Source of the DNA: Candidatus Woesearchaeota archaeon
Lineage (GTDB): Archaea > Nanobdellota > Nanobdellia > Woesearchaeales > JAFCFN01
Assembly (NCBI GenBank): GCA_017608625.1
Contig: JAFCFN010000002.1
Location: 28,099 to 92,098 of the forward strand
Length of the DNA stretch: 64,000 nucleotides
Direction: 5' to 3'
The notes under the pieces: model-generated
What the model saw: the letters and a program-made list of their open reading frames with translations, nothing else
Databases searched by the model: none
What the model was told of the DNA's origin: nothing
Shown here: positions 1-64,000 of the stretch, piece by piece
Layout: the number at the start of each line of letters is the position of its first letter
Numbering within the stretch: the first letter of the stretch is position 1
Made by a program: the position numbers and the translations under genes

Positions 1-35
1 CAATTTCCTGCTGGTGCGATTAGTTCTGGTTTCAT
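1..35 (-). CDS. U32-family peptidase-like protein, 5' end only (runs off window)
   Basis: Minus strand reads ATG AAA CCA GAA CTA ATC GCA CCA GCA GGA AAT = MKPELIAPAGN, the typical U32 N-terminus; only 11 codons visible. Confidence 0.7.
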   Translation of the reverse strand, partial: MKPELIAPAGN

Positions 36-116
36 GGTCTTTAAGAAAGAGATTTATTTTATAAAGCTTACCAAGAATCCGTAAGATTTATAAAATAATC
101 ATCACTCCACAATAGT

Positions 117-536
117 ATGAGGGGGTTAAAAGCTTTGTTAATAGGTATGGGAATGTTAACATATACTTCTTTATATTCTCAAGACATATCTGAAAGATTA
201 AATAAAATTGCTGCAACAATAAGAAGCATAGGAATTAAATGCAACTATGCTCAAAAAATAAATGTAGATGGCAAAAATATAATTACAGCTTATTTACCTC
301 AAATCAGCCATAATAATAAATCATATCAGTATGACATAAGAATATCATCAATGAATACAGTTGAAAGCTGCTATGTTGATGTCACAGATCTTAAACACAA
401 AGAAATAAAAAGATTTTTTTGGAATAGTGATGGTGCTAAAGAGTTCAAAAATGGAAGTTGGACATCTGTAAGTACAACTACTATTTCTGGATTAGTTGAG
501 CATTTAGAAAACAGATATAATATAAAAAAGAAATAA
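117..536 (+). CDS. Hypothetical protein with probable signal peptide
   Basis: 139-aa ORF with hydrophobic N-terminus; no family recognised. Confidence 0.6.
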   Translation: MRGLKALLIGMGMLTYTSLYSQDISERLNKIAATIRSIGIKCNYAQKINVDGKNIITAYLPQISHNNKSYQYDIRISSMNTVESCYVDVTDLKHKEIKRFFWNSDGAKEFKNGSWTSVSTTTISGLVEHLENRYNIKKK

Positions 537-1166
537 TCAGATATCTTTAATATTAATTATATTAGAGGAATAATCAGCTAATCTTGGACATGCTGTGTTA
601 ACCCAACAGTCTATAAAAGGGTAATTTTCTAAATCAGTTAGATCAATTGTGTCTGCTATAAAAACATAGCATTGTTTGTTCTTTAATTTTTTCTTTAATT
701 CAAATGCCTTTTTCAAATTTTCTTGGCCAGGTTTTGTGCTAACTAAAATGCCAATTGTTTTTGCTGAATGAAATTTTATCAATGCTGTTTTTTTCTTTGC
801 TTTTAGTTTTTTAATATCTGCTTCATTTACTTTGCTAACATTCCCACTTAAAGGATTTGCTATAATAACATCTTTGTTTGTAGCTAATTTAACACCAATT
901 GGGTGGAAATAACCAGAGCCAATATAGAGAAATGCATCAATTTTTTTTGCTATTTTTTCTGCTGATTTTACATTACAACCAAGGATTTGTCCTCCAATTA
1001 ATGCTTTTTTATTGTTTTTCTCTAAAAAAGATTTTACTTTTAATAATTGATCAAGAAATTGGATTGTGCTAATTAAGCCGATGTTTTTTGGAAGTAGTTT
1101 TAGAGCCTTTGCTACAACAGGCATTACATCCTGCTTGCTTTTTGCTGGAATAAATAAAGTTTTCAT
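537..1166 (-). CDS. dph2: Diphthamide biosynthesis protein Dph2, N-terminally short form
   Basis: GQILGC, GSGYFHP, GILVSTKPGQ and NTACPR motifs; 209 aa. Confidence 0.9.
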   Translation of the reverse strand: MKTLFIPAKSKQDVMPVVAKALKLLPKNIGLISTIQFLDQLLKVKSFLEKNNKKALIGGQILGCNVKSAEKIAKKIDAFLYIGSGYFHPIGVKLATNKDVIIANPLSGNVSKVNEADIKKLKAKKKTALIKFHSAKTIGILVSTKPGQENLKKAFELKKKLKNKQCYVFIADTIDLTDLENYPFIDCWVNTACPRLADYSSNIINIKDI

Positions 1167-1221
1167 CCAAATGTTTTAACAGAAAGATAGCTTTTTATAG
1201 TTTACTGTATTACTAGTAAAT

Positions 1222-1728
1222 ATGCCATTAGAAGAGTGTATGTTTTGCCAAATTGGAGCTGGCAAAATAAAATCAATAACAGTTTATGAGGATACTAAAT
1301 GTAGAGCTATACTAGACATCAATCCAGCTAATCCTGGCCATGTTTTGTTAATACCGAAAGAACATCATGTTGTTTGGCAACTGATGCCTGATGACCTGGT
1401 AAGTCATTTGGCTTTGGTTAGCAGAGACATCTCTAAAGTAATGCTTTCTGTATTAGGTGTTAAAGGAGTGAATATTTATATGGCAAATGGAGAAGCAGCA
1501 GGGCAAAAGGCACCTCACTTTATTATGCACATAATTCCTAGGCAGGAAGGAGATGAAATTAACTTTATGTGGCAACCAAAAAAACTATCAGAAGATGAGA
1601 TGAAAGTAATTGGTTTAAAACTGGCAGAAGGGATGAAAAAGTTTGTAAAACAAGAAGAAAAACCAGTTATCAAAGAAGAGAAAAAAGAAGAGATCTCTGA
1701 AGAAGAACTGCCAAAGAGAATGCCTTGA
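1222..1728 (+). CDS. HIT family hydrolase
   Basis: CMFC, NPANPGHVLLIPK and HFIMHIIPR (HIT-like) motifs. Confidence 0.9.
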   Translation: MPLEECMFCQIGAGKIKSITVYEDTKCRAILDINPANPGHVLLIPKEHHVVWQLMPDDLVSHLALVSRDISKVMLSVLGVKGVNIYMANGEAAGQKAPHFIMHIIPRQEGDEINFMWQPKKLSEDEMKVIGLKLAEGMKKFVKQEEKPVIKEEKKEEISEEELPKRMP

Positions 1729-2018
1729 TTAAAATTATCTCTTAAAATTTCTTAATTGTTTATGATTTTAATTGGTATTTTGAGATTGGCTTTGGAAAAC
1801 TTGGTGAAGGCTGATAATTTAATTGATAAAGGGTTGTTTTTTCTGATTTAAATCTCTGCATTATTTCTCTTAAATTAACTGCACTTAGTTCTTTTATGAA
1901 TTCTTCGAGTGTTTTTTCTCCAAATCTCTTTTTAAGTTGGTCTTCTACTTCTTGATGTGATGCTTGGTATTTGCCCTATTTTTAATAAAGACAAATGGAT
2001 TATATAAAAATTTTTGTA

Positions 2019-2861
2019 TTATAGCAATAACAAAAACAAATTACCATAAATCAAAGTTAGAATAAAAGCAATTAAAAAACTAGGAACAAATGGGATTCCT
2101 TGTTTTATTAAGACCTTTTTGACATTCAGCCTGATTAATTGTTTAATCTGTTTTTTACTAATGCCAAGGTCTTTTGGACCAACAATTCTTTTTCCTTTAA
2201 CAATAATATCTTTTACTACCCAGTCACCTTCTGTTAGTTTGGAAACAGGAACAAACTTAAACATACAACCTGTTTCAACTGCTTTAACAAATAACCAAAT
2301 ATAAAACATTACAAAAGTAATGAAAGCCAAAACAATAAAACCTAATCTTAAAGATGGTTCAAAAAAGAATGATACTGTTATTAAAACCAAAACTAATAGT
2401 AACATTGCTCTTTTTGTAGCATTGATAGTTTTCTTTTTCAGAAGTTGTTTTAGTTTTTTTAGTAACCTTCCTGGATATAAGAACGCCAAAACAATAGAAT
2501 AAAGAATTGCATAAATAGCTCCTACTAATAGAACATTGATTATAAATGAAATTAAAAATGTGTCTACACTAAATTCTAGTCCAATTAATGCTCCCAAGCC
2601 CATCAATAGTTTACTATCTCCTCCACCCCACTGGCCTGTGTAAAACAAAATATAAGCTAATATCAAAAATACAGTAAATCCAGCCGCACCATAAACAAAA
2701 AACATGATATCAGAATAAATAATTGAGTACAATCCCCTAATCCCTAATCCAATAAAAATTAAAGAATAGGTTACCCAATTTGGAACTTCTCTTGTTTTTA
2801 TGTCAGTTATTGTTGCAATAACCAATGCTATTAAGATTATTATTGCTATCAGTGGTTCCAT
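2019..2861 (-). CDS. A24 family prepilin/prearchaellin peptidase
   Basis: TDIKTREVPN and GGGDSKLL aspartate motifs, multiple TM segments, C-terminal IPFVPSF. Confidence 0.9.
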   Translation of the reverse strand: MEPLIAIIILIALVIATITDIKTREVPNWVTYSLIFIGLGIRGLYSIIYSDIMFFVYGAAGFTVFLILAYILFYTGQWGGGDSKLLMGLGALIGLEFSVDTFLISFIINVLLVGAIYAILYSIVLAFLYPGRLLKKLKQLLKKKTINATKRAMLLLVLVLITVSFFFEPSLRLGFIVLAFITFVMFYIWLFVKAVETGCMFKFVPVSKLTEGDWVVKDIIVKGKRIVGPKDLGISKKQIKQLIRLNVKKVLIKQGIPFVPSFLIAFILTLIYGNLFLLLL

Positions 2862-2914
2862 TTTACTATCAAAGAATAAGAAACTTTATAAATATTGTTG
2901 TATAAAGTAAAGAT

Positions 2915-3577
2915 ATGAAACTCAAACATATAGCGTTAACAATGGTTGGCAATAGAGAATGGGCTAAAAGGCATAAAACTGATTTAGCTCGTGCATATAA
3001 AAAATCATTTCAAAATCTTAAATCAATAATTAAACAGCAGGTAAAGCTGAACATACCAATTATGACAGTTTATTTATTGCCTTCAAAAGTTAAAGATCCT
3101 GAGCAATTGTTTGTTTTGGTTGATTCTTTGATTACTTTTTTTAATGATTTAATTGAAAGCAATATTTTACAAAATAATATGATAAAAGTAAGTATCCTTG
3201 GTAAATGGTATGACTTACCTAGTAGAATAGTTGAGCCTGTTAAGGAGATTGTTAATTTAACAAAAGAATATGATCATTTCTTTTTGAATTTTTGTTTGAA
3301 TTATGAGGGTCAAGAAGAAATAGTTGATGCGTGTAAATTAATAGCAAGACAGGTTAAAGCAGAAAAAATAGATCCAGAAGCAATTAATAAACAGATGATT
3401 AAAGAAAATTTATATTCATCTTATTTTATTCCTCCTGATTTGATAATAGCAACTGGAAGAGAAAGGAAATTTAACTCTTTTTTATTATGGGATTCTGCTT
3501 ACTCTAGTTTTTATTTTCCTAGGCTATTATTTCCTGACTTCACAGCCAAGGAATTTGTGAAGATTGTTAAAAAGTAG
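2915..3577 (+). CDS. cis-prenyltransferase (UppS-like), catalytic motifs degenerate
   Basis: HIALTMVGNREWA, NFCLNYEGQEEI, PPDLII and FLLWDSAYS..F..LFPDF align to UppS regions. Confidence 0.85.
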   Translation: MKLKHIALTMVGNREWAKRHKTDLARAYKKSFQNLKSIIKQQVKLNIPIMTVYLLPSKVKDPEQLFVLVDSLITFFNDLIESNILQNNMIKVSILGKWYDLPSRIVEPVKEIVNLTKEYDHFFLNFCLNYEGQEEIVDACKLIARQVKAEKIDPEAINKQMIKENLYSSYFIPPDLIIATGRERKFNSFLLWDSAYSSFYFPRLLFPDFTAKEFVKIVKK

Positions 3578-3691
3578 AAATTAGAAACCTTTTTAAACCC
3601 TAAACTTTTTCTAATTACTGTAAGGAGAAAGGAGAAGAGGAAGAATGTGCTATTTTCTCCAAATAAATAGGTTATTTAGGGTTTAAAAGTT

Positions 3692-4042
3692 ATGAAAAAA
3701 GCAGTTTTGCCAAGTTTAAGAGAAAAAAAAAGATATTTGGCCTTTGAAATTATCTCTCAATATAAATTTGACTTTATGACAGTTAAAAATGCTATACTAT
3801 CCAGCTGTCAACTATTTTTAGGGCAGCTAGGAATGGCTAAAGCAGGCATTATTGTATTAGCAGATAATTTTGATAATAAAAAACAAAAAGGTTTAATAAG
3901 GGTTAACAATAAATATATAAATGAACTAAAAGCATCCTTGGCTTTAATCAATAAAATAAATAATAAAAATATAATAATCAAAAGCCTGGGTGTTTCAGGT
4001 ATACTAAAAAAAGCTTATGACAAATATATAAAAGGAGGTTAA
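3692..4042 (+). CDS. rnp2: RNase P protein Rpp14/Pop5
   Basis: LPSLREKKRYLAFEI and GVSGILKKA motifs; upstream of psmA. Confidence 0.9.
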   Translation: MKKAVLPSLREKKRYLAFEIISQYKFDFMTVKNAILSSCQLFLGQLGMAKAGIIVLADNFDNKKQKGLIRVNNKYINELKASLALINKINNKNIIIKSLGVSGILKKAYDKYIKGG

Positions 4043-4044
4043 AA

Positions 4045-4782
4045 ATGGTTGAAGAAGCACCATCTCATCAATTAATGGGTTATGATAGAGCAATTACTAT
4101 GTTCTCACCAGAAGGAAGATTGTTACAAGTAGAGTATGCTAAAAAAACAGTTAGACAAGGCAGTACTGCAATTGGTGTTGTTTGTAAAGATGGAGTTTTA
4201 TTGGTTTCTGATAAAAGAATTCTGGAAAAATTGGTTGTTCCAGAAGCAATTGAAAAGATATGGCAGATAGATGATCACATAGGAGCAACAGCAGCAGGGA
4301 TACTTTCAGATGCAAGAGTATTAATAGAAAGGGCTCAGCTAAAAGCTCAACAGCATAAAGTAACTTATGATAGTCCGGTAGATGTATTAAGTATTGTTAA
4401 GGATATTTGTGATATAAAACAGATTTGCACACAAAGTGGAGGATTAAGACCTTTTGGTGTAAGCATACTGATTGCAGGAGTTGATCAAACAGGACCAAAG
4501 TTGTTTGAAACAGATCCTACCGGAATATTTTTCCAGTTCAAAGCAACTGCAATTGGAGAGGGTGAAACAGAAATAGTTGACATATTGAATAAAAAGTATA
4601 AAGAGAATATGACGATTGAAGAGGCTTTGAAGTTATGCATCTGGGCATTAGCAAGAGTTGTTCCTGATAAATTCAGTGCAGAAAGAATTGATACTGCTTA
4701 TATAAAAATAGATGAAAAACAGTTCAAAAAATTTAGTAAAGAGAAAATAGAAAAGATCGTAAAAGAAGTAAAGAAAAAATAA
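4045..4782 (+). CDS. psmA: Proteasome subunit alpha
   Basis: GYDRAITMFSPEGRLLQVEYA signature; SD GGAGGT upstream. Confidence 0.98.
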   Translation: MVEEAPSHQLMGYDRAITMFSPEGRLLQVEYAKKTVRQGSTAIGVVCKDGVLLVSDKRILEKLVVPEAIEKIWQIDDHIGATAAGILSDARVLIERAQLKAQQHKVTYDSPVDVLSIVKDICDIKQICTQSGGLRPFGVSILIAGVDQTGPKLFETDPTGIFFQFKATAIGEGETEIVDILNKKYKENMTIEEALKLCIWALARVVPDKFSAERIDTAYIKIDEKQFKKFSKEKIEKIVKEVKKK

Positions 4783-4783
4783 A

Positions 4784-5485
4784 ATGCAAAGAGTACATGA
4801 TAAAGAAAAGACTAAACTAACAGTAGCTAGATTAAAAAAAGATGGAGAAAATTTTGAAGTAAGTGTTGATTCAGAAGCTGCAATTAGGTTTAAGAAAGGT
4901 TTAGGGGATTTCAGTGAGGTTCTTAAAAATGAGAATATTTGGGCTAATGCAAAAAAAGGTCAGCTTGCATCTGAAAAAAAATTAAGAGCTGTTTTTAAAA
5001 CAGATGACAAAATTGAGATTGCTAAAACAATAGTAAAAGAAGGAGAAATACAACTAACAGCAGAATACAGAGCTAAGCAATTAGAAGAGAAAAAAAAGAG
5101 AATTATAGAAACAATTCATAGAAATGCTATTGACCCAAGAACAAATGCAGCTATTCCTATAACAAGACTTGAAAATGCATTTAAAGAAGCAAAAGTAAGG
5201 ATTGATGAGAGACCAATTGACCAACAGATGCAAGACATAATAAATAAATTGAGACCTGTTCTTCCGATAAGGTTTGAAATAAAAAAGATACAAGCTGTTA
5301 TTCCTGCTCAATATGCAGTAAAAAGTTATCATATCTTAAAAACATATAAAATATTGGAAGAAGAGTGGCAGAATGATGGTAGTTTAAAGGTAAGTATTGA
5401 GCTGCCGTCTGCTATGCAAAATGATTTTTTTGATAAAATAAATAGTGCAACACATGGCAGTGTTGAGACAAAGGAGATAAAATAA
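4784..5485 (+). CDS. Ribosome maturation factor SBDS/Sdo1
   Basis: ARLKKDGENFEV, GEIQLTAEYR and NAIDPRT motifs; conserved synteny. Confidence 0.95.
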   Translation: MQRVHDKEKTKLTVARLKKDGENFEVSVDSEAAIRFKKGLGDFSEVLKNENIWANAKKGQLASEKKLRAVFKTDDKIEIAKTIVKEGEIQLTAEYRAKQLEEKKKRIIETIHRNAIDPRTNAAIPITRLENAFKEAKVRIDERPIDQQMQDIINKLRPVLPIRFEIKKIQAVIPAQYAVKSYHILKTYKILEEEWQNDGSLKVSIELPSAMQNDFFDKINSATHGSVETKEIK

Positions 5486-5546
5486 AAGTAGGCTTTTTCT
5501 TTCTTTTAGAAAAAGAAAGAAAAATCCCACACGGCAAAAAGAAAGA

Positions 5547-5587
5547 AAAGGGGACTAAGCGAACAAACAAGCAATGTCGCCTAAACG
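5547..5587 (+). repeat. Structured dispersed repeat, family A, copy 3 (core)
   Basis: AAAGGGGACTAAGCGAACAAACAAGCAATGTCGCCTAAACG closely matches the core of the copies at 11243-11308 and 25704-25777. Confidence 0.85.
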
Positions 5588-5622
5588 ATCAACCCGTTTG
5601 TGGGTTGTGGAGATAAAATAAA

Positions 5623-6318
5623 ATGGGAAAATTACTAGTTAAGGAAAAAGAAGTTGTAGTTCCTGGAGAGGATCTGGCAGAAGGTATGGATCTTTTACCA
5701 GGCGAAGGCTGTTATAGAGATGAAAACAAAATAGTTGCTGCAAGATTGGGATTGGTTAAAGTAGGTGGCAGATTAATAAAATTAATACCTCTATCAGGAA
5801 AATATCTACCAAAGAAAAATGATGTTATTATTGGTAAAATAACAGAAATAACATTAATGGGATGGAGAGTTGATACTAATTCTGCTTATCCTGCAATGTT
5901 GTCTTTAAGAGATGCAACATCAGAGTATATAGCAAAAGGAGCTAATTTATCGCAATATTACGCAATAGGAGATTACATTGTTGCCAAAATAACTAATGTT
6001 ACATCTCAAAATCTAGTTGATTTAACAACAAAAGGTCCTGGATTACATAAACTAAAAGGTGGCAGAATAATCTCTGTTCAACCTACAAAAGTGCCAAGAA
6101 TAATTGGAAAAGCAGGGAGCATGGTTAATATGATAAAAAAAGCAACTAACTCAAAAATAATTGTTGGCCAAAATGGTCTAGTATGGATTCAAGCTGAGCC
6201 GAAAATGGAGTTGATTGCTGTTGAGGCAATAAGAATGATAGAAAAATATGCTCATGTTGAAGGTTTAACAGACAAAGTAAAAGAGTTTTTAGACAAAGCA
6301 ATTAAAGGTGGGAGATAA
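5623..6318 (+). CDS. rrp4: Exosome RNA-binding subunit Rrp4
   Basis: VVVPGEDLA; S1 and KH domains (VPRIIGKAGSM). Confidence 0.96.
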   Translation: MGKLLVKEKEVVVPGEDLAEGMDLLPGEGCYRDENKIVAARLGLVKVGGRLIKLIPLSGKYLPKKNDVIIGKITEITLMGWRVDTNSAYPAMLSLRDATSEYIAKGANLSQYYAIGDYIVAKITNVTSQNLVDLTTKGPGLHKLKGGRIISVQPTKVPRIIGKAGSMVNMIKKATNSKIIVGQNGLVWIQAEPKMELIAVEAIRMIEKYAHVEGLTDKVKEFLDKAIKGGR

Positions 6319-6319
6319 G

Positions 6320-7018
6320 ATGTCATACAAAAGAAAAGATAGAGCATTAGATGAACCTAGAGCTATAGAAGCAAAGGTTGGTGTAATCAAAAGAGCTGAT
6401 GGATCTGCAATGTTTAAGATAGGTAAAACAACAGCTTATGCTGCTGTTTATGGACCTCGAAATATATATCCTAGATTTTTAGCTGATCCTACAAAAGGTA
6501 TTTTAAGAGCTTCTTATGCAATGATGCCTTTTGCAGGTGTTGGAGAGAGGGTAAGACCTGGACCGAATAGAAGAAGTAGAGAAATAGCTTTAGTGACTGA
6601 GCAGGCTTTACTGCCAGTTCTTGATTTATCAGAGTTTCCAAATTCTGTTATTGATGTTATAGTTGAGCTTCCTCAAACAGACGCTGGAACAAGATGTGCT
6701 GGAATATGTGCAGCTGCAATGGCACTAGCTGATGCTGGTTTAACAATGAAAGATTTAGTAGCAGCTGTTGCTGTTGGTTGCATAGATGGAACACCTATTG
6801 TTGATTTGAGTAAGGAGGAGGAAGATTATGAAGGAGAAGTTGCTGATATTCCTATTGCTGTTTTGCCAAGAAGTGGTAAGATTTCATTATTGCAACTGGA
6901 TGGAGAGATTGATAAAGAGAATTTAATGAAGGCGATTGAAATGGGTAAAAAAGTTTGCAGAAAGATTTATCAGATTCAGAAAGCAGCACTCAAGAAAAAA
7001 TATGAGGTGACAAAATGA
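6320..7018 (+). CDS. rrp41: Exosome core subunit Rrp41
   Basis: RNase PH fold (RADGSA, DAGTRCAGI); start moved to ATG 6320 just after the rrp4 stop. Confidence 0.96.
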   Translation: MSYKRKDRALDEPRAIEAKVGVIKRADGSAMFKIGKTTAYAAVYGPRNIYPRFLADPTKGILRASYAMMPFAGVGERVRPGPNRRSREIALVTEQALLPVLDLSEFPNSVIDVIVELPQTDAGTRCAGICAAAMALADAGLTMKDLVAAVAVGCIDGTPIVDLSKEEEDYEGEVADIPIAVLPRSGKISLLQLDGEIDKENLMKAIEMGKKVCRKIYQIQKAALKKKYEVTK

Positions 7019-7794
7019 ACTACAGAGAAGCAAAAGAGCATATAGAAGGTTTGTTGAATCAAGGAATAAGGTTAGATGGTAGAAAGTTAACTGAGTATAG
7101 AAAACCGATTAAAGTAGAACCTGGTTTTATAGAAACAGCAGAAGGTTCTGCAAGAGTAATCATAGGGGAAACAGAGGTTATTGTTGGAGTAAAGATGGCT
7201 GTTGAAGAACCTTACCCAGACACTCCTGATCAAGGTAATTTAATGGTTGGTGCAGAGTTAACACCTTTATCAAATCCTGAGTTTGAGTCAGGACCTCCTG
7301 GAATACAAGCAATTGAGCTTGCAAGGGTTATTGATAGAGGTATTAGGGAAAGTAAAATGATTGACTCAAAAAAATTATGTATTAAAAAAGGAGAGAAAGT
7401 TTGGGCTGTTATGATTGATATAAGCCCTATAAATGATGCAGGTAATTTATTTGATGCTGGTGCTTTAGGAGCAATAGCTGCTTTGAAAAGCACAAGATTT
7501 CCTGAGTATGATGGAGAAAAAGTAAATTATAAAAAACATACAAACAAAAAGTTACCTTTAAATAAAATCCCAATATCTGTTACTGTACATAAAATAGGTG
7601 AACATTTAATTATTGATCCTCTGACAGAGGAAGAGAATGTAAGTGATGCAAGATTAACAGTAGTGGTAAGAGATGATGGAAAAATTTGCGCTTTACAAAA
7701 AGGAGGAAGCATGCCTTTAAGTTCAGAGGAATTAGATTCTATGCTTAAGTTGGGTGCTGAAAAAAGTAAAGAATTAAGAAAATTTATTGAATAA
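7015..7794 (+). CDS. rrp42: Exosome core subunit Rrp42
   Basis: GIRLDGRKLTEYR, TAEGSARV and ELARVIDRGIRES motifs. Confidence 0.96.
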   Translation: MNYREAKEHIEGLLNQGIRLDGRKLTEYRKPIKVEPGFIETAEGSARVIIGETEVIVGVKMAVEEPYPDTPDQGNLMVGAELTPLSNPEFESGPPGIQAIELARVIDRGIRESKMIDSKKLCIKKGEKVWAVMIDISPINDAGNLFDAGALGAIAALKSTRFPEYDGEKVNYKKHTNKKLPLNKIPISVTVHKIGEHLIIDPLTEEENVSDARLTVVVRDDGKICALQKGGSMPLSSEELDSMLKLGAEKSKELRKFIE

Positions 7795-7814
7795 GTTGTA
7801 AAAGGAGGTAAAGC

Positions 7815-8021
7815 ATGGTTGAGAAATACACAAAATATGAAAAAGCAAGAATAATTGGTGCAAGAGCATTGCAGATAGCAATGGGTGCTCCTTATCTAAT
7901 AAAACTTAGCAAGGAGGATTTGGAGAAAATAAAGTTTAATCCTATTGAAATTGCAAAAATGGAATTTGAGGAAGATGTAATCCCTATTACTGTTAAAAGA
8001 CCTTTACCTAAACGCAGTTAG
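7815..8021 (+). CDS. rpoK: RNA polymerase subunit K (Rpo6)
   Basis: [21 protein letters not shown] signature. Confidence 0.97.
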
Positions 8022-8023
8022 TT

Positions 8024-8632
8024 TTAGTTTAACAAAGGAGTTATAAGAGGAGCAATTCTTAAGAAATATACTAAGTTAACACCTAAATGAAAAAATGAAT
8101 TAACAACTGGTTTGAATTCTATATTTCCATATAAGTAATTTATACCAAGACCAAGTCCAAAATAGGCTAGCGATACAAAAACTCCTATTGAAGATATCGG
8201 AAGTGAAAAAAGAGTCGAGATATAAGCAAGACCTATGATCAGTATATAATAAGGCAAACCAAGCGGGTCAATTATTCCTACTACAAAAAATGATGGAATG
8301 ATATCTGCCAAAAATATAAAAACAAGCATATATGAAAAACCATAGTAATTGATTATCAAAACTGAGAGAAAAAAGATAGGAGAAAAGTCAAAAGGAATAT
8401 CAAAACGAGAGATATATTTTAATACAATGTACTTTATATAACCACCTATGATAATTAGAAAAATAAATACTGTCAACTTTTTCCAAAACAAAAAAGCAAA
8501 AGAGAATATGGCTAAACAAAGAACATATTTACCTAATTTTATTTTGTTTTGATCTATGTAATTTTTTAGATTGTTTGTCCACTGAAGTATGCTCTTACCT
8601 ACAAAATGCTTGGAATTTTCAAAGGATGACAT
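8024..8632 (-). CDS. Hypothetical multi-pass membrane protein
   Basis: 202-aa ORF with several hydrophobic segments. Confidence 0.65.
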   Translation of the reverse strand: MSSFENSKHFVGKSILQWTNNLKNYIDQNKIKLGKYVLCLAIFSFAFLFWKKLTVFIFLIIIGGYIKYIVLKYISRFDIPFDFSPIFFLSVLIINYYGFSYMLVFIFLADIIPSFFVVGIIDPLGLPYYILIIGLAYISTLFSLPISSIGVFVSLAYFGLGLGINYLYGNIEFKPVVNSFFHLGVNLVYFLRIAPLITPLLN

Positions 8633-8712
8633 AGTTTAAATCTAATTTATACTTTTTATTCAAATTGGCTAATGCAGAAACATTAATAAATGAATTATAT
8701 AAATATTTTGTT

Positions 8713-8994
8713 ATGAGAATCATTAGCAAAAAAAGACTAGAAAAAGAGTTTAAAGTTACAGGAGCTGCTTTGGAAAGTATTGAAATTATTGCTAGAGGTG
8801 AAATGAAGAAAAAGGCAGAAGAATGTCTTGACATGGCTAAGAGGTATCATAATGATGCAGAGCACTTTAAAGCTAAAGGTGATTTTGCTAGTGCATTTGG
8901 TGCTTTAAATTATGCTCATGGATGGCTTGATGCAGGAGTAAGATTAGGTGTTTTTAAGGTTTTGAAGAATAAAGAGTATTTCACCATTGATTAA
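8713..8994 (+). CDS. DUF357 family protein
   Basis: MAKRYHNDAEHF..GDFASAFGALNYAHGWLDAGVRLG motif; start uncertain (8665 or 8713). Confidence 0.85.
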   Translation: MRIISKKRLEKEFKVTGAALESIEIIARGEMKKKAEECLDMAKRYHNDAEHFKAKGDFASAFGALNYAHGWLDAGVRLGVFKVLKNKEYFTID

Positions 8995-9329
8995 GGATCC
9001 ACAATTCTCAGGTTTTTCATGTTCTTGCTGCTATTCCAATAACCGGCCTCCACTAGCAGATCAGTATTTTCTGATTCTAAGATTTTGGCAAGAATTGTAT
9101 TTTCTCCAATATCATGCTTTGCTTTAGCTCTGTGATGACCATCTAATATATAAGAAAAACCACTTTGTTTGTCTTTAACTGCAAGGATTTCTTCCATATC
9201 TTGCATGTTTTTGTATTTTTCATAGATTTTTTTATAAATAAATGCTCTTGTGGGCAAAAGATCTTTTATGGGAATCATTGTATAATATATTCTTCCACCA
9301 TATTTTTTTAACATATCTTCTAAAATCAT
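8991..9329 (-). CDS. ParB/sulfiredoxin-like domain protein
   Basis: YILDGHHRAKA motif; ATGA overlap with the cbf5 stop. Confidence 0.75.
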   Translation of the reverse strand: MILEDMLKKYGGRIYYTMIPIKDLLPTRAFIYKKIYEKYKNMQDMEEILAVKDKQSGFSYILDGHHRAKAKHDIGENTILAKILESENTDLLVEAGYWNSSKNMKNLRIVDP

Positions 9330-10312
9330 TTTATTCTCGGATAAATATTAGGTAACATAAATACTTTACTAATCTTAACAGCAATGCCTTTTTCTTTTTT
9401 CATTATTTGCTCTGAGGAAAGCTTTACTGTTCCTAAAGCAATTAATTCATCTTTTAAACTCATAACAGCAACCAAATCGTTTTCTTCAATTCCTGAGTTC
9501 AGTTTGCTTATTCCTGGGATTGCTAAGTCTATGCCATGACATAATGCATTTACTGTACTATCTAAGACCCATATTTTTGGTAAATGTTCTATTGCTTTCT
9601 CAATTGGCTGAATACAGTATCTTAAATATTTTTCATTATTTTCGTTTTTCCAAAAGTGATAAGCGTCTGCCAAATCTTGTAAAGTGATTAAATTGCTTTG
9701 CTCATCAAAACAAGCCACTTTTGTTCTTCTTAGCTCTGACATATGTGCCCCACATCCTAATTTAACTCCAATATCATGAATTAGTTTTCTTACATATGTT
9801 CCTGCTTCACATCCTATCTTTAATAAAACATCTTGGCCATCCATCTCAAGTAACTCAAGATAGTATATCTCTTTCTCTCGTAGTTTTCTTTTGACAGCTG
9901 ATCTTACAGGAGGCAGTTGTTTGATTTTTCCTGTAAATTCTTTTAGAACTGATTTTAGCTTTCCACCAGCAACTAACTTATGTAAATGCATTACAGCAAC
10001 ATATTCCTTACCTGCTTTCAGTAATGTTTGCACTATTCTTGTTGCTCTACCAAGTGCTGTTGGCAAAACTCCTGTTACTTTTGGATCTAGTGTCCCAGAA
10101 TGACCTGCTTTTTCAATATGCAAGATTTTCTGAACATAATCTGAACATTGATGAGATGTTGGACCAGCAGGTTTATCTAGATTTATGATTCCATAATTAA
10201 TCAGCTCTTCTATTGGTCTATTATCCGGATAATTTCCATACTCATTATTTGTTCTTGACCTTTTTTTAACTAAGATTTCTCTTTTTATATTTTCAAAAGG
10301 GAGTTTTGACAT
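9326..10312 (-). CDS. cbf5: H/ACA pseudouridine synthase Cbf5
   Basis: DKPAGPTSHQ, GHSGTLDPKVTG, CEAGTYVRKL and C-terminal PUA domain. Confidence 0.97.
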   Translation of the reverse strand: MSKLPFENIKREILVKKRSRTNNEYGNYPDNRPIEELINYGIINLDKPAGPTSHQCSDYVQKILHIEKAGHSGTLDPKVTGVLPTALGRATRIVQTLLKAGKEYVAVMHLHKLVAGGKLKSVLKEFTGKIKQLPPVRSAVKRKLREKEIYYLELLEMDGQDVLLKIGCEAGTYVRKLIHDIGVKLGCGAHMSELRRTKVACFDEQSNLITLQDLADAYHFWKNENNEKYLRYCIQPIEKAIEHLPKIWVLDSTVNALCHGIDLAIPGISKLNSGIEENDLVAVMSLKDELIALGTVKLSSEQIMKKEKGIAVKISKVFMLPNIYPRIK

Positions 10313-10711
10313 AAGAATTACTGTTTTGGTTTTTATTTATATAAATTGTGCTAAAAACCTGTATCATGCCCACACCAAAAACCAAGCCAATAAAACTCAG
10401 AACAAGATATGTAAAGGCAAATATTGTGGCTAGACCTAGTGTAAGATCATGATATTTTGATAAAAATGTTGAAAATGGTTTTAGTCTAGCAGCCCAATGT
10501 TTATTACAAGAAGTATATGAAGCAGGATAAATATCCCTGCGATAAATGATGTCCAGAATCCAATTGTTTTCCCAAATATCAACATTAAATTATTTTTTAA
10601 TAATGTAAAAGTTGATTTTTTTGTTTTTTATTTTTATAGAGCATGCTTTTCTCCTAAAAAAGAGTATAAAAAAACAATTTATCTATATCTGAAAACAAAA
10701 ATAGAAATATA

Positions 10712-11242
10712 TTATTCCTTTTTAGCAGCTAACTCAGCAGCTGTTGGAACTTTTTCAGGTTTTTTCTCTTTTTCTTCTTCCTTTGGTTTGGTTTCTTCTT
10801 TCTGAGCAGGTTTTTCTTCTTTAACTTTTTCTTCTTTCTTTTCTTTAACATTCTTCTCCTCAGCCTTTGCCTCTTCCTTCTTCTCCTCATTCTTTTCTGC
10901 AGGTTTTGTCTCTTTCTTTTTTTCTTCTTTTGCTTCAGGCTTTTTAGCAACCTCTTTGATAGGTTTACCAATTAACTCTGCCTTAACCAAACCTTTATCA
11001 TCTTTTATAGCATTTATTTTAATATGATGAGGAGGATTTCTCATTCCTCTTTGCCAGATTGCTTCATTAAGATATTTACCAATTTTAATATTGTCTGATT
11101 TCATATGTTTAATTAGAAATTGTTTTAGAGCTGTTATTGCTTTTTTAGCTCTTTTGTATTTTGGAACTTTAAGCCATTCTTTTCTAAGAGGAACATTATA
11201 AGTTCTTTCCAATACTATTTTTGGAGTTGTTTCTTTTGCCAT
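10712..11242 (-). CDS. rpl31e: 50S ribosomal protein L31e with long Lys/Glu-rich C-terminal tail
   Basis: ERTYNVPLRK, RAKKAI and IWQRGMRNPP motifs followed by low-complexity tail. Confidence 0.95.
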   Translation of the reverse strand: MAKETTPKIVLERTYNVPLRKEWLKVPKYKRAKKAITALKQFLIKHMKSDNIKIGKYLNEAIWQRGMRNPPHHIKINAIKDDKGLVKAELIGKPIKEVAKKPEAKEEKKKETKPAEKNEEKKEEAKAEEKNVKEKKEEKVKEEKPAQKEETKPKEEEKEKKPEKVPTAAELAAKKE

Positions 11243-11308
11243 AACCGTTAGCCAGTTAACGTCTGGGGAACATTGTTTGTTTGTTCGCTTAGTTCCCCTT
11301 TGTTAACC
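11243..11308 (-). repeat. Structured dispersed repeat, family A, copy 1 (between SD and ATG of rpl31e)
   Basis: GGTTAAC-AAA-GGGGAAC-N20-GTTCCCC-AGAC-GTTAACT-GGCTAAC-GGTT, immediately followed by ATG. Confidence 0.9.
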
Positions 11309-11322
11309 TTTACCTCCTTTCA

Positions 11323-11496
11323 TTATGCTTTTATTTTAGTTCTTCTCCAAGATCTTTTAACAGCAGTATGCCTGCCAGGATGAATTCTTCTGCCTTTACC
11401 ATAAATCTTTGGAACTGTCCAAAAAGGCGCCCATTTTGTTTGTTTGTGGGCTTTTGCAAGTCTCAGCTTTTTTGCTTTTGGTTTATACTTTGCCAT
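11323..11496 (-). CDS. rpl39e: 50S ribosomal protein L39e (not in ORF track)
   Basis: Hand translation MAKYKPKAKKLRLAKAHKQTKWAPFWTVPKIYGKGRRIHPGRHTAVKRSWRRTKIKA; sits between rps19e and rpl31e. Confidence 0.9.
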   Translation of the reverse strand: MAKYKPKAKKLRLAKAHKQTKWAPFWTVPKIYGKGRRIHPGRHTAVKRSWRRTKIKA

Positions 11497-11497
11497 T

Positions 11498-12052
11498 TTA
11501 GGATTTCTTTTCTTCAGTTCCTTTCTTCTTTCTTGGTCTGCCTCTTTTCTTTTTTGGTTTTTCTTCTTTTTCTGCCTTCTCTTTTTCTGGTTTTTCTTTT
11601 TTCTTTTTCTCTTTTCTTGCTATTGGTTTGCCAGTAATTTGAGAGACTATATTAAGCAAAAATGAATTTCCTTTAACTGTAAGAATTCTTCCTTTATGAA
11701 CTCCTTTTTGAGCTTGTTTTATTAGACCAGCTTTCTCTAGAGCTTGCAAAATTTTTCTGATTATGTTTCCGGATCCTTTATAGAAATGTTCTGGTTTATG
11801 GCCTCTTCTTTTTCTGCCACCAAACTTTGTCCTCAATTTACTAACTCCCACTGGACCTAACAAAGCTATCTTTCTCAATACAGCTGCAGCTCTTATATAC
11901 CACCAGTCTGGGTCTACAGGAGGTCTTTCTTTATGCATTCCTGTTTTTACAAAAGCTGCCCATCTAGGTGGTTTTAGTTCTGGCAGTTTCTTAAGTTCTT
12001 CTGCTGCTTTTTTTATTAATTGATCAGCGTTTACTTCATGTATTGTTGTCAT
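11498..12052 (-). CDS. rps19e: 30S ribosomal protein S19e with basic tail
   Basis: WAAFVKTG, ERPP and DWWYIRAAAVLRK motifs. Confidence 0.97.
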   Translation of the reverse strand: MTTIHEVNADQLIKKAAEELKKLPELKPPRWAAFVKTGMHKERPPVDPDWWYIRAAAVLRKIALLGPVGVSKLRTKFGGRKRRGHKPEHFYKGSGNIIRKILQALEKAGLIKQAQKGVHKGRILTVKGNSFLLNIVSQITGKPIARKEKKKKEKPEKEKAEKEEKPKKKRGRPRKKKGTEEKKS

Positions 12053-12170
12053 ATTCCTCGTTTAGACGAAAAACTGTCTATATATAAATATTCCTATTAG
12101 AACCTCTAAACCCGGTTGAAGGGTTTTTCTTAAACTTTAAAAATGTTTCGGAAAATTTATATATCCAATA

Positions 12171-12503
12171 ATGTGTTTTTTTAATATGGCATTAAATAAA
12201 GATTCTGATGTAGGAGCACTTTATAAAAGAGAAGCAAAAATCGTTTATAAAATTACATGTAAAAAATGTAGTGGAAAAGGAGAGACATATAATTTATGCT
12301 CTTTAATTAATGGAAATATGTATGCAATGAACCAGGCTGGTTTGATATCTAACCATTTTTTGAATACTCAGATAATCAACACTAAAATTTGCCCTATGAA
12401 GAAGATAAAGGGCTATTATCCAAGAATTAATTTCTTAAGTAAAATAATACAATTTGAACTTGAAAAGGATAGATTTAAAAATTCCCTTGAGAATAAAATA
12501 TAA
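12171..12503 (+). CDS. Hypothetical protein with CxxC motif
   Basis: 110-aa ORF abutting lhr; CKKCSG. Confidence 0.5.
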   Translation: MCFFNMALNKDSDVGALYKREAKIVYKITCKKCSGKGETYNLCSLINGNMYAMNQAGLISNHFLNTQIINTKICPMKKIKGYYPRINFLSKIIQFELEKDRFKNSLENKI

Positions 12504-15095
12504 ATGCTCAGTTTTCTGAACAAACCTTACAAAAAAGAACAACTCACTAAAATACTAAACCCAACTGTAAAGAAGTGGTTTTTTTCTAAGTTTAAAGATT
12601 ATTCTTTACCTCAACTATATGGTGTTATGGAAATCCACAAAAGGAATAACATCTTGATCTCAGCTCCAACAGGAGGAACAAAAACACTAACTGCTTTTTT
12701 ATCAATATTGAATGAGCTTGTTGATTCTGCTGAAAAAGGAATTTTAGAGGACAAAGTTTACTGTGTTTATGTTTCTCCTCTTAAAGCATTAAATGAAGAT
12801 ATTAAAGTTAATTTAATAGAACCATTAAAAGAGATAGAAGGGATTGCAGAAAAAAGATTAGGCATAAGGATAGCAGTAAGAACAGGAGATACTCCTGTAT
12901 CTGAGAGAGCAAAGATGACCAAAAAACCTCCTCATATTTTGATTACAACTCCTGAAAGTTTAGCTATATTGTTAACTTCAACCAAATTTAGAGAGCATTT
13001 AAAGCAAGTTGATTGGTGCATTGTTGATGAAATTCATAGCTTGGCAGAAAGCAAAAGAGGAGTTCATTTGAGTTTAAGTTTAGAAAGGTTGCAGTATCTT
13101 TGTGGCTATATGACAAGAATTGGGTTATCAGCAACAATAGCTCCTCTAGAAGAGATTGCGAAATATTTAGTTGGTTATGAAAATAATGAACCAAGAGATT
13201 GTAAAATAGTTGATGTCCAATTCACAAAAAAGATGGGCCTCAAGGTTTTGTGTCCTGTTAAAGACTTAGTTAATACAACCGGGGATGAGATGCATAACAA
13301 TCTTTACCAGTTAATACATGATCTGGTACAAAAACACAGAACAACCCTTATTTTTACTAACACTAGAGCAGCTACAGAAAGAGTTGTTTATAACCTAAAA
13401 GATATGTTCCCCCAATTTTATAATGAAGAAAATATAGGTGCTCATCATGGAAGCTTGGGAAAATATAAGCGACACAGAATAGAAGACAGATTGAGGAAAG
13501 GGCTAATGAAGTGCGTTGTAAGCTCTACTTCTCTAGAACTAGGAATTGATATAGGATATATTGATTTAGTTATTTGTTTGACTTCACCAAAATCAATAGC
13601 AAGATTAGCACAGAGATTGGGAAGAAGTGGACATAGGTTACATGAAACAATAAAGGGAAGATTGATTGTAATGGATAGAGATGATTTAGTTGAGTGTGCT
13701 GTTATGCTAAAAAATGTGTTGGAAAGAAAGATTGATAGAGTGCATATTCCTACTAATTGTTTGGATGTTCTTGCTCAGCAGATAGATGGTATTGCTTTAG
13801 AACAGGTTTGGGAAGTAAAGGAGCTGTTTAAATTAGTAAAGCAGAGTTATAATTATCGTGAACTTTCTAAAAAAGATTTTGATGCTGTAATCGATTATTT
13901 GGCTGGAGAGTACAGTAGTTTGGAAGACAGACATGTTTATGCAAAAATATGGCATAAAGAGGGTAAAATTGGAAGAAGAGGAAAATTGGGCAGAGTAATT
14001 TATATGACAAATATAGGAACAATACCTGATGAAACCTATGTTACAGTAAAAATTGGTAATCAAGTAGTTGGTAAGATTGATGAAGCATTTTTGGAGAGGC
14101 TGAAAAAAGGAGATGTTTTTGTTTTAGGAGGAGAAAAATATGAGTTCTTATACAGCAAAGGAATGACCTGCCAAGTTAATGCCTCCACTTATAGACCACC
14201 AACAATTCCTAGCTGGTATTCAGAGATGTTGCCTTTAAGCTTTGATTTGGCTTTGGAAATAGGAAAATTCAGAAGATTAATAGAAGATAAACTAAATGCT
14301 GGAAAAGGTAAAAAAGAGATTGTAGAGTTTATTAATAATTATTTGTATGTTGATAAGAACTCTGCAAACGAGATTTATAATTATATAAAAGAGCAGTATC
14401 TCTATGCTTCTGTTGCTCATGATAAAAAGATTGTTATGGAGAATTATAGTGAGAACAACAAAAAATATGTTATTTTTCATTCTTTGTTTGGCAGAAGAGT
14501 GAATGATTGTTTAAGCAGAGTTATTGGATATGCTGTTGGAAAATTAAGAGGTAGAGATGTTGAGATAGGTGTGAATGATAATGGTTTTTATATTGCGTCT
14601 GATAAAGTATTATTGATAAAACCTGTTTTGAAGTTGCTGAAAAGTTCAAGATTAAGAGAACTAGCAGAACTTGCTATTAATAGAACAGAGGTCTTAAACA
14701 GGAGATTTAGACATTGTGCAGCAAGGGCTTTAATGATTTTGAGAGAGTACATGGGTAAACATAAGAGGGTTGGAAGGCAACAGACAACTGCTATGATTTT
14801 GATTAATGCTGTTAAAAGGATTAGCAAAGATTTCCCTATTTTGAAAGAAGCAAGAAGAGAAGTTTTGGAAGATTTAATGGATATAGAAAATGCAACAAGG
14901 ATTTTAAAAGAAATTGAAGCAGGAAAAATAAAAATTGAGGAAATAAATACAACAACTCCTTCTCCATTTGCATTCAATTTAATAATGCAGGGCTATACTG
15001 ATATCTTAAAGATGGAAGACAGAATAGAGTTCTTAAAGAAACTGCATTCTTATGTGTTGGCAAAGATTGGAAAAACAACATCTTTGCAAGATTAG
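12504..15095 (+). CDS. lhr: Lhr-core ATP-dependent helicase
   Basis: APTGGTKT, VDEIH, IGLSAT, SSTSLELGIDIG and QRLGRSGH motifs; 863 aa. Confidence 0.95.
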   Translation: MLSFLNKPYKKEQLTKILNPTVKKWFFSKFKDYSLPQLYGVMEIHKRNNILISAPTGGTKTLTAFLSILNELVDSAEKGILEDKVYCVYVSPLKALNEDIKVNLIEPLKEIEGIAEKRLGIRIAVRTGDTPVSERAKMTKKPPHILITTPESLAILLTSTKFREHLKQVDWCIVDEIHSLAESKRGVHLSLSLERLQYLCGYMTRIGLSATIAPLEEIAKYLVGYENNEPRDCKIVDVQFTKKMGLKVLCPVKDLVNTTGDEMHNNLYQLIHDLVQKHRTTLIFTNTRAATERVVYNLKDMFPQFYNEENIGAHHGSLGKYKRHRIEDRLRKGLMKCVVSSTSLELGIDIGYIDLVICLTSPKSIARLAQRLGRSGHRLHETIKGRLIVMDRDDLVECAVMLKNVLERKIDRVHIPTNCLDVLAQQIDGIALEQVWEVKELFKLVKQSYNYRELSKKDFDAVIDYLAGEYSSLEDRHVYAKIWHKEGKIGRRGKLGRVIYMTNIGTIPDETYVTVKIGNQVVGKIDEAFLERLKKGDVFVLGGEKYEFLYSKGMTCQVNASTYRPPTIPSWYSEMLPLSFDLALEIGKFRRLIEDKLNAGKGKKEIVEFINNYLYVDKNSANEIYNYIKEQYLYASVAHDKKIVMENYSENNKKYVIFHSLFGRRVNDCLSRVIGYAVGKLRGRDVEIGVNDNGFYIASDKVLLIKPVLKLLKSSRLRELAELAINRTEVLNRRFRHCAARALMILREYMGKHKRVGRQQTTAMILINAVKRISKDFPILKEARREVLEDLMDIENATRILKEIEAGKIKIEEINTTTPSPFAFNLIMQGYTDILKMEDRIEFLKKLHSYVLAKIGKTTSLQD

Positions 15096-15134
15096 AAAAT
15101 TTTTTAAATAAAATCATATTATATAAAACTAACG

Positions 15135-15575
15135 GTGGTCGAGAGCCATTACAAGGCAAAACCTTATACATACAAGTTTCATTCTGCAATGTTTGGGGTA
15201 GACAGTAAACTCCTTAATAATAGCAAAAGGCTAGAACAAATTCTTGTTGAAGCATCTAATATAGAAGGATATACTATTGTTGATAAAGCTGTTTACCAAC
15301 ATAAACCGCAAGGTGTTAGTGTCTCAGTTATAATTGAAGAGTCTTACCTAACTATTCAAACATGGCCCGAATATAATTCATTAATACTTGATATATCTAG
15401 TTGTGCAGGACCACCAATAAAAGCTTTTGAATACATATTGAAATCTTGTAAACCTAGACTATTTAATTTTAAAGACGATATTATATCAGTAAGAGAAGAT
15501 ATCGCTAAAAATCTGTATGAGTTTAATGAAGGAGTCTTAAAAAATAGACATTATTTAAATGGGAAAAAATTATAA
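15135..15575 (+). CDS. Pyruvoyl-dependent AdoMet decarboxylase-like protein (class 1B fold), divergent
   Basis: PQGVSVSVIIEESYLTIQTWPE and DISSC align to the GVS...AESHISIHTWPE...DVFTC pattern. Confidence 0.75.
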   Translation: MVESHYKAKPYTYKFHSAMFGVDSKLLNNSKRLEQILVEASNIEGYTIVDKAVYQHKPQGVSVSVIIEESYLTIQTWPEYNSLILDISSCAGPPIKAFEYILKSCKPRLFNFKDDIISVREDIAKNLYEFNEGVLKNRHYLNGKKL

Positions 15576-15598
15576 AAAGCATTGACATTAGGATTTCT

Positions 15599-16300
15599 AT
15601 GAATTTAATTAAAGGAATAAAGATAATTGATTTAGCATTATTTCTGGAGAAGAAAAAAACATTAATTATAGCAGATTTACATATAGGATATGAAGAAGCA
15701 TTAAATAAGCAGGGGATGCTTGTGCCTAGGTTTCAGTTTAAAGAGATTTGTCAAAGACTGATGAATATTTTAGAAAAAACAAAGCCAGAAATTGTTATTA
15801 TTAATGGCGACTTGAAGCATGAGTTTGGAACTATTTCTGAGCAAGAATGGAGAGAAACTTTGAAAATTTTAGATTTAATTTCTAAGTATTGTAAAAAGAT
15901 AATCTTGATCAAAGGAAATCATGACACCATTTTGGGGCCAATAGCAAAAAAGAGAAATATAGAAGTTGTTGAGGATTATAAAATAAATAATCTTCTTATT
16001 TTACACGGACATAAATTAGTTAAAACAAATGCTGAAACATTAATTATTGGACATGAACATCCTGCTATTTCTTTAAGAAAAGGTTTAAGGCAGGAAAAAT
16101 TCAAATGTTTCTTAAAAGGCAAATATAAAAGAAAAAATTTGATTGTTATGCCCAGTTTTTGCTTGGTTACAGAAGGAACTGACATACAAAAAGAAGAATT
16201 ATTAAGCCCATATCTTCAACAAAGTTTGGATGATTTTGATATTTATGTTGTTGCAGAAGGTAAGGTATATGAATTTGGAAAGGTTAAAAATTTAAAGTAA
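15599..16300 (+). CDS. Lhr-associated metallophosphoesterase
   Basis: IADLHIG, NGDLKH, KGNHD, LHGH and GHEHP motifs. Confidence 0.92.
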   Translation: MNLIKGIKIIDLALFLEKKKTLIIADLHIGYEEALNKQGMLVPRFQFKEICQRLMNILEKTKPEIVIINGDLKHEFGTISEQEWRETLKILDLISKYCKKIILIKGNHDTILGPIAKKRNIEVVEDYKINNLLILHGHKLVKTNAETLIIGHEHPAISLRKGLRQEKFKCFLKGKYKRKNLIVMPSFCLVTEGTDIQKEELLSPYLQQSLDDFDIYVVAEGKVYEFGKVKNLK

Positions 16301-16798
16301 CTCATAATTAAGTATCTTGTTTAACTTTTCTTTATCAGGCACTAATTCATGTAAATGGCCTCCTGGAATTAATTTTCCTCCTGATTCTAAATAAGAAGCA
16401 TACTGTCTTATGCTTTCAGGATCATCTGGATTAACTAAGTAATTAAGATAAAACCATGCAATTAAATCCTGAGAATAAGCAAAACAGTTGGTTATTCTAC
16501 AGAATAAAGGTTTAACTTCATGTATCTTACATCCTTCAACTTTGTCAAAAAATATACATTGACCATAAGGTTTATCACCTTTTATCATGATAGGTTTGAA
16601 CACTTTTGTATGAAAAAGCTCATGCTCTGTTAAATGAGTTTTGATAAACAAGTCTTTATCCATTTTGAGAAATTCAGCTATTCTGTCTATGTCTTCCTCG
16701 ATCATAAAACCAGAATTGAATCTACAGCAGTGTCCACATCTATTGCAAGGTTTGCCTATCTCTAGTATTTTACTTAAAGGAGTTGATCTTGTGATCAT
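16292..16798 (-). CDS. YkgJ-family CxxCxxCC cysteine-cluster protein
   Basis: CNRCGHCC and CIFF...CKIHEVKPLFCR motifs. Confidence 0.88.
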   Translation of the reverse strand: MITRSTPLSKILEIGKPCNRCGHCCRFNSGFMIEEDIDRIAEFLKMDKDLFIKTHLTEHELFHTKVFKPIMIKGDKPYGQCIFFDKVEGCKIHEVKPLFCRITNCFAYSQDLIAWFYLNYLVNPDDPESIRQYASYLESGGKLIPGGHLHELVPDKEKLNKILNYELL

Positions 16799-17232
16799 TC
16801 TACTTTAATTTTTTTCTTAACTTTAATTTTTTTCTTTGCTTTTGGTATTTTTATTTTTAAAATTCCCTGTTTATATTCTGATTTTGCTTTTGATGGCTCA
16901 ACCAAACAAGGCAGTGTTAAAACCCTGTAAAATCCTTTATAGCTTCTTTCTTGCTTGTAAAAATCCTTTCTCTTTATCTCCTTTTCTGCCTTTTTCTGAG
17001 CCTTGATTTCTACTTTATCTTCTTCAATAGTAAGAATTATGTCTTCTTTGTTTATTCCGGGCAATTCAGCTGTAACTATAACATTATTTTCTGTTTCAAG
17101 AACATCTATTAAAGGTTGTCTTAATTCAGGCAATTTTGGTGTTGGTAATCTAGGAAATGTTGTTTCAAATCTCTCGAATAGTTTGTCCATCTGCTTTCGT
17201 ATTCTTTTGAACTCTTCAAAAGGATCCCACAT
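16795..17232 (-). CDS. Small heat-shock protein Hsp20
   Basis: WDPFEE, ELPGINKEDI, ERSYKGFYR and YKQGILKI motifs; C-terminal IKVE. Confidence 0.95.
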   Translation of the reverse strand: MWDPFEEFKRIRKQMDKLFERFETTFPRLPTPKLPELRQPLIDVLETENNVIVTAELPGINKEDIILTIEEDKVEIKAQKKAEKEIKRKDFYKQERSYKGFYRVLTLPCLVEPSKAKSEYKQGILKIKIPKAKKKIKVKKKIKVE

Positions 17233-17309
17233 ACTATCACCTCTTTTTGATTAATTATAAGAATACTCAAATATAAAGCTTTTGGAATAAAAAAATAAAG
17301 AAAAAGACT

Positions 17310-17477
17310 TTATTCCTCAGAAGGTGATTCTTCTGAAGGAGCTTCTTCTGAAGGTTGTTCTTCAGAAGGTTGTTCTTCAGAAGGTTGTTCTGAAGGTTCT
17401 TCTGAAGGTTGTTCTTCAGAAGGCTCTTCCGTCGGTTCTTGTGTTGGCTCTTGTGGAGCCTCTTGTCCTTCTTCCAT
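17310..17477 (-). CDS. Small acidic E/P/S/Q repeat protein (55 aa)
   Basis: GGAGGT SD 7 nt upstream of ATG 17477; 12-15 nt tandem units encode (E)EQPSE. Confidence 0.6.
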   Translation of the reverse strand: MEEGQEAPQEPTQEPTEEPSEEQPSEEPSEQPSEEQPSEEQPSEEAPSEESPSEE

Positions 17478-17564
17478 GATTATTACCTCCATTGTATTTA
17501 TTTATATTAAAAAACTAATATAGTTCATTTAAAAAGATTTTGGTGTTATAGAATATATAAAAAT

Positions 17565-18083
17565 TTATTTTTTGATTCTGCTTTTTCTTCCAGCAGATGT
17601 TAAACCTCTAAATACTCTTCTTGTATGTTGAGGCTCAGTTATCCAAGAAATAGTTTTATCTGATAGAATTGCTGGATGAGATTTATCAACTAAAATAACT
17701 TCATACCAGTAATAAAGAGGGTCTTTTCCAACCCAATAAGAATTTAATACCTCACAATTGGGATATTTTTTTGCTGCTCTTTCTTCTGCTATTTGCTGAT
17801 AATTCTTAATTAAAGTCATTCTTAGATGATATCGCTTGCTTCTTCTTCCTTTTCTTCCAACATGAGTTCTTCTGTGACCTCCTCTTCTAACCCTTTGTCT
17901 AACTATAATAAAACCCTGTTTTGCTCTATAGCCAAGAGATCTTGCTCTGTCTAATCTTGTTGGTCTTTCTAATCTAACTGTTGCAGGCTGTTTTCTCCAC
18001 TCTCTAATCCTTTCTTTATACAACTCACCAAGATTCTCCTTTGGCTGATTCCATAGTTGTCTTATATATTTGTATACACCCAT
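17565..18083 (-). CDS. rpl15e: 50S ribosomal protein L15e
   Basis: [18 protein letters not shown] and LNSYWVG motifs; start placed at MGVYKY. Confidence 0.96.
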
Positions 18084-18121
18084 AGAATGATTAGAAAATG
18101 GAGAGGATTTAAAAAGGTTTT

Positions 18122-18166
18122 GAAAATCCAAAGGATTTTCAAGAGCTTAGAAAATCTTTGATTTTC
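18122..18166. repeat. AT-rich double-hairpin repeat, family B, copy 1
   Basis: GAAAATCC-AAA-GGATTTTC-N8-AGAAAATCTTTGATTTTC; related copy at 30758-30803. Confidence 0.8.
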
Positions 18167-18244
18167 GTAAGGTTTTGGATGAAGTTTTTCTAGAAAGCAA
18201 AAATATTTATATTAACATCAATTAATTAAAGTCGAGGTGGTTAG

Positions 18245-19228
18245 ATGGACTTTAACTATGATGTTGATAAAAGTAATATGGGTTTAATCTTGTCAAAATT
18301 CCCTCAGCAATGTAGGGATGCTTTAAATTTAGCAAAAGAAATTAAAATAGAGACTAAAATTAGTAATATTGTTGTAGCTGGAATGGGTGCAAGCGGTATA
18401 ACTGGCCAAATTTTAAAGGATTATTTAGGAAATAAGATTCCAATATATGTTAACCAAGATTACAGTTTGCCAGAGTTTGTTAATGCATATTCATTGGTTT
18501 TTTGTGTTTCTTATTCTGGCGATACAGCTGAAACTATTGCTGCTTTTAGAAATGCTGTTAGAAAATCTGCACAAATAGTTGTAATAACAACTGGCGGAAA
18601 ATTAAAAGAATTAGCCAAAAAATTGAACAAAGCAATAGTTGAAATACCAAAAGGAATTCCTCCACGAACTGCTTTAGGTTATTTGTTTATACCTATGTTA
18701 ACTATTTTGCAGAATTCTGGTATTATACCTGATAAAACAGCTGAGCTTAAAAAAATGATTGATTCATTGATGAACGTTAATTTTGAAGAAAAGGCTCAAG
18801 AATTAGCAATTAAACTTCAAGATAAGATTCCAATAATTTACTCTTCTAATAAATTAAGATCTGTTGCATTAAGGTGGAAGGAGCAGTTTAATGAAAACAG
18901 TAAAGTTCATTGCTTTTGTAATGTTTTTCCTGAACTCAATCATAATGAAATAATGGGTTATGAAAATCTAAAAGGTGATTATTTTGTAATTATATTAAAA
19001 GATGAAGATGATAAGTTTGAGATTAAGGAAAGAATGAGTATAACAAAAAATATGATTGCAAAAAATTGCCCTGTAAGAGAGATTATTATAAAAGGTGATA
19101 GTTTATTAACAAAGATATTCTCAACTATTTATTTAGGAGATTTGGCTTCTTTTTATCTTGCCTTATTATATGGCATAGACCCAACACCTACTCCTGCAAT
19201 TGAAGAGATTAAAAAGGCAATAAAATGA
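18245..19228 (+). CDS. Bifunctional phosphoglucose/phosphomannose isomerase
   Basis: AGMGASG, VSYSGDTAET, ENSK and PELNHNEI motifs. Confidence 0.93.
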   Translation: MDFNYDVDKSNMGLILSKFPQQCRDALNLAKEIKIETKISNIVVAGMGASGITGQILKDYLGNKIPIYVNQDYSLPEFVNAYSLVFCVSYSGDTAETIAAFRNAVRKSAQIVVITTGGKLKELAKKLNKAIVEIPKGIPPRTALGYLFIPMLTILQNSGIIPDKTAELKKMIDSLMNVNFEEKAQELAIKLQDKIPIIYSSNKLRSVALRWKEQFNENSKVHCFCNVFPELNHNEIMGYENLKGDYFVIILKDEDDKFEIKERMSITKNMIAKNCPVREIIIKGDSLLTKIFSTIYLGDLASFYLALLYGIDPTPTPAIEEIKKAIK

Positions 19229-21288
19229 TTCTCAAGTCTCTAAAATTAGAGAACATTAGAAGCCATGTTAATCAAAATATTAGTTTTCCTACTGGTTCTA
19301 TCTTATTAGCAGGAGATATTGGTGCTGGAAAAAGCAGCATATTATTAGCTATAGAATTTGCTTTGTTTGGAATAAGGAGAAAGCATTTAACAGGAGAGGC
19401 TTTGCTGAGGAATGGAAAAAATAGAGGTTCTGTAGAATTAAATTTTGAAATTAATGGCAAGGATGTTATAATTAAGAGAGAACTTGTAAGAAAGAGAAGT
19501 TCAGTTGAGCAGGATAAAGGTTTTATTATTGTTAATGGTCTGAAAAAAGAGGGAACACCCATTGAGCTTAAAGCGGAGGTTCTTGACTTATTGGGATATC
19601 CAAAAGAACTGTTAACAAAAAGTAAGAATCTTATCTATAGATATACTGTTTATTGCCCTCAAGAAGAGATGAAGCAAATTTTGTTGGATGAAGAGGAGCA
19701 CAGATTAGGAACATTAAGAAAAGTCTTTGGGATTGATAAATATGAAAGAATAAGGGAGAATAGCAGCATAGTACTAAAGCAGATAAGAGAAGAGATAAAA
19801 GAAAGCCAAGGAATGATTATTGATTTAGACGAAAAGATAAACAGAAAAAAGGAGCTAGAACAAGAAGTAGCAAGATTAAAAGAAAGTTTAGAAAGAATAA
19901 TTCCAAAACTTGAGCCAATTAAAAAAGAGGTTGAAGAAAAAAGAAAAAAAATAAAAGACATTGAACTGAAACAAGCAGAGTTAAATAAATTAAAGAAAGA
20001 GCTTGCAGTAATTGATGCTGAATTGAATGCTAAAATAGATCAAAGAAGCAGAAATAAAATAGAATTAGAAAGATTAGAAAAAGATATTTCTTTGTTAAAA
20101 AAGAGTTTGGAAGGAAAAGAGGAGCTAAAAGCTGAAAAAATTTTAGCAGAAATAAAGCAAAAGGAATTACAAATACAGGAAAAGGAAAGGGGAATATTAG
20201 AAATAACAAGGAAAATAAACGAGTTGCAGGTTAAAAAGAGGCACTCTGAAGGAATTAAAGACAGAATAACTAAATTACAAGAGTGTCCAACTTGTGAGCA
20301 AAAAGTAGAGGAAGAACATAAAGCATTTATTATTAATAGAGAAAACAAAAATATAGAGGAATTTAATCAAAAATTAAAATCTTTTTCTGAAGAAGAAAAT
20401 AAGCTAAAACTAGAATTAAACTCTTTAAAAAAAGAGTTAGAAGAATTAAAGAAAAAAGAGAATCAGTTAGAAGTAATAGAAATCAGGATGAATAATTTAA
20501 AAGAAAAGACAGAGATAAAAAATAGATTGCTTAAAGAACAGGATGAACTAAAAGCAATAGTAGGACAATTGAATATTAAAAAATTAGAATTGAATAAAAA
20601 ATTAGGCCAGTTCAAAACAATAGATGAAGAATCTGAACAACTTAGAAAAGAACTTGATAGTGTACTGCTTGAGGAGAAAAAATTAGAGATAGAAAAAATA
20701 AGTATTCAAAAAGAGATTGAAGGAGTAAACAAGATACTGGCAGATCTAGAGAAAGAGATAGAGTTAAAGCTGAAAACAAAAGAAAAAGTAACAAGATTAT
20801 CTGAGTTAAAGACTTGGTTGGAGAGTTATTTTGTTAATTTGATGTCAATTATAGAAAAACAAATTATGCTGAAAGTTCATTATGATTTTAATAGCGCTTT
20901 TCAGGAGTGGTTTAATTGCTTGATAGAGGATGAAGGAATGGTTGCCAGATTGGATAATGGATTTTCTCCAATAATTGAGCAGAATGGTTATGAAGTTAAT
21001 GTTAGTAATTTAAGTGGAGGGGAAAGAACAGCTTGTGCTTTGGCTTATAGACTATCTTTAAATAAGACAATAAATGATTTAATCGGAGGTATAAAAACAA
21101 AGGATTTAATTATTTTGGATGAACCAACTGATGGTTTTTCTAATGAGCAACTAGATAAAGTAAGAAATGTTCTTGATCAGCTTAATGTTCATCAGATAAT
21201 TTTAGTTAGCCATGAGAGTAAGATAGAAAGTTTTGTTGATCATATTATAAGAATTGGAAAGCATGAGAATTCAAGTTTTATTGTTTGA
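19225..21288 (+). CDS. Rad50/SbcC-like SMC-family ATPase
   Basis: Walker A GDIGAGKSS, zinc hook CPTC, LSGGE signature, Walker B ILDEPT and long coiled coils. Confidence 0.9.
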   Translation: MILKSLKLENIRSHVNQNISFPTGSILLAGDIGAGKSSILLAIEFALFGIRRKHLTGEALLRNGKNRGSVELNFEINGKDVIIKRELVRKRSSVEQDKGFIIVNGLKKEGTPIELKAEVLDLLGYPKELLTKSKNLIYRYTVYCPQEEMKQILLDEEEHRLGTLRKVFGIDKYERIRENSSIVLKQIREEIKESQGMIIDLDEKINRKKELEQEVARLKESLERIIPKLEPIKKEVEEKRKKIKDIELKQAELNKLKKELAVIDAELNAKIDQRSRNKIELERLEKDISLLKKSLEGKEELKAEKILAEIKQKELQIQEKERGILEITRKINELQVKKRHSEGIKDRITKLQECPTCEQKVEEEHKAFIINRENKNIEEFNQKLKSFSEEENKLKLELNSLKKELEELKKKENQLEVIEIRMNNLKEKTEIKNRLLKEQDELKAIVGQLNIKKLELNKKLGQFKTIDEESEQLRKELDSVLLEEKKLEIEKISIQKEIEGVNKILADLEKEIELKLKTKEKVTRLSELKTWLESYFVNLMSIIEKQIMLKVHYDFNSAFQEWFNCLIEDEGMVARLDNGFSPIIEQNGYEVNVSNLSGGERTACALAYRLSLNKTINDLIGGIKTKDLIILDEPTDGFSNEQLDKVRNVLDQLNVHQIILVSHESKIESFVDHIIRIGKHENSSFIV

Positions 21289-21379
21289 TGACATTTTTTA
21301 GGTTTTGAGTTGCCTGTTTTTCAGTATTTTTCAAAACATTTATATATAAGTAAAGCAAACTTTTAAAAAGGGTGATTAG

Positions 21380-22804
21380 TTGATGGGCAATAGGAAGTTT
21401 GGTATTTTATTATTTATAGTGTTAATGATTTCTGCATTTTCTGTGATTGCAGATGATTTCACAGTAAGTGTTACTCCTGTTAAAGACAAGATATCTTCAA
21501 ATGAATCAGCTATTTTTAATTTAAGCATAAAAAACTATCAGGGAGATGATAGATTTACTTTATCAAGTAAAGATCCAAGATGGAGTTTACTAACAAAACC
21601 TTTAACTCATTTTACATCAGGGATCTCAATTAAAAATGGGTCTACTGAAAAAACCACTGTTTATCTTACACCTGTTGATCTTGCAGCTGGCAGATATATG
21701 GTTGGTTTAGAGGTGACAGCGAGCAATACAGGTAAAACAAAAGAGGTTTTGTTGGATGTTACAATAGGTTCTTATGTTGCTGGTAAACCAGTTGTAGCTG
21801 TTGGTTTAGAGTTAGTTCCTGCTGTTATTTTACCTGGTTCTAAAGTTTCTATCAAAGTTAATTTAGAGAATAAAAATAATCTTAATCTAAAAAATCTTAG
21901 CTTGGAAATTAGTTCTGATTTGATAAATAAAGAAGAAAGCTTTGATTTAGCTGCTCTTGAAAAGAAAACAGTTGAGTTTACTGCTGACATTGATAAAGCA
22001 GCTAAAGCGCAGGATTATAATGTAAATGTAGTTGTTAAAAGAGGTGATGAGACTCTAGGAAAAGCGAGTGCTGTATTGAGTGTTTTAACCTCTTTGCCAG
22101 AATTCAAGAAAGAAATAACCCGCTCAGTAGGATTTTTGAAATCAATTGATGAACTAACAGTAATAAATGATGGGAATGCAAGAATTATTCAAACAGTTAA
22201 AGTGCCTGTTAGCTTTTTTAACAAATTCTTTGCAGCTACTGAACCAGAAGCAACAATTATCAAAGAAGAAGGTAAAAGATATCTTGCATGGGAGGTTGAT
22301 TTAAAACCTGGGGAGTCAACAAGAATAGCAATTACAAAAGATTACAGAACATTTACTTTGATTATTGTTCTTATCATAGCCATTATAATTGCCTATTATA
22401 TGCTTAGACCATCTTTAAAAGTAAAGAAGATAGCGATAAAAGCTATTAAAAAAGAAGGGGGAATTGGGGAATTAAATATATTGTTGAAAATTAAAAACAG
22501 AAGAAATAAAGAAATTCAAGATGTTAAAGTAGAAGACAGCATTCCTAAGATTGCTGAATTAGTTAAAGAACAATATATAGGAACACTTGCTCCTTCTTCT
22601 GTATTTAAGCATGAAGCTAAAGGAACTATTCTCAGATGGGAGATAGGCAATTTAGAACCAAAAGAAGAAAGATTATTAAGATACAGGTTAAAATCTAGAT
22701 TGAGTATATTAGGTGCATTTTATTTACCTAAAGTAAAGGTAAAATACAAAGAAGAGGATAAACCAGTGATTGTTTATAGCAGAAGAGTCAAAGTTGTTGG
22801 TTAG
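21380..22804 (+). CDS. Secreted Ig-like domain protein with membrane anchor
   Basis: Signal peptide, beta-rich repeats, TM segment near residue 325, then a DUF11-like segment. Confidence 0.7.
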   Translation: MMGNRKFGILLFIVLMISAFSVIADDFTVSVTPVKDKISSNESAIFNLSIKNYQGDDRFTLSSKDPRWSLLTKPLTHFTSGISIKNGSTEKTTVYLTPVDLAAGRYMVGLEVTASNTGKTKEVLLDVTIGSYVAGKPVVAVGLELVPAVILPGSKVSIKVNLENKNNLNLKNLSLEISSDLINKEESFDLAALEKKTVEFTADIDKAAKAQDYNVNVVVKRGDETLGKASAVLSVLTSLPEFKKEITRSVGFLKSIDELTVINDGNARIIQTVKVPVSFFNKFFAATEPEATIIKEEGKRYLAWEVDLKPGESTRIAITKDYRTFTLIIVLIIAIIIAYYMLRPSLKVKKIAIKAIKKEGGIGELNILLKIKNRRNKEIQDVKVEDSIPKIAELVKEQYIGTLAPSSVFKHEAKGTILRWEIGNLEPKEERLLRYRLKSRLSILGAFYLPKVKVKYKEEDKPVIVYSRRVKVVG

Positions 22805-22855
22805 CGATAGTTTTTTAAATAGATCATATTTCTATCTTTTTATTAGGGGGTCAAT

Positions 22856-23359
22856 ATGGCAGAGTTTAAACTTGTTATATCAAATCCTAAGATTGGAAGA
22901 ACTATTCAAAGAGAAGTAAAAGGAGAGGATGCAAATAGGTTAATTGGTCTTAAAATAGGTGATGTTGTTAAAGGGGAACTTATTGGATTAAGTGGTTATG
23001 AGTTTGAGATTACTGGAGGGAGTGATTATTGTGGTTTTCCAATGAGAAGAGATGTAGCAGGAACAAAAAGAAAAAGAATTCTAATTGTTAAAGGAGTTGG
23101 TTTAAGAAAAACAAAAAAAGGTATGAAAAAAAGAAAAACAGTTGCTGGAAATACAATTCATGCTAAGACAGCGCAAATAAATTTAAAAATTATTAAAGAA
23201 GGTAAGGAAAAGCTTTTTGAGGAGAAAAAGGAAGCAGAAGTTGAAGAGAAAAAGGTAGAAAAGAAGGAGGAAGAAGCAAAGCCAAAAGAAGAACCTAAGC
23301 AAGAAGATAAACCAAAGGAAGAAGAAAAAGAGAAAAAACCTGAAGAGGCTGAAAAATAA
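22856..23359 (+). CDS. rps6e: 30S ribosomal protein S6e with Lys/Glu tail
   Basis: [16 protein letters not shown] and KKTVAGN motifs. Confidence 0.96.
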
Positions 23360-23361
23360 TC

Positions 23362-24588
23362 ATGGTGGATATAATCAAAGGTCAACCAGAGATTAATATT
23401 GGTTTAGTTGGTCATGTAGATCACGGAAAAACAACTCTTGTTAAGGCATTAAGTGGTAAATGGACCGACACTCATTCTGAGGAATTAAAAAGAGGAATTA
23501 CAATAAGATTAGGTTATGCAGATTGTGTTTTTTATAAATGTCCTAAATGTAATAGCTATAGTGTTACAAATAAATGTTCTTGTGGAGGAAAGGCTGTTCC
23601 TACAAGAAAGGTGAGTTTTGTTGATGCGCCTGGACATGAAAGTTTAATGGCAACTATGCTTTCAGGAGCCACAATAATGGATGGTGCATTATTGTTGATT
23701 GCTGCAAATGAAGGTATACAGGCGCAAACAAGAGAACATTTAATGGCATTACACATAGCTGGAATTAAGAACATTGTTATTGCTCAAAACAAAATTGATG
23801 TTGTTAGTGATGAGCAGGCATTAAAGAATTACAATGAGATAAAGGAATTCTTAAAAAATACAGAATATGAAAATGCTCCTATAATTCCTATTTCTGCTCA
23901 ACATAATATAAATATTGATGTTTTAGTTAAAGCAATAGAGGAGCATATACCGACACCAAAAAGAGACTTAACTAAAGATCCTCTAATGTTAGTTGCAAGA
24001 AGTTTTGACATAAATAAACCAGGAACTGAGATAGAGAAGATTAAAGGAGGCGTGTTAGGTGGAGCATTAAAGCAGGGTAAACTAACGGTTGGACAAGAAA
24101 TAGAAATAAAACCTGGAAGAAAAGTAGAGAAAAAAGGCCAAATTAGCTGGGAACCAATAAAGACAAAGATTACTGGTTTGATGACTGGAGGAGAAAGTGT
24201 TGAAGAAGTACATCCTGGAGGAAATGTTGCTCTGCTAACAAGTTTAGACCCAAGTATTACTAAATCTGATTCTTTAACAGGGAATGTGGTTGGATTGCCT
24301 GATAAGCTATCTAAATTATGGAAAGAAGTTGAGTTAGAAGTTCATTTATTAGAAAAGGTTATTGGAACAAAGGCTGAACTAAAAGTAGAACCAATTAAAA
24401 CAGGAGAACCTCTAATGCTTAATGTGAATGCAGCAACAACTCTAGGAGTGGTTACAGGATTGGGAAAAGGAACAATTCATTGTAAATTAAAGATTCCTGT
24501 TTGTGCTGATGTGGGAAATACAATGACTATTTCTAGAAGAGTTGAGAATAGATTTAGGTTAATTGGATATGGAGTTATTGAAGGTTAA
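23362..24588 (+). CDS. eif2g: Translation initiation factor aIF-2 gamma
   Basis: [18 protein letters not shown] and NKID motifs; zinc knuckle. Confidence 0.98.
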
Positions 24589-24595
24589 GCCATAT

Positions 24596-25096
24596 TTATT
24601 GATTTTTTGAAGAAGTATTTCTCTCAAACAAAATATTATTAACAGGGAATCCTATATTCTTTAATAAATATGTTGGAACTTTTTCAAAATAAGCTGTAGA
24701 AATCTTAATGTTCTTTAATCCATGATCTTTTGATCTTTCAATTGAATCAGCAAGTTCTTGCTGAGTTGGCCTTCTCCTTAGTTGCACTATGCTATATATT
24801 CCCTCTTTTCCATGAACTACTAAATTCTCAGAGATTCCCTTTGTTTCTTCTGCAATGATTTTTTCTATTTCTCCGAGATCTCTTTTATCTTCATTATGAC
24901 TACAGAGAATAATGTGTGGTCCTATAGGGCCATTGCAATTATAAACTGCAGCGTATTTCTTACCTTTCTCACTTTCAAATTCGAAATTCAATTTTGACAA
25001 GTGTTTATTTGGAATATTACTTAATTTTAAATGTGCAGTTTTTAGATCTTGAACATTAATATTTAAATAACGAGTTTCAATTTTTATTTTTGGCAC
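24596..25096 (-). CDS. Hypothetical protein
   Basis: 166-aa ORF with GTG start; no family recognised. Confidence 0.55.
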   Translation of the reverse strand: MPKIKIETRYLNINVQDLKTAHLKLSNIPNKHLSKLNFEFESEKGKKYAAVYNCNGPIGPHIILCSHNEDKRDLGEIEKIIAEETKGISENLVVHGKEGIYSIVQLRRRPTQQELADSIERSKDHGLKNIKISTAYFEKVPTYLLKNIGFPVNNILFERNTSSKNQ

Positions 25097-25130
25097 TTTT
25101 ACACCCCCTAAATTTTAACTAAAAGAAGTA

Positions 25131-25703
25131 TTAGACTCCAACAAACAACAAATGTTTTTCTTTACCTTCTAATTCAGCAAGGATCCTTTTTATGATAATC
25201 TCTTCAGGATTAGGTATTAACTTAACTCTCTTTTTGATGTCTTCAAAACTCTCAAATGGTTTCTCCTTCCTTGCTTCAATTATTTCCCACATGTGTTTTT
25301 TGCCTATTCCTGGCAGTAGCTCTATCTGATGAATCCTTGTACTTAATGGTTGTGCTTTGTTGAAGAAATCCACAAACCTCTGCTCATTTTTCTCAACAAG
25401 GTCTTTAATTACAAATTTTAATTCATTCCTTGCTGTTGCAGTGAGTTTGTTAAAGGGTAACTTACCTAGTATGTGATGTATTTTATCCCTTTTTTCTGTA
25501 CCTATATAAACCTCTTCATAAGGTTGTAAAAAAACATCCTTTTTTGGAACTAACTCCAATAATGTAAAGTGATCTTTACCAATTGCTTGAGCAATGGCTG
25601 TTTTTCTGTGAGCAGGTCTAGGATCAAAAGGATAACCATGCGGCAGATAGTCTAGTACAATTACCCATTCTTCTCTTGGCCTTTCTTTTTTTTCAACTAT
25701 CAT
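25131..25703 (-). CDS. DUF655 predicted RNA-binding protein
   Basis: VLDYLPHG, FTLLEL and ELLPGIGKK motifs; follows rpl21e-rpoF. Confidence 0.93.
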   Translation of the reverse strand: MIVEKKERPREEWVIVLDYLPHGYPFDPRPAHRKTAIAQAIGKDHFTLLELVPKKDVFLQPYEEVYIGTEKRDKIHHILGKLPFNKLTATARNELKFVIKDLVEKNEQRFVDFFNKAQPLSTRIHQIELLPGIGKKHMWEIIEARKEKPFESFEDIKKRVKLIPNPEEIIIKRILAELEGKEKHLLFVGV

Positions 25704-25777
25704 AACCGTTAGCCAGTTAACGTCTGGGCGACATGCGCTCGCAACAAAGTTGCTCGCTTAGTCCCCCTTTGTTAACC
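25704..25777 (-). repeat. Structured dispersed repeat, family A, copy 2 (between SD and ATG of DUF655 gene)
   Basis: 28 nt (plus strand CATAACCGTTAGCCAGTTAACGTCTGGG, start codon included) identical to copy 1; far end also near-identical. Confidence 0.9.
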
Positions 25778-25838
25778 TTACCTCCATTTCTTTTTGAACT
25801 AATCATTTTTAATTAATGTTAGAATTTAACCCTGTTAT

Positions 25839-26183
25839 TTATTTTGGTAGATATTCTTGCAAAATATCTACGATTTTCTTTAAATTTTCATTCGTTACGG
25901 ATATGGAATATCCCTGAAGAATTACTTTAAGATTATTAACTGTTTTAGGCATCATGTCAACTATTTTTACAATGTGCTGCTCTTTAAGCCTTGGTATTTT
26001 CAAATCAACGAGCTTTTTCTTGATTTCATCTACTTTTGCTTTATCAAGAGATACAAATTTATTCAAAAATTCTAGAGTTTTGTTTGACCTAAAGTTAAGT
26101 TCTTTTTCTTTTTTCTTTATTGCCTCTAATTCTAACTTTAATTCAGACATTGTTATTGGTTCTTCTTTAATTATCTCTTCCAT
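25839..26183 (-). CDS. rpoF: RNA polymerase subunit F (Rpo4)
   Basis: KIVDMMPKT motif; position between rpl21e and DUF655. Confidence 0.9.
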   Translation of the reverse strand: MEEIIKEEPITMSELKLELEAIKKKEKELNFRSNKTLEFLNKFVSLDKAKVDEIKKKLVDLKIPRLKEQHIVKIVDMMPKTVNNLKVILQGYSISVTNENLKKIVDILQEYLPK

Positions 26184-26193
26184 TTTTTAAACC

Positions 26194-26484
26194 TCAAATA
26201 GCCTTTAAATGAACAGGATGCACTTGTAATAATTTTTCTTTTCCCTTGTCTCTGACTGAAACTAGATAGCATCTTCCTATCTTCTCTTTTATTACGCCTA
26301 TCTTACCATGGAATCTTGGATGAAATCTGCCTTTTTGTATAGAAGGGTTTGTTTTAAGGCACACTTTCTGGCCAGCATCAAAGCTCTGAAAAAAAGCATT
26401 TAAGCTAAGTTTGCCTTTTTCTCTAAAGCTTTTCCTGTATTTATGCCTTGTTTTTCTTATTGATGATCCTATTCTCTTAACCAT
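26194..26484 (-). CDS. rpl21e: 50S ribosomal protein L21e
   Basis: RKTRHK, FHPRFHGKIG and VHPVHLK motifs. Confidence 0.96.
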   Translation of the reverse strand: MVKRIGSSIRKTRHKYRKSFREKGKLSLNAFFQSFDAGQKVCLKTNPSIQKGRFHPRFHGKIGVIKEKIGRCYLVSVRDKGKEKLLQVHPVHLKAI

Positions 26485-26624
26485 ATAATAAAGGATTAAG
26501 AGAGTGCTATTATAAAAAGCTTTCTTTTTAAATAACTAGCTTAAAAAACAAAACATTTAAATATTTGTGAAATAAACTAAACACTACAAGTATACTATTT
26601 ACACTATTCAAAAGGGGGAAAACG

Positions 26625-27020
26625 ATGAAAAAGGCTTTTGCACAAATCAAAGAAAAACTTGCTAAAACTTTTGGTTCTAAAGAAGAGGAGCCTGAAGAAA
26701 GTTATTTGGAATTAGAAACAGAACCAAGAGAAGAGGAAAGGGCAAAAATCATTGTGAGGCCGTTCACTCTTCAAACCTTTGAGGATATTAAACCAATACT
26801 AGATTCTTTAAGAGAGGGTTATACAATTGCTTTAGTTAATATAAGACCTTTAAAAGATAAAGATTTAATTGAATTAAAAAGAGCTGTTAATAAACTAAAG
26901 AAAACTTGTGATGCAATTGATGGTGATATAGCAGGATTTGGTGATGATTATATTGTTGTTACTCCAAGTTTTGCACAGATTTATAGATCAACTGGAACAA
27001 GTGAAGTTAAGAGTGAGTAA
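26625..27020 (+). CDS. sepF: Cell division protein SepF
   Basis: LREGYTIALVNIRPL, LKRAVNKLK and GDIAG..IVVTP motifs. Confidence 0.88.
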   Translation: MKKAFAQIKEKLAKTFGSKEEEPEESYLELETEPREEERAKIIVRPFTLQTFEDIKPILDSLREGYTIALVNIRPLKDKDLIELKRAVNKLKKTCDAIDGDIAGFGDDYIVVTPSFAQIYRSTGTSEVKSE

Positions 27021-27053
27021 ATTTAATAAACAGTTACTCTTTCTTTTATTTTT

Positions 27054-28544
27054 ATGAAACCATTAATGCTGGTTATTTTGGATGGTTTTGGTCTAAGAAA
27101 GGAAAAAAGAGGGAATGCTGTTGCTAAAGCTAAAACGCCTAATTTTAATTTTTACTGGAAAAATTATCCCCACTGTAAATTAAAAGCTAGTGGAGAAGCA
27201 GTTGGTTTGCCAAAAGGAACCTTAGGAGGGAGTGAAGTAGGTCATTTAAATATTGGCGCTGGAAGGATAGTTTATCAAGAGTTAACAAGAATAAATAAAG
27301 CAATCAAAAATGGCTCTTTCTTTAAAAACAAGGCATTACTAGGAGCAATAAATCATGTTAAAAAGAATAATTCTAGTCTGCACTTAATAGGATTGTTGTC
27401 AGATGCAGGAGTTCATTCTGATTACAGACATTTGTTTGCATTATTAAAATTAGCCAAAAAGAACAAAGTGAATAATGTTTATATTCATGTGTTAACAGAC
27501 GGAAGAGATACTGCACCAAGATCTGCTTTAAAATATATCAAAGAGCTAAAAAAACAAATAAAGAAATTGAAAATAGGAAAAATAGCAACTGTAATTGGGA
27601 GATATTATGCAATGGATAGAGACAAAAGATGGAATAGAACAGAAAAAGCATATAATTGCATAGTTTTAGCTAAAGGGTTAAGAGCAAAAACAGCTGAACA
27701 AGCAGTAAAGAATTCTTATGAAAAAAACGTTACAGATGAATTTATTTTACCAACAGTTATTGGAAATTTCAAAGGGATAAAAGACAAAGATTCTGTTATA
27801 TTATGGAACTATAGGGCAGATAGAGCAAGACAAATAAGTTATGCTTTTGTTAACAAAGAATTTGACGAATTTAAGAGAAAAAAAGTAAATATTAATTATA
27901 CTTGTATGTGTGAGTATGATGAAAAATTAAAAGTGCCTGTTGCATTTCCTCCTTTAAAATTGAAAAATATCCTGGGAGAGGTTTTAAGCAGAAAAGGGCT
28001 ACATCAGTTAAGAATAGCAGAAACTGAAAAATACGCTCATGTTACCTTTTTCTTTAATGGTGGGAAAGAGAGGCCTTTTAAGAAGGAGGATAGAATATTA
28101 ATTCCTAGTCCTAAAGTTGCCACTTATGATAAAACTCCTGAGATGTCTGCTTATAAAATTACTGAAGAATTAATAAGTCAAATTAATTTAAGATGGTATG
28201 ATTTTATTTTGGTAAATTATGCTAATCCTGATATGGTTGGACATACAGGAGATTTTAAAGCTACTGTTAAAGCAGTGGAGGTTGTTGATGAGTGTTTAGG
28301 AAAAATTGTGAAAGCAATGCAAGCTCATAATGGAATTATTATAATAACAGCTGATCACGGAAATGCTGAGGATATGAAAAGATATCGAACATCTCATACA
28401 CTAAATCCTGTTCCTTTTATTATTCTTGAAAAAGGATTAAAATTAAGGAATGGAATTTTAGCAGATATTGCTCCAACCATTTTGCAACTAATGAATATTA
28501 AAAAGCCAAAAGAAATGAAAGGGAGAAGCCTAATTAAAAAATAA
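27054..28544 (+). CDS. gpmI: 2,3-BPG-independent phosphoglycerate mutase
   Basis: ILDGFG, GSEVGH, DGRDT, AETEKYAHVTFF and TADHGN motifs. Confidence 0.97.
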   Translation: MKPLMLVILDGFGLRKEKRGNAVAKAKTPNFNFYWKNYPHCKLKASGEAVGLPKGTLGGSEVGHLNIGAGRIVYQELTRINKAIKNGSFFKNKALLGAINHVKKNNSSLHLIGLLSDAGVHSDYRHLFALLKLAKKNKVNNVYIHVLTDGRDTAPRSALKYIKELKKQIKKLKIGKIATVIGRYYAMDRDKRWNRTEKAYNCIVLAKGLRAKTAEQAVKNSYEKNVTDEFILPTVIGNFKGIKDKDSVILWNYRADRARQISYAFVNKEFDEFKRKKVNINYTCMCEYDEKLKVPVAFPPLKLKNILGEVLSRKGLHQLRIAETEKYAHVTFFFNGGKERPFKKEDRILIPSPKVATYDKTPEMSAYKITEELISQINLRWYDFILVNYANPDMVGHTGDFKATVKAVEVVDECLGKIVKAMQAHNGIIIITADHGNAEDMKRYRTSHTLNPVPFIILEKGLKLRNGILADIAPTILQLMNIKKPKEMKGRSLIKK

Positions 28545-28545
28545 C

Positions 28546-29214
28546 ATGTTATTAAAACAAATCAAGAAAAAATTAAATCAAGATTTTTATTCAATTCTAG
28601 AAAAACAAGGAATAAAAGAGCTGAGGCCTTGTCAAGAAAAAGCAATAAAAGATGGTTTATTGGAAGGAAAAAATTTGCTTGTTTGTACTCCAACTGCTTC
28701 TGGTAAAACCTTAATAGCAGAGATAGCTGCTTTACAGTCAATATTGAACAAAAAAGGAAAAACAGTTTATGTTGTACCATTAAGAAGTTTGGCTAATGAA
28801 AAATTTAAGGATTTTAAGAGGAAGTATGATAAATTGTGTAGAATTGCATTGAGCATAGGAAACATTGACAGTGCTGATCCTTATTTACAGAATTATGATT
28901 TAATTATAACAACTGCTGAAAAATTTGACAGCTTAATAAGACATCATGCTGTTTGGTTAGAGCAAGTTGGAGTTGTTGTTTTCGATGAGATTCATTTGCT
29001 GAATGATGTAGAAAGAGGTCCTGTTGTTGAGATATTAATAACAATAATAAAGCAGTTATTAAAGAATGTTCAGATTCTTGCTTTGTCTGCAACAATAGGA
29101 AATCCAGAAGAATTAGCAGAATGGCTGGACGCAGAGTTAGTAATAGACAACTGGAGGCCTGTTAAGCTGGAGAAAGGAGTTTATTTTAATAATGAAATAG
29201 ATTTTAAAAAATAG
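28546..29214 (+). CDS. Hel308/Ski2-like helicase, first RecA domain only
   Basis: PTASGKT, DEIH and LSATIGN motifs; ends shortly after WRPV. Confidence 0.85.
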   Translation: MLLKQIKKKLNQDFYSILEKQGIKELRPCQEKAIKDGLLEGKNLLVCTPTASGKTLIAEIAALQSILNKKGKTVYVVPLRSLANEKFKDFKRKYDKLCRIALSIGNIDSADPYLQNYDLIITTAEKFDSLIRHHAVWLEQVGVVVFDEIHLLNDVERGPVVEILITIIKQLLKNVQILALSATIGNPEELAEWLDAELVIDNWRPVKLEKGVYFNNEIDFKK

Positions 29215-29218
29215 TTTT

Positions 29219-30346
29219 TTATTTTTCTTCTTCTAACCCTAAATTTTTTAGAATAATCGATGGATTGAATTTCTTTAAATCATCATAATCCTGCCCAGTT
29301 GCTAAAAAAAGAATTGGTTTTCCTGTGACATAACTAATTGAGATAGCAGCTCCTCCTTTTTCATCTACATCAGCTTTTGTAAGTATGATTCCATCAATTC
29401 CTATTTTGTTGTTAAATTCTTTTGCTTGCTCAACACAATCATTTCCAGTAATTGCCTCACCAACAAATATTTTTAAATCTGGCTGAGCAACTCTATTTAT
29501 TTTCTTTAACTCATCCATTAAATTAATATTAGAATGCAATCTTCCTGCTGTGTCTATTAAAACAGCATCTATATTGTGAGCTTTTGCATATTCAACTGCA
29601 TCATAAGCAACAGCTGCTGCATCTGCGCCATAATCGTGTTTAATCAACTTTAAACCTAAATTATTTGCATGCAGCTGTAATTGGTCTATTGCAGCTGCTC
29701 TGAATGTATCAGAAGCAGCAAGAACTGATTTTAAATTATTTTTCTTTAACAAATGAGCAATTTTAGCAATGGTTGTTGTTTTTCCAGAACCATTAATTCC
29801 AACAAAGGATATTATAAAAGGTTTTTTTGATTTGACCTTTTGAATGAAATCTGCTTCTTCAGTTATAAATAGATTGCTAATTGTTTCTTTTAGTGTATCT
29901 TTGATTACATTATTTATATTACTTCTTTTTATTCGCGTGTTAACTAATTTGTCTTTCAAATTTTGTTTTATTTTTTCAATGATTTCTACAGCAACATTAT
30001 TTTCCAATAGAATTAATTCTAAATCCCAGAAAATGTCATTAAATTTATCTTCAGAAAGGGAAACTGTTGTTATTAGTTCTTTCTTTTTTACTATCTCTTC
30101 TTTTATTTTTTGAAGAATGCTTTTTTTCTCTTCTTTTTCTCCAAGGAGTTCCTTTATTTCTCTAGCTGCTTTTTCCTCTAATTCTTTTCTTTCTTTTGCT
30201 CTTTCTGCTAATTCTGCTAATTTAGGCTCTGGTTTCTTTTCTTCTTTTGGAAGTTCCTCTACTTTAACTGGCTGGGCTTCTTCTTCAACCTTTTTAGATA
30301 ATCCAGGAATTATCTTCTTTAGCTTTTCTTTTAAGAAACCAAACAT
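29219..30346 (-). CDS. ftsY: SRP receptor FtsY
   Basis: GINGSGKTTT, DTFRAAA, DTAGR and TKAD motifs. Confidence 0.97.
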   Translation of the reverse strand: MFGFLKEKLKKIIPGLSKKVEEEAQPVKVEELPKEEKKPEPKLAELAERAKERKELEEKAAREIKELLGEKEEKKSILQKIKEEIVKKKELITTVSLSEDKFNDIFWDLELILLENNVAVEIIEKIKQNLKDKLVNTRIKRSNINNVIKDTLKETISNLFITEEADFIQKVKSKKPFIISFVGINGSGKTTTIAKIAHLLKKNNLKSVLAASDTFRAAAIDQLQLHANNLGLKLIKHDYGADAAAVAYDAVEYAKAHNIDAVLIDTAGRLHSNINLMDELKKINRVAQPDLKIFVGEAITGNDCVEQAKEFNNKIGIDGIILTKADVDEKGGAAISISYVTGKPILFLATGQDYDDLKKFNPSIILKNLGLEEEK

Positions 30347-30347
30347 T

Positions 30348-30809
30348 TTATTTTGCTAGCTGAGAAATTTCTTTTTCAATTTTCTCAGCTTGTGAATTTA
30401 AGTTTTGAATATTTTCAAACACTTCTTTCTGTATTTTTTGAATTTCTATAAATTGTTTTTCAATTAGTTTTTTTGTATCTTCTACTGTTTTTTTTACTGT
30501 TACTGCTGCACCAACATTTACAATTAATTCTTTATTGTTTTTTAGAGTTGCTTTGGCAAATATGCCTGGAGATATTGGAACTAGAATATTGCTTCCTTCT
30601 CTTATATTTTCAAACTCATCTAAAGTTTTTTTTGAATTAGCTAACTCCACTAATTGATTTTCTAATAGCTGCATCTGCTTCTGTTGTTCTCTTATCTGAG
30701 CTGTAATAAGTTGCAACTCAAGATATTTCTGCTGTAATTGATCTTTCTGTTTATTTGGAAAATCCTGCGGATTTTCTGAATTCTTAAAAATCTTTGATTT
30801 TTTAGACAT
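30348..30809 (-). CDS. pfdA: Prefoldin alpha subunit; N-terminus contains a family B repeat
   Basis: ILVPISPGIF and IVNVGAAV motifs with coiled coils; upstream of ftsY. Confidence 0.92.
   Translation of the reverse strand: MSKKSKIFKNSENPQDFPNKQKDQLQQKYLELQLITAQIREQQKQMQLLENQLVELANSKKTLDEFENIREGSNILVPISPGIFAKATLKNNKELIVNVGAAVTVKKTVEDTKKLIEKQFIEIQKIQKEVFENIQNLNSQAEKIEKEISQLAK
30758..30803. repeat. AT-rich double-hairpin repeat, family B, copy 2 (in frame within pfdA)
   Basis: GAAAATCC-TGC-GGATTTTC-N8-TAAAAATCTTTGATTTTTA. Confidence 0.8.
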
Positions 30810-31518
30810 TTTGCACCTTTCTTAATAAAATTTCAATTTCACCAAAATGTTGTTTTTGTAAAAGATCTATTCTTCTCTGATTGGTAAGATGTAATAAAGG
30901 CATGAATGTCAAAACCTTATCTTTTTTCGTGTCAGAAGGAACTAATTGAGCAAAAGTTAGTCTTCTATTTTTGTCTCTTGAAAAGAATATGATTATTTTG
31001 TGATATATTTTTTTAATAACATCATTAATATTTGTTTTTCTCTCAGGCACATTAACTGGTGCTGGAGGTATAATTCTCATAACTCTTCTCTTTTTAACTT
31101 CTAATGCTTTTTGAAGTGCATTAACTAAATCATAAATAGATACTTTCCTTTTTCTTGGTTGAGGTGTTCTTGGTATAAGTTTTGGTGTTTCAATAATCGT
31201 AGGCAGTAACCCATCCTCATCTTCATAAAGAATTTCCTCTTCTTGGGGGTGAAGCAAGGAATCTAGGTAAGCTAAATCTTGATTCATTAATCTGTCTGAT
31301 TTCATTTTAAGTAAAATTGCTGCTGCTAAAATTACTTTCCCTGACACTTTAAAGTCGAGTTGTTTTAGTGTTTTTATCATTTCGAGATATTTTTTAGAAA
31401 GCAAGCTTATATCAATATCCCATGGATTCATTTTTTCTGATCTAACTAAATCATAAAGAATAGATTGCCAAGTAATTTCATCTTTTTCAAATAATAACTC
31501 AAAAATCTGATCCTGCAT
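30802..31518 (-). CDS. scpA: Segregation and condensation protein A (kleisin)
   Basis: MNPWDIDIS, GKVILAAAILLKMKS and TFMPLLHL motifs. Confidence 0.92.
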   Translation of the reverse strand: MQDQIFELLFEKDEITWQSILYDLVRSEKMNPWDIDISLLSKKYLEMIKTLKQLDFKVSGKVILAAAILLKMKSDRLMNQDLAYLDSLLHPQEEEILYEDEDGLLPTIIETPKLIPRTPQPRKRKVSIYDLVNALQKALEVKKRRVMRIIPPAPVNVPERKTNINDVIKKIYHKIIIFFSRDKNRRLTFAQLVPSDTKKDKVLTFMPLLHLTNQRRIDLLQKQHFGEIEILLRKVQNV

Positions 31519-31616
31519 AGTCTAAAAGATAAATTGATGATATATAAAGTTATTGAAAAAAGACAGTTATTTTCAACGAAAAGTATTTAAAACAAACAAA
31601 TAACCTTCAGTTTTAA

Positions 31617-31754
31617 GGGCCCGTGGTCTAGTGACTCAAGCAAAAATATTTGCTTGTTGCTAGATGCTATGACAACGCCCTTACAAGGCGTAGGTCACCG
31701 GTTCGAATAAACCAAAATAAATTAATAGTGGTTATGAAACTCCGGTCGGGCCCA
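31617..31754 (+). tRNA. tRNA-Val(TAC) with introns in the D-loop (31634-31665) and at 59/60 (31708-31740)
   Basis: Removing both BHB-flanked inserts (central helices CUAG/CUAG and UUCG/UGAA) gives a standard cloverleaf; anticodon at 31682-31684. Confidence 0.92.
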
Positions 31755-31787
31755 TTTATTTAAAAAATATAACTTTATATTTTAAAT

Positions 31788-31965
31788 GCGGTAGTAGTCC
31801 AGCAACCTTTTTTGAATGAAAGGTTGGACAATGGTAAGATAGCACCCTGCCACTAAAGTAAATCTTTGGCGATGGTGCTGACCCGGGTTCGAAAACAGTA
31901 TGTAATGAAGTAGCATACTGTATAATAACTAGTAAAAAGCTATTTCGAAAATCCCGGCTACCGCA
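31788..31965 (+). tRNA. tRNA-Gly(GCC) with three introns: 15/16 (31803-31831), 38/39 (31854-31873), 59/60 (31894-31951)
   Basis: BHB helices GUCC/GGAC, UGCC/GGCG and UUCG/CGAA; acceptor GCGGTAG/CTACCGC. Confidence 0.9.
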
Positions 31966-32043
31966 TTCCAAATTTTTAAAAATCTTAAACTTTCAAATTT
32001 CTACGAAAGTTTTAAAAAAGGATTAAATCTCTTTTTGTTTTAT

Positions 32044-32228
32044 GGGCCTGTAGCTCAGCCTGGTTAGAGCACTGGTCTTATATGTCCATTGCTTTATCAA
32101 GTTGAGATAAAATTAAAAGTCTCAACAAAGCTAAGAGAGCCAGGGGTCTGGGGTTCAAAAACAGTGTGTAGTACAGTAGCATACTGTAACAGCTAGTAAA
32201 GCTGTTTTTGAAAGTCCCTGCAGGCCCA
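32044..32228 (+). tRNA. tRNA-Ile(TAT) with introns at 37/38 (32083-32137) and 59/60 (32160-32214)
   Basis: BHB helix CUUA/UAAG fixes the anticodon TAT at 32079-32081; acceptor GGGCCTG/CAGGCCC. Confidence 0.88.
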
Positions 32229-32241
32229 TATTTAATATTAT

Positions 32242-32346
32242 GCCCCGGTGGTGTAGTCCGGCCAAGCATAATGGCTTTTCGAGCCATTGACATGGGTTCA
32301 AATTTTGTAGGTTAATGCTTACATAATGAAATTCCCGTCCGGGGCA
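32242..32346 (+). tRNA. tRNA-Glu(TTC) with intron at 59/60 (32303-32332)
   Basis: ATGGC-TTTTCGA-GCCAT anticodon arm; BHB helix UUCA/UGAA. Confidence 0.92.
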
Positions 32347-32367
32347 TCTTCTCTAAAGGTGATATTA

Positions 32368-32481
32368 ATGAAAAGAAGTTCAAGAAGGTGGAAAAAGAAA
32401 GGACAGATGAGATGGAAGTGGCAAAGAAAAAGGATGAAGAAAGAGAAAAGAAAAAGGAAGATGAGAGCAGGAAAAATATAA
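32368..32481 (+). CDS. rpl41e: Ribosomal protein L41e-like (37 aa; not in ORF track)
   Basis: MKRSSRRWKKKGQMRWKWQRKRMKKEKRKRKMRAGKI resembles archaeal eL41; GGTGA SD upstream. Confidence 0.85.
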   Translation: MKRSSRRWKKKGQMRWKWQRKRMKKEKRKRKMRAGKI

Positions 32482-32517
32482 AATAATAAAATGCAACGAA
32501 TTTACAATATTTATAAA

Positions 32518-32532
32518 CGAAAGCTTTAAATA
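32518..32532 (+). promoter_or_regulatory. BRE/TATA promoter of the rRNA operon
   Basis: CGAAAG-CTTTAAATA about 140 nt upstream of the 16S start. Confidence 0.55.
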
Positions 32533-32672
32533 GGACTGCTTTATTTTTATTAATACATCACCTTTCTTATTAAGAAATTCACCTATCGGTGAGTTTCTTT
32601 TTCAGATGTATGCTTGACTGAAAGTCAAGTATGAAATAAGAGTTATTTGATTGAAAGTTGGTCTTGCTCCTA

Positions 32673-34135
32673 ATTCCCGTTGATTCTGCGGGAGGTTGCT
32701 GCTATCTGGTTGAGACTAAGCCATGCAAGTCTGCTTCTCTTCGGAGAGGCGGCGAACTGCTCAGTAACACGTCGGTAATCTGCCCTTAGGTCCAGGATAA
32801 CCTTGGGAAACTGAGGCTAAACCTGGATAGGAGATTGAAATTAGAAAATTCTTTCTCTGAAAAGAAATGCCTAAGGATGAGCCGGCGGCTGATTAGGCTG
32901 TTGGTGGTGTAATGGACCACCAAACCTACGATCAGTACGGGCCTTGAGAGAGGGAGCCCGGAGAAGGGTACTGAGAAACTGATCCTAGCCCTACGGGGTG
33001 CAGCAGGCGCGAAACTTCCACAATGCACGCAAGTGTGATGGAGTCAACCAGAGTGCTCATGTTCTCATGGGCTTTTGCCAAGAGTAAATATCTTGGCGAA
33101 TAAGGGGTGGGCAAGACTGGTGCCAGCCGCCGCGGTAACACCAGCGCCCCAAGTGGGAACCGCTTTTATTGGGCCTAAAGCATCCGTAGCCGGTTCAACA
33201 AATCTTCTGTGAAATTGTTGGACTTAATCTAACAACGTGCAGAAGACACTGTTGAACTTGGAACTGGGAGGAGTTAGAGGTATTTCGGGGGGAGCGGTAA
33301 AATGCTATAATCCCCGAAAGACCACCTGTGGCGAAGGCGTCTAACTAGAACAGCTTCGACGGTGAGGGATGAAAGCTAGGGGAGCAAACCGGATTAGATA
33401 CCCGAGTAGTCCTAGCCGTAAACACTGCGAGCTAGATGTTGCATCTTCTTAGGGAATATGCAGCATCGAAACGAAGGTGCTAAGCTCGCCGCCTGGGAAG
33501 TATAGTCGCAAGACCGAAACTTAAAGAAATTGGCGGGGGAGCGCCACAACGAGTGCGGCGTGCGGTTTAATCTAATTCAACGCAGATAACCTCACCAGGG
33601 GCGACGGCAGAATGAAGGTCAGTCTGAAGGGCTTACCTAACAAGCCGAGAGGTATTGCATGGCCGCCGTCAGCTAGTGTCGTGAGATGTCCTGTTAAGTC
33701 AGGTAACTAGCGAGACCTATATCTACAATTGCTACCAAGCTATGCGATTGGGCACATTGTAGAGACTGCCTGGGAAACCAGGAGGAAGGTGTAGGCGACG
33801 GTAGGTCTGTATGGTCCGAATCTCCTGGGCTACACGCGCGCAACAATGGTAGGGACAATGGGATGCAACTCCGAGAGGAGAAGCTAAACCTCTAAACCCT
33901 ATTTTAGTTCAGATTGAGGTTTGCAACTCAACCTCATGACGTCGGAATTCGTAGTAATCAGGCTTAAGCATAGCCCGGTGAATATGTCCCCGCTCCTTGC
34001 ACACACCGCCCGTCATCCCAGCCGAGCAGGGTTTAGGTGAGACTTAGTTTTTGACTAAGGCGAATCTAAACTCAGTGAGGAGGGGCAAGTCGTCACAAGG
34101 TAACCGTAGGGGAACCTGCGGTTGGATCACCTCCT
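32673..34135 (+). rRNA. rrs: 16S rRNA (archaeal, no intron seen)
   Basis: ATTCCCGTTGATTCTGCG start, GTGCCAGCCGCCGCGGTAA, TTGCACACACCGCCCGTC and 3' GGATCACCTCCT; flanks 32637-32655 and 34142-34160 form a perfect 19-bp processing stem. Confidence 0.98.
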
Positions 34136-34168
34136 TTTTACTTCAATCAAATAACTCTTATGTTCAAT

Positions 34169-34307
34169 GGGCCTGTAGTTCAGTCTGGAAGAACATCGCC
34201 CTTGCAAGGAAAGAGAGTGTTTTATCATTTCTTTCCAAAGCAAGGCGGGGGTCACGGGTTCAAAACAATTACTCGTTTGAGTAATTATGAATTTCCCGTC
34301 GGGTCCA
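34169..34307 (+). tRNA. tRNA-Ala(TGC) in the rRNA spacer, introns at 37/38 (34207-34242) and 59/60 (34265-34293)
   Basis: G3:U70 pair, anticodon TGC, BHB-like flanks. Confidence 0.92.
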
Positions 34308-34399
34308 TTTTTTAGATTAAGTTTTATGCAATTCAAAAGCTTAGCTTTTGAATGAAGGGTAAAGACTTCATGTTTATGATACCATGCATAGATTAAAAG

Positions 34400-37295
34400 A
34401 CGCTATTAGGTGGATGACTAGGCTCAAACGCTGATGAAGGGCATGGCAAGCTGTGATAAGCTCCAGGTAGTCGCATGCAGACTTGGATCTGGAGATGCCT
34501 GAATAGGACTTCCTGTCAGAGTAAAACTCTAACACTCCGTAAGGAGGGGGAACGCAGGGAATTGAAACATCTTAGTACCTGCAGGAAAAGAAATCAATTG
34601 AGATGCCGTAAGTAACAGCGAGTGAAAGCGGCACAAGGCAAACTGAATTCTCAAAAGAAATTTTGAGAAGATGTGGGGTTGTAAGGCTGCTCCTTTAAAT
34701 CCTCTTTAGGGAACTTGAATTTCCTTGGAAAAGGAAGCCATAGAGGGTGATAGCCCCGTAGAGGTAACTTAAAAGGATGTGGAGCAGTTCTTGAGTACTG
34801 CTTATTGAATATTAAGCAGGAAACTAGGAGCCATTAACTTCTAACCTTAAATACGTTTTGAGTCCGATAGCAAATCCAGTACAGTGATGGAAAGTTGAAA
34901 AGAACCCTTAACAGGAAGTGAAAAGATCCTGAAACCTAATAGCTATAGTGGGGTACAGCTCTTAGGAGTTGTACTGTCCGTTTTGAATAACGTGCCAGGG
35001 AGTGTATCTAAGTGGCGAGGATAATTAAAAAGGATCCAAAGGGAAACCAATAAGCCTGCAGCTTGCGAGAGGCAAGGTATGAAAGTGCCTGGAGTCACTT
35101 GGATACGACCCGAAACCAGGCGATCTAGCCGTGGGTAAGGTGAAGCAAGGGTAAAACCTTGTGGAGGCCTGCAGAGGTTCTACAGACAAGTGTTCTTCTA
35201 ACCTATGGCTAGGGGTGAAAAGCCAATCGAGCCTGGTGATAGCTGGTTCCTACCGAAGTTGGCCGTAGTCAAGTTTCGGAGGAGATGGCTAAAACGATAA
35301 AGCTACGGATTGGGGATTTAGGTTCCGAAAGGAATTGGTCTCCTGTCCAACTCTGAATGTTTTAGCATCATAGAATTCGAAAAACGGGGGCCCGGGGTAA
35401 GCTTGGGTCCCGAGAGGGGAACAACCCAGACTATGGTTAAGGTCCCTAAAAACTGACTAAGTGTTAAAGGGTGAAGAGTGTCCATGGCCCAAGACAGCGA
35501 GGAGGTTGGCTTAGAAGCAGCCATCCTATAATAAGTGCGTAATAGCTTACTCGTCGAGGTTGTGGGCCTCTAAAATGGACGGGGCTAAGTCAGTTACCGA
35601 TACCATAGACTATCTAAAAGATAAGTGGTAGGTAGGCGTTTTACTGGGGTAGAAGTATACTCAAAAGAGTATATTGACCCAGTAAAAATGAGAATCCTGG
35701 CGAGAGTAAGATCTTAGCAGAGTGAGAATCTCTGTCACTGAAAGGGCAAGGGTTCCTTGGCAATGCAGGTCAGCCAAGGGTAAGTTGATCCTAAATTGCA
35801 ATATAACTTATTGCTTTGAAAGGGAAAAAGGTTAACATTCCTTTACTGTCTGAGTATGTGTGGTGACACAAGTTCAGTTTCTGACCCTTCGGAATAGACA
35901 GACATCAACTGTCGTTGATGTTAACAGAGATAAATCAGAGGAGTATTATAATGATGAGAATCTGATTAAACTCTGGAATAGCAGATCTTTGGTCTGTTCT
36001 GTTGATTTCTGGAGGCCTTGAAAAGGGAACTGAAAAAAATCTCAGGCAATCATACCCAGAACCGGCACAGGTGCCCCTAGGTGAGAAGCTTAAAGTGTGA
36101 AGGACTAATCTAGTTAAGGGAATTCGGCAAATTAGCCCCGTGCCTTCGGTATAAGGGGTCCCTGCTCTTGTTTCTGTATAGAAGCGAAAGCAGGGTGCAA
36201 TGACAAGGGATGTCTGACTGTTTAACAAAAACGTAGCCTTCTGCTAAGCTGTGAAGCTGTGTATAGAAGGTGACGTCTGCCCAGTGCGCGTACTTTAAAC
36301 TCTCTTCCAAGAGAGCTAAGAGCGCGTAAACGGCGGGAGTAACTATAACTCTCTTAAGGTAGCGAAATGCCTTGCCGTTTGAATGACGGCCTGCATGAGT
36401 GGCGTAACAAGATGTCCGCTGTCCCCAACTAGAATCCTCTGAACACTCTTTCCTGGTGCAAAGGCCAGGGATTTCCAGTGGGAAGCAAAGACCCCGTGAA
36501 ACTTTACTGTAGCCTGTCATTGCAATGCGAGTTTTATTGTATAGCGTAAGTAGGAGTCGTTATGTCTTGGTCGCAAGATCAAGAATAGACGCCAATGTAA
36601 CACTACTCTTTAGAACTTGTGTTGCTAACTTAGCAATAAGGACAGTAGCAGGTGGACAGTTTGGCTGGGGTGGCACCCTGCTGAAAAGATATCAGTAGGG
36701 CCCAAAGGTTGGCTCAAGTGGGTCAGAAATCCACTGTGGAGTGCAAGGGCAAAAGCCAGCCTGATTGGATTTCTAACAAGAAGAAATCCAAAAACGAAAG
36801 TTTGGCCTAGCGAACCTCTGTGTCCTCCTTAATGGGGGTCAGAGATAACCGAAAAGTTACTCCGGGGATAACAGAGTGGTCGCGCCCGAGAGCTCAAATC
36901 GACGGCGCGGTTTGCTACATCGATGTCGGCTCTTCCTATCCTGGGCGTGCACAAGCGCCCAAGGGTGAAGGTGTTCACTTATTAAAAGGGATCGTGAGCT
37001 GGGTTCAGAACGCTGTGAGGCAGTTTGTTTGATATCTACTGGAAATGTTGGATGTCTGAAAGGAAAGAAGCCATAGTACGAGAGGAACTGGCTTCTGAGG
37101 CCTCTGGTTTACCGGATATCTGACAAGGTAAATCCGGGCAACTACGCCTTATGAGGATAAGAGCTGAAAGCATCTAAGCTCGAAGCCTCCCTTGAAAAGA
37201 GACATCCTAGAACACAGATAGAAGATCTGTTTGATGGGAGTGGTGTGTAAGCACCAAGGCAACGAGGTGTTCAGCACGCACTTTCCAACAGTTCG
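34400..37295 (+). rRNA. rrl: 23S rRNA (ends approximate)
   Basis: GAATTGAAACATCTTAGTA, GGTAGCGAAATGCCTTG and GGGATAACAG motifs; flanks 34381-34396 and 37298-37313 form a perfect 16-bp stem. Confidence 0.97.
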
Positions 37296-37428
37296 TATTA
37301 ATCTATGCATGGTTTATTTTTATTCTTCAATAAGATTATGGACATATAGCGATAGCTCTCTTTATCAAACAAACTAACTGAACCCAGCTCACTAAAAATT
37401 TTTAAACAACAATTCTTTTTATTATAAT

Positions 37429-37833
37429 ATGGCACGCCTGTATAGAAATATGCAAATATGGCAATTGGGTTACAATCTAGTAATAGATATTTACAAACTT
37501 ACTGAAAAGTTTCCAAAAGATGAAAAAAGTAATTTAATCTCTCAAATGAGAAGAGCTGCCACGTCAATACCTATAAACATTGCTGAAGGAAGTACAAAGA
37601 GGTCTTATAAGGAATTCTTAAATTTTTTATCTTATGCTTATGGTTCTGCTAAGGAGCTTGAAGTTTTATTATTGTTGTCCAGCGATTTAAGATATATTAC
37701 AAATAAAAAATATAAACAAATAGAGAAAAAACTTGATGAATTGATGGCTAAATTATTTCTTTTCATGAGCAACATAGAGAAAAGAATTAAAGATAAGAAA
37801 TACAATTTTTTTAGAAAATGGAGATTATTTTAA
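37429..37833 (+). CDS. Four-helix-bundle protein (23S rRNA IVS-protein/Avd-like family)
   Basis: [34 protein letters not shown] signature. Confidence 0.9.
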
Positions 37834-37834
37834 A

Positions 37835-38809
37835 ATGATTTGTTTAGGAATAGAAAGCACTGCACATACATTTGGAATAGGAATAGTTGATGATAAAGGC
37901 AAGATTCTTGCTAATGTGAAAGATGTTTTTACAACAGAAAAAGGCGGGATGATTCCAGTGGAGGTTGCAAAACATCACAGAAATTGTTACAAAGACGTTA
38001 TTCAAAAGGCGTTGGATGTGGCTGGAATCAAATTAGAAGATGTTGGTTTAATAGCATTCTCACAAGGTCCTGGTTTGGCTCCTGCTTTGTTGGTTGGACT
38101 GGATGTTGCAAAAGAATTAGTGAAAAAACTAAATGTTCCTGTAATTGGTGTTAATCATTGTATTGCTCATTTGGAAATTGGGAACTTAGTTACTGGAGCA
38201 AAAGACCCTGTTCTACTTTATGCGTCTGGTGCTAACACTCAGATTATTGCTTATGAAGGAAGCAAATATAGAATCTTTGGAGAAACTCTTGATATGGGTG
38301 TAGGTAATTTTATTGATTCATTTGCCAGAGAGATGGGAATAGGTTTTCCTGGTGGTCCTAAGATAGAAAAATTAGCTTTAAAAGGAAAAAATTTTATTGA
38401 GCTACCTTATGTTGTCAAAGGAATGGATGTAAGTTTTTCAGGATTATTAACTAATCTAAAACAGAAATTTCATTCTGGAAAGTTTAGTAAAGAGGATTTA
38501 TGTTACAGTATGCAAGAAACAGTTTTTGCAATGTTATTAGAGGTAAGTGAGAGGGCAATGGCCCATTGTAATAAGAATGAATTGTTGCTTGGAGGAGGGG
38601 TTTGCTGCAATAAAAGATTACAGGAGATGGCTAAAAAGATGTGCCAAGAAAGAGGTAGCAAATGTTTTATTCCTGAAAACAGTTTGTTAGTAGATAATGC
38701 TGCAATGATAGCATGGTTAGGAATCACTGAACATAAAGCTGGAGTTAAAACAGAATTAGACATTAAACCTTATCAGAGAACTGACCAGGTGGAAGTTAAA
38801 TGGAGATAG
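37835..38809 (+). CDS. kae1: t6A biosynthesis protein Kae1
   Basis: GIESTAH, VNHCIAH, GETLD and DNAAMIA motifs. Confidence 0.97.
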
Positions 38810-38842
38810 ATTTAAAAATATATTAAAAAATCTTATTCTCAT

Positions 38843-38959
38843 AGCCCTGTGGTGTAGTGGTCAAGCATTGCTGGCTCTGGCCCAGTAGACCCAGGTTCGA
38901 ATCAACCGTGAAATCAGTACTGCTTTACATTCGCGGTTACGAGTCTCCTGGCAGGGCTA
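38843..38959 (+). tRNA. tRNA-Gln(CTG) with intron at 59/60 (38902-38945)
   Basis: GCTGG-CTCTGGC-CCAGT anticodon arm; BHB helix UUCG/CGAG. Confidence 0.92.
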
Positions 38960-39027
38960 TCATCATTCTAAAGATTTAAATGGATTTAAACGAGGACTAT
39001 ATATAAGAAAAAGCAAACCTAATTCTT

Positions 39028-39192
39028 TTATTTTGCCCTTACTCTCTCGAACTTTTTTTCTTTCTCTGGTATTAATGGTTCAAATATTGCACCACAAGCT
39101 TTGCAGATTGTTTCATCTTTCTTTGGATTATATACTACATTTAAAGATCCGCATTCAGGGCATTCTTTTCTGAATTTTTTTGGTGTTGTCAT
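39028..39192 (-). CDS. TFIIB-type zinc-ribbon mini-protein (54 aa; not in ORF track)
   Basis: MTTPKKFRKECPECGSLNVVYNPKKDETICKACGAIFEPLIPEKEKKFERVRAK. Confidence 0.8.
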   Translation of the reverse strand: MTTPKKFRKECPECGSLNVVYNPKKDETICKACGAIFEPLIPEKEKKFERVRAK

Positions 39193-39233
39193 CTTATTCT
39201 TCTTGAATTCAGCTAATTAATAAACTTTTTGTT

Positions 39234-41096
39234 TTATTTAGCACAAGTAATTTTTTTTAGAATCTGTTGTTTACCTCTCCAGTCTAAGGCCTGCTTAAGC
39301 ACTTGTTCTATTTTCTCAACAGGAATTACTTTTATTCTATTTAACTTTTCTTTGCTTAGTATTATATCATTCAGGTTTGCTTTAGGAACGATAACTCGCT
39401 TTATACCAGCTTCTATAGCTGCTTCTATTTTTGAGCTTACTCCTCCTACTGGTAAAACATCTCCCCTTACTGATAAGCTGCCAGTCATTGCTGTATCTTG
39501 CCTTATTGGAATTTTTTTTAGTGCAGATATTATTGATGTTGCAACTGCTATTGAAGCAGAGTCGCCTTCCACACCCTCATAAGTCTGTAAAAATTGTACA
39601 TACAAATCATATTTTTTAATATCCTGACCAAAGTATTTCTTTATTATTGCTGAGACATTCTTTACTGCTTCTTTTGCTATCTCTCCTAATTTTCCTGTTG
39701 CGATTATTTCTTTTTCTTTTCCACCCAAAGCAACCTGACTTTCTATTGGCAAGATTATTCCTGAGTATGTGTCTGCTCCACCTATAACAGCAAGACCATT
39801 AACTCTTCCTATTTTGTTTCCAGCTGTCATAATTACATCATATTCTTTTTTTCTTTCAATGTATTTATCAGCTATTTGTTGTTCAAGAGTTCTTGCTATT
39901 GTTTTTGCATTCATAACATGTTTTGCTAAAACCAGTTTTGATTTATCAGCTGCTGCCAGATCTCCTGCTGCTCTTACTAATCCTCCTAATTCTCTTAATC
40001 TTAAGGTTAAATGGCCTTTTCTGTTTGCTCTTTTTCTCGCTTCTTCTATTATAGCTAAAACAGCATCTTTAGTGAAATGAGGGATTTTTTTATCTTTAAT
40101 AACTTCTTGAGCAATGAACAAAGCAATTTTTTTCCTATTTTCTAGAGTGTCAGGCATTGTTTCATTCATATAAACTTCATAACCATAACCTCTTATTCTT
40201 GATCTTAAAGCAGGATGCATGTTTTTTATTGTTTCAACATTTCCAGCTGCAACTAGAATAAAATCGCAAGGAACTGGCTCAGTTCTTACCATTGCACCTG
40301 CTGACCTTTCTGATTGGCCAGTTATTGAGAATTGCTTTTCTTGTAAAGCTGTTAATAATTCCTGTTGTGTCATTGGATGTAAAGTGGCAATCTCGTCTAT
40401 GAACAAAACTCCTTTATTTGTTTTGTGAATCATTCCTGCAACAACCCTTTCATGAGCTGGTGTGCCTAATCCTCCTGATTGAAATGGATCATGTAATACA
40501 TCGCCTAGTAAAGCGCCAGCATGTGCTCCTGTTGCATCATAGAATGGTGCTTGTTTTTTTCCAAAATTATCTACTATTAATTTAGGAGCCAAAGTTCTGA
40601 TAGGCATCCTGGCACCTAGTTTAACAAATATAACATATGCTCCCAAAAATATCATTGAACCAATAAAAAATGCAGCAAACATTATGTCTGAGTTGTAGTG
40701 AGATCTTACCCACCAAGGAGCAATCATTGCTAGAATAACCAAGAAAAAAAAGAATATGTTAGAACCTTTTGTCATTCCTAATGCTTCATATCTTGCTTTT
40801 GCAACTATTTCTCTTCCTTTTCCAGCTGGAACAGTTTTTATTAAAGGAGCATTCTCATCATGAGGATTAGGATAAGCAAGAATATCAACTAACTTCTCTT
40901 TTGGCAAAAGTTCTGCTAATGCCATACCAAGCATGCTTTTACCAGTTCCTGGTTCACCTATTAATAGAACATGTCTTCTTTGTTTAGCTGCTTTTTTAAT
41001 TACATTAACTGCTTCATCCTGACCAATAACTTGGTCAACTATTTTTGAGCTTACTTTTAGTTCTGCTGTTGATTTAAAATCAAGGCCATCCCCCAT
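39234..41096 (-). CDS. lonB: Membrane-anchored archaeal Lon protease
   Basis: GEPGTGKS, TM insert, FIDEI and catalytic GDSAS motif. Confidence 0.96.
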   Translation of the reverse strand: MGDGLDFKSTAELKVSSKIVDQVIGQDEAVNVIKKAAKQRRHVLLIGEPGTGKSMLGMALAELLPKEKLVDILAYPNPHDENAPLIKTVPAGKGREIVAKARYEALGMTKGSNIFFFFLVILAMIAPWWVRSHYNSDIMFAAFFIGSMIFLGAYVIFVKLGARMPIRTLAPKLIVDNFGKKQAPFYDATGAHAGALLGDVLHDPFQSGGLGTPAHERVVAGMIHKTNKGVLFIDEIATLHPMTQQELLTALQEKQFSITGQSERSAGAMVRTEPVPCDFILVAAGNVETIKNMHPALRSRIRGYGYEVYMNETMPDTLENRKKIALFIAQEVIKDKKIPHFTKDAVLAIIEEARKRANRKGHLTLRLRELGGLVRAAGDLAAADKSKLVLAKHVMNAKTIARTLEQQIADKYIERKKEYDVIMTAGNKIGRVNGLAVIGGADTYSGIILPIESQVALGGKEKEIIATGKLGEIAKEAVKNVSAIIKKYFGQDIKKYDLYVQFLQTYEGVEGDSASIAVATSIISALKKIPIRQDTAMTGSLSVRGDVLPVGGVSSKIEAAIEAGIKRVIVPKANLNDIILSKEKLNRIKVIPVEKIEQVLKQALDWRGKQQILKKITCAK

Positions 41097-41150
41097 AATT
41101 CTTTAATTTAAAGGAAAGATATTTAAAAAGCTTGTGATTTTAAAAATAGA

Positions 41151-41492
41151 ATGAGAGAATTAACTCTTCTCAAAATTGCTCTCATTGTTTCTTTGTCAGG
41201 TTTGATTCTATTGTATTTCATGTCAGAAAATATAGAAATTGATGAAAGCTCTATTGAGAAGATTAACAAAGGTGAGATAGGTGAGGTTGTTAAAGTTAAA
41301 GGTGTTATTAAAAGTATTTCTAATGCTAAAGGAGTTACTTTCCTGACTATTGCAAAGCCTGAAGAAGTAAAGGTTATTTTGTTTGATGAGATTGATTTTG
41401 ATAAAGGCCAGTATGTAGAGATAGTTGGAGAGATTGGAGAGTATAATGGTGAGAGGGAAATTATTGGGAATGCTGTTAGAATTATAAGTTAA
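41151..41492 (+). CDS. Membrane-anchored OB-fold protein
   Basis: N-terminal TM, then VKVKGVI...VEIVGEIGEYNGEREII. Confidence 0.8.
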   Translation: MRELTLLKIALIVSLSGLILLYFMSENIEIDESSIEKINKGEIGEVVKVKGVIKSISNAKGVTFLTIAKPEEVKVILFDEIDFDKGQYVEIVGEIGEYNGEREIIGNAVRIIS

Positions 41493-41493
41493 A

Positions 41494-42705
41494 ATGTTCA
41501 GTCAGCTTTTGTTGGCTGTTTTGATTGGATGTTGTTTTGGCATAATAACTGGCCTTATACCAGGAATACATGTCAACTTGATTTCTGTTTTGTTAGTTAG
41601 TATTTCTGGATATTTGCTAGGATTTACTCAACCAATTGTCTTGGCTGTTTTCATTATTGCTTTAGCTGTTACACATACTTTTCTGGATTCTATACCAAGC
41701 ATATTTCTTGGAGCACCTGATGCTGATATGGCATTGAATGTTTTACCTGGGCATAGAATGTTATTAGAGGGAAAAGGTTATGAAGCTGTTAAATTAACTG
41801 TTATTGGATCTTTGTTAGCTTTGGTTTTGACTATTATAATAATTCCGTTTATGATTCCATTTGTTCCAAAAATTTATTTGAGTTTACAACATTATATGGG
41901 TTACATTTTAATTTCTGTGGTCTTGTTTATGGTTTTAAAAGAGAAGGGATTAAGCAAAAAATTGTGTGGTTTTTTTATTTTTATTATATCTGGAACATTA
42001 GGAGTAATTGTTTTGAATTGGCCTAATTTAAGACAACCTCTTTTTCCAATGTTGTCTGGTTTGTTTGGTATCTCTGCTTTAGTGCTTTCTTTAAGCCAGG
42101 ATGTTTCATTGCCTAAGCAAAGAGTTACTGAAAGCATTAAAGTTGGAAAATCTAGGGGGATAAAAGCAATATTAGCTGCTGTTTTTTCTGGTTCTCTTAC
42201 TGGAATTTTTCCTGGTTTAGGAGCTGCTCAAGCTGCAATTATTGCAATTCAAATAGTTGGGAATATCGGAATGTATGCATTTATGGTATTAATTGGAGGT
42301 ATTAATACTGTGAATTTTGTTTTTTCTTTAGTAACATTCTATACTTTAGAAAAGGCAAGAAATGGGGCTGTTGTTGCAATATTAGAAATACTGAAAACAA
42401 TAGATATTAATGGTTTGGTTATATTTTTAGGAGCTGCTTTGCTGGCAGGAGGAATTGCTACTTTTCTTGCTTTATTTTTTGCAAAATGTTTCTCAAATCT
42501 TATTAGTAAAATTAATTACAAATTACTAGTATTTTTTATTATTTTGTTTATAACAACTTTGACACTACTCTTTTCAGGACTCATTGGTTTTATTATTTTA
42601 TTAACATCATCAGCAATTGGTTTGACAGCACCCCTATGTAATGTTAAAAGAAGTCATGCAATGGGTTGTTTATTGCTGCCGGTTATATTATTTTTCCTGA
42701 TCTAA
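41494..42705 (+). CDS. TctA-like tripartite tricarboxylate transporter permease
   Basis: GLIPGIHVN, SIPSIFLGAP and LPGHRMLLEGKG motifs; many TM segments. Confidence 0.85.
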   Translation: MFSQLLLAVLIGCCFGIITGLIPGIHVNLISVLLVSISGYLLGFTQPIVLAVFIIALAVTHTFLDSIPSIFLGAPDADMALNVLPGHRMLLEGKGYEAVKLTVIGSLLALVLTIIIIPFMIPFVPKIYLSLQHYMGYILISVVLFMVLKEKGLSKKLCGFFIFIISGTLGVIVLNWPNLRQPLFPMLSGLFGISALVLSLSQDVSLPKQRVTESIKVGKSRGIKAILAAVFSGSLTGIFPGLGAAQAAIIAIQIVGNIGMYAFMVLIGGINTVNFVFSLVTFYTLEKARNGAVVAILEILKTIDINGLVIFLGAALLAGGIATFLALFFAKCFSNLISKINYKLLVFFIILFITTLTLLFSGLIGFIILLTSSAIGLTAPLCNVKRSHAMGCLLLPVILFFLI

Positions 42706-42790
42706 GTATATTATAATTATTATAATTTTTATAAATATTATATCTTATTATATTAATTATATTTATTATAATTTTTATAAATATTATAAC

Positions 42791-43069
42791 TTACCTATAT
42801 TTCTCGAATAGTTTCTCAATTCTATGACAATACTTAGCAGCTTTTTTTAACTCATAAAATGTCCTATCTTTTTCGATTTTTTTGTCACAAGTTGTTATAT
42901 CGATGTGAACTAAATATTGCTTTCTGTGTTCTTTTTCATCTAAACAAAGATATAGTAAAACGTTGCTCTCTCTAATTATTTCTTCTATTTTAGAGCAACC
43001 TGTTTTATCATCTCGTGTATAATTCATAATTTTATGTGGAGTGAAACATATTTTAGTATGCATCTTCAA
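42791..43069 (-). CDS. Hypothetical protein
   Basis: 92-aa ORF, ATGA-coupled to the upstream ORF. Confidence 0.5.
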   Translation of the reverse strand: MKMHTKICFTPHKIMNYTRDDKTGCSKIEEIIRESNVLLYLCLDEKEHRKQYLVHIDITTCDKKIEKDRTFYELKKAAKYCHRIEKLFEKYR

Positions 43070-43521
43070 TCAACTCCAATGTATTGTAAACCTTTCTTCA
43101 ATGGTTTGTATTCTTTTCTTAGAAAATTTTGAATGTATCTCAATGCTTCTTTTAAGTGCATTCTCTTAGCTACAGCATATTTTTCATTTGCATGTTCTTT
43201 TTGGATTAACAGTTCTCTTTCCCCTTTAATCTCCTTACCATCGTGTTTTAAATTATATCCTTTGTCTGCATGTTCTACAAAACCATCTCTAACTGCCATA
43301 TGAACTAACACTATTTTTGGAATATGGTTATATCTTTTAATTATAATCTCAAGATCTCCTTGACCATTACTTTTGTAGAAATATTTCAAAACATCACCGT
43401 TTTTACCATTTATTTTGGCTTCTGCAATTGGCCTCCAGCTACTTTGCTTTTCCATGACAGTATTCTGTCTACTCAAATCATATAGATTGATTGATTTTAA
43501 ACCATCAAGTTTTATTGACAT
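43066..43521 (-). CDS. Hypothetical protein
   Basis: 151-aa ORF; no family recognised. Confidence 0.55.
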   Translation of the reverse strand: MSIKLDGLKSINLYDLSRQNTVMEKQSSWRPIAEAKINGKNGDVLKYFYKSNGQGDLEIIIKRYNHIPKIVLVHMAVRDGFVEHADKGYNLKHDGKEIKGERELLIQKEHANEKYAVAKRMHLKEALRYIQNFLRKEYKPLKKGLQYIGVD

Positions 43522-43642
43522 TTTACTATCAATTAGTAATAATAATTACTAATATTTAAATCTTTCTATTTTGTTACTACTTGTTAGGGATGAAGATAGA
43601 AACGAGAAAACTATATAAAGGCACTATAATTTTTCCCTATTT

Positions 43643-43909
43643 ATGGATGGGATAATAGTAAATTTCAGAAGAAGTAGGCATAATCAGAAATGCTCTCACT
43701 TAATTATACAACCAGAAGGTATAGATAGCAAAGATAAGGCTAAAGATTTAGTTGGCAAAGAAGTAGTATGGCAGAATCCTATTGGAAAGAAAAAGGTTCA
43801 GATAAAGGGAAAAATAGTCAGTACTCATGGAAACAAAGGTTGTGTGAGGGTTATTTTTGAAAAAGGACTGCCTGGTCAAGCATTAGGTGGAAAAGTTAAG
43901 ATTATATAA
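43643..43909 (+). CDS. rpl35ae: 50S ribosomal protein L35Ae
   Basis: GIIVNFRRSRH and HGNKGCVRVIFEKGLPGQALG motifs. Confidence 0.94.
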   Translation: MDGIIVNFRRSRHNQKCSHLIIQPEGIDSKDKAKDLVGKEVVWQNPIGKKKVQIKGKIVSTHGNKGCVRVIFEKGLPGQALGGKVKII

Positions 43910-44156
43910 TGCTCTGCTATTTGCTGAAAGTAGTTCTTTGACTGTTTGTAATTATCTATGTTAACTGAAGATCTAAACAAAAGGTAATTCATAAGTTTAT
44001 TTCTATATACATACAAAGATGTCTATATATTTTTGTATACTATAAAAAGTTTAAAACTTTTTATGTACAGAAAATTATTTAATAATTTTCTCGTATCTAA
44101 AAGAGTATATAGAAATAAAAAGATTTAAATATATGTAAATATATTAACTTGTAAAT

Positions 44157-44309
44157 ATGGTCAATAAGAGGGTTACTCTTAGTTTGGATGCAAAAACCTA
44201 TGATGAATTCCAGCGTTATTGTAGGGAAAATGCTATCATGCTTTCAAAAAAGATTGAATTATGGATGAAAGAATTTTTAAAAGAAAGTAAAAAAGAGGGT
44301 AATAAATAA
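44157..44309 (+). CDS. Ribbon-helix-helix regulator (50 aa; not in ORF track)
   Basis: MVNKRVTLSLDAKTYDEFQRYCRENAIMLSKKIELWMKEFLKESKKEGNK has the RHH strand-helix-helix pattern; TAATG overlap with the next gene. Confidence 0.8.
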   Translation: MVNKRVTLSLDAKTYDEFQRYCRENAIMLSKKIELWMKEFLKESKKEGNK

Positions 44310-46111
44310 TGGTGCTACCTCAATTAATTCAAAATTGGTCTACAGATTATTGGCAAGTTATTAATTTTATTCTTTATTTTGCACTATTTGGCATTATCAT
44401 AAAAGAAGCATTGAAACATAGTCCTTTAAAAGATAGTGCTTCTAAATTAGGTGTTATTTTAGGGCTAATATTTGCAATTGCTTTAAGTTCTTTTGAATTT
44501 GTAAGGCGAGGAATAATAAGAATTCCTGGAATTAGCTTGCCAACTGTTTCTGGATATAGAGGAATAGTGTTTTCAGCAGGCAGTTTAGTTCCTTTTTTGA
44601 TGTTGATAATGTTTATAGTATTAACATATGGTGTAGGAAAATGGATTGGAGCAGGAAAGAAAAACTGGTGGCTTTGGCCTATTGCAGGAGTTATTGTTTT
44701 TATGGTGCTTGGCAATGTATCGCCTGATTTATCAGGGATGATTGGAGCAGGGATATATAACATACTGTTAACTTTTAGAAAGGTACTTGATCCTATAATT
44801 GACCTTGTATTTTTCGGTTTCTGTATTTGGTTGTTATGGATGCTTATCAAAAATATAAAGATGGGTCCTGTTGAAAGGGATATTCGCAAAAAGACGAAGG
44901 AAGAACGTGAACAAGAATGGATTCAAAAGAAAAGCATAAATAAAGAAAAAAGTGCTATAAAAAATCTTGAAAAAGGATTAAAAAATTTAAAAGATAAAAC
45001 TCAAGCAGAAGCATTAGAAACAATAAAAGATCTTCTTGGGAGGGTGCAATATGCAGAAACAACTGAAGAAGCAAAAAAATTGGCTGATGCAATGCTCTCT
45101 GAGATTTCCAGCAAGATAGACAAATCAAAACCTGACAGAAAGAGTACAATCGAAGTTCTAGAAGCATTGATAACTGAACTTAAAAAGATTAATGCCAGTG
45201 AAAGTGAAATAAATGTTAAATTATCAGATGTAGCAATTAAAAAAGTAGAGGATATAAAAAAGATTATTCCTGAAAAAAGCAGAGAGATAGAAGATTTGTT
45301 TACAAAACGAGTAGATAAGATATCTAAAAACGTGAAAGAATTAATTGATGGAAAAAATCAGCATTTACGAGCATTAGAACAAATCAAAGCTAAGATTGAG
45401 GGATTAAATATTCAGTTTAATACCAAAATTGACGAATTAAGAAGAAATATTGAAGGAAGAGATTATATTTCTGCGAGAAAAAGTTGTGAAGAGGCCATTA
45501 TTATTGAAGAACATCTTCAAAAAGCTTTAGACAGAGCTGTGGAAATCAGAGATAGTTATGTTAGATGGACTACCGAGCATGAAAAAAGATTAGATGTATT
45601 GATGGCCAATGAAGATGCCCTTTCTGAATATTTTAAAGACATAGAAGAAAAAATAAAAAAAGAACTTAAAATCAGAATAAAAGTGATCAAAAGGTTCTTA
45701 GATAAAATAAGGAATAATAAAAAAACTCATGAAAAAGGATGGAAAGAAGAACCAATTCATTATATGACTTATGTTGCTTTGGATAAAGAAGGATTTGGAA
45801 AAACTACAATGGAAAAGTATAATAAGTTTATCAAAAATATATGGGAACGTTACTTCAGTTCAAAATGGGATGCTGGAGAAAGGGGAAAGCTTGTAGAGAT
45901 TAGGGATATTCTCGATGAAGTTGATTCTTTCTATAATAAGATTGGCTGGCCCGTAATTGCCAGGATTAAAAGGTTAGTAGATGAAAGAAAACCTTTTGCA
46001 ATACGAAGTGAAAAAGAATATTTTGATAAAGAAGTGAGAGATCCGATAATAAAATTTTTTGACACTTGTGAAAGATTTTGCAAAATTGCAATTAAAAGTT
46101 ATAAAAAATAA
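44309..46111 (+). CDS. Hypothetical membrane protein with long cytoplasmic coiled coil
   Basis: About five TM segments in the first 180 aa, then about 400 aa of charged helix. Confidence 0.75.
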   Translation: MVLPQLIQNWSTDYWQVINFILYFALFGIIIKEALKHSPLKDSASKLGVILGLIFAIALSSFEFVRRGIIRIPGISLPTVSGYRGIVFSAGSLVPFLMLIMFIVLTYGVGKWIGAGKKNWWLWPIAGVIVFMVLGNVSPDLSGMIGAGIYNILLTFRKVLDPIIDLVFFGFCIWLLWMLIKNIKMGPVERDIRKKTKEEREQEWIQKKSINKEKSAIKNLEKGLKNLKDKTQAEALETIKDLLGRVQYAETTEEAKKLADAMLSEISSKIDKSKPDRKSTIEVLEALITELKKINASESEINVKLSDVAIKKVEDIKKIIPEKSREIEDLFTKRVDKISKNVKELIDGKNQHLRALEQIKAKIEGLNIQFNTKIDELRRNIEGRDYISARKSCEEAIIIEEHLQKALDRAVEIRDSYVRWTTEHEKRLDVLMANEDALSEYFKDIEEKIKKELKIRIKVIKRFLDKIRNNKKTHEKGWKEEPIHYMTYVALDKEGFGKTTMEKYNKFIKNIWERYFSSKWDAGERGKLVEIRDILDEVDSFYNKIGWPVIARIKRLVDERKPFAIRSEKEYFDKEVRDPIIKFFDTCERFCKIAIKSYKK

Positions 46112-46185
46112 ATGAAATCGAAAAGCTTATGAAGGATAACAATTTAAATTAACTAAGTTATGATCAAGATATAAGGTGATAAAAA

Positions 46186-47058
46186 ATGGTAAGTGTTTTC
46201 AAGTTTTGGCATTTGAAATCTGATAAAAAGTTAGCAAAGATGGATAAGAAGGCTGCTGGAGAGATAAGAAAATCAGAAAAACTAACAGGAAATATAAAAG
46301 ATAAGATAGCTAAAGATATTGCAAACGCAGATATCGATGCCGTTTATAAAGATATTCTAAGTTTCTTGAATAGTATAAGAGTAGAAGAACAAGATTTGAT
46401 AAGAATAGATAAAAATGCTCAAATACAAGAGTATGATTTATTGAAAAGAATAGAGGATGTTGAAAAACTCATAGAAAGAGTTTCTATCAAAGATAAGAGA
46501 ATAGAAGAGCAGCTTGAAGAAATCGTCAAACTCAAAGAAGAAATTCACAACTTAATAGCAAAAGCAAAAACAGATGCAAGAAGATTAAAAAGAGACAGAG
46601 AAACAATCTTGGTAAAATTAGCAGAGATTAAGTCAGGTACAAGAAGAGCAAAAAGAATAAGAAAATTAGAAAAATGGATAAGGAAAAACATTAAGAAAGA
46701 GATTCAAATTGAAAAGCTAATTGAAGATGCTGTTAAAAGTATAGAAAAAACAGCGGGTACAGAGGAGATGAAGAAGTACGTTGGTGACTTATATATCTTA
46801 ACAAAAAAATTTATTGAGGATGCTAGAAAAGAAGCTGAAGAGATTTATGAAATCGAATATAATGATGTCCTATTAAGTTTTGGGGTGCATAGAGAGATGG
46901 AATACTTACAAAAACTGTTTAAAGAATTAGAAGAAAAAGGCTTTCCTAGAGATAAAGAAAGAGAATTATGGAACTATTTCAAAAGAATAGAACAAGAATT
47001 AGAAGCTAGCGAAAGAGAACTCTATAAAATGGAGAAATATTTGGTGAGAAAAACTTAG
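46186..47058 (+). CDS. Hypothetical all-helical coiled-coil protein
   Basis: 290 aa, K/E/R/I/L-rich; GGTGA SD. Confidence 0.75.
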   Translation: MVSVFKFWHLKSDKKLAKMDKKAAGEIRKSEKLTGNIKDKIAKDIANADIDAVYKDILSFLNSIRVEEQDLIRIDKNAQIQEYDLLKRIEDVEKLIERVSIKDKRIEEQLEEIVKLKEEIHNLIAKAKTDARRLKRDRETILVKLAEIKSGTRRAKRIRKLEKWIRKNIKKEIQIEKLIEDAVKSIEKTAGTEEMKKYVGDLYILTKKFIEDARKEAEEIYEIEYNDVLLSFGVHREMEYLQKLFKELEEKGFPRDKERELWNYFKRIEQELEASERELYKMEKYLVRKT

Positions 47059-47092
47059 AATTTAACTTCCAACTTTTTCTTTTTTATTCTTC

Positions 47093-47506
47093 TTAAAATA
47101 AGAAAGAATCTAGAATTAAGAATATTCCTGCAAGTGTAAGTAAAATGTTACTTGGCATTGCCAACAAGATACTAGGCATTGTAAATGAGATTAATCCCAA
47201 TGTATTAAGTAGAGGTACTGCTCCGACAAATATCACCAATAAAGCAATTATCAGACTTATATATCCTATTGCTTCTGTAGATGTTCCTGCTATTTCCATG
47301 CAGCCAGATATAAACAACCATATGCCTCCAATAGTTAGTAAGATTGACAAAACGATTCCTGTAAGCGTAAATGGTAAATCAAATGCAATAACATTTAGGT
47401 TTTTTAGTAGAGGAATGATGCCAAAAGCGCCCATTATCAGACCGATAAGTAAAGTGAAGAAACTCTTTCCTCCTTCCCAATCTCCTTTTTTATTGATCAC
47501 AAGCAT
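47093..47506 (-). CDS. Hypothetical four-TM membrane protein
   Basis: 137-aa hydrophobic ORF; GGTGA SD. Confidence 0.7.
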   Translation of the reverse strand: MLVINKKGDWEGGKSFFTLLIGLIMGAFGIIPLLKNLNVIAFDLPFTLTGIVLSILLTIGGIWLFISGCMEIAGTSTEAIGYISLIIALLVIFVGAVPLLNTLGLISFTMPSILLAMPSNILLTLAGIFLILDSFLF

Positions 47507-47564
47507 AAAGTCACCTCTCTTAGTGTAATTAAACTAAAAGAGTATTTAAACTTTTTGAAAAACT

Positions 47565-47900
47565 TTAACAAGTAGAATGTAACACTGCATTAACTCTCTC
47601 TCCTTTTTTTCTTAACTCATTAAAAATCCTGCATGCTTCTTGGGTTTTTGCAATGATAAGTTTAATTCCTTGCTGTTTGATTTTTTCTTTTATGTCGTCG
47701 GAAACTTGTACTACACCAGAAGAGCCTGTGCCAATAACTATTATTTTTGGTTTTGTTTTTACAACAGGCTCTACATCTTCCCAACTCAATCCATGATCAT
47801 GCCAGATTTCTATTATATTATCAATAATTCTTATGTCTGAATCATACTCTTTTCCGTCGACAATAAAGTATCCAAAACGATATTCATCTATGTGCGGCAT
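47565..47900 (-). CDS. Mth938/DUF498 domain protein
   Basis: FGYFIVDGKEYDSD, IVIGTG, TQEACRIFN and LHSTC motifs; start placed at MPHID. Confidence 0.9.
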   Translation of the reverse strand: MPHIDEYRFGYFIVDGKEYDSDIRIIDNIIEIWHDHGLSWEDVEPVVKTKPKIIVIGTGSSGVVQVSDDIKEKIKQQGIKLIIAKTQEACRIFNELRKKGERVNAVLHSTC

Positions 47901-47997
47901 TTTAATTAATTGATTTTTGTAATTTAAATATTTTTTGTCGTTTGTTTCCCGACGGTGAAACAAAAGGTTTATATACTACAATAGATATCTTTAAAAC

Positions 47998-48705
47998 ATG
48001 GAACTAAAACTTTATAAAAAACCAAAAAAAGTTACAATAATCGAGGGTTTCCCTGGTTTCGGTCTGGTTGGAACAATTGCAACTGAATTCTTGATTAATC
48101 ATCTAAAAACAGAAATGATTGGAAGAGTTAAAGCAGAAGAGTTGCCTGCTTTAGCTGCTATTCATGGTGATAAAGTTGTTCAGCCCTTAGGAATTTTTTA
48201 TAACAAGCGATATAATTTGATAATACTGCATGCTATTACTTCTCCAACTGGTTTAGAGTGGAAGATAGCAGATATTCTGGAGAAACTTGCCTTAGAATTA
48301 GAAGCAAAAGAAATTATTAGTATAGAGGGTGTTGGTTCAACAGAACTTGGAAAATCAAGAACATTTTTTTATACAACTAATGAAAAGAGAAAAAGGTTAT
48401 TAAAAAAAATTGGACTAGCGCCGTTAGGAGAAGGAATAATTATAGGAGTAACAGGTGCTTTATTACTTAAAAGATTGAAAACACCTTTTTCTTGTATTTT
48501 AGCAGAAACACATACCTCTTTGCCTGATTCAAAAGCAGCTGCTGAAATAATAAAAGCTTTGGATGCTTATTTAGGTTTAAAAGTTGATTACAAACCTTTA
48601 ATTAAGATGGCTGCTGTTTTTGAGGATAAGATAAAGAGCTTAATAGAGAGGGCAAAAGCTGTTAGTGAAGAGCAGAAAAAGAAAAAATTGAGTTATTTAG
48701 GATAA
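47998..48705 (+). CDS. PAC2-family proteasome assembly chaperone
   Basis: EGFPGFGLVGTIA, IISIEG and LPDSKAAA motifs. Confidence 0.9.
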   Translation: MELKLYKKPKKVTIIEGFPGFGLVGTIATEFLINHLKTEMIGRVKAEELPALAAIHGDKVVQPLGIFYNKRYNLIILHAITSPTGLEWKIADILEKLALELEAKEIISIEGVGSTELGKSRTFFYTTNEKRKRLLKKIGLAPLGEGIIIGVTGALLLKRLKTPFSCILAETHTSLPDSKAAAEIIKALDAYLGLKVDYKPLIKMAAVFEDKIKSLIERAKAVSEEQKKKKLSYLG

Positions 48706-48763
48706 AAACGAAAAATTTAAATACGTTTATTCTTATATTATTTACTTCTAAAGAGGAGTTAAA

Positions 48764-49495
48764 ATGGACAAATTACATAATAAATACCTAAGTATCCTTA
48801 AAAAGGAAAAGAAAAAAGTAAATAAAGTTCCAGAAATCATTGAATTAGATAATAAAAAAGATAAAGAAATTATAAAATCTCATATTAAAGAGCACTTTTA
48901 TTATGCTGGTTCTGTTAAAAAAGATCATATTGATGAGTACTTAGATATTAAAAAGACAACAAAAGGTTATGATTGTAAAGTTTTGGTTGAGTGTCATAAT
49001 GGAAAAATAGACAAAAGCTTTTATTTTGAAGTCCATTCTACTGATGAAGAAAAAGCAAGAAATGTACTAGGAAGCTTAGAACCAGGAGAGGAGTTACATA
49101 TTCATATTAAAGGGAAGGATTATCAAGAAGTATCCAAAAAATTAAGTAAATATCTTCCAAAAGAGATTAAAGAAGAAGTAAGTGAGAACGGCTATTCCAA
49201 AGTAAAAGTCAAAATAACAAATAGAGCTGGATTGCATATAAGACCAGTAGGTATGCTTGTTCAAGAAGCAAATAAATATAATGCAGAGATCTATATAACA
49301 TATGAGGATTTGGATCAGAAAGTAGGAAGAAAAATAAATAACAATTATTATGCTGATGCTAAATCAGCTTTAGAGGTATTGCAACTAGGAGCAGGGTATG
49401 GAAAAACTTTAGAGATCATAGCTAAAGGTAAAGATAGTGAGAAAGCATTGAAATCACTTGAAAATCTTGTAAAATCAGGGTTTAATGAAAATTAA
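48764..49495 (+). CDS. Unknown N-terminal domain fused to an HPr phosphocarrier domain
   Basis: C-terminal ITNRAGLHIRP (His15 motif), DAKSALEVLQLG (Ser46 motif) and GKDSEKALKSL. Confidence 0.85.
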   Translation: MDKLHNKYLSILKKEKKKVNKVPEIIELDNKKDKEIIKSHIKEHFYYAGSVKKDHIDEYLDIKKTTKGYDCKVLVECHNGKIDKSFYFEVHSTDEEKARNVLGSLEPGEELHIHIKGKDYQEVSKKLSKYLPKEIKEEVSENGYSKVKVKITNRAGLHIRPVGMLVQEANKYNAEIYITYEDLDQKVGRKINNNYYADAKSALEVLQLGAGYGKTLEIIAKGKDSEKALKSLENLVKSGFNEN

Positions 49496-49548
49496 AAATT
49501 TTTAATTTTTGATTAAAAGTTTTATTTCTAGCAAAACTTATATATATT

Positions 49549-49576
49549 AGTTCGTATAATGAGTATTATACGCATA
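49549..49576. other. dif-like Xer recombination site
   Basis: AGTTCGTATAA-TGAGTA-TTATACGCATA: 11-6-11 layout, inner TAA/TTA arms, CGTATAA/TTATACG inverted repeat; 23 bp upstream of xerA. Confidence 0.75.
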
Positions 49577-49599
49577 AATAATATATAGTATTATCTAAA

Positions 49600-50421
49600 A
49601 TGGATAAAAAAGAGGTTGGGCAAAAGATAGAAACAGAGTTAAAGTTGCAGGGAAAGAGTAAGCAGACAATAAAGATGTACTCTTTCTATAACCTAGGTTT
49701 TCTGGATTTTATTAAAAAAGACCCTGAACAGATTAGAGAGGATGACATAAAACAATATCTAGCAGATTTGCTTGAAAAGGGCAATGATATAGGAACAGTG
49801 GCTTTAGCAAGGTCTGCTTTAAGGTTTTTTTATGATGGAATGCTAAAAAAAGGTATAACTGTTGATATTAAAACGCCAAAAAAACAGAGAAAACTGCCTG
49901 ATGTGCTAACAAAAGATGAAATTAAGGCATTGATCAATGCTGCTGATAATTTAAGAGACAAATTACTTATAGAGTTTATGTATTCTGCTGGTTTAAGAGT
50001 GAGTGAATGCGCTAGTTTAAAGAGAAGTGATTTGAATATTGAGGAAAAAACTGGTTTGTTAAAGCATGGCAAAGGAGGGAAAGATAGGTTTTTCATTTTA
50101 TCAGATAGGCTTACAGAAGACTTAAAACAGTATTTGGCCAACCATAATAATGAGTATATCTTTCCTGTTGAAAACAAGCCTATATCTACAAGAAGAATAC
50201 AGGCTATTGTGCATAAATTAGCAAAAAAAGCAGGCATAAAGAAGAAAGTTTATTGCCATTTATTAAGACATAGTTTTGCAACTCATCTGCTAGAAGCAGG
50301 AGTTGATATTAGAAAGATACAAGAGTTACTTGCACATTCAAATTTGCAAACAACACAGTTTTATACTCAAGTTAGTAAGAAAGAATTAAAGAAAGTTAAG
50401 AGTCCTCTTGACAGTTTATAA
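49600..50421 (+). CDS. xerA: XerA-like tyrosine recombinase
   Basis: R-K-H-R-H-Y catalytic set: GLRVSE, GKGGKDR, HLLRHSFATH, LLAHSNLQTTQFY. Confidence 0.93.
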   Translation: MDKKEVGQKIETELKLQGKSKQTIKMYSFYNLGFLDFIKKDPEQIREDDIKQYLADLLEKGNDIGTVALARSALRFFYDGMLKKGITVDIKTPKKQRKLPDVLTKDEIKALINAADNLRDKLLIEFMYSAGLRVSECASLKRSDLNIEEKTGLLKHGKGGKDRFFILSDRLTEDLKQYLANHNNEYIFPVENKPISTRRIQAIVHKLAKKAGIKKKVYCHLLRHSFATHLLEAGVDIRKIQELLAHSNLQTTQFYTQVSKKELKKVKSPLDSL

Positions 50422-50488
50422 TGTTAAATAGGTTAACAAATAAGCTTTTAAAAGATAGTTTATAAGTTTTAAGTTTTGATTAAAAGTT

Positions 50489-51031
50489 TTAATCTAATAT
50501 TTTTTGATCAAAAGCATCAAGAGTTAATTGTGGTTTTATTTTTACAATATTATGCTTTGTTTGGAGTTGTCTAAAATAAGGGTTTAATTTAAAGTGCATT
50601 CTACCGTTAATTACTCTTTTTATTATAGGTATGCCTTTTTTAATTAGGCTGTCTATATAGTATCTTGCTGTTGATTCTGAGATGTTGTGTAAAGCTGCTA
50701 TATCTGCATAACTTAAGTAGTTCTGTTCTTCCTTGTATATGGTTAAGAATATCTTTTTTTCTTTGTGATTTAGTTGTTCTATTTCCTGTTTTTCTATGTT
50801 TTGGGAGTTTAGGGCTAATTCTAAAGCTTCTAATCTTTCTTCTATTTTTTCTAGTTTTAGAGAAAGTTCAGCTATTAGCTCATAGTTGCTCTCTATTTCA
50901 TTTGTATTTTCGTTAATAGCTGTTAAATGGTCTTCTAATTCCTCTTTTAAGGCATTAATTTCCTCTTTTAGAGAATTATCAAGATTTAAAAGCTGTTTTT
51001 TGCTATTTAAGTCAAGAATAATACTTACCAC
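50489..51031 (-). CDS. Coiled-coil plus winged-helix protein
   Basis: N-terminal heptads, then LSYADIAALHNISESTARYYIDSLIKKG HTH with wing. Confidence 0.8.
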   Translation of the reverse strand: MVSIILDLNSKKQLLNLDNSLKEEINALKEELEDHLTAINENTNEIESNYELIAELSLKLEKIEERLEALELALNSQNIEKQEIEQLNHKEKKIFLTIYKEEQNYLSYADIAALHNISESTARYYIDSLIKKGIPIIKRVINGRMHFKLNPYFRQLQTKHNIVKIKPQLTLDAFDQKILD

Positions 51032-51085
51032 CCCTCTGTTTTTAGCAAGGGTGTTTAGCTTAAAAATATTTCTGTGATTAAATAG

Positions 51086-51571
51086 TTATTTTCTTGTTAA
51101 AATTTTTGCTAAATATTGCTTTTCTTTACCTTTTTTGATCACTGTTATCTCGTCGGTATCCTCAATTTGCTCTAGAATTCTGTAAAAAGTACTTTTAGAA
51201 CATAATGCTTGTTCTTCAACAATGATGTCTCTTAATTGTAAGGCTGTAATTTTGCCATATTTTTGTATTAAAGAAAGGATAGAATGCCTGAGATAGTCTT
51301 TTGACTGCCTCTTTATTGTTTTTATAATCCTTGTGCTTATTGTTTTTCTTTCTACTGGCTGAAGTTTATATGCTTCAAGAACCTCTTTTACTATTCTTCT
51401 GATTCTTTCTTCAGAGACTTGAGAGGTTAAATAGTCTATTTTATCGTCGGTAAGTTTATGTTTCTTATTAAAATATTCAATCCAACTGGCCAGCTTATTT
51501 ATATCAGATTTAACTTTAGAAAAAGCTAATTTTATCTCTTCCATCAATTTGTTTTTGTTAAAAAAGATCAT
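51086..51571 (-). CDS. Coiled-coil plus C-terminal winged-helix-like protein
   Basis: ILSLIQKYGKITALQLRDII...SKSTFYRILEQIE; start may be Met10. Confidence 0.75.
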   Translation of the reverse strand: MIFFNKNKLMEEIKLAFSKVKSDINKLASWIEYFNKKHKLTDDKIDYLTSQVSEERIRRIVKEVLEAYKLQPVERKTISTRIIKTIKRQSKDYLRHSILSLIQKYGKITALQLRDIIVEEQALCSKSTFYRILEQIEDTDEITVIKKGKEKQYLAKILTRK

Positions 51572-51616
51572 TTTTTATTAGAAAATAGTCTTAAATATAT
51601 AAATTTTTTGTATTTT

Positions 51617-51749
51617 TGGGAATATTTTGGGAATATATTGAGACTATTCTGGGAATATTTTGGGAATATATATCGTCGATAAATAATATAAAATTGAGAC
51701 TATTATGAGACCATTTTGAGACTATCTTAGGAATGTTCTGAGAATGTAA
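51617..51749 (+). repeat. 11-bp tandem array, 5+5 units
   Basis: Units start at 51617, 51628, 51639, 51650, 51661 and 51695, 51706, 51717, 51728, 51739; consensus TGRGAMTATTY. Confidence 0.88.
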
Positions 51750-51921
51750 GATAAAACAAAAATAACAATTATTTTTTCAAAAATATGATAAAAATGTTTT
51801 GAAAATTTTGATTTAGTTTTTTGAATTTTTAATTTTTTACAAAAAGTAAGTAGTGAAGTTAAAATTTGAAGTTTAGAAATTAAATGAAGAGTTGATCAAA
51901 GCAGGATGAGTTGTATTTTAA

Positions 51922-52213
51922 ATATAAAGTGAGATTAGGAGGTAGGGGTTTTGGGAAGATAGACCTCTCAGAAGAGTTTTTGATATACAAAAGTGAGAGT
52001 TAAGGTATTAAAAAAAGGTATAGAAAGGGGTTTAAGGCCTTTAAATAGGGCTCTGATATATAAAAGTGAGAGTTAGGTACATGGTCAAAGGGGCTTTTAA
52101 AGGTCTGAAACATGGGTAAGATGGTCCAATATATAGGAAAGTGAGAGTTTAAATATAAGTGGTTGTATGGTTGATGCAGGCAATTGGCCTTTTTTTATAT
52201 AGGAAAGTGAGAA
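51922..52213 (+). repeat. Five same-orientation iteron-like repeats ATATA(N1-3)AAAGTGAGA
   Basis: AAAGTGAGA starts at 51926, 51990, 52063, 52138 and 52204. Confidence 0.88.
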
Positions 52214-52217
52214 TAAA

Positions 52218-53453
52218 CTATAGGAAGGCTGTTAATTTTGGTTGTGTTTTAAGCTTATTCAGGATTTTGCTCCTTTTTAAGATGTAGTCTGCATTAAACC
52301 TGAATCTATGCTGTATAAGCTGCTTTACATAACGTAGCATTTCATTTTTATCCTTAAAAGTGAGAGGTTTAGTGTTTAAGGCCTTTCTAATAGCTGATCT
52401 GCAAACCCACACTCCTAATGGACAGTAGTATTCTCCTGTTATGAATCTTAAAACCAGCGCAGATGCCTGTTTTTTGAGTTTAGAGAGCTTTTCTAGCACA
52501 GATAGTCTTGCTGCATAATAACCGCCTCCTGTTTGCTCTGCATAGGTTTTTCTACCTTCATAAGGCTCATAATCAGTCATAGTTTGTATTTCAGAGCTTA
52601 TATTCCAGCTAGATTTGGGCAGATATGTCTCAAAAAGCTCGTATTGCCATATTTCTGGCATAAATAAAGCTAAATAGTAATTTCCCAAATAAGAGCCAAA
52701 ATAAAGGCTGTAATGCATTTTTTCATAGTTCTTAATGTCTGATATTAGCTTTTTTGCTATAATGTCATCTACAGCTGTTATTGCCCATCTGGTTGGAACT
52801 AGCTTTCTCTGGGTTTTTAAGCCTAAGTTAGCTGTTGACAGTAGTTTAGCTAGTTGATTTTCATCCAAACCATGTTCGTATAATGATATGATTGAATTGT
52901 GAGCCTTCAAATCTTGGGCATCTACAGCCTTCTCTACTATTTTTGGGATTTTGGGATTAGAGGTTATCTTAGCTTGCTTTATTTTGGCATTTGGACCTAT
53001 AGGAAGCAAATATGGAGGAAAATTAAGCTGTGGCTTTGGCTTTTCTTTTAGGTTGATTTCAACATCAACTGGCTTTATTGCCATTGCTATTTCTTTGCTT
53101 ATATCAAGGAGTTTATTGCTCTGTTTTACTTCTAGCTTAAATCTCGAGTTTATTAGGCTAGATCTTAGCTGAATGATTTTTTGTATTTGGAAATTGTGAT
53201 CTGCCCAGTAAGTCTGGGCATCATAAAGCCAAATATCTTGGGTGTTTTCAGGAGGAGCCAATATTCCTATGTTAAGATAAGGATAGTTGTGCCTACCGAC
53301 AAAAATAGAGGGAGAAGCAGAGTAGAACTCTTGCTTTTCTAGTTTATTTTTTATTTTAAAGAATGCGTTTGTTTTGGCTAAAATAGGACAATAGATTCTC
53401 CCACAAAATCCTCTACCTTTGCATTTAAGACACTGGATTTTCATAAAAAACAA
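52218..53453 (-). CDS. nreA: Nre-family DNA repair protein with C-terminal PIP box
   Basis: CLKCKGRGFCGRIYC, RKLVPTRWAITAVD, YYAARL and terminal QPKLTAFL. Confidence 0.9.
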   Translation of the reverse strand: MFFMKIQCLKCKGRGFCGRIYCPILAKTNAFFKIKNKLEKQEFYSASPSIFVGRHNYPYLNIGILAPPENTQDIWLYDAQTYWADHNFQIQKIIQLRSSLINSRFKLEVKQSNKLLDISKEIAMAIKPVDVEINLKEKPKPQLNFPPYLLPIGPNAKIKQAKITSNPKIPKIVEKAVDAQDLKAHNSIISLYEHGLDENQLAKLLSTANLGLKTQRKLVPTRWAITAVDDIIAKKLISDIKNYEKMHYSLYFGSYLGNYYLALFMPEIWQYELFETYLPKSSWNISSEIQTMTDYEPYEGRKTYAEQTGGGYYAARLSVLEKLSKLKKQASALVLRFITGEYYCPLGVWVCRSAIRKALNTKPLTFKDKNEMLRYVKQLIQHRFRFNADYILKRSKILNKLKTQPKLTAFL

Positions 53454-53476
53454 AAAAGAAGAAGAGATATTTTAAT

Positions 53477-53665
53477 TTATTCTTTCAGATCAGAAATTCC
53501 TGTAAAGAACAAGCCAAGTCCTATCATTATTAACATCAATACAATCCCTCCTTTAATTACAGCTAGTGTTGCTGCTGCCCAACTTACAAATGTTGGTGTC
53601 ATTACTAAATATATTGGTCCAATAATAAGTACTAGGCCAATTAATAATTCTAACCATTTATTCAT
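53477..53665 (-). CDS. Small two-TM membrane protein
   Basis: 62 aa; GGTGA SD. Confidence 0.7.
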   Translation of the reverse strand: MNKWLELLIGLVLIIGPIYLVMTPTFVSWAAATLAVIKGGIVLMLIMIGLGLFFTGISDLKE

Positions 53666-53730
53666 TTGGCATCACCTAATTAGAAAATACCTATTAGATA
53701 TAAAAATGTTTTTATTTTTCAAAAAAAGAA

Positions 53731-54048
53731 TTATTTAATTTCTATTCTTTTTGCTCTAAAACCTTTTTTTTGTATATGGGTTTTGCCGCATTCTTTGCAT
53801 TTATATCTTAAATCTGTTTTCTTTGTTGTTTTTGCTCCTGTCATCTTAAACTTAGAAACTGCTTTTTTTGAGTATCTTCCTAAATTTCCAAGACCTCTTG
53901 CTTTTCCCCTTCTTTTAGCTCTTTTCTTACTACCATAACTCATAGGATGAGCCGAACCTGGTGTTTTTCTTTTAGCTTGGGTTATAGTATGCTCTGTGTG
54001 CTTTTTACAGTAAGGGCAGTATCTCTTAGTAGTTTTAGGAATTTTCAT
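53731..54048 (-). CDS. rpl44e: 50S ribosomal protein L44e
   Basis: YCPYCKKHTEH, KTTKK and YKCKECGK motifs. Confidence 0.96.
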   Translation of the reverse strand: MKIPKTTKRYCPYCKKHTEHTITQAKRKTPGSAHPMSYGSKKRAKRRGKARGLGNLGRYSKKAVSKFKMTGAKTTKKTDLRYKCKECGKTHIQKKGFRAKRIEIK

Positions 54049-54083
54049 ATTGCTGAAGAAAAACAGCTAATTTAAAAATCTTG

Positions 54084-54710
54084 CTATATTTTGGCTGCTT
54101 TACCTCTGTTAATTAGCACTTGAGCTATTTCTGCTGGCAACTCCACTTCATCTCCGTCTTCGAATGGGCCATATTCTTTTAAGTCTAGACCAATGAATTT
54201 CTGAACAAAATCTTTTATCTCAACTTTGATTGTGTCTTTTTTTGGAATTTCTTCTTTAACATCTTCTTTTGGAACTTCTTTTTCTTCTATTTTAACAGAA
54301 GGAGAATTGCCTTGGAGAACATTCATTATTATGTCTTGTCTGTTTTTGTTTAAGACTTTTAGTAAAGAATTAAAGAGTTGCTCTTCCTCTTTTAGTAGGG
54401 CTGAGGTATCAATGATAGCATGCTCTGTTCTGCTTTTATTTAATGCCATGTCTATTATCTTTTTTTCTCTTCTTTCGTACAGCTCTTTTAGAATCTTTTT
54501 TATGTTCTCGATTTGTTTTTCTGTTTTTTCTCTTTCCTCTGCATCAAAAAGCTCATCTTTTTTTTGCTTAACAAACATGATTTTTTCATTTAGATAAGAA
54601 ACAACATCAATAAAGAAAGTATCAGGAAGTTTTTGTAAGTCTTTTCTGCTTTTTTCTCTTCTCAAAATTTCAAAAAGAGTTTCATATGTGATGTTCACTT
54701 CTTTTTCCAT
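54084..54710 (-). CDS. GINS complex subunit (Gins51-type)
   Basis: Helical A domain (LQKLPDTF, LYERREKKI) then B domain (FIGLDLKEYGPF..GDEVELP..A..LI). Confidence 0.85.
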   Translation of the reverse strand: MEKEVNITYETLFEILRREKSRKDLQKLPDTFFIDVVSYLNEKIMFVKQKKDELFDAEEREKTEKQIENIKKILKELYERREKKIIDMALNKSRTEHAIIDTSALLKEEEQLFNSLLKVLNKNRQDIIMNVLQGNSPSVKIEEKEVPKEDVKEEIPKKDTIKVEIKDFVQKFIGLDLKEYGPFEDGDEVELPAEIAQVLINRGKAAKI

Positions 54711-54826
54711 GGATGTTAAAATAAGTCAAGGTGTATATAAGCTTTTTTGTGATAGAGAATAGTCTTTACTCAAGATGATTTGGCTTTAAAATATAAAGAA
54801 AAAGAAAGAAAAATTTATTTTCTTTC

Positions 54827-57178
54827 TTATGCTGTGCTTACGCTAATGTCTGTTAGTGTTGTACCAGACACAGTTACTTCTTCCCCTGATAAAGTGTATT
54901 TATCAGGCTGAGCAACTACACTGCAAGCTCTTCTTGTGTCATCAGCTGTCCATCCAGCTACTACCAAAGCTACATTTCCGTTAGCATGTGTTACTAACTT
55001 AATTATAGCTTGGTTTTCTGGTATGGTTGATGCAGCGCCACATGCTGGATAGTCTAATCCAAGTGCAGCTGCTGCTGCTTTGTTGACACAAGGTCCACCA
55101 ACAATTATAGCGTTTTGTGCAGTTATGTCAGTAACTTCTGTGTCTAGTTTTGATGTACCAACAGACATTGGTGTTACTTGTACTGCTCCTTCAGCAACTG
55201 ATGTTGTGGTTGTTGCTGCTAGTTCAGTTACATATACATTGTAATCATTCTCTTCTTCTGGTACCCATATTTTTAAGTAGCTTCCATCATCTTTGTCAAG
55301 AACCATATAGGTTCCAAATGCTGTAAGTTCGTATTCTACTTCATTGTCATTGTCTGCTCCTCCGTCAAATGTACCTGTTAAAGATCCAATTTCTACATCA
55401 TTGTCATCAGTAGAGGATATTGTCACTTCTAGATCTGTTGCTTCACTTACATCGCTGTCTTCATCAATATTATCGGCTGATTCATCAAATTCGATTGTTG
55501 CGGTTCCACTGCTAGGATCCTTCAGTGTTATATTCATGTCATTTTTCGTCTGCAGTACATTTATAACGTCAATTATTTTACTTGCATTAGAGACATTACA
55601 AGGTGCTGCTACATTACATAAAGTAATCTTACCATTGCTTGGAATATCTGTTCCTCCTGTTTCATTCAACACATAAATTGTTGGTGAATCTATCAAAGTT
55701 TCATTAGTCTGTACTGTTGTTTTAGAACCTGTACTTAAATCCTCAAATACAACTTCATCCTCACTAGCGTCTATATCATATACTTCATAAATTTTTGTTA
55801 CTGCATTATCACCTGTACCTTCATTTAAGATAATTATTTTGTCTTCCTCTATTCCTTTATATTTCCCTGTAAGATTAAATAAATCAGCGTATTTTGTAAT
55901 GTTTGTATCTGGATAACTTCCCTCATAAGGTGTAAAGCTATATGCTTCGCCATCTCTGTTAGTAAATGTTATTTTTAATTTATCTCCGCTTCTAGACAAC
56001 TCAATATAGTCCTTTGAACTAGAATCCAATGCTGGGTCTACTGAAACAAAGCTTAGCTTAAATGTTCCAAATAGCGGATCAATAAATTCTTCTCCTATTT
56101 CTAAATAGTTTTTCTCATCATCATCCATATCTGAAGGAGTTACTGTGAAAGTTATGGTATCTATTGCTTCAATATTACTTACTGTGGCTGTTACACCTTC
56201 TAAGTCTTCCCCATCAACTTCTACTTGTTGATCAGTAGTACCTTCTGGAATAACTATTTTATCGCTTCCAACAAAGATTTCTACAGATGCTGTTTCTGTT
56301 GGAACTGTCTGCATAAAGATCTCGCTGATATAGTAATCTCCTGCAACTGTATCTCCTTCTTCAACTTGATATGCTTTGTCATTTATCTTTATTGTTGCTT
56401 CGTCTGTATCTGTGTTAGCTCCAACTAATTCTATTGTATCATCTCCTATGGTTACTGTTTCTCCAACAGCAATAGTTTGTGTTACATCTGAAGCATAAAG
56501 CACCAATTCATCGTCGCCTGCATCCATATCTGGATCAAATGTTAATTCCTTGCCTGCGATTACAATCTTTTCATTGTCATCTAAAGCGGTAGCATTCAAT
56601 GTGTCGTCAAAGTCTACTACTATTTTATATGCGTATCCTGAATCTTGGTTTAAGTATAGAACAGGTATTTCGTCACTTGCTTTATCAGCATTAGCAACGT
56701 AATCCTCTTCATTTAATGAACCAAAAGTAACAGCGTCACCACTCAACTGAATTTCCTGAGTATAATCATAGTCTTCGTCTTCTGATTCATCAGTCACTGT
56801 TCCATCTGCTAAAATTGTTGGAAGATCAGCTTTTTTGAGTTCTCTGTCAGTCTCATTTAATCCTTCTCCATAGTTTAAATCATCAGCTGTTCCTTGAATA
56901 AGTACGCTTTCTCCAGTCACAGTCACAACTTCTGCTGCTCCTTCTACTGGTGTTGTCATTCTAGCTTGCAAACTTGCAGCTATGTCTGTTACACCAATTA
57001 CGTCAGAACTAGCTGCATCTGCTCCTACCACCAATATTGTATTTAGCTCACCATCTTTCAAGAATGGTGATGGGTAGTCGCTCAGATCTGCTGCCATTGC
57101 TCCTAACACAGTTGCTCCTAGCATCACTGCGCCAGAACCTATAGCAGCAATCCTTTTGATTGCTTTCTTCAGTTTCAT
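54827..57178 (-). CDS. S-layer protein
   Basis: KRIAAIGSGAVMLGAT signal, DLSDYPSPF, VVGADAASSD and C-terminal IIVGGPCVN; very acidic; GGAGGT SD. Confidence 0.9.
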   Translation of the reverse strand: MKLKKAIKRIAAIGSGAVMLGATVLGAMAADLSDYPSPFLKDGELNTILVVGADAASSDVIGVTDIAASLQARMTTPVEGAAEVVTVTGESVLIQGTADDLNYGEGLNETDRELKKADLPTILADGTVTDESEDEDYDYTQEIQLSGDAVTFGSLNEEDYVANADKASDEIPVLYLNQDSGYAYKIVVDFDDTLNATALDDNEKIVIAGKELTFDPDMDAGDDELVLYASDVTQTIAVGETVTIGDDTIELVGANTDTDEATIKINDKAYQVEEGDTVAGDYYISEIFMQTVPTETASVEIFVGSDKIVIPEGTTDQQVEVDGEDLEGVTATVSNIEAIDTITFTVTPSDMDDDEKNYLEIGEEFIDPLFGTFKLSFVSVDPALDSSSKDYIELSRSGDKLKITFTNRDGEAYSFTPYEGSYPDTNITKYADLFNLTGKYKGIEEDKIIILNEGTGDNAVTKIYEVYDIDASEDEVVFEDLSTGSKTTVQTNETLIDSPTIYVLNETGGTDIPSNGKITLCNVAAPCNVSNASKIIDVINVLQTKNDMNITLKDPSSGTATIEFDESADNIDEDSDVSEATDLEVTISSTDDNDVEIGSLTGTFDGGADNDNEVEYELTAFGTYMVLDKDDGSYLKIWVPEEENDYNVYVTELAATTTTSVAEGAVQVTPMSVGTSKLDTEVTDITAQNAIIVGGPCVNKAAAAALGLDYPACGAASTIPENQAIIKLVTHANGNVALVVAGWTADDTRRACSVVAQPDKYTLSGEEVTVSGTTLTDISVSTA

Positions 57179-57442
57179 CTAAACACCTCCGTGTTTTTTT
57201 CTGAGGACTAGAACTCTTTTCGGCTAGCCTCTTTTTTATTTTTATTTGCGCAAATCTTCAGCCTCAATAGCTGAGACTGAATATAGCTATAGCATATATG
57301 ACGGTTTATAAAGTTTTCGGTATTTCTATATGCTACAAAATATATTTAGAAAAATAATTATCAAATTTTAGCGTCGATATTTTTGTTACTAAATGGGGGA
57401 TAAAGAGTGTATTACTATTATCAAACTTGTTTTTGAAAAAAA

Positions 57443-57655
57443 TGCGGGGAGGAGGAATTTCGTATAACCGCAAAGGGGACTTCGGTTGCTGAAGGCAACT
57501 AGAAGTCGCCTAAAGCGTTAACCGATTTTGCGGTTAATTCGAACCCCCGTAGGCACTAAGCCAACAGGTTGCCTACACATGAAGTGGCCTAAGCTTAGAC
57601 TTTTCTAAAAATTGATTAGGATAACTGTCCCGTTTGACCACTCCGGCATCCCCGC
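57443..57655 (-). tRNA. tRNA-Leu(TAG) with three introns: 30/31 (57595-57624), 37/38 (18 nt), 59/60 (57457-57537)
   Basis: BHB helices GGAC/GUCU, CUUA/UAGG and UUCG/CGAA; long variable arm; acceptor GCGGGGA/TCCCCGC. Confidence 0.9.
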
Positions 57656-57704
57656 AAATAAAAACATAAAATTATGTTGTGTTATAAAAAGCTATTGTTT
57701 TTGG

Positions 57705-58100
57705 TTATAATTTCGCGTTTATCAATCTTTTTAGTTTTTTTATTAATTTTAGAAATTTGTCTTTTTTGCTCAATAGATAGTCTTTATCAATCATTTTTCC
57801 TTCATAAAAACTCTTGTTTCTTTTTATTCTTAAATCATTCATCAAGAGTATCTCATCCTCGCTAAATCCATAATTAAGCAAATAATCTATTAATTCTTTG
57901 TGTGCTCCTTCTCCTGTAACCTTTAATCCATCTAAGAGGATTAGTGCTGTGGCAAGTTCTTTGATTATTTCATAATAATTTTCTCCAACAATTGTGGAAA
58001 ATTTTTCTATGTCTATTGAAGGAATAAAATCTTCTCTATTTTTTATTAGCTTGAGCATCGATTTTACTCTTTCTTTGTCAGGTGTTACTCTGATTATCAT
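57705..58100 (-). CDS. HEPN-like putative toxin
   Basis: YYEIIKELATALILLDG, HKELIDYL and RIKRNKSFYEG; directly downstream of the MNT gene. Confidence 0.75.
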   Translation of the reverse strand: MIIRVTPDKERVKSMLKLIKNREDFIPSIDIEKFSTIVGENYYEIIKELATALILLDGLKVTGEGAHKELIDYLLNYGFSEDEILLMNDLRIKRNKSFYEGKMIDKDYLLSKKDKFLKLIKKLKRLINAKL

Positions 58101-58106
58101 TTTTGT

Positions 58107-58631
58107 TTAGAATAGTTTAAGAAAACCTTTTAGTACTATTCCATTTATTAAATTATTTTTTAATTCTTTTGGAATTTTTTTTGTGTCTTGCTCAAACATG
58201 AGATGTATTTTTTTACCAAATTTTTCCTCAAATTTTCTTAAGTCTATTTTTCTTTCTTTTCCAATAATAAAGATGTCTATATCAGACGTTTCAATTGATT
58301 CCCCCTTTGCGTAAGAACCATAGAGAACAATTGCATCTGGAGAAATCTTTTCCCATAACTCATCAACCAATCCAGCAATATTAAGTTCATAGATTATACT
58401 TATTTTTTTGTAAAGAATGAATCTTTTGTTTTCTCTATTTGCTTGATAAAATGGGATGCCTCTTTTCTCATATCTTTTGATTAGTTCTTCTTTCTCAAAT
58501 TCTTTAAGATAGTTTATGACTGATGGCGGAGATATCTTGCTAAGCCTACTTAATTCTCTCAGCCTAAAACTATCTGTTGGAAAGTCCAGAAATATTTTCA
58601 AAAGCTTATACTTGTTATATTTTTCTAACAT
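58107..58631 (-). CDS. HTH-fused minimal nucleotidyltransferase (MNT)
   Basis: N-terminal HTH (LRELSRLSKISPPSV) and GSYAKG...SDIDIFII. Confidence 0.88.
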   Translation of the reverse strand: MLEKYNKYKLLKIFLDFPTDSFRLRELSRLSKISPPSVINYLKEFEKEELIKRYEKRGIPFYQANRENKRFILYKKISIIYELNIAGLVDELWEKISPDAIVLYGSYAKGESIETSDIDIFIIGKERKIDLRKFEEKFGKKIHLMFEQDTKKIPKELKNNLINGIVLKGFLKLF

Positions 58632-58656
58632 ACGTTATATAATTATAACAAATGTT
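58627..58656. promoter_or_regulatory. Palindromic operator-like site over the MNT start codon
   Basis: AACATACGTTAT-ATAATT-ATAACAAATGTT, arms 10/12 complementary. Confidence 0.55.
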
Positions 58657-58670
58657 TAAAAATTTTTCGA

Positions 58671-58838
58671 TTATTTCTTCTTTTGCCAGTTGTATTTCCT
58701 TAACCTAGAACTTTCACCATAGCCACAAGAAGCACATTTCTTTTTTCTTATATGGTATGTTCTTTTACCACACCTTCTACATCTAATCATATTCTTTTTT
58801 CCAGATTTCTTACCCATAGAAGGAGTTCCTTTAACCAT
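58671..58838 (-). CDS. rpl37e: 50S ribosomal protein L37e (not in ORF track)
   Basis: [55 protein letters not shown]. Confidence 0.95.
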
Positions 58839-58852
58839 TTTCTACCAAAGAC

Positions 58853-59074
58853 TTATTCTGGAGAGATTATTGTTATTGTATCTCCTCTAATAAATACTGA
58901 ACCAAGCTTTCTTGTTATTTTTCCAGCTTCTCTCTCTTCTGCATCTTCCAAAACAATGTTAATATGGATGTCAAATGCTTTTAGTTTTCCTATGAATTGT
59001 TTGTTATTCTTTAGTTCAACAACAACTCTTTTATCTCTTGCTGCATTCAACATATCTAATGGTCTGTTTTCCAT
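58853..59074 (-). CDS. Sm-like (Lsm) RNA-binding protein
   Basis: GKLKAFDIHINIVLEDAEE (Sm1) and FIRGDTI (Sm2); upstream of rpl37e. Confidence 0.95.
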   Translation of the reverse strand: MENRPLDMLNAARDKRVVVELKNNKQFIGKLKAFDIHINIVLEDAEEREAGKITRKLGSVFIRGDTITIISPE

Positions 59075-59211
59075 CTATACACCCCCTAAAAACAAAAAAC
59101 ATAATTGAAAATTATTTGTTTATTTATAAATCTTTTCAATTAACAAACTGTATTTAGAATAAAGTTGTTAAAAGGAAAGATATATAAAGAAGCTGAGTAA
59201 CTTCCTGGATT

Positions 59212-59589
59212 ATGATAACTCAAAGAAGATCTAAAAGAAAAGTAAGTGGCGGAAGATACAAAAAAGATAGAAAGAAAAAACTGTCAGAAATAGGCAGAAC
59301 ACCTTCTCTAACAAGAATTGGAAAAACAAGAGTAAAAAAACTAAGAGTAAGAGGAGGGAATCTAAAATTCAGGTTATTCTCAACAGATGTTGCAAATGTT
59401 TTTGACCCTAAAACAAAAAAATATTCCAAAACAAAGATTCTCTCTGTTGTTGAAAATCCTGCTAACAGACACTATACAAGAAGAAATATTATGACTAAAG
59501 GCACTATAATTGAAACAGAACTTGGAAAGGCAAGAATTACCTCAAGACCAGGCCAGGAAGGCAATATTAATGCTGTTTTGATAAAATGA
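59212..59589 (+). CDS. rps8e: 30S ribosomal protein S8e
   Basis: RVRGGN, VVENPAN and ITSRPGQEG motifs. Confidence 0.97.
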   Translation: MITQRRSKRKVSGGRYKKDRKKKLSEIGRTPSLTRIGKTRVKKLRVRGGNLKFRLFSTDVANVFDPKTKKYSKTKILSVVENPANRHYTRRNIMTKGTIIETELGKARITSRPGQEGNINAVLIK

Positions 59590-59852
59590 AAGAACTTATT
59601 GCCTTGTTAATGAAAAAGATTCCAGAGGTTAAACAAGACAATATCTTTAACTTTGTTCTTTCAATCATTAAGGAGAATAATATAGCAGATTTGGATCAAT
59701 TAAAAAGCTATTTGAATACTGATATTGGTTTTTGCCAAAGATGGTTGGATGAAAACAGAGAAGGACCAACAATAAACACAATAAGAAGGGAGTATGCAAA
59801 AAAACTGGCTAATCTAAAAGCTGCAAAAGAGTTAATTGATAACTACTTATAA
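59586..59852 (+). CDS. Hypothetical protein
   Basis: 88-aa ORF, ATGA-coupled to rps8e. Confidence 0.6.
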   Translation: MKELIALLMKKIPEVKQDNIFNFVLSIIKENNIADLDQLKSYLNTDIGFCQRWLDENREGPTINTIRREYAKKLANLKAAKELIDNYL

Positions 59853-59893
59853 GTAACGAAAAATTTATAAATAAGTATAATTTCTATTTCTGT

Positions 59894-60700
59894 ATGAAAC
59901 AAGAAAATTTGTTTATTTTTACTCCTCAAGGAATTTTTCCTAATCCAACTCTTAATTTTGAACCTATTCATAGAAAAAATTTTGGATTCCAAAGAAATTA
60001 CATAGATGATTGTTTCAGAGAGGATGTGCCTTACTATAACAAAAATCATAATCCTTATTCTGCTAAACAACTTTATTATGGTATGAAAAATACAGGCTAT
60101 AATCCTCTGCTTTATGATTTGCTCAATTTTAATGAGATAACAGCATTAATGATAGAAGTATGGAAAATCAAAAAGAAATGGGGTCCTAGGTATAGATATT
60201 ATGGTGATTTTCTTTGGAAGGAATTAAAAAAAGATCCTGATAAATTTTTCTCACATTCTTTTACAAAAGGAGATATCAGAAGCAATGAGTATCAAAATTA
60301 TTTGTATGTAAAAAGGAGATATAATTTCTTAAAAAAATTTGACTCTGTTCCCCTAGAAAAAAGATTATATGAATTGATTACCAGAGGCAGTATAAGACTA
60401 AATAGATGGAAAAGTGAAGGATTAATACAAATCAGAGATAAATATAAACCAAAAAATAACATTATTAATCCTTATCCGAGAGGTATAAGATTAGAAAAAA
60501 GACTTTCTTTCTTGGATGATTATGCAAAAGGTCTATTTAGAGCTAATTTAGAGGAAGACAGAAAAGATCCTCGTAAGGAAAAGGAGCCATACTCTGATGG
60601 TGATTTCTCAATACCATATACCTCAAGAGAAGCAGCAGAAAGAATTTTTGGTATTGCAAAAAGATGGGAAGAAGAATATCAAAAAGAGAAAAATAAATAA
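59894..60700 (+). CDS. Hypothetical protein
   Basis: 268-aa Tyr/Lys/Arg-rich ORF; no family recognised. Confidence 0.6.
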   Translation: MKQENLFIFTPQGIFPNPTLNFEPIHRKNFGFQRNYIDDCFREDVPYYNKNHNPYSAKQLYYGMKNTGYNPLLYDLLNFNEITALMIEVWKIKKKWGPRYRYYGDFLWKELKKDPDKFFSHSFTKGDIRSNEYQNYLYVKRRYNFLKKFDSVPLEKRLYELITRGSIRLNRWKSEGLIQIRDKYKPKNNIINPYPRGIRLEKRLSFLDDYAKGLFRANLEEDRKDPRKEKEPYSDGDFSIPYTSREAAERIFGIAKRWEEEYQKEKNK

Positions 60701-60725
60701 TCTCTTTTCTTTTCTTACTCTCAAA

Positions 60726-61349
60726 ATGAATAAACTTATGAGAGTATACAACAAACTGCTCGAATATTTTGGTAGGCAAAACTGGTGGCCAACTATTTCT
60801 AAGAATAGGAGATTTGAAATAATAGTTGGAGCTATATTGACACAAAACACATCTTGGAGGAATGTTGAAAAAGCAATTAAGAATCTGAATGATGCTAATT
60901 TAATTAGTGCTAAGAAATTATCTAAAGTTAATACTAAAAAACTTGCTTCTTTGATAAAGTCAGCAGGGTACTATAATCAAAAAGCTGAGAGATTAAAGAT
61001 AATTGCAAAATTTTTGCTGAAGAATAAAAACCCAACAAGAGAAGAATTATTAGATGTAAAAGGGATTGGACCAGAAACAGCAGATTCTATTTTATTGTAT
61101 GCTTTTAACAAACCTGTTTTTGTTATTGACGCTTATACAAAAAGAATTATGCAAAGGCTTGGTTATAAGCAAGAAAGTTATGAGGAATTGCAAAGATTAT
61201 TTGAGAGCAGTTTGCCTAAAAATTACAGATTATTCAATGAGTATCATGCTTTATTGGTTGAATTAGGTAAGCATTATTGTAATAAAAAACCAGTATGCAA
61301 GAATTGTCCTATTAAAGATTTGTGTAAGACTAGAAAGATTAATAAATAA
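60726..61349 (+). CDS. Endonuclease III-related HhH-GPD glycosylase with 4Fe-4S motif
   Basis: GAILTQNT, KGIGPETAD, VIDAY and C-N-K-K-P-V-C..C-P-I..C; start placed at MNKLM. Confidence 0.9.
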   Translation: MNKLMRVYNKLLEYFGRQNWWPTISKNRRFEIIVGAILTQNTSWRNVEKAIKNLNDANLISAKKLSKVNTKKLASLIKSAGYYNQKAERLKIIAKFLLKNKNPTREELLDVKGIGPETADSILLYAFNKPVFVIDAYTKRIMQRLGYKQESYEELQRLFESSLPKNYRLFNEYHALLVELGKHYCNKKPVCKNCPIKDLCKTRKINK

Positions 61350-61383
61350 AAAGAATAAATATATTTAAAAAAAGAGGTGTGTA

Positions 61384-62139
61384 ATGGATATTAGTCTTGC
61401 TTTTATCTTAGTATTGTCTGTTCTTGTGTTAGGAGTGGTGGGAAAGGTTGTGAAGTGGACATTCAGAATAATTAGTTTAATATTTTTAATAGGTTTTGTA
61501 TTAAGTTTAGTTTTGGGTTTTTTTGTTTACAAGGATTTAACTGATCTAAAAGAGAATTGGCCAGATTCTGATAAACTTCTTTTGTTGGCTAATGACAAGA
61601 TATATGCTGGCATGATAACGACATTTGGAGAGGGGAAAGAACCTGTGTTTGTTGAAAATTTAGAGGATTATCAAACTGCTTATCAAAATAAAAATTATGA
61701 AGTGCTTTTGGGTTCTAATTATAAGCTGTTTATTTTTAAGTTAAGTATGTTTGAGAAGAGTAGTGAGGAAATTGAATTTGGTGATGCAAGAATTAGTCAG
61801 CAAGTAATTATTAATGCTATAGAAAGTGATGATCCATATGAGTTTATTGCCAGTGATCTGATCGAAAAAGGAGAGATTAGTTCAAAAGAAAACTGGAAAT
61901 CAGATATGATTAAAGAGATTGGAGATATTGTTAAATTTAAAGGAATACTATTTGGGATGCTTCTGCAAAATGAAATGGCAAAAGATCCCTTATTTATATT
62001 TAAACAATATAATCAAAGAAATGTTATAATTTATCCAGAGAGTATCTCCTTCAAACTAATTAAAATTGTTCCTTTTTCCTTAATGGAAGGGGTTACTAAA
62101 AAAGTTATTGGAGGAGTAGAAGAAAAATTAATACAATGA
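61384..62139 (+). CDS. Hypothetical membrane-anchored protein
   Basis: Two N-terminal TM segments; 251 aa; GAGGTG SD. Confidence 0.7.
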   Translation: MDISLAFILVLSVLVLGVVGKVVKWTFRIISLIFLIGFVLSLVLGFFVYKDLTDLKENWPDSDKLLLLANDKIYAGMITTFGEGKEPVFVENLEDYQTAYQNKNYEVLLGSNYKLFIFKLSMFEKSSEEIEFGDARISQQVIINAIESDDPYEFIASDLIEKGEISSKENWKSDMIKEIGDIVKFKGILFGMLLQNEMAKDPLFIFKQYNQRNVIIYPESISFKLIKIVPFSLMEGVTKKVIGGVEEKLIQ

Positions 62140-64000
62140 GAAAAATAATATATTTGATTATCTTGCTAACCTGTATAACTTCTGTTGTAGCTGCTGAAGA
62201 AAAATTGATTTTTGATAACTGGATTTTTTCTGAACAAAGTGTTTATGTTAATAATCAGGTTTTTTATTTCTGGATAACAGCTGGCCAAACAGAGATAACA
62301 GTAAGATATGATGATGTTTATTTGAATGTTGACAGAGGAGAGTGTAAAATTAAAGATTATATAAAAATATGTTATAATGAGAGCGAGTATGATGTTAAGG
62401 AAAGAGAGTATAAAGCTAAAGTCAAGATATATTCACTAAAGCCTGATATAAAAATAACTAGGACAATTGATAAAAGCTCTTTCTTAATAGGAGAGGAGGC
62501 AACAATTAATGTTGAGATAAAGAATGATGGAGGAAAAACAGCTCAGAATGCATATTACAGAGAGAGTTTTCCTTCTTTTATCGAGATAACAGATGTTGAT
62601 GGTGGAGAAGTAATTGGATCAACAGTTGTATGGGAAGGAAGCATTAAAAAAGGTGAAACAAAAGAATTAAAATATGTAATCAAATCAAGTAAAGAACTAG
62701 AACAGCAAATAAAAGCAAGATTTGAGTATTTTGATGGTTTAATAAACAGGACTATTTATTCTAGTGCACTTAAGTTAAATATTAAGCATTTCCTTGATAT
62801 AAATGCTGTTGTTAGTGAGGATGTTATTGTAGGAGGGGAGGCAAATCTAACTCTTAATTTGTCAAATAAATATGAAAAAAAAATAATTATTAACTCCTTA
62901 CAACTAGACATTCCTAATAGCTTGGAGATTCTAAAATATTCAAGAGGAATTGAAAAGAAGGGTAACTCTCTTCTATGGGAAGGAAGCATTGATGAAGGAA
63001 AGAGTGTTGAATTAAAATTCAAATTTGATACAAAAAGGGTTGGGATCAATACAATATTTATTACAGCAAATATAAGTTATGACGATAAAACTGAAGTAAT
63101 AACAAAAAAAGTAGATTTGGTAGTAAAGAATATTGATTTGTTCATAAACACAAACCTTGAGAATAATGAAGCTTTAGAAGCAGGTTATGAAAAAAGATTA
63201 AAGATTTGGGTACAGAATCCTAATCCTTATTTAAATTTCACAAATATTAAAATTATTGTTGACACAAACCTAACTTACATAGCTCCAGTATTCATAGATC
63301 TATTGAATTCAACAGAGCTAAAGAAGATTATTGATTTTGTGTTTATTGCTCCAAATATTACAAAAACTACAAACTATCCTTTTAAAATAAAAGCTATATA
63401 TAACACGCAATATGGAGATATTTTTACAGAGGAATTAGAGGTTAAAAATTTGAAAGTAGAGCCTATAACTCCTCTAACAATAACTCATTCTTTCTCAAAA
63501 AGTAAAGTAGAAGAAGATGAGGAGATAAGACTAACTGTTAAAGTTAAGAATAATAGAAATGTTGATCTAAAGATGATAAATGTATATGATAATTCTTCTG
63601 TGCTTTTGTTGAAAGAAGGGGTTTCTTCTGCTTTAGTTGATATTAAAGCAAAGAAAACTGTTACTGTTTATTCATATTTAATCACTGCTCCTAAAGTAAA
63701 AAATGAAACTAAATTTGCTATTACTACAACAGCAGATTATGAGTTTGATGGTATTGATTATAGAGATAGAAAAACAAGTTACTTAACTGTTGTTCCTAAG
63801 AGGATTAAGATAAAAGTTAGCAAATCTATTGACAAAGAAGATAAGTATTATGCTGGCCAGATATTGGATGTGGATTACACTATAACTAACACAGAAGATG
63901 AAGCTGTAAAAGACATTATAATTTATTTTCCAAAACAAAAAGAGTTTGATGTTATTGGAAAAGAGTTTTACTTCTTTGAGAGCTTGAATCCAGGAGAAGA
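62136..64000 (+). CDS. Large secreted DUF11/Ig-like repeat protein, 3' end outside window
   Basis: Signal peptide MRKIIYLIILLTCITSVVAAEE; repeated 'I.I.R.IDKS.F..GEEA.I.V.IKN' type modules; no stop seen in the parts I translated. Confidence 0.75.
   Translation, partial: MRKIIYLIILLTCITSVVAAEEKLIFDNWIFSEQSVYVNNQVFYFWITAGQTEITVRYDDVYLNVDRGECKIKDYIKICYNESEYDVKEREYKAKVKIYSLKPDIKITRTIDKSSFLIGEEATINVEIKNDGGKTAQNAYYRESFPSFIEITDVDGGEVIGSTVVWEGSIKKGETKELKYVIKSSKELEQQIKARFEYFDGLINRTIYSSALKLNIKHFLDINAVVSEDVIVGGEANLTLNLSNKYEKKIIINSLQLDIPNSLEILKYSRGIEKKGNSLLWEGSIDEGKSVELKFKFDTKRVGINTIFITANISYDDKTEVITKKVDLVVKNIDLFINTNLENNEALEAGYEKRLKIWVQNPNPYLNFTNIKIIVDTNLTYIAPVFIDLLNSTELKKIIDFVFIAPNITKTTNYPFKIKAIYNTQYGDIFTEELEVKNLKVEPITPLTITHSFSKSKVEEDEEIRLTVKVKNNRNVDLKMINVYDNSSVLLLKEGVSSALVDIKAKKTVTVYSYLITAPKVKNETKFAITTTADYEFDGIDYRDRKTSYLTVVPKRIKIKVSKSIDKEDKYYAGQILDVDYTITNTEDEAVKDIIIYFPKQKEFDVIGKEFYFFESLNPGE

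Follow-up and report, generated by a model that had tools for sequence, protein, structure and literature searches.

An insert at the DUF655 start codon as a probable member of a family of small hairpin insertion elements in a Woesearchaeota-like archaeon

Comparison with known systems

MITEs and small palindromic repeats are exemplified by the SM elements of Sulfolobus, the Correia elements of Neisseria and the Rickettsia palindromic elements. Transposases of the IS200/IS605 and RAYT groups insert beside a fixed target of 4–5 nt and leave no duplication of the target. In phage T4 gene 38, a hairpin bridges the ribosome-binding site. In the Thermoproteales, near-identical BHB introns have been transposed among tRNA genes (Fujishima et al. 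2010, as described in PMC4090602); according to that review (PMC4090602), the mechanism by which archaeal protein-spliced introns spread to new sites is still unknown. Coupling of translation by termination and reinitiation is also known in archaea (PMC6728339).

The window analysed here is the whole 64-kb stretch of DNA; an archaeal rRNA operon is present in it, and the best matches to its proteins are in Woesearchaeota/Nanoarchaeota MAGs. It contains an insert directly upstream of the DUF655 gene. We consider it probable, from the sequence comparisons below, that this insert, copy c2, belongs to a lineage-specific family of non-autonomous, non-coding hairpin insertion elements with variable target duplications. 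By analogy, the family comes closest to the BHB introns, near-identical to one another, that have been transposed among Thermoproteales tRNA genes: in both cases near-identical short non-coding sequences occupy unrelated sites, including non-canonical tRNA positions, and one copy here (c4), which has a BHB motif, is the 81-nt intron in the T-loop of a tRNA gene that has two further introns. The differences are that the host is a DPANN archaeon and not a crenarchaeon, that sister copies lie at protein-gene starts, lack a BHB motif and are flanked by long target duplications, and that the tRNA copy is antisense to the mRNA copies.

The likeness to MITEs and palindromic repeats is that the copies are short, non-coding, hairpin-forming, multi-copy and present or absent between relatives; they are presumably co-transcribed with their neighbours, and they are tolerated in a compact genome. 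Four copies lie in the 64 kb and two in other contigs, with sizes of 74–223 nt, and empty sites have been identified. The family departs from MITEs in its ends, those of the long forms (GTAGGC... / ...GGGTTGT) not being inverted repeats and the short forms having only an internal GGTTAAC/GTTAAC pairing. It departs from them also in its target duplications, which are not of one short length but span ~6 to ~28 nt and are undetectable at rpl31e, and in its insertion sites, which lie precisely at start codons or stop–start junctions. By these analogies we would file the family under small non-autonomous insertion elements, with one unusual link to protein-spliced introns. The case shows that a highly compact DPANN genome can tolerate insertions in essential genes at the very point where they are most sensitive.

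Structure of the insert in front of DUF655

The DUF655 (PF04919) gene lies on the minus strand at 25131–25703, and copy c2, a short-form element, occupies 25704–25783 on the same strand, directly 5′ of the DUF655 ATG (105.6 bits with R1, a covariance model built from c1 and c2). Copy c1, also a short form, is found at 11243–11320 on the minus strand, between the rpl39e stop (a TAATG overlap at 11321–11325) and the rpl31e ATG (11242–11240); its sequence recurs in an independent JGI contig, L170, a short contig of the same population. Read 5′ to 3′ on the minus strand, the c2 region comprises GGAGGT (25785–25780), AA, GGTTAAC (25777–25771), AAA and GGGGGAC (25767–25761), then a loop, and after the loop GTCGCCC (25732–25726), AGAC, GTTAAC (25721–25716) and TGGCTAACGGTT, which leads to the DUF655 ATG (25703–25701).

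A sequence-only reading of this DNA had described an ~80-nt structured insert between GGAGGT and the DUF655 ATG, with ends shared with a copy at rpl31e. Such an insert is present on the minus strand at 25704–25785, and its ends are as described: the 28 nt at the ATG end of c2 are identical to c1 at 11240–11267 (28/28), and the 26 nt at the 5′ end differ from c1 at a single base (25/26). Each of these end motifs occurs exactly twice in the 64-kb window, against 0.00 occurrences expected from shuffles. The description of the interior also stands. The inner stem changes from GGGGAAC/GTTCCCC in c1 to GGGGGAC/GTCGCCC in c2, an A–U to G–C replacement plus one G–G mismatch, and the loop is replaced in c2 by a hairpin of its own, GCAAC-TTT-GTTGC, at 25753–25741.

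In the predicted fold of c2, segment S1 (GGTTAAC, 25771–25777) forms an outer stem with segment S2 (GTTAAC). Hairpin H1 (25726–25767) pairs GGGGGAC with GTCGCCC around the one G–G mismatch and has a tandem G–A internal loop and an apical stem GCAAC/GUUGC. S2 and hairpin H2 (UAACUG-GCUAA-CGGUUA) together span 25703–25721, and the A of the DUF655 start codon is the final paired base of H2. All of these features lie on the minus strand. H2 and the S1:S2 outer stem are mutually alternative: the palindromic GTTAAC of S2 can pair with either GGTTAAC (S1) or GGTTA (S3), giving −30.5 kcal/mol for the outer-stem fold and −26.1 kcal/mol with H2 formed. The predicted folding energy is −30.2 kcal/mol for c2 (z −3.5 against shuffles) and −19.7 kcal/mol for c1 (z −2.6). 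The DUF655 AUG is predicted to be mostly unpaired in c2, and the rpl31e AUG to be paired in c1.

All members of the family share one architecture, consisting of AAA, hairpin H1 (GGGGRAC/GTYSCCC), a tail YARA(G)CGWTYAAC and then hairpin H2. Across six copies, H1 is 90% paired with 2 compensatory pairs, and its G–G mismatch is kept in four of the six; the H1 apex exists in three unrelated versions that are exchanged wholesale between copies. H2 is 100% paired across the family, with 2 compensatory pairs and one C–G to U–G change.

Target duplications

The 5′ flank of c2 carries a decayed copy of the target: ATGATTAGTTCAAAAAGAAATGG, at 25784–25806 on the minus strand, aligns to the gene start ATGATAGTTGAAAAAAAAGAAAGG at 25703–25680. 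By local alignment, 166 of 5,000 shuffles are equally good, and only 8 of the 1,954 ATG sites in the window score equally, the DUF655 start itself and the copy being among the eight. On this sequence evidence, c2 entered the DNA as an insertion precisely at the start codon of DUF655, and it duplicated ~23 nt of target, namely the ATG and the first ~7 codons. The GGAGGT at c2 is then probably a composite, its GG derived from the duplicated target (GAAAGG) and its AGGT from the 5′ end of the element. In a pairwise alignment, the same GGAGGT aligns to AGTGGGAAAG, which is internal to a longer family member.

The duplications differ in length from site to site (~6, 15, ~23, ~28 and ~28 nt). At copy c3 the two flanks, 5473–5487 and 5609–5623, are a perfect 15-nt duplication, GGAGATAAAATAAAA. 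The copy in metagenome contig L161 has a ~28-nt duplication with one mismatch, which holds the last codons and stop of the upstream gene and the overlapping ATG, and the copy in metagenome contig L158 has a flanking 28-nt repeat, also with one mismatch. The L158 repeat is itself a hairpin and resembles part of the tRNA-Leu intron and anticodon region of the window; from its sequence, it may not be a simple target duplication but a repeat module. At the tRNA copy c4 the duplication is ~6 nt, and at c1 (rpl31e) a long duplication sought by local alignment was not significant. The left flanks of the copies (ATAAAA, ATGAAC, GTGGTA) differ and have no common motif. Because the duplication lengths are variable, the flanking sequences point to the filling-in of staggered breaks or to target-primed copying, and not to a transposase with a fixed stagger. 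That the ends of c1 and c2 are near-identical, despite the decay of the duplication at DUF655, requires that the element be under selection or that the copies undergo gene conversion.

These duplications bear on two earlier proposals. The first was a target-site specificity for GGTTA. A GGTTA direct repeat was rejected as the target duplication: GGTTAAC at the 5′ end and GGTTA at the 3′ end both belong to the element and take part in its own pairing, and the real duplications are of 15, ~23 and ~28 nt. The second was an HUH/Y1 origin, in which an IS200/IS605 or RAYT Y1 (HUH) transposase mobilises a REP- or PATE-type element in the form of single-stranded DNA. The subterminal hairpins and the lack of coding capacity are consistent with such an element, but duplications of 15–28 nt and left flanks without a common motif contrast with a fixed target and no duplication, and no Y1 transposase gene is evident by eye among the ORFs of the 64-kb window. 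Nor could the element family be linked to any transposase, integrase or reverse transcriptase. Even with a report that, of transposase orthologues, only a REP-associated tyrosine transposase has strict matches in 256 Nanobdellota proteomes (bioRxiv 10.64898/2026.05.13.725050), we regard this origin as very unlikely.

Empty orthologous sites

R2, a covariance model built on the core that the copies have in common, detected the element in none of 82 DUF655 loci (80 orthologous loci and two closer contigs, with 87% and 82% protein identity), 61 rpl31e loci and 5 rrp4 loci of other species. These ~150 orthologous loci without the element have junctions of only 1–47 nt. In contig L082, with 82% protein identity, the rpoF–DUF655 spacer is 47 nt long and has no GGAGG; the distance from the rpl39e stop to the rpl31e start is 2–10 nt in the nine relatives inspected; and in L083, the closest relative, the SBDS stop and the rrp4 ATG lie 1 nt apart (caaaGGAGAtttaaaATG). 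Empty sites have thus been identified in L082, L083, L092 and others, and they bear out the suggestion that the sequence is a repeated, insertion-type element. Because the orthologous loci of other species lack the element and have short junctions, the ~80 nt including GGAGGT is, on this comparison of sequences, extra DNA in the Woesearchaeota-like DPANN lineage and not an old split spacer between a Shine–Dalgarno (SD) motif and the ATG.

Members of the family

The copy at DUF655 had been taken for the second of two; with models R1 and R2, at least four related copies (c1–c4) are found in the window. Copy c3, a long form of 121 nt, lies on the plus strand at 5488–5608, between SBDS and rrp4, and is matched by R1 at 5535–5600 (33.9 bits, E 1e-6). 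Copy c4 is the 81-nt intron in the T-loop (59/60) of tRNA-Leu(UAG), at 57458–57538 on the minus strand, and is matched by R2 at 57469–57524 on the plus strand (E 0.017). Two further copies lie in low-GC metagenome contigs: a 74-nt insert upstream of rps15 in L158 (30.7 bits) and, in L161, a 223-nt insert that separates a FlaI-like ATPase gene from a small ORF (54.6 bits). The L161 insert is colinear with the rrp4 insert c3, and pairwise alignments within the family are colinear along the elements. Short forms measure ~75 nt and long forms about 120–220 nt.

L158 and L161 were recovered with a degenerate pattern derived from the four window copies c1–c4 and scanned against genome, metagenome and viral contigs. 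They are the two real relatives among 14 matches in metagenome contigs; the other 12, in contigs of higher GC (0.37–0.66), were set aside as chance. Among 185,579 species genomes the pattern gave only 3 chance matches, all in high-GC bacteria, and viral contigs gave no match. An exact 20-mer from the 3′ end of the element had no match in the genome or metagenome contigs, and no similarity was found between the element and the rRNA of the window. The family appears to be confined to the Woesearchaeota-like lineage and a few related low-GC genomes.

The position of the copies in translation-initiation regions, as first suggested from two genes, holds more widely: all five copies that adjoin protein genes (c1, c2, c3, L158 and L161) lie at the start codon or within ~40 nt of it. 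They also share one orientation. This pattern could reflect a cis-regulatory leader RNA, protein-binding or riboswitch-like, that controls ribosome and RNA-processing genes by alternating between S1:S2 (AUG free) and H2 (S2:S3, with the A of the AUG paired). Such a switch, in which S2 would pair with S3 and cover the A of the AUG if the 5′ part were held open, is conceivable on the predicted structures, in which both helices are conserved with compensatory changes and the alternative pairings are only ~4.5 kcal/mol apart. Four of the five downstream genes (rpl31e, DUF655, rrp4 and rps15) are related to translation or RNA. The earlier proposal of a cassette common to RNA-related genes is weakened by the copy in L161, which sits in an archaellum/pilus-type operon, and by c4, which lies antisense within a tRNA intron. 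Against a leader RNA stand also the ~150 orthologous leaders without the element, the flanking target duplications, which indicate that the copies arrived by insertion, and the wholesale swapping of the H1 apex between copies. No Rfam family reaches its gathering score for any copy; by eye, no K-turn, C/D box, H/ACA or hammerhead signature is present. We judge a regulatory leader to be an unlikely explanation of the family.

Translation across the insert

An open reading frame of 29 codons, MISSKRNGGKVNKGGLSEQLCCERMSPRR followed by a stop, runs on the minus strand from the duplicated ATG (25806) through c2 to 25717. Its UAA stop, which is part of GUUAAC, precedes the DUF655 AUG by 13 nt. The upstream ORF MSPRR reported from the sequence is present (ATG TCG CCC AGA CGT TAA, 25734–25717), as the last five codons of this longer frame; its equivalent in c1 is MFPRR, also followed by a stop.

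Open frames of a related kind are found at other sites. In c3 and L161, an ORF begins at a conserved ATG located at the base of H1, continues into the duplicated target in frame with the upstream gene and ends at the stop of that gene, 1 nt before the downstream ATG or overlapping it. In L081, a sister contig with 87% DUF655 identity, an unrelated hairpin-rich insert of 140 nt lies at the same DUF655 start (9831–10030), flanked by a perfect 30-nt duplication of the first 30 nt of the gene; the duplicated ATG begins a 57-codon ORF whose stop overlaps the real start as ATGA. The end of the L081 insert, ...AAAAGGGTT, resembles the GGGTTG/CGGTT ends of the family.

These frames suggest a route by which DUF655 could still be translated. 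The element would be co-transcribed with rpl21e–rpoF–DUF655 and stay in the mRNA. Ribosomes would initiate at the duplicate of the ancestral ATG (25806), melt the stems of the element as they read the 29-codon frame, terminate at the UAA in GUUAAC and, 13 nt further on, reinitiate at the true AUG of DUF655. The upstream GGAGGU would be a by-product of the insertion junction and not the working SD motif. Because each single case of an open frame could be chance (about 1 in 8 for a frame of 29 codons at this base composition, by our estimate, and 1 in 3 for a single in-frame read-out, or ~1/9 for c3 and L161 jointly), we put forward coupling as the means by which DUF655 translation is maintained at c2 tentatively, as a possibility with somewhat less than an even chance. 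Since the pattern recurs in c2, c3, L161 and L081, the sequences suggest that only insertions that rebuild termination–reinitiation coupling survive; on the same kind of evidence, the family is probably tolerated at gene starts because translational coupling survives.

The stop–start junctions at which the insert ORFs of c3, L161 and L081 end, and the c2 stop 13 nt before the AUG, are like those described for archaeal termination–reinitiation in PMC6728339. The difference from the systems described there is that the upstream ORF here is a short frame made by the insertion and not a gene, and that the coupling is putative. An SD-like motif precedes only 18 of the 61 genes of the window, and many of the others look leaderless or coupled; initiation independent of an SD motif is therefore common in this window.

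The GGAGGT had been read as an SD motif separated from its ATG by the insert. As a mechanism, this would make a hairpin-bridged (split) ribosome-binding site, in which a hairpin of ~63 nt folds GGAGGU next to the AUG and the insert is functionally silent. The likeness to phage T4 gene 38 is that a stable hairpin separates an SD-like motif from the AUG. Here such a hairpin is found in both short copies, GGAGGU matches the SD type of other genes in the window, and the c2 AUG, as noted, is predicted to be mostly accessible. However, GGAGGT lies within inserted or duplicated DNA and is not conserved among other family members. Its last three bases (the motif spans 25780–25785 on the minus strand) are predicted to be paired, with an unpaired probability of 0.08–0.12, and the rpl31e AUG in c1 is itself predicted to be paired. 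After folding, 2 + 12 nt would remain, compared with 5–10 nt at other genes. The locus thus differs from gene 38 in its residual spacing of ~14 nt, in a motif that is predicted to be partly paired and in a motif that is not ancestral to the site. We find a split ribosome-binding site improbable. For annotation, the apparent SD motif 70 nt from the ATG is a warning, being an insertion artefact.

The tRNA-Leu copy and the BHB motif

Copy c4 lies in a tRNA-Leu(UAG) gene with three introns, at 57444–57656 on the minus strand. The other two introns, on the same strand, are one of 30 nt at about position 30/31 (57596–57625) and one of 18 nt at the canonical position 37/38 (57571–57588). Removal of the 30, 18 and 81 nt in silico leaves an 84-nt sequence that ARAGORN calls as tRNA-Leu(tag); the unspliced region 57444–57657 received no call from ARAGORN or from an Rfam scan at gathering scores, and this missed tRNA is a second warning for annotation. 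A stand-alone non-coding RNA (RNase P- or SRP-like) on the plus strand of 57444–57657 was considered and rejected, the minus strand being tRNA-Leu. In a BLAST search against the fetched loci, 57444–57657 matched the tRNA at 238–339 of contig L147, on the opposite strand.

The 18-nt intron has a textbook hBHBh′ motif at 37/38 (ACAGG-CUUA-GGC-CAC...GUG-UAGG-CAA-CCUGU). The borders of c4 read GGGGG-UUCG-AAU-[UAACCGCAAA...UUUGCGGUUA]-UA-CGAA-AUU-CCUCC, and the local fold has a 10-bp helix (z −5.4). This BHB is near-canonical, with a 4-bp central helix UUCG/CGAA, 3-nt bulges AAU and AUU and the T-stem GGGGG/CCUCC, and one extra UA opposite the first bulge. In silico, a cut after the second bulge base on both sides restores the T-loop UUCGAAU and a normal T-arm. 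DPANN-type endonucleases cut relaxed BHB motifs (PMC5829648 and PMC3239211). From this model, c4 is predicted to be a spliceable BHB intron in the tRNA-Leu T-loop. It holds the H1–H2 core as the reverse complement, so that the element is antisense to the tRNA; its tie to the family rests on a modest score (E 0.017), a colinear tail and H2, and identities of 11 and 10 nt with L158.

The same form of splicing might be thought to act on the protein-gene copies, with the tRNA splicing endonuclease removing the insert together with one copy of the duplication and restoring the ancestral junction. The presence of a BHB intron in the sister copy c4, the relaxed motifs accepted by DPANN-type endonucleases (PMC5829648) and the mRNA introns of this kind known in archaea (PMC4090602) would favour this. 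The copies were scanned in the mRNA sense for a BHB, defined as a central helix of 4 bp with flanking helices and two bulges of 3 nt. These settings pick up the canonical and T-loop introns of the tRNA, but they gave zero candidates for c1 or c2 and no junction-restoring candidate in c3, L158 or L161. The mRNA copies are also opposite in orientation to the tRNA intron, which, as we read the geometry, puts the bulges on the wrong side of the central helix. Splicing of the mRNA copies is the most improbable of the explanations weighed here. Because no BHB motif is found in the mRNA sense and the orientation is opposite to that of the tRNA intron, we infer from these models that the mRNA copies remain in the transcript.

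A broader connection between the family and introns is speculative and rather unlikely: the family would be a DNA-level mobile form of the archaeal BHB intron, spliced where a BHB forms in a tRNA loop and kept at gene starts only where coupling is rebuilt by the target duplication together with the short reading frame of the element. If this is true, the long variable duplications would be the first sequence footprints of the archaeal intron transposition mechanism, and would point to staggered-break or target-primed insertion. A family with one tRNA-intron member, and with plain insertions that have duplications and empty sites, would make the spread of introns testable by comparative genomics.

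Further observations concern the sequences around these tRNA genes. The tRNA at L147 238–339 is a tRNA-Leu(UAG) of a distant Woesearchaeote, without introns at the three positions of the window gene, and it has an 18-nt tandem duplicate of the T-arm (CGGCGGTTCGAATCCGTT / CGGCGGTTCGAATCCGCC). The 28-nt repeat that flanks the element in L158, at 414–441 and 516–543, is GGAGAC(T/A)AAGCAATTAGACTTTTTCTCC. Together with the linker that follows, it resembles the reverse complement of window 57585–57625 (CCTAAGCTTAGACTTTTCTAAAAATTGATTAGG), which corresponds to the tRNA-Leu anticodon loop and the 3′ part of the first intron; BLAST gave no match at E < 0.05. The resemblance hints, at the level of sequence, that intron or exon fragments travel with these elements.

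Other repeats in and around the window

A second family of hairpin repeats occurs at 18118–18165 and 30754–30801, with the form GAAAATCC-NNN-GGATTTTC plus AGAAAATCTTTGATTTT. The copy at 30754–30801 extends the prefoldin-beta gene (30348–30809, minus strand) by 54 nt in frame, immediately behind its ATG; it adds 18 residues that are absent from the sister contig L081, and a possible duplication of ~10 nt (AAAAAATCAA / AGAAAGATCAA) accompanies it. In being inserted in frame in the N-terminus of a gene, this second family is like the Rickettsia palindromic elements. Hairpins similar to it are found at 7700–7830 of L161.

A/T-rich palindromes (CTTTTTCTTTCTTTT-AGA-AAAAGAAAGAAAAA) lie right after stop codons at 5493–5525 and 54797–54830 and at 7670–7855 of L161, and from their sequences look like terminator hairpins. 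Together with a recurring CCCAC(A/C)CGGCAAAAGAAAGAAAA module, they make up the 5′ module of the long-form elements.

A 650-nt intergenic region contains, at 51604–51747 and 51983–52156, an array of 11-nt periodic repeats similar to TTTTGGGAATAT and three repeats of ~26 nt, ATATACAAAAGTGAGAGTTAAGGTAT, spaced 73–75 nt apart. An ORF nearby, at 49600–50421, is tyrosine recombinase-like by eye. By its sequence, the region could be a replication origin, a set of iterons or the edge of an integrated element. Finally, the L31e (10712–11242) and S19e (11498–12052) proteins, both encoded on the minus strand, have long lysine/glutamate-rich C-terminal tails and are about double the usual length.

Follow-up and report, generated by a model that had tools for sequence, protein, structure and literature searches.

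Seven tRNA genes of a DPANN archaeon with fourteen predicted BHB introns, one in every gene at the T-loop position 59/60

The window analyzed in the current study, a stretch of 64,000 nucleotides with about 30% GC, comes from a DPANN archaeon of the Woesearchaeota/Pacearchaeota group. It carries seven tRNA genes, Val(TAC), Gly(GCC), Ile(TAT), Glu(TTC), Ala(TGC), Gln(CTG) and Leu(TAG), whose first base is at 31617 and last base at 57655, and 14 introns were predicted within them. The rRNA operon (32673..37308, + strand; 16S 32673-34135 and 23S 34386-37308, located with Rfam) is flanked by a Val-Gly-Ile-Glu cluster and holds tRNA-Ala in its 16S-23S spacer. Each of the seven genes has one intron at position 59/60. 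The load ranges from one to three introns per gene, the mean of 2.0 being that of seven tRNAs out of perhaps 40-46, four of them from a single cluster. A previous, sequence-only reading had counted 2, 3, 2, 1, 2, 1 and 3 introns (14 in total) at sites 15/16, the D-loop GG, 30/31, 37/38, 38/39 and 59/60; the counts were borne out gene by gene, and the sites agree with the coordinates re-derived here.

All genes except tRNA-Leu lie on the + strand. In tRNA-Val (31617..31754; 138 nt unspliced, 73 nt spliced), intron 1 (31634..31665, 32 nt) falls between D-loop G18 and G19 and was assigned to the HBh' type, with a central helix H of CTAG/CTAG and without an outer helix. Intron 2 (31708..31740, 33 nt) is at 59/60, with H = TTCG/TGAA, the T stem as h and AACCA/TGGTT as h'. 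Three introns interrupt tRNA-Gly (31788..31965; 178 nt unspliced, 71 nt spliced). The first (31803..31831, 29 nt, 15/16; H = GTCC/GGAC) has an h' of 7 bp and lacks an outer helix; the second (31854..31873, 20 nt; H = TGCC/GGCG) is placed at 38/39 by its BHB, with 37/38 as a possible alternative; the third (31894..31951, 58 nt, 59/60; H = TTCG/CGAA) forms two hairpins (z = -5.3) and is homologous to intron 2 of tRNA-Ile. The latter gene (32044..32228; 185 nt unspliced, 75 nt spliced) has intron 1 (32083..32137, 55 nt; H = CTTA/TAAG) at the canonical 37/38 and intron 2 (32160..32214, 55 nt; H = TTCA/TGAA) at 59/60, and tRNA-Glu (32242..32346; 105 nt unspliced, 75 nt spliced) has a single 59/60 intron (32303..32332, 30 nt; H = TTCA/TGAA).

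The tRNA-Ala gene (34169..34307; 139 nt unspliced, 74 nt spliced) contains intron 1 at 37/38 (34207..34242, 36 nt; H = CTTG/AAAG with 3/4 pairs, h' of 9 bp), the boundary of which may slide across a repeated AGG, and intron 2 at 59/60 (34265..34293, 29 nt; H = TTCA/TGAA), with an h' of 8 bp after one C.A mismatch (z = -4.0). Downstream of kae1, tRNA-Gln (38843..38959; 117 nt unspliced, 73 nt spliced) has one 59/60 intron (38902..38945, 44 nt; H = TTCG/CGAG), with AACCGTGAA/TTCGCGGTT as h' after one C.A mismatch. The class II tRNA-Leu (57443..57655, - strand; 213 nt unspliced, 84 nt spliced) was read with a long variable arm; parsing that region as short instead was rejected on inspection of the sequence, as the BHB test then failed. 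Its introns are a 30-nt intron in the anticodon stem at 30/31 (57595..57624, - strand; H = GGAC/GTCT), without an outer helix, an 18-nt intron at 37/38 (57570..57587, - strand; H = CTTA/TAGG) and an 81-nt intron at 59/60 (57457..57537, - strand; H = TTCG/CGAA), the last with a 10-bp h' of TAACCGCAAA/TTTGCGGTTA and a folding energy of -40.9 kcal/mol (z = -6.4).

The sequence-only reading expected standard scanners to miss these genes, and this was borne out for the two applied here: on the raw window ARAGORN made a single, mis-bounded call (Glu, 32241-32315), and the Rfam tRNA model placed none of the seven above threshold. A T-arm/acceptor scanner recovered exactly these seven, with 4 spurious intron-type matches in a control of 1.05 Mb of bacterial DNA. 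The failure of ARAGORN and Rfam on the raw sequence is what decaying tRNA pseudogenes with junk insertions would give, but that explanation is close to refuted. Exact removal of the BHB-bounded segments yields canonical, perfect cloverleaves in all seven cases, and ARAGORN called each spliced sequence a tRNA with the anticodon given above. T8, A14, the D-loop GG, G53, TTCRAAT, C61 and A73 are kept, as are the identity elements G3:U70 in Ala and the long variable arm in Leu. Between orthologues, the acceptor, T and anticodon stems differ in a compensatory manner (seen in Val of the relatives L090 and L093 and in Gly of L090), tRNA-Ala occupies the rRNA spacer in relatives as well, and the T-arm/acceptor scanner found no intact, intron-less duplicate in the window. 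The exons have 59-63% GC and the introns 33%; TATA-like boxes can be read about 30-38 nt upstream of the genes, and T-runs downstream of some of them.

A BHB core is present in 14/14 introns, the central helix having 4/4 pairs in 13 and 3/4 in one, which upholds the earlier assignment to the BHB type. At 59/60 the outer helix is the 5-bp T stem in 7/7 genes, and the pairing of T-loop UUCR with an intron YGAR, previously proposed as the 4-bp central helix, likewise recurs in all seven (TTCG/TGAA once, TTCG/CGAA twice, TTCA/TGAA three times and TTCG/CGAG once); a random 4-mer would pair with TTCG in 8/256 cases and with TTCA in 4/256. Among 16 independent 59/60 introns, A57 stands opposite T in 9/9 and G57 opposite C (4) or T (3), a covariation of R57 with its intron partner (Fisher p = 0.019). 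The 59/60 introns fold with z-scores of -1.6 to -6.4 into the T stem plus an inner helix, joined by symmetric 8x8 loops or by the full H helix; in Val, Glu, Ala and Gln the isolated, AU-rich H helix is absent from the minimum-free-energy fold. For Gly and Ile, a longer helix can take up the 5' bulge, which makes them relaxed substrates. A need for a broad-specificity EndA had also been proposed. Such a need is implied only by the D-arm and anticodon-stem introns without an outer helix and by the Gly and Ile 59/60 introns with their absorbable 5' site; several of those at 59/60 come close to a strict hBHBh'. No EndA or RtcB gene was found in the window or in the relatives' loci examined.

Intron-less copies of the window tRNA genes occur naturally in relatives. 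Compared with the window, the Val gene of L090 is shorter by exactly 32 nt at the site of intron 1 and its Gly gene by exactly 29 nt at intron 1 and 20 nt at intron 2, exactly 55 nt are absent from its Ile gene at intron 2, and the gap at Glu is 30 nt; these gaps equal the lengths of five predicted introns. A 59/60 intron was present in 6 of 16 tRNAs sampled from relatives, against 7/7 in the window (p = 0.007), and is missing from Glu in L090 and L002, from Ile in L090 and from Gln in L104, L086 and L084. Thus complete occupancy would be a feature of this genome or its nearest kin, in a clade that often uses 59/60. The earlier proposal of a lineage-wide invasion accordingly loses its lineage-wide part, while the invasion fits the intron families across tRNAs, the same-site replacement and the clean presence or absence in relatives.

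The alternative that the whole clade inherited its 59/60 introns vertically from a common ancestor, relatives having lost them precisely and none having been gained recently, would account for the filled site in Val of the window, L090 and L093, in Ala of the window, L087 and L014, and in Ile of the window and the more distant L002. In L087, tRNA-Ala has introns at both of the window's sites, and the 59/60 helix is TTCG/CGAA instead of TTCA/TGAA, a compensatory change. However, occupants of the same site can be unrelated. The 59/60 introns of Val in L090 and L093 differ in sequence from that of the window, L090 Gly carries an unrelated 26-nt intron and L002 Ile an unrelated 39-nt intron, while Ile keeps orthologous introns at 37/38 (35 nt in L090, 27 nt in L002). 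Moreover, Gln in three successive relatives, L104, L086 and L084 (Kae1 identity 94, 89 and 83%), has a homologous 37/38 intron and an intact T-loop, Glu is intron-less in L090 and L002 alike, and the extra D-arm and anticodon-loop introns of the window are absent from L090. Purely ancestral inheritance is therefore improbable. Several window introns look recently gained, the direction (gain here or loss in relatives) being set by parsimony over few relatives; for Gln, the exon stems also differ from those of relatives, so that an allele may have been replaced instead of an intron simply gained.

Introns of different tRNAs resemble each other. The window Gly and Ile 59/60 introns share AACAGTRTGTA...AGTAGCATACTGTA...CTAGTAAA, the Val and Gly introns of L090 share CGCGAAATCGGTTATGAAAG, and a module AACCG...CGGTTA occurs in Val, Gln and Leu of the window and in L100-L102. 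For the 5' module of Leu intron 3, L082 has an identical sequence (25/25) at a site outside tRNAs, and window positions 11243 and 25704 resemble it. The T-loop insertions could thus be a small palindromic MITE- or REP-like element that inserts as DNA and persists only where EndA can excise it from the T-arm, with no spread through RNA or gene conversion. In keeping with this, a sequence directly next to the gatD start codon, at a distance of 11.5 kb, is identical to the Leu intron module over its first 25 nt, the long 59/60 introns of L100-L102 resemble a conserved 5' hairpin with added hairpins, and AACCGN{5,9}GTTRACG has three occurrences in the window where 0 are expected, two of the three outside tRNAs, although this pattern was drawn up after its matches had been seen. 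We nevertheless consider such an element doubtful: the full-length Leu intron aligns weakly with the intergenic copies (z about 2.5), no transposase, terminal inverted repeats or target-site duplication were identified, and the viral contigs searched contained no copy. Where the T-loop has A57 (nine cases), the end of the intron complements that loop instead of repeating it, which argues against a target-site duplication.

Introns at this site have precedent in another DPANN archaeon, ARMAN-2 (Candidatus Micrarchaeum acidiphilum), with a 59/60 intron in pre-tRNA-Cys(GCA) and introns at 53/54 and 59/60 in pre-tRNA-Pro(GGG); its epsilon2 EndA cleaves a 59/60 intron in vitro, indicating that the site can be spliced (PMC3239211). 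As in the window, the T-loop is interrupted with a BHB or relaxed hBH on the T arm, and tRNA-Ile(UAU) has a 37/38 intron. In ARMAN-2, however, two such genes are highlighted and disruption affects 56% of tRNA genes, whereas all seven genes sampled here carry the 59/60 intron, and the 59/60 introns of the window measure 29-81 nt compared with 13 nt in ARMAN-2 Cys. Multi-intron tRNA genes with "translocatable" introns are described for Thermoproteales (Sugahara 2008 and Fujishima 2010, as relayed by PMC4033280, PMC4390854 and PMC8450103). As far as these accounts go, Thermoproteales genes hold as many as three introns, as in the window, and the two also share the use of non-canonical sites and a likeness of introns between different tRNA species, the last suggesting spread within a genome. 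Thermoproteales are hyperthermophilic crenarchaeotes of another superphylum, unlike this 30% GC DPANN archaeon; they average 0.84 introns per gene against 2.0 in the window sample, the record among complete genomes assessed being 71 introns in 46 genes (PMC8450103), and the filling of one site in every sampled gene sets the window apart from them.

For the same broad group of organisms, the main text of Kaneta 2018 (PMC5829648) associates DPANN EndAs carrying an L3 loop with more disrupted tRNA genes, includes one Pacearchaeota and one Woesearchaeota genome in its alpha4 EndA set, and finds tRNA sets to be incomplete when called with tRNAscan-SE 2.0, in keeping with window-like genes being missed. 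That main text makes no mention of the T-loop or T-arm and does not report 59/60 occupancy, intron families or recent gains.

Introns might also be kept as a shield, breaking the T-arm and 3' attachment sequence used by integrating elements, as in the protection hypothesis of Randau and Soll (PMC4090602). Duplicated tRNA fragments at the tRNA-Gln locus of the relatives L086 and L084, with a LAGLIDADG endonuclease ORF in the former, suggest that tRNA genes of the clade are targeted by mobile DNA. In L086 a 5' fragment comprising nt 1-22 is followed by a stretch of about 1.06 kb that contains the ORF, and then by a full tRNA-Gln. This layout resembles the tRNA-Thr(GGU) locus of Caldiarchaeum subterraneum, which combines a fragment from the 5' part of a tRNA, a recombinase element of 1.8 kb and a tRNA bearing an additional intron (PMC3293823), but the L086 ORF is a homing endonuclease, not a recombinase, and L086 is a relative, not the window. 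The full tRNA-Gln of L086 has an extra D-loop intron and is followed by a 14-nt 3' fragment. Protection is unlikely as the explanation; it would account for maintenance and not for origin or site, and is compatible with the explanation given below.

In the proposed mechanism, the 3' segment of the intron would pair with four exon nucleotides ending two bases before the 5' splice site, giving a 4-bp helix between two 3-nt bulges in the precursor RNA; EndA would cleave each bulge after its second nucleotide, and the exons would then be joined by an RtcB-type ligase. Site 59/60 corresponds in the T arm to the canonical 37/38, each following base six of a 7-nt loop on a 5-bp stem; the T stem serves as the outer helix and U54-U55-C56-R57 as one strand of the central helix, and the T-loop would form only after splicing. 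U54-U55-C56-R57 is nearly invariant across tRNAs. An intron ending in YGAR-NN could therefore be spliced, unadapted, from the T-loop of any tRNA, so that 59/60 would be a universal landing site. Similar introns in different tRNAs, same-site replacement and intact Glu, Ile and Gln T-loops in relatives suggest that it was filled here repeatedly and recently. To the whole explanation, functional tRNA genes with 14 protein-spliced BHB introns and a 59/60 landing site repeatedly and recently filled, we assign a probability of about 0.85. While introns of the 59/60 kind are already known from ARMAN-2 and Thermoproteales, what is notable in this archaeon is the density of tRNA introns in the sample, at 2.0 per gene, together with apparent recent gain.

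On the raw window, ARAGORN called a single tRNA, Glu with wrong bounds, and the Rfam tRNA model scored 21.9 bits at this mis-bounded site (threshold 29), so the expectation of the sequence-only reading that tRNA scanners miss such genes was borne out. Seven genes, Val(TAC), Gly(GCC), Ile(TAT), Glu(TTC), Ala(TGC), Gln(CTG) and Leu(TAG), were parsed by hand from GC-rich islands, and ARAGORN was rerun after the predicted introns had been taken out. With exact intron removal, all seven were recognized as cloverleaf tRNAs carrying the expected anticodons. T8, A14, the D-loop GG, G53, TTCRAAT, C61 and A73 were conserved in every product, and identity elements were retained (G3:U70 in Ala, the long variable arm in Leu). 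The genes contain 2, 3, 2, 1, 2, 1 and 3 introns in the order listed, 14 in total, located at 15/16, between the D-loop Gs, at 30/31, 37/38 (three introns), 38/39 and the T-loop site 59/60 (seven introns), in agreement with the sequence-only reading. Intron sequence (550 nt) exceeds exon sequence (525 nt) in these genes, and the density is 2.0 introns per gene in a sample that is small (seven genes) and partly clustered.

A scanner requiring a T stem with TTCRA, an optional gap after base 59 and a 7-bp acceptor stem returned the same seven genes and nothing else, and thus no tRNA with an intact T-loop in the window. Run on 1.05 Mb of control loci from bacteria, the scanner produced four spurious intron-type matches. 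A relaxed version yielded only AT-rich false positives in the window, and there was no further tRNA in the 8 kb past its 3' end. An alternative parse of the Leu gene, with introns at 26/27 and 37/38 and a 7-nt variable region, was rejected, as 26/27 offers no pairing for a central helix and such a parse would yield a Leu tRNA of class I. The tRNA-Ile gene (32044-32228) has the anticodon TAT (UAU), as do its counterparts in two related loci (L002, L090), and this anticodon has also been reported for a tRNA-Ile of ARMAN-2 (PMC3239211). AUA is presumably read without an agmatidine-modified CAU tRNA, given the UAU anticodon.

Each intron was checked for a bulge-helix-bulge (BHB) motif, in which four exon bases ending two before the 5' site pair with four intron bases ending two before the 3' site as the central helix (H), with a 3-nt bulge on each strand. 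All four pairs of H were found in 13 of the 14 introns, and three of four in the Ala 37/38 intron. At 59/60, H consists of TTCR paired with YGAR, as the sequence-only reading described, in all seven window introns and in nine more from other loci. The outer helix (h) is the 5-bp T stem at all 59/60 introns and the anticodon stem at the 37/38 introns; in structure, 59/60 on the T-arm corresponds exactly to 37/38 on the anticodon arm, both sites following base six of a 7-nt loop closed by a 5-bp stem. In most introns the inner helix (h') starts directly after the bulge or one mismatch later. The first introns of Val and Gly (D-arm) and of Leu (30/31) have no outer helix and take the HBh' form, while in the third Gly and second Ile introns the 5' bulge bases are able to pair with a U-run, giving an hBH-like form, and several introns have a mismatch between H and h'. 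The set is a mix of strict (hBHBh') and relaxed BHB forms. Free-energy folding of the T-arms recovered the T stem and the inner helix in four cases; the loops were symmetric (8x8) in Val, Ala and Gln (the last as centroid) and near-symmetric (5x6) in Glu. In Gly, Ile and Leu the full h-H helix formed. The z-scores of the folds ranged from -1.6 to -6.4.

Self-splicing introns were also considered. Group I and II introns in tRNA genes are longer than about 200 nt, have a ribozyme core and lie at 37/38. The window introns are 18-81 nt long, and no Rfam intron model matched even at E <= 10, so they do not fit this class; nor did Rfam detect a C/D-box or other known RNA family within them.

The pairing across the T-loop was examined in 16 independent 59/60 introns, comprising the seven of the window, six from relatives reached via proteins and three found by pattern. 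The intron base opposite A57 was T in nine of nine cases, and that opposite G57 was C (4) or T (3), with no mismatch (Fisher p = 0.019 for covariation of R57 with its partner). The YGAR end could in principle stem from a target-site duplication, but the A57 introns have the complementary TGAA and never an identical, TCAA-like sequence (9/9). Since the intron end is complementary rather than identical to the T-loop, the match reflects RNA pairing.

Intron-less alleles were found in L090, a relative from the same metagenomes that was reached via the ScpA neighbour of the tRNA cluster (ScpA identity 80%, about 72% nucleotide identity across aligned stretches) and shares the gene order Val-Gly-Ile-Glu-L41e-16S with the window. 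Alignment gaps of 32, 29, 20, 55 and 30 nt in L090 are as long as the introns predicted in the Val D-loop, at Gly 15/16 and 38/39, and at 59/60 of Ile and Glu, respectively; some gaps were placed a few bases off, a shift accounted for by flanking repeats. The exons are near-identical and their differences are compensatory, as at Val 7:66 (G-C to A-T), Val 49:65 (A-T to C-G), Glu 49:65 (A-T to G-C) and several positions in the Gly stems. This pattern rules out that the interrupted genes are pseudogenes, and there were moreover no broken stems or lost conserved bases.

Among the relatives, a 59/60 intron was present in Ile(TAT) of L002, Ala(CGC) of L014, Ala(TGC) of L087, Val and Gly of L090 and Val of L093. 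The T-loop was intact in Glu of L002, Lys and Asp of L009, Ala-type tRNAs of L016 and L019, Ile and Glu of L090 and Gln of L084, L086 and L104. The frequency is thus 6 of 16 tRNAs, compared with seven of seven in the window (p = 0.007). Of the lineage-wide invasion proposed in the sequence-only reading, the part that stands is that the site is common in the clade, but its full occupancy is a trait of this genome or its closest kin. Five genes allow a comparison, Val, Gly, Ile and Glu with L090 and Gln with L084 or L104: nine introns in the window stand against four in these relatives, or five if the two-intron Gln of L086 is used. The polarity of gain and loss rests on few relatives.

The clearest contrast is in the Gln gene. 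In L104, L086 and L084 (Kae1 identity 94, 89 and 83%), tRNA-Gln has a homologous 37/38 intron and no 59/60 intron, whereas in the window the pattern is reversed, and the D and anticodon stems of the window gene are also unlike those of these relatives. Together these differences suggest that the inner part of the window Gln gene was replaced. The comparisons show signs of what would be very recent intron turnover in the window tRNAs.

A rearranged tRNA-Gln was observed in L086 (1437-2715), consisting of a 5' fragment (nt 1-22), a segment of about 1.06 kb, a full tRNA-Gln with D-loop and 37/38 introns, a 68-nt spacer and, last, a 3' fragment of 14 nt identical to the exon found after a 59/60 intron. 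The 1.06-kb segment carries an ORF for a 303-aa LAGLIDADG endonuclease (PF14528, 31 bits) whose stop codon lies inside the next tRNA copy. This layout resembles the Caldiarchaeum tRNA-Thr case (PMC3293823). A shorter 5' tRNA-Gln fragment lies upstream of the gene in L084 (1493-1710).

Relationships among the introns themselves were also apparent. The 59/60 introns of Gly (58 nt) and Ile (55 nt) in the window are homologues with two hairpins each; the corresponding site in L090 holds an unrelated 26-nt intron in Gly and no intron in Ile. The Val and Gly introns of L090 share CGCGAAATCGGTTATGAAAG. A hairpin module, AAYCG-N6-CGGTTA followed by YGAR, recurs in the window Val, Gln and Leu introns, and a longer form, AACCGCRAAATCGGTTGACGCTTTG, is found at the head of 74-138-nt 59/60 introns in Lys(CTT) of L100 and in L101 and L102, from another metagenome. 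These came from a metagenome scan combining the T-loop with the intron-family pattern, in which three of ten matches were real tRNA introns (L100-L102) and the rest were chance matches in coding DNA. The same scan gave no match in the source metagenome, and the module had no matches in viral contigs. Similar intron sequences thus occur in tRNA genes of different isoacceptor type, as is characteristic of a translocatable family, and this sharing fits the 'translocatable intron' picture of Thermoproteales (PMC4033280, PMC4390854).

Sequences resembling the Leu intron were also detected outside tRNA genes. About 5 kb past the window end (17719-17743, + strand of L082), a 25-nt stretch abutting the gatD start codon is identical at all 25 positions to nt 2-26 of the 81-nt Leu 59/60 intron. 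Two dispersed hairpin elements, one of about 70 nt (11243-11310, +) and the other of about 85 nt (25704-25790, +), resemble each other almost perfectly at either end and have a looser module in common with this intron. Both lie on the strand opposite the downstream gene and, in mRNA sense, occupy the gap between an SD-like GGAGGT and the ATG of L31e (10712-11242) and of DUF655 (25131-25703). The pattern AACCGN{5,9}GTTRACG had three matches with none expected, and the fold of 25700-25840 (-) reached -35 kcal/mol (z = -3.3). The element is absent upstream of DUF655 in L090. No Rfam match or BHB motif was found in the dispersed elements; their fold has 7-bp helices and an internal loop of 3x4 instead of a 3-4-3 motif, and they were therefore rejected as BHB introns of mRNA leaders.

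Judged from sequence, the likeness between the Leu intron and the hairpins, together with the endonuclease locus of L086, hints at DNA-level mobile elements acting on tRNA genes of the clade. In a more far-reaching reading, which we consider unlikely, essentially all tRNAs of the organism would depend on T-loop splicing, and the introns would be a self-propagating hairpin family for which the invariant T-arm is a universal, EndA-excisable landing site, with copies also lying between SD-like GGAGGT sequences and protein start codons. If true, intron invasion would be ongoing and traceable between strains of one population.

The window has about 30% GC and a single rRNA operon (16S 32673-34135, 23S 34386-37308). 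Its Kae1 is at most 70% similar to its best matches, in MAGs labelled Candidatus Woesearchaeota, Pacearchaeota or Nanoarchaeota, which places the organism in that group of DPANN archaea. Window sequence is also present in JGI metagenomes 3300033148 and 3300033141, the longest recorded contig measuring 134 kb. Between tRNA-Glu and 16S lies a very basic 37-codon ORF (32368-32481, +; MKRSSRRWKKKGQMRWKWQRKRMKKEKRKRKMRAGKI) that looks like ribosomal protein L41e and has a counterpart at the same place in L002, L087 and L090. A '23S rRNA intervening sequence protein' family member (37429-37833, +; PF05635, E = 2e-37) is located directly 3' of 23S and 5' of kae1, and likewise in L104. In a JGI contig of the same population (L001, about 4099), 29 nt of 23S corresponding to window 37003-37031 are missing. 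This gap was rejected as an intron, since the missing piece is a conserved 23S segment kept in the window and L087, and is most likely an assembly or strain variant.

RNA-processing genes at 3692-4042, 5623-7794, 9326-10312 and 37835-38809 include those for RNase P subunit Pop5, Cbf5 pseudouridine synthase and Kae1 (all by Pfam), and three ORFs at 5623-7794 were read as exosome subunits from sequence, outside the family search. Cbf5 enzymes act on U55 of the T-loop. A tyrosine recombinase (49600-50421, +; Phage_integrase and SAM-like N-terminal domains, E = 5e-46) adjoins two small helix-turn-helix proteins (50489-51571, -); it could be either a housekeeping enzyme of the XerA type or a component of an integrated element. 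The ORFs at 8024-8632 (-, 202 aa), 12171-12503 (+, 110 aa) and 24596-25096 (-, 166 aa) had no Pfam family even at E <= 1.

In the proposed pathway, EndA would cut both bulges and RtcB would ligate the exons, and the T-loop, and hence the D-loop/T-loop elbow, would form only after splicing. No EndA or RtcB was found in the window or the fetched loci by Pfam searches of unassigned ORFs, nor any EndA by tblastn with the M. jannaschii protein (query verified against 1a79). Introns without an outer helix would imply an EndA of relaxed specificity, in agreement with the L3-loop EndAs described for DPANN archaea (PMC5829648). Site 59/60 would be favoured because the UUCR partner and the T stem are alike in every tRNA, so that one intron would fit all; at 37/38, in contrast, the helix would include anticodon bases and need tailoring to each tRNA.

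[quoted passage not shown] In Thermoproteales a single tRNA can carry as many as three introns, and families of introns are known (PMC4033280, PMC4390854, PMC8450103). Their mean is 0.84 introns per gene, compared with 0.21 for archaea, and the maximum in the complete genomes assessed is 71 introns across 46 genes (PMC8450103). Since 59/60 introns, multi-intron tRNAs and intron families are already documented, the kind of disruption seen here is known. What is new is the sampled density, the occupation of every sampled T-loop, the excess of intron over exon sequence and the signs of very recent turnover.

These genes are invisible to ARAGORN and the Rfam tRNA model, which could explain incomplete tRNA sets in Woesearchaeota and Pacearchaeota; Kaneta et al. 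observed that DPANN genomes, one of each group among them, have more disrupted tRNA genes and incomplete tRNA sets (PMC5829648). Should the density of 2.0 introns per gene extend to the whole genome, it would lie above the highest value reported. The population also contains orthologues with and without introns (83-94% protein identity), replacement at a fixed site and shared families, making gain and loss of archaeal tRNA introns directly comparable. A central helix built from invariant bases would explain how one intron can fit any tRNA, and predicts that 59/60 will fill up wherever EndA tolerates it.

Follow-up and report, generated by a model that had tools for sequence, protein, structure and literature searches.

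How does an intron in one archaeal tRNA gene come to resemble the intron at the same position of the gene next to it, when the two tRNAs are no more alike than unrelated tRNAs are? This question was raised by a 64-kb stretch of DNA, referred to below as the window, in which an initial annotation had proposed that an intron was recently copied between neighboring tRNA-Gly and tRNA-Ile genes. Both intron sequences quoted in that annotation are present exactly, at 31894-31951 and 32160-32214 of the + strand. The window is archaeal DNA of 30% G+C, and the closest relatives of its proteins were found in Woesearchaeota and Nanoarchaeota MAGs. Its eIF2-gamma was 82% identical to that of JAFCEI01 (Meg22_1012_Bin_87), and none of the other relatives listed exceeded 71%. 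By these protein sequences, the host of both introns is a Woesearchaeota-like DPANN archaeon. The tRNA-Gly/tRNA-Ile cluster lies directly upstream of the 16S gene of an rRNA operon (16S rRNA, 32673-34135; 23S rRNA, 34386-37308), in the order Val-Gly-Ile-Glu-L41e-16S. The L41e-like ORF between tRNA-Glu and 16S (32368-32481) has 37 codons, is rich in arginine and lysine (MKRSSRRWKKKGQMRWKWQRKRMKK...), and is kept at the same place in two of the related loci that are described below (L189 and L016). Elsewhere, positions 49600-50421 encode a tyrosine recombinase with Phage_integrase and SAM-like N-terminal domains, which is probably a chromosomal Xer-type enzyme; we saw no link between it and the tRNA genes.

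The tRNA genes were largely invisible to standard tools. Neither ARAGORN, with its intron mode on or off, nor Rfam, at the gathering threshold and at E <= 1, detected the intron-bearing tRNAs of the window, except for a truncated Glu; the remaining output consisted of false calls within rRNA and ORFs, so that six of the seven tRNA genes were missed. We found these genes by scanning for a T-stem followed by TTCRA, a matching 3′ strand of the T-stem and a 7-bp acceptor stem. All seven genes recovered in this way had an insert in the T-loop, and a separate scan for G+C-rich intergenic segments revealed no further tRNA-like gene in the window. Splice sites were then set by hand from RNA folds, and the genes were spliced in silico and submitted to ARAGORN. 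Canonical cloverleaves were obtained for six genes (Val, Gly, Ile, Glu, Ala and Gln), and the T-loop intron was placed between positions 59 and 60 in all seven. In total, the seven genes contain at least 13 introns. The spliced tRNA-Ala keeps G3-U70. The discriminator A73 is followed by T in every gene, and CCA is encoded in none (31755, 31966, 32229, 32347, 34308 and 38960, and 57442 on the - strand).

Apart from Gly and Ile, four of these genes are on the + strand. The tRNA-Val(UAC) gene (31617-31754) contains a D-loop intron (31634-31665) and a T-loop intron (31708-31740), tRNA-Glu(UUC) (32242-32346) a T-loop intron (32303-32332), tRNA-Ala(UGC) in the 16S-23S spacer (34169-34307) an anticodon intron (34207-34242) and a T-loop intron (34265-34293), and tRNA-Gln(CUG) (38843-38959) a T-loop intron (38902-38945). 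The seventh gene is a class II, Leu-like gene on the - strand (57443-57655) with a T-loop intron of 81 nt (57457-57537). Its D- and V-arms are like those of a relative's Leu gene, and its anticodon arm was not reconstructed by single-deletion brute force or by alignment to the Leu and Ser genes of relatives; the gene probably contains two or more further introns. A 9-bp helix can form between its D-loop and downstream sequence.

The tRNA-Gly(GCC) gene (31788-31965, + strand) is 178 nt long and has three introns, removal of which left a canonical 71-nt cloverleaf that ARAGORN called as tRNA-Gly(gcc). A 29-nt intron between positions 15 and 16 of the D-loop (31803-31831), read by hand from the fold, has a good HBh′ motif, and its excision restores the D-loop AGTGGTA of the L189 and L016 orthologues. 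The anticodon-loop intron (31854-31873) is 20 nt long and was assigned to 38/39 by bulge geometry, and the T-loop intron (31894-31951) is 58 nt long. For Gly, an A-run means that cuts at 57/58, 58/59 or 59/60 would give an identical product. The tRNA-Ile(UAU) gene (32044-32228, + strand) is 185 nt long, was recognized by ARAGORN in its spliced form, and has two introns, each of 55 nt: an anticodon-loop intron at 37/38 (32083-32137), whose ends are homologous to those of introns in the related loci L189, L061 and L086, and the T-loop intron (32160-32214). We refer to the Gly and Ile T-loop introns as copies 1 and 2 of family A. The UAU anticodon of this tRNA-Ile (32044-32228), like that of the related loci L188-L267, reads the codon AUA.

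Inspection of the splice junctions revealed one arrangement in all seven T-loop introns of the window. Intron bases -6 to -3, which read YGAA or a similar sequence, were paired with exon bases T54-T55-C56-R57 at all four positions, and the last two intron bases form with U60 a 3-nt bulge, NN|U60, that abuts the T-stem. The corresponding motif of the Gly intron is at 31946-31952, where CGAA pairs with T54-G57 (31888-31891) and is followed by the bulge AA|U60; in the Ile intron it is at 32209-32215, where TGAA pairs with T54-A57 (32154-32157) and is followed by AG|U60. RNAfold gave the Gly T-loop region a structure composed of the T-stem, a 9-bp hairpin, the 3-nt bulge AAU and a helix of 7 bp in which the T-loop pairs with the 3′ end of the intron (-23.4 kcal/mol, z = -5.3), and the Ile fold was equivalent (z = -4.2). 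RNAalifold and RNAfold both recovered the T-stem as outer helix, the inner helix and the bulge, and both revealed a double change, G-C in Gly to A-U in Ile, at position 57 and intron position -6. More generally, the partner of G57 was C or wobble U, and the partner of A57 was U. We also collected 45 T-loop intron candidates across DPANN loci without applying any rule for the splice motif; 31 had the four pairs followed by NN|U60, and most of the other 14 were evident false joins or had three of the four pairs.

The strict hBHBh′ motif was not seen, as neither the minimum-energy nor the consensus folds contained a second 3-nt bulge for the 5′ splice site. Instead, A58, A59 and the first intron base are paired with UUU in these folds, so that the 5′ cut site is itself paired. 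As modeled, the motif is the relaxed hBH form rather than the strict hBHBh′ form, and a paired 5′ cut site would require an EndA of broad specificity. In the precursor, intron bases -6 to -3 would pair with T54-T55-C56-R57 to form a 4-bp central helix that would stack on the T-stem across the bulge NN|U60, the predicted site of the 3′ cut, and the 5′ cut would fall two bases beyond the helix, after A59. Judging from this anatomy and the known pathway, cleavage would be carried out by the splicing endonuclease EndA and sealing by the RtcB ligase; no EndA or RtcB gene was seen in the 64-kb window. Both family A introns are thus predicted to be archaeal endonuclease-type tRNA introns, spliced at the sites given above. 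A self-splicing group I or II identity was rejected, as neither intron had an Rfam match to a group I/II ribozyme core even at E <= 1 and 55-58 nt is too short. The idea that the intron harbors a small RNA, of the C/D-box or another type, was likewise rejected; no convincing boxes were found by eye and there was no Rfam hit.

How alike are the two family A introns? In a global alignment, 45 of 59 columns were identical (76%), with a score of 28 compared with a mean of -4.9 for shuffled sequences (sd 3.6, maximum 8). When all 13 intron sequences of the window were compared by local alignment, the Gly/Ile pair had z = 13.8 and the next of the 78 pairs had z = 3.5. The initial annotation had called for clustering of the introns of the genome and its relatives, and this comparison, made with the T-loop introns of the window together with those of about 200 DPANN loci after trimming the constrained last 6 nt, again placed the Gly/Ile pair first, as the top outlier of 528 pairs (z = 15.0); most pairs had z < 3. 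The hairpin that the annotation described as common to both introns, ACAGTRTG..CATACTGT, is real. It spans 31895-31921 in Gly (ACAGTATG..CATACTGT) and 32161-32187 in Ile (ACAGTGTG..CATACTGT), has 8-9 bp and is conserved with a change from A-U to G-U. The pattern occurred twice in the window, both times in family A, with a chance expectation of 0, and identity between the introns extends to the loop bases (GTAGCATACTGT, CTAGTAAA). A second arm, CTAG..AAGCT, had also been described as shared. Here the sequence block is shared (CTAGTAAA..GCT), but the two copies folded it in different registers and RNAalifold dropped the helix, so that the arm is borne out in part only.

Convergence, in which similarity would follow because 59/60 introns must start after A59 and end in YGAANN and AT-rich hairpins look alike, is very improbable: the 3′ YGAA and bulge do constrain all T-loop introns, but the Gly/Ile pair ranked first with that end trimmed, the identity of its loop bases and the zero expectation of the pattern are not accounted for, and the same hairpin was found in no genome, metagenome or viral collection scanned.

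The searches behind this last statement found family A nowhere beyond its two copies in the window. A strict core pattern gave 0 hits in genome contigs, and a relaxed pattern anchored on the T-loop gave 22, all of them bacterial or coding chance matches. There were 5 chance hits only in metagenome contigs and 0 hits in viral contigs, and BLAST against the window and all compared loci (about 2.4 Mb) gave no further copy. Short contigs from four public metagenomes, among vent, marine, sediment and seawater DNA runs that contained at most 11% of the words, cover parts of the arrangement independently, and we therefore rejected an assembly artefact. One contig of 165 nt (metagenome X1) spans the Ile intron with 4 differences, of which two are intronic substitutions, at positions 10 and 15 in the region of hairpin 1. 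The hairpin loop includes position 15, and position 10 corresponds to the closing G.U pair in the Gly fold and is unpaired in the Ile fold. Another contig (X3) runs from the 3′ end of the Gly intron through into Ile, and an identical contig of 151 nt (X2) runs from Val into Gly. A further X2 contig, which corresponds to window positions 32159-32241, has an Ile-like tRNA immediately before Glu; the T-loop intron of this tRNA is a different one, of 20 nt (TTCATAAATTATGATGAAAG).

We next turn to the relatives. A contig of the closest one, JAFCEI01 (JAFCEI010000047.1, our locus L189), is colinear with the window in the order ScpA, Val, Gly, Ile, Glu, L41e and 16S. This relative is not a close one, as its 16S sequence was 92% identical over 324 nt of the 5′ part. 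The tRNA genes of the two clusters differ in their introns. In Val, L189 has a T-loop intron of 25 nt, compared with 33 nt and a D-loop intron in the window. In Gly, L189 has a T-loop intron of 26 nt that is unrelated to family A, compared with the 58-nt family A copy and the D-loop and anticodon-loop introns of the window. The T-loops of Ile and Glu are intact in L189, at the positions where the window has the 55-nt family A copy and a 30-nt intron, respectively; the L189 Ile gene has an anticodon intron only, with ends homologous to those of the window's. In a BLAST comparison of the two loci, the alignment breaks exactly at the Ile intron (32159/32212), and thus the L189 Ile gene is an exact empty site. 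A more distant locus, L016, has Val, Gly, a gap of 1.5 kb, Ile, Glu and L41e, with all four T-loops intact. The predicted Val and Gly D-loops of the window agree with the intron-free orthologues in L189 and L016. In a third locus, L086, the Ile gene contains an unrelated 39-nt T-loop intron and lies beside an intact Glu gene. When relatives were aligned on Kae1, the rRNA/tRNA cluster was absent beside Kae1 in all except L086.

A second family of T-loop introns came out of the same comparison. The Val and Gly T-loop introns of L189 (JAFCEI010000047.1, about 3620-3830) are 92% identical to each other and consist of a hairpin, AACCG-N6-CGGTT, followed by ATGAAAG; we refer to this family as B. These two introns matched the T-loop intron of the window's class II gene, in its 5′ part, with z = 10.7 and 7.1 and that of the window's Gln gene with z = 7.5 and 4.8, and were related, more weakly, to the T-loop intron of the orthologous window Val gene. 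Family B therefore has five members across two genomes. Hits to it in viral contigs were at chance level only. The presence of family B in distant genes and on the opposite strand indicates that copying is not limited to neighbors or to one strand. Two other Woesearchaeota have T-loop introns, in different tRNAs (L040, about 392-670; L266, about 6536), with CTCACTKCGTTCGATTC in common (z = 9.9), a piece within the intron that resembles a T-arm fragment.

The initial annotation had named duplication of a single intron-bearing tRNA gene, with anticodon change, as the finding that would overturn copying; in such a duplication, taken to be in tandem, the intron would have been inherited by both genes, and one copy would have drifted. 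This explanation draws on the position of the two genes, which are adjacent, on the same strand and 78 nt apart. However, the mature Gly and Ile sequences are 59% identical, which is background for unrelated tRNAs here (58-76%), and their acceptor, D and anticodon arms all differ, in line with the annotated contrast between the host tRNAs. The remaining introns of the two genes are also unrelated to each other. In addition, the mature tRNA-Ile of the window is 99% identical to its syntenic L189 orthologue, and both L189 and L016 keep the order of Gly and Ile and lack family A. Since syntenic orthologues of both genes lack family A in these two loci, the tRNA genes are older than the introns. 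Duplication failed on these counts, and we set it aside as highly unlikely.

In another explanation, family A is an old intron that was long present in both genes and was kept alike by selection on a function of the intron RNA or by repeated homogenization, with the relatives having lost or replaced it. A pattern for the 5′ exon of tRNA-Ile(UAU) gave 106 matches, nearly all in DPANN MAGs, of which 80 were examined as loci (L188-L267). Introns at 59/60 were present in about a dozen of these 80 genes, the Ile(UAU) orthologues with such introns include those of L086, L061 and L246, and the hairpin stem of family A is conserved between its copies and in the strain variant represented by the X1 contig, with its substitutions at positions 10 and 15. 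These observations are consistent with an old intron. Against it, the 59/60 introns of the orthologous Ile genes are all unrelated in sequence, to family A as well, in the nearest relative the T-loop of Ile is uninterrupted and that of Gly contains a family B intron, and family A has neither a match to an Rfam family nor a copy of its hairpin in any collection scanned. We consider this explanation improbable. Most DPANN contigs that share the Ile(UAU) 5′ exon also have an anticodon-loop intron.

The relative ages of the copies can be read from the same loci. Between the window and L189, the identity of mature orthologues is 99% for Ile, 92% for Val, 89% for Glu and 76% for Gly, and that of the orthologous introns and of the Gly-Ile spacer is 51-58%. 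The paralogous pairs, Gly/Ile in the window (76%) and Val/Gly in L189 (92%), are more alike than these orthologous introns and spacers, indicating that both copy events post-date the split between the window and L189. On these comparisons, 59/60 introns appear to be gained and lost on short time scales, and the Ile intron may have been lost in L189 instead of gained in the lineage of the window. The inference that an intron was copied between the Gly and Ile genes is thus supported by 76% identity of the introns compared with 59% of the exons, by the empty site and by synteny; the word recent holds only in a relative sense, as 24% of the columns differ. The Gly(GCC) exons are 76% identical to those of the syntenic L189 gene and 85% identical to those of a Gly gene in another Woesearchaeote (L259), and the neighboring genes are 89-99% identical between the window and L189. 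From these values the three-intron Gly gene may be fast-evolving, or it may have been replaced.

How would such a copy be made? On the exon side, the splice motif is supplied by the T-arm, which is near-universal, and a 59/60 intron would therefore be expected to work in any tRNA gene; a move to a new tRNA would need at most one matching change, opposite R57. That the T-arm serves in this way probably explains why 59/60 is filled throughout. We favor a DNA-level route, which we postulate to be short-homology gene conversion or a template switch between nearby tRNA genes. The flanks GGTTCRAA and TCC, which the genes have in common, would serve as homology for such an event, and only copies in which the -6 base matched R57 would survive selection. 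The two freshest copy events both involve neighbors, which agrees with this route but is thin evidence, as the best pair is expected to be adjacent by chance in roughly 3 of 21 cases. Two further observations speak against a local DNA-level event. Family B is found in distant genes and on the other strand, and when flanking exon sequence was inspected for co-conversion, as the initial annotation had suggested, position 57 was found not to have been co-converted (G in Gly and A in Ile, with intron partners C and U, respectively). Taken together, the account in which family A consists of paralogous EndA-type introns at 59/60, predicted to be spliced through an hBH motif and copied between Gly and Ile after the split from L189, with a DNA-level route as a postulate, is one that we hold with good confidence.

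The other route would be through RNA. An excised intron, circular or linear, would be re-ligated into the T-loop of another tRNA or precursor by EndA and RtcB acting in reverse, and the product would be reverse-transcribed and recombined into the genome. This would explain why the shared stretch coincides with the intron and why exon position 57 differs with no co-conversion seen, why the empty site in the L189 Ile gene is exact and without a target duplication, and why family B copies are found in distant genes and on the opposite strand. Conversely, short co-conversion tracts would leave no trace at bases 58-59 and 60-63, which nearly all tRNAs share. No reverse transcriptase was seen in the 64-kb window, and we know of no demonstration of reverse splicing by EndA to date, which also counts against this route. 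We therefore regard it as unlikely. A related proposal, to which we give little credence, is that 59/60 introns are a family of mobile RNA elements that target the universal T-arm and have saturated the tRNAs of this lineage (seven of seven genes) by an RNA-level route; each copy would bring its own half of the motif, YGAA and the bulge, and could colonize any tRNA gene. Saturation might itself have been selected, for example if viruses and plasmids lose their usual integration sites once the T-arm is split. Our preferred reading remains DNA-level copying between tRNA genes.

Introns that have spread in this way have been described in Thermoproteales, where near-identical introns in unrelated tRNA genes were read as the result of transposition (Fujishima 2010, Mol Biol Evol 27:2233; PMC4090602, PMC4033280). 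As far as that work is described in the papers that cite it, the two cases have in common alike endonuclease-type introns at the same position in tRNAs of different identity with unrelated bodies, many introns per gene, and a gain inferred to be recent and within the lineage. Presence and absence among related orthologous genes, as in Thermoproteales, was also seen here (L189 Ile, L189 Gly, L016 and L086 Glu). The cases differ in that Thermoproteales belong to TACK, whereas the host here is a DPANN archaeon with an AT-rich genome, and in that a single site, 59/60, is occupied here in every tRNA gene seen, by at least two families of T-loop introns, with a syntenic empty site.

A precedent for the site itself comes from ARMAN-2 (Ca. 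Micrarchaeum), in which pre-tRNA-Cys(GCA) has an hBH intron at 59/60 that was cut in vitro by an epsilon2 EndA, and in which 56% of tRNA genes are disrupted (PMC3239211). ARMAN-2 and the present host have in common the 59/60 position, a relaxed hBH motif with its bulge against the T-stem, membership of DPANN and highly disrupted tRNA genes. In ARMAN-2, however, 59/60 is one of various intron positions, and no paralogous copies were reported. Several DPANN lineages have an alpha4-type EndA with an 'L3' loop, and such endonucleases accompany increased disruption of tRNA genes (Kaneta 2018, PMC5829648).

Introns at 59/60 have the cut geometry of the canonical bulge-helix-bulge introns at 37/38, in which each cut lies two bases into a 3-nt bulge that flanks a 4-bp helix, and presumably depend on the same enzymes, EndA and RtcB; introns of this canonical kind are also present in the window Ile and Ala genes. 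The difference is in the exon half of the motif, which at 37/38 is the variable anticodon loop and ties the intron to its host, whereas at 59/60 it is the conserved T-arm. Homing group I and II introns similarly spread to cognate sites in other genes. Unlike them, the introns described here are 20-110 nt long, with no ribozyme core, ORF or Rfam match. Our literature search found no report of tRNA intron copying in DPANN. The Gly/Ile pair is a clear case, outside Thermoproteales, of tRNA introns copied from gene to gene, and what it adds to known intron transposition is the saturation of one site, the presence of two families and the syntenic empty site.

The intron load of this archaeon is very high. 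With at least 13 introns in seven genes, it compares with an archaeal mean of 0.21 introns per tRNA gene and 1.54 in the record genome (PMC8450103). Incomplete tRNA sets of DPANN genomes have been taken to point to undetected disrupted genes (PMC5829648), and since six of the seven genes are overlooked here by ARAGORN and Rfam, genomes of this clade will seem tRNA-poor in automatic annotation and in estimates of completeness. On the question of how tRNA introns arise in archaea, the only described instance of spread between tRNA genes is that of Thermoproteales. The present locus is a cleaner case: its cluster of four genes is conserved and includes two copy events (Gly/Ile in the window and Val/Gly in L189), and the relative provides an exact empty site. 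It also displays a single matching base change opposite R57, and it offers a simple reason why position 59/60 would be so permissive to introns.

Follow-up and report, generated by a model that had tools for sequence, protein, structure and literature searches.

The stretch of DNA analysed here (the window: 64,000 nt, AT-rich with ~30% GC) carries one tyrosine recombinase gene, xerA, and a dif-like element lies upstream of it (Table 1). The codon at 49600 is the first start codon following the in-frame stop. The product matched the Pfam families Phage_integrase (PF00589, 4.8e-46), SAM-like PF13495 (1.2e-14) and PF02899 (4.1e-05), and both its N-terminal SAM-like core-binding domain and its length fit the XerA range of ~270-320 aa. 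Its top relatives in the PDB were the XerA proteins of P. abyssi (4A8E, 1.9e-53) and T. acidophilum (5HXY, 2.5e-40), with IntI4, XerD and XerH ranking behind both. All 27 aligned homologs have the same six catalytic residues (R133, K158, H220, R223, H246 and Y255), which align to the motifs of P. abyssi XerA. The domains, structural relatives and catalytic residues bear out the preliminary description in naming the gene xerA. Its assignment of the host to the DPANN archaea agrees with the archaeal 16S and 23S genes in the window and with the names of the homologs (Woesearchaeota, Nanoarchaeota, Pacearchaeota). Many homologs were found at 57-84% identity, the named ones being Woesearchaeota, Nanoarchaeota or Nanoarchaeia MAGs, and more distant homologs among the matches listed came from Pacearchaeota and Iainarchaeum.

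Table 1. Features at the xerA locus (positions in the window) and sites of the same type directly before xerA in relatives (L-numbers).
Feature	Positions	Strand	Remarks
Upstream copy of 18-nt repeat, TTTTGATTAAAAGTTTTA	49507..49524	none	just past stop codon of HPr-domain gene
TATA-like element TTATATATATT, likely xerA promoter	49538..49548	+	abuts left arm
Left arm AGTTCGTATAA, predicted XerA-binding	49549..49559	none	invariant in window, L112, L114, L124
Central spacer TGAGTA, 6 bp, predicted strand-exchange region	49560..49565	none	varies among relatives while arms are kept
Right arm TTATACGCATA, predicted XerA-binding	49566..49576	none	first 8 nt, TTATACGC, invariant in the four closest lineages
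xerA, 273-aa tyrosine recombinase	49600..50421	+	Pfam domains, PDB relatives, catalytic residues
Downstream repeat copy	50474..50494	none	exact 18 nt at 50474-50491; between convergent xerA and HTH gene
L122 site, CCTTCGTATAA-TGTACC-TTATACGAAGG			directly before xerA
L086 site, AATGCGTATAA-GGTATA-TTATACGAATA			directly before xerA
L082 site, AGTTCGCACAA-TGTATA-TTGTGCGAACA			directly before xerA
L120 site, ATGTCATATAA-TATACA-TTGTACGACAA			directly before xerA
L081 site, ATGTCATACAA-TATACA-TTGTATGACAA			directly before xerA; xerA start codon inside right arm

Housekeeping genes in the rest of the window include those for PAC2, an HPr-domain protein, Nre, L44e, GINS51, an S-layer protein, LonB and Kae1, as well as eIF2-gamma, an SRP54-type GTPase and an Lhr helicase. 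Relatives at 80-84% identity have the same gene order (DUF498, PAC2, HPr, xerA, HTH, 161-aa ORF, Nre, L44e, GINS), and synteny of xerA with PAC2, HPr, Nre, L44e and GINS was seen in L112-L115 (L-numbers denote xerA loci of relatives, or contigs and loci fetched for comparison). The closest PDB relatives and the conserved host-gene order argue that xerA is a chromosomal XerA and not a mobile-element integrase. We rejected the 180-aa HTH neighbour as a recurrent partner of XerA, because its likeness to the HTH protein near xerA in L117 is confined to a short coiled-coil stretch. The product of the gene upstream of the dif-like element (48764-49495) is 243 aa long. Its C-terminal part is a PTS HPr domain (5.1e-25), and its N-terminal extension of 145 aa has a sub-threshold match to a His-Me finger. 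Such a protein is unusual for a DPANN archaeon, and it is kept in L112.

The 28-bp element and its conservation

Positions 49549-49576 read AGTTCGTATAA-TGAGTA-TTATACGCATA, and the next 23 nt (49577-49599) lead to the xerA ATG. The sequence and coordinates given in the preliminary description were exact, as was its account of an 11-6-11 geometry with TAA/TTA inner ends: the element consists of two 11-bp imperfect inverted repeats, as dif sites do. A TAA-N6-8-TTA motif within an imperfect inverted repeat is a feature by which archaeal dif sites are recognised (PMC11840125). The element is identical to E. coli dif at 17/28 positions and to T. kodakarensis dif at 16/28; dif sites of Thermococcales match the bacterial consensus at 14-18/28 (PMC2958812).

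The element is intergenic and unique within the window. When up to three mismatches were allowed, the 28-mer occurred once in the 64 kb and never in 100 shuffled copies of the window sequence. The two arms match each other at 8/11 positions. Inverted repeats of 11-6-11 form with at least 9/11 matches were no more frequent in the window than expected (30, against 13-34 in shuffles), so dyad symmetry by itself is no evidence for the site. Its support comes instead from the match to a family-specific half-site matrix and from conservation upstream of xerA orthologs, both of which are beyond chance.

Relatives were gathered in several ways. A profile search of genome contigs with the 27-sequence XerA alignment was swamped by bacterial XerC/D and yielded at least 3-5 useful archaeal loci, and a search of metagenome contigs with the single protein yielded about 8 relatives. 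Most comparative loci were individually fetched contig regions.

The preliminary description had looked to a conserved motif upstream of xerA orthologs, and such a motif is present, with conserved arms and a variable spacer. In a footprint of the window with L112, L114 and L124, all positions of the left arm (11/11) and 8/11 of the right are unchanged, whereas spacer and flanks diverge; the spacers of the window and these three closest lineages are TGAGTA, TGAGTA, TGCTGA and GGTACA. The whole 28-mer is identical in L112/L113 although the flanks have diverged. Across relatives the arms are kept around TGAGTA, TGCTGA, GGTACA, TGTACC, TGTATA and TATACA. Retained arms with a free spacer are what strand exchange predicts; the spacer need only match between the two recombining partners. 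The left arm, exact or as a variant differing at 1-2 nt, stands upstream of xerA in most orthologs, and the same arm sequence recurs upstream of xerA in unrelated gene neighbourhoods.

We built a half-site matrix from the sites of relatives, leaving out the lineage being tested, and scanned with spacers of 6-8. The window site scored 27.1 (its right arm alone 12.1) and the runner-up in the 64 kb scored 10.5. The best match across the whole locus (2-9 kb) was the site just upstream of xerA in L112, L114, L124, L120, L081, L082, L086 and L122. In L003, L123, L125, L118 and L001 the best match was 0.9-1.3 kb upstream of xerA, and in L084 a matrix site lies 0.5 kb upstream. No matrix site was found in three distant loci of about 50% identity (L002, L087 and L108). 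The half-site pattern matched 43 times in 228 kb of loci, some of them duplicates, and 23/43 matches fell within the 120-nt zones upstream of xerA that make up 1.4% of the sequence scanned.

Some further matches turned up in the course of these scans. The second-best matrix match in the window, with a 7-nt spacer, lies in the codons for the catalytic tyrosine (50343-50371, QTTQFYTQ) and recurs at the same place in most orthologs; it is a coding artefact to be recognised in genome scans for dif. An exact 13-nt copy of the left arm and the start of the spacer, GTTCGTATAATGA, is found inside nre at 52874-52886 and is kept in L112-L114, with no matching right arm beside it. We discounted it as a functional site, as it supplies in-frame codons for SLYEH and coding constraint probably accounts for the copy. 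Several dif-like elements cluster in L003 (2823-2950) and L084 (1264-1330). Those of L003 are a full site (AGTTCGTATAA-TATAGA-TTGTATGACGT), a weaker second one and a lone arm, all within 130 nt; in L084 and L118 the spacer of the sites seems to be 8 nt long. Such elements may have been left behind by integration or duplication at dif. Around the window site, the AT-rich runs TATATATTA and TAATATATA (49540-49588) form inverted repeats that extend the dyad past 28 bp, and a 73-nt stretch folds as RNA at -14 kcal/mol (z = -2.9). The outer inverted repeat is not kept in L112 or L114.

A candidate dif site beside xerA

We read the 28-bp element as the probable dif-type core recombination site of the single chromosomal XerA in an archaeon of the Woesearchaeota/Nanoarchaeota (DPANN) type, and put the probability of this reading at about 0.7. 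The compact xerA/dif module envisaged in the preliminary description is backed by the comparative evidence. What has been observed is the site itself, its uniqueness in the 64 kb, the XerA identity of the gene, the retention of the arms around a free spacer and the linkage to xerA across relatives. By analogy with the P. abyssi and T. acidophilum proteins, one XerA protomer would bind each 11-bp arm, and two sites on a chromosome dimer would synapse. The catalytic tyrosines would cut at the borders of the 6-bp spacer, and two rounds of strand exchange would turn the dimer into monomers with no need for an FtsK-like partner. XerA on the site would also occupy the place needed by TFB and RNA polymerase, giving negative autoregulation. 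Binding, cleavage, dimer resolution and repression by XerA at this site are all predictions from the analysis described here.

The closest known counterparts are the archaeal XerA/dif systems of P. abyssi, T. kodakarensis and T. acidophilum, which likewise combine a single XerA-type recombinase with a 28-bp 11-6-11 site bordered by TAA/TTA. In Thermococcales dif lies apart from xerA (PMC2958812), whereas the dif-type site of the window sits in the xerA promoter. The arms also differ, being GTTCGTATAA in the window and of the TTGATATAA type in Pyrococcus, Thermococcus and Thermoplasma XerA/dif, and the window site is a predicted one. Haloarchaea have a dif-like TAA-N6-8-TTA inverted repeat upstream of a transcription unit that contains xerA, and their dif sites are likewise only predicted (PMC11840125). 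They belong to another phylum and their xerA lies within an operon, whereas xerA of the window stands alone, 23 nt past the site.

The preliminary description had drawn a parallel with XerS/difSL of streptococci. The layout of that parallel holds, since in streptococci and lactococci a single recombinase and its adjoining site also form one module (PMC5357621). The site type and the protein family do not correspond: difSL is 31 bp long with an 11-bp centre, compared with a 6-bp spacer in the window, and XerS represents a distinct, FtsK-dependent family of ~356 aa, compared with a XerA-like protein of 273 aa.

Cre/loxP of phage P1 and the lox-like sites of phage-plasmids resemble the proposed system in that each is a dimer-resolution site for one tyrosine recombinase, although Cre is related to XerA only distantly. 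In an 11-6-11 register, loxP matches the window site at 17/22 arm positions, and the L122 site is closer still. The exact pattern TTCGTATAA-N6-TTATACG occurred in 68 viral contigs (L126-L193), one of them (L189) loxP-like, and many, on contigs of 50-90 kb, share AAAAGTTCGTATAA-N6-TTATACGTACT. The viral contigs are phage-like and about 40% GC. We considered whether they might be archaeal elements and rejected this, as they proved to be ~40% GC phages with lox-like sites; no XerA-like gene was seen beside those sites. The likeness to loxP probably reflects a common dif/lox type of core site.

Modules of xerA and dif have already been reported in archaea (haloarchaea; a 2017 review), so this type of arrangement is known. 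In the literature we came across no study of XerA/dif in DPANN or Woesearchaeota. For the DPANN archaea, which are mostly uncultured and have tiny genomes, a candidate dif consensus is now defined. This consensus is close to AGTTCGTATAA-N6-TTATACGAACW, and its linkage to xerA makes it a landmark for finishing and orienting DPANN genomes. In closed genomes the same consensus can be used to place dif relative to origins. The system would be a compact one, consisting of a 273-aa protein and a 28-bp site.

Arms in xerA promoters and alternative readings

A TATA-like run directly 5' of the arm is not peculiar to the window, being found as well in L112, L114, L124, L082, L116, L117, L125, L001 and L086. 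It ends 1-2 nt ahead of the left arm in the window, L112, L114 and L124, and L112 has no second TATA-like run before the xerA ATG. In archaea, the centre of the TATA element usually lies about 26 nt from the transcription start. This spacing would place the xerA start at ~49566-49572, in or near the right arm, with a leader of about 30 nt. With the TATA element directly before the site and the predicted start in or near the right arm, bound XerA should hinder its own transcription. The public read runs with related sequence were low-coverage metagenomes, none of them RNA, and contained no more than 13% of the words of the region. Contigs at 80% likeness were fragmentary and gave no joint that could be used at the site or the 18-nt repeats, and a scan for bacterial-type promoters and terminators together with an Rfam search returned nothing relevant.

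Five lineages have a single arm between the TATA element and the ATG, 0-16 nt before the latter (L116, L117, L125, L001 and L121). L003, L118 and L084 combine a lone promoter arm with a distal full site. The L116 lineage was also fetched with 10 kb on each side (L194), and the 20.8 kb scanned contained just two strong half-site matches. One was the promoter arm, TGTTCGTATAA, at -17. The other was a full intergenic site, TGTGCATATAA-TGAGTA-TTATACGACGT, which scored 25.6, shares its spacer with the window site and is 8.9 kb away from the start of xerA. Small ORFs of unknown function and toxin-antitoxin-type genes (UPF0175/DUF3368, MazE-like, PBECR2 and DUF2283) crowd the interval between this dif and xerA (10900-20800 of L194), which looks like a variable island beside dif.

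These lineages bear on the suggestion in the preliminary description that the site may also autoregulate. Retention of an arm in the promoter when the full site is elsewhere suggests, indirectly, that XerA binds its own promoter. The abutting TATA element and the retained lone arms thus speak for autoregulation, with repression itself the predicted outcome, and the site plausibly doubles as an autoregulatory operator of xerA. We found no report of XerA autoregulation in the literature. The broader proposition that XerA of the DPANN clade is both recombinase and autorepressor, with the arm an obligatory part of the xerA promoter even where dif lies kilobases away, is speculative and we regard it as doubtful. 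The retained half-sites do predict self-regulated synthesis of archaeal Xer recombinases. What is modestly new here is the retention of a lone XerA-type arm in the promoter when dif is elsewhere.

The same logic is familiar from Tn3/gamma-delta, where res overlaps the resolvase promoter, so that binding both recombines and represses. There the resolvase is a transposon serine recombinase and res has three subsites, and no homology is implied.

The half-site lineages also mean that a XerA-type arm in a promoter is not itself proof of dif, and they keep alive the alternative that the window site is an operator only, with XerA repressing its own promoter there and the working dif lying outside the window. 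In the L194 lineage promoter binding and dif appear separable by 8.9 kb, and the window site overlaps the predicted core promoter. However, the window has a complete 11-6-11 site. Its score of 27.1 is matched or exceeded by no lower bar within the family, the distal L194 site reaching 25.6, and elsewhere in the 64 kb the scores stay at or below 10.5. A free spacer under invariant arms is the expectation for strand exchange, and a regulatory palindrome would need no fixed 6-bp gap with TAA/TTA borders. We therefore consider an operator without recombination unlikely, and prefer a dif-type site that may also regulate its gene.

A second alternative arises from the exact 18-nt direct repeat that brackets site and gene, its copies 967 nt apart (49507 and 50474). 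Integrases with adjoining att sites are common, and xerA might be the integrase of a mobile cassette with an att-type site and the repeats as its ends. Against this, the motif also flanks xerA in L112 and L114, but its two copies differ from each other in both loci. It is palindromic and, in places away from xerA, turns up at the 3' ends of genes. Relatives at 80-84% identity share the gene and its housekeeping neighbours in synteny, the protein is 57-84% identical across many DPANN genomes, its nearest PDB relatives are chromosomal XerA proteins, and the flanks hold no other mobile-element genes. Taken with the chromosomal XerA, these points leave a cassette very improbable.

In the downstream copy, 50478-50494 form a perfect 17-nt palindrome, GATTAAAAGTTTTAATC, which overlaps the stop codon of the convergent HTH gene, and similar palindromes in other loci lie mostly at gene 3' ends. 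The repeat could act as a bidirectional terminator or be bound by a protein, and the upstream copy is not certain to belong to the xerA module.

A chance palindrome in an AT-rich promoter region, with no recombinase-related function, is barely credible: the region is TATA-rich and inverted repeats of like quality are as common in shuffled sequence, but L112/L113 have the identical 28-mer between flanks that have diverged, the arms persist in L114 and L124 and recur upstream of xerA in unrelated neighbourhoods, and 23 of the 43 half-site matches fall in 1.4% of the scanned sequence.

Chromosomal position and the neighbouring non-coding region

The preliminary description had noted that the rRNA operon and the GINS/S-layer block are transcribed towards the site, which it took to fit a replication terminus. 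The orientations are as described (rRNA operon on the + strand at 32.7-37.3 kb, GINS/S-layer block on the - strand at 54-57 kb). The convergence is local: + strand genes resume from 58.7 kb onwards, and to the left of the site there are several - strand blocks. Cumulative GC skew over the 64 kb rises to a peak at 52-54 kb, dips to about 60 kb and rises again, and around the site both GC skew and 4-mer skew follow gene orientation. Archaeal dif sites are often not at 180 degrees from the origin (PMC5357621). No orc1/cdc6 gene was present among the 28 window ORFs scanned against Pfam.

Some 1.2 kb beyond xerA, and 2 kb from the module, lies a non-coding region of ~650 nt (51572-52217) with no match in Rfam. 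It contains five repeats of TTTTGGGAATA with an 11-nt period (helically phased) and another three or four of TGAGACTATTA; ATATA-AAAGTGAGAGTT occurs four or five times, at intervals of about 73 nt. It looks like a set of iterons, an origin or an array of small promoters. If it served as an origin of replication or helped to organise the chromosome, dimers would be resolved beside that region and not at a terminus. The region is conserved in L112 and L114 together with both repeat types, which take the form GGGACTAT in these relatives.
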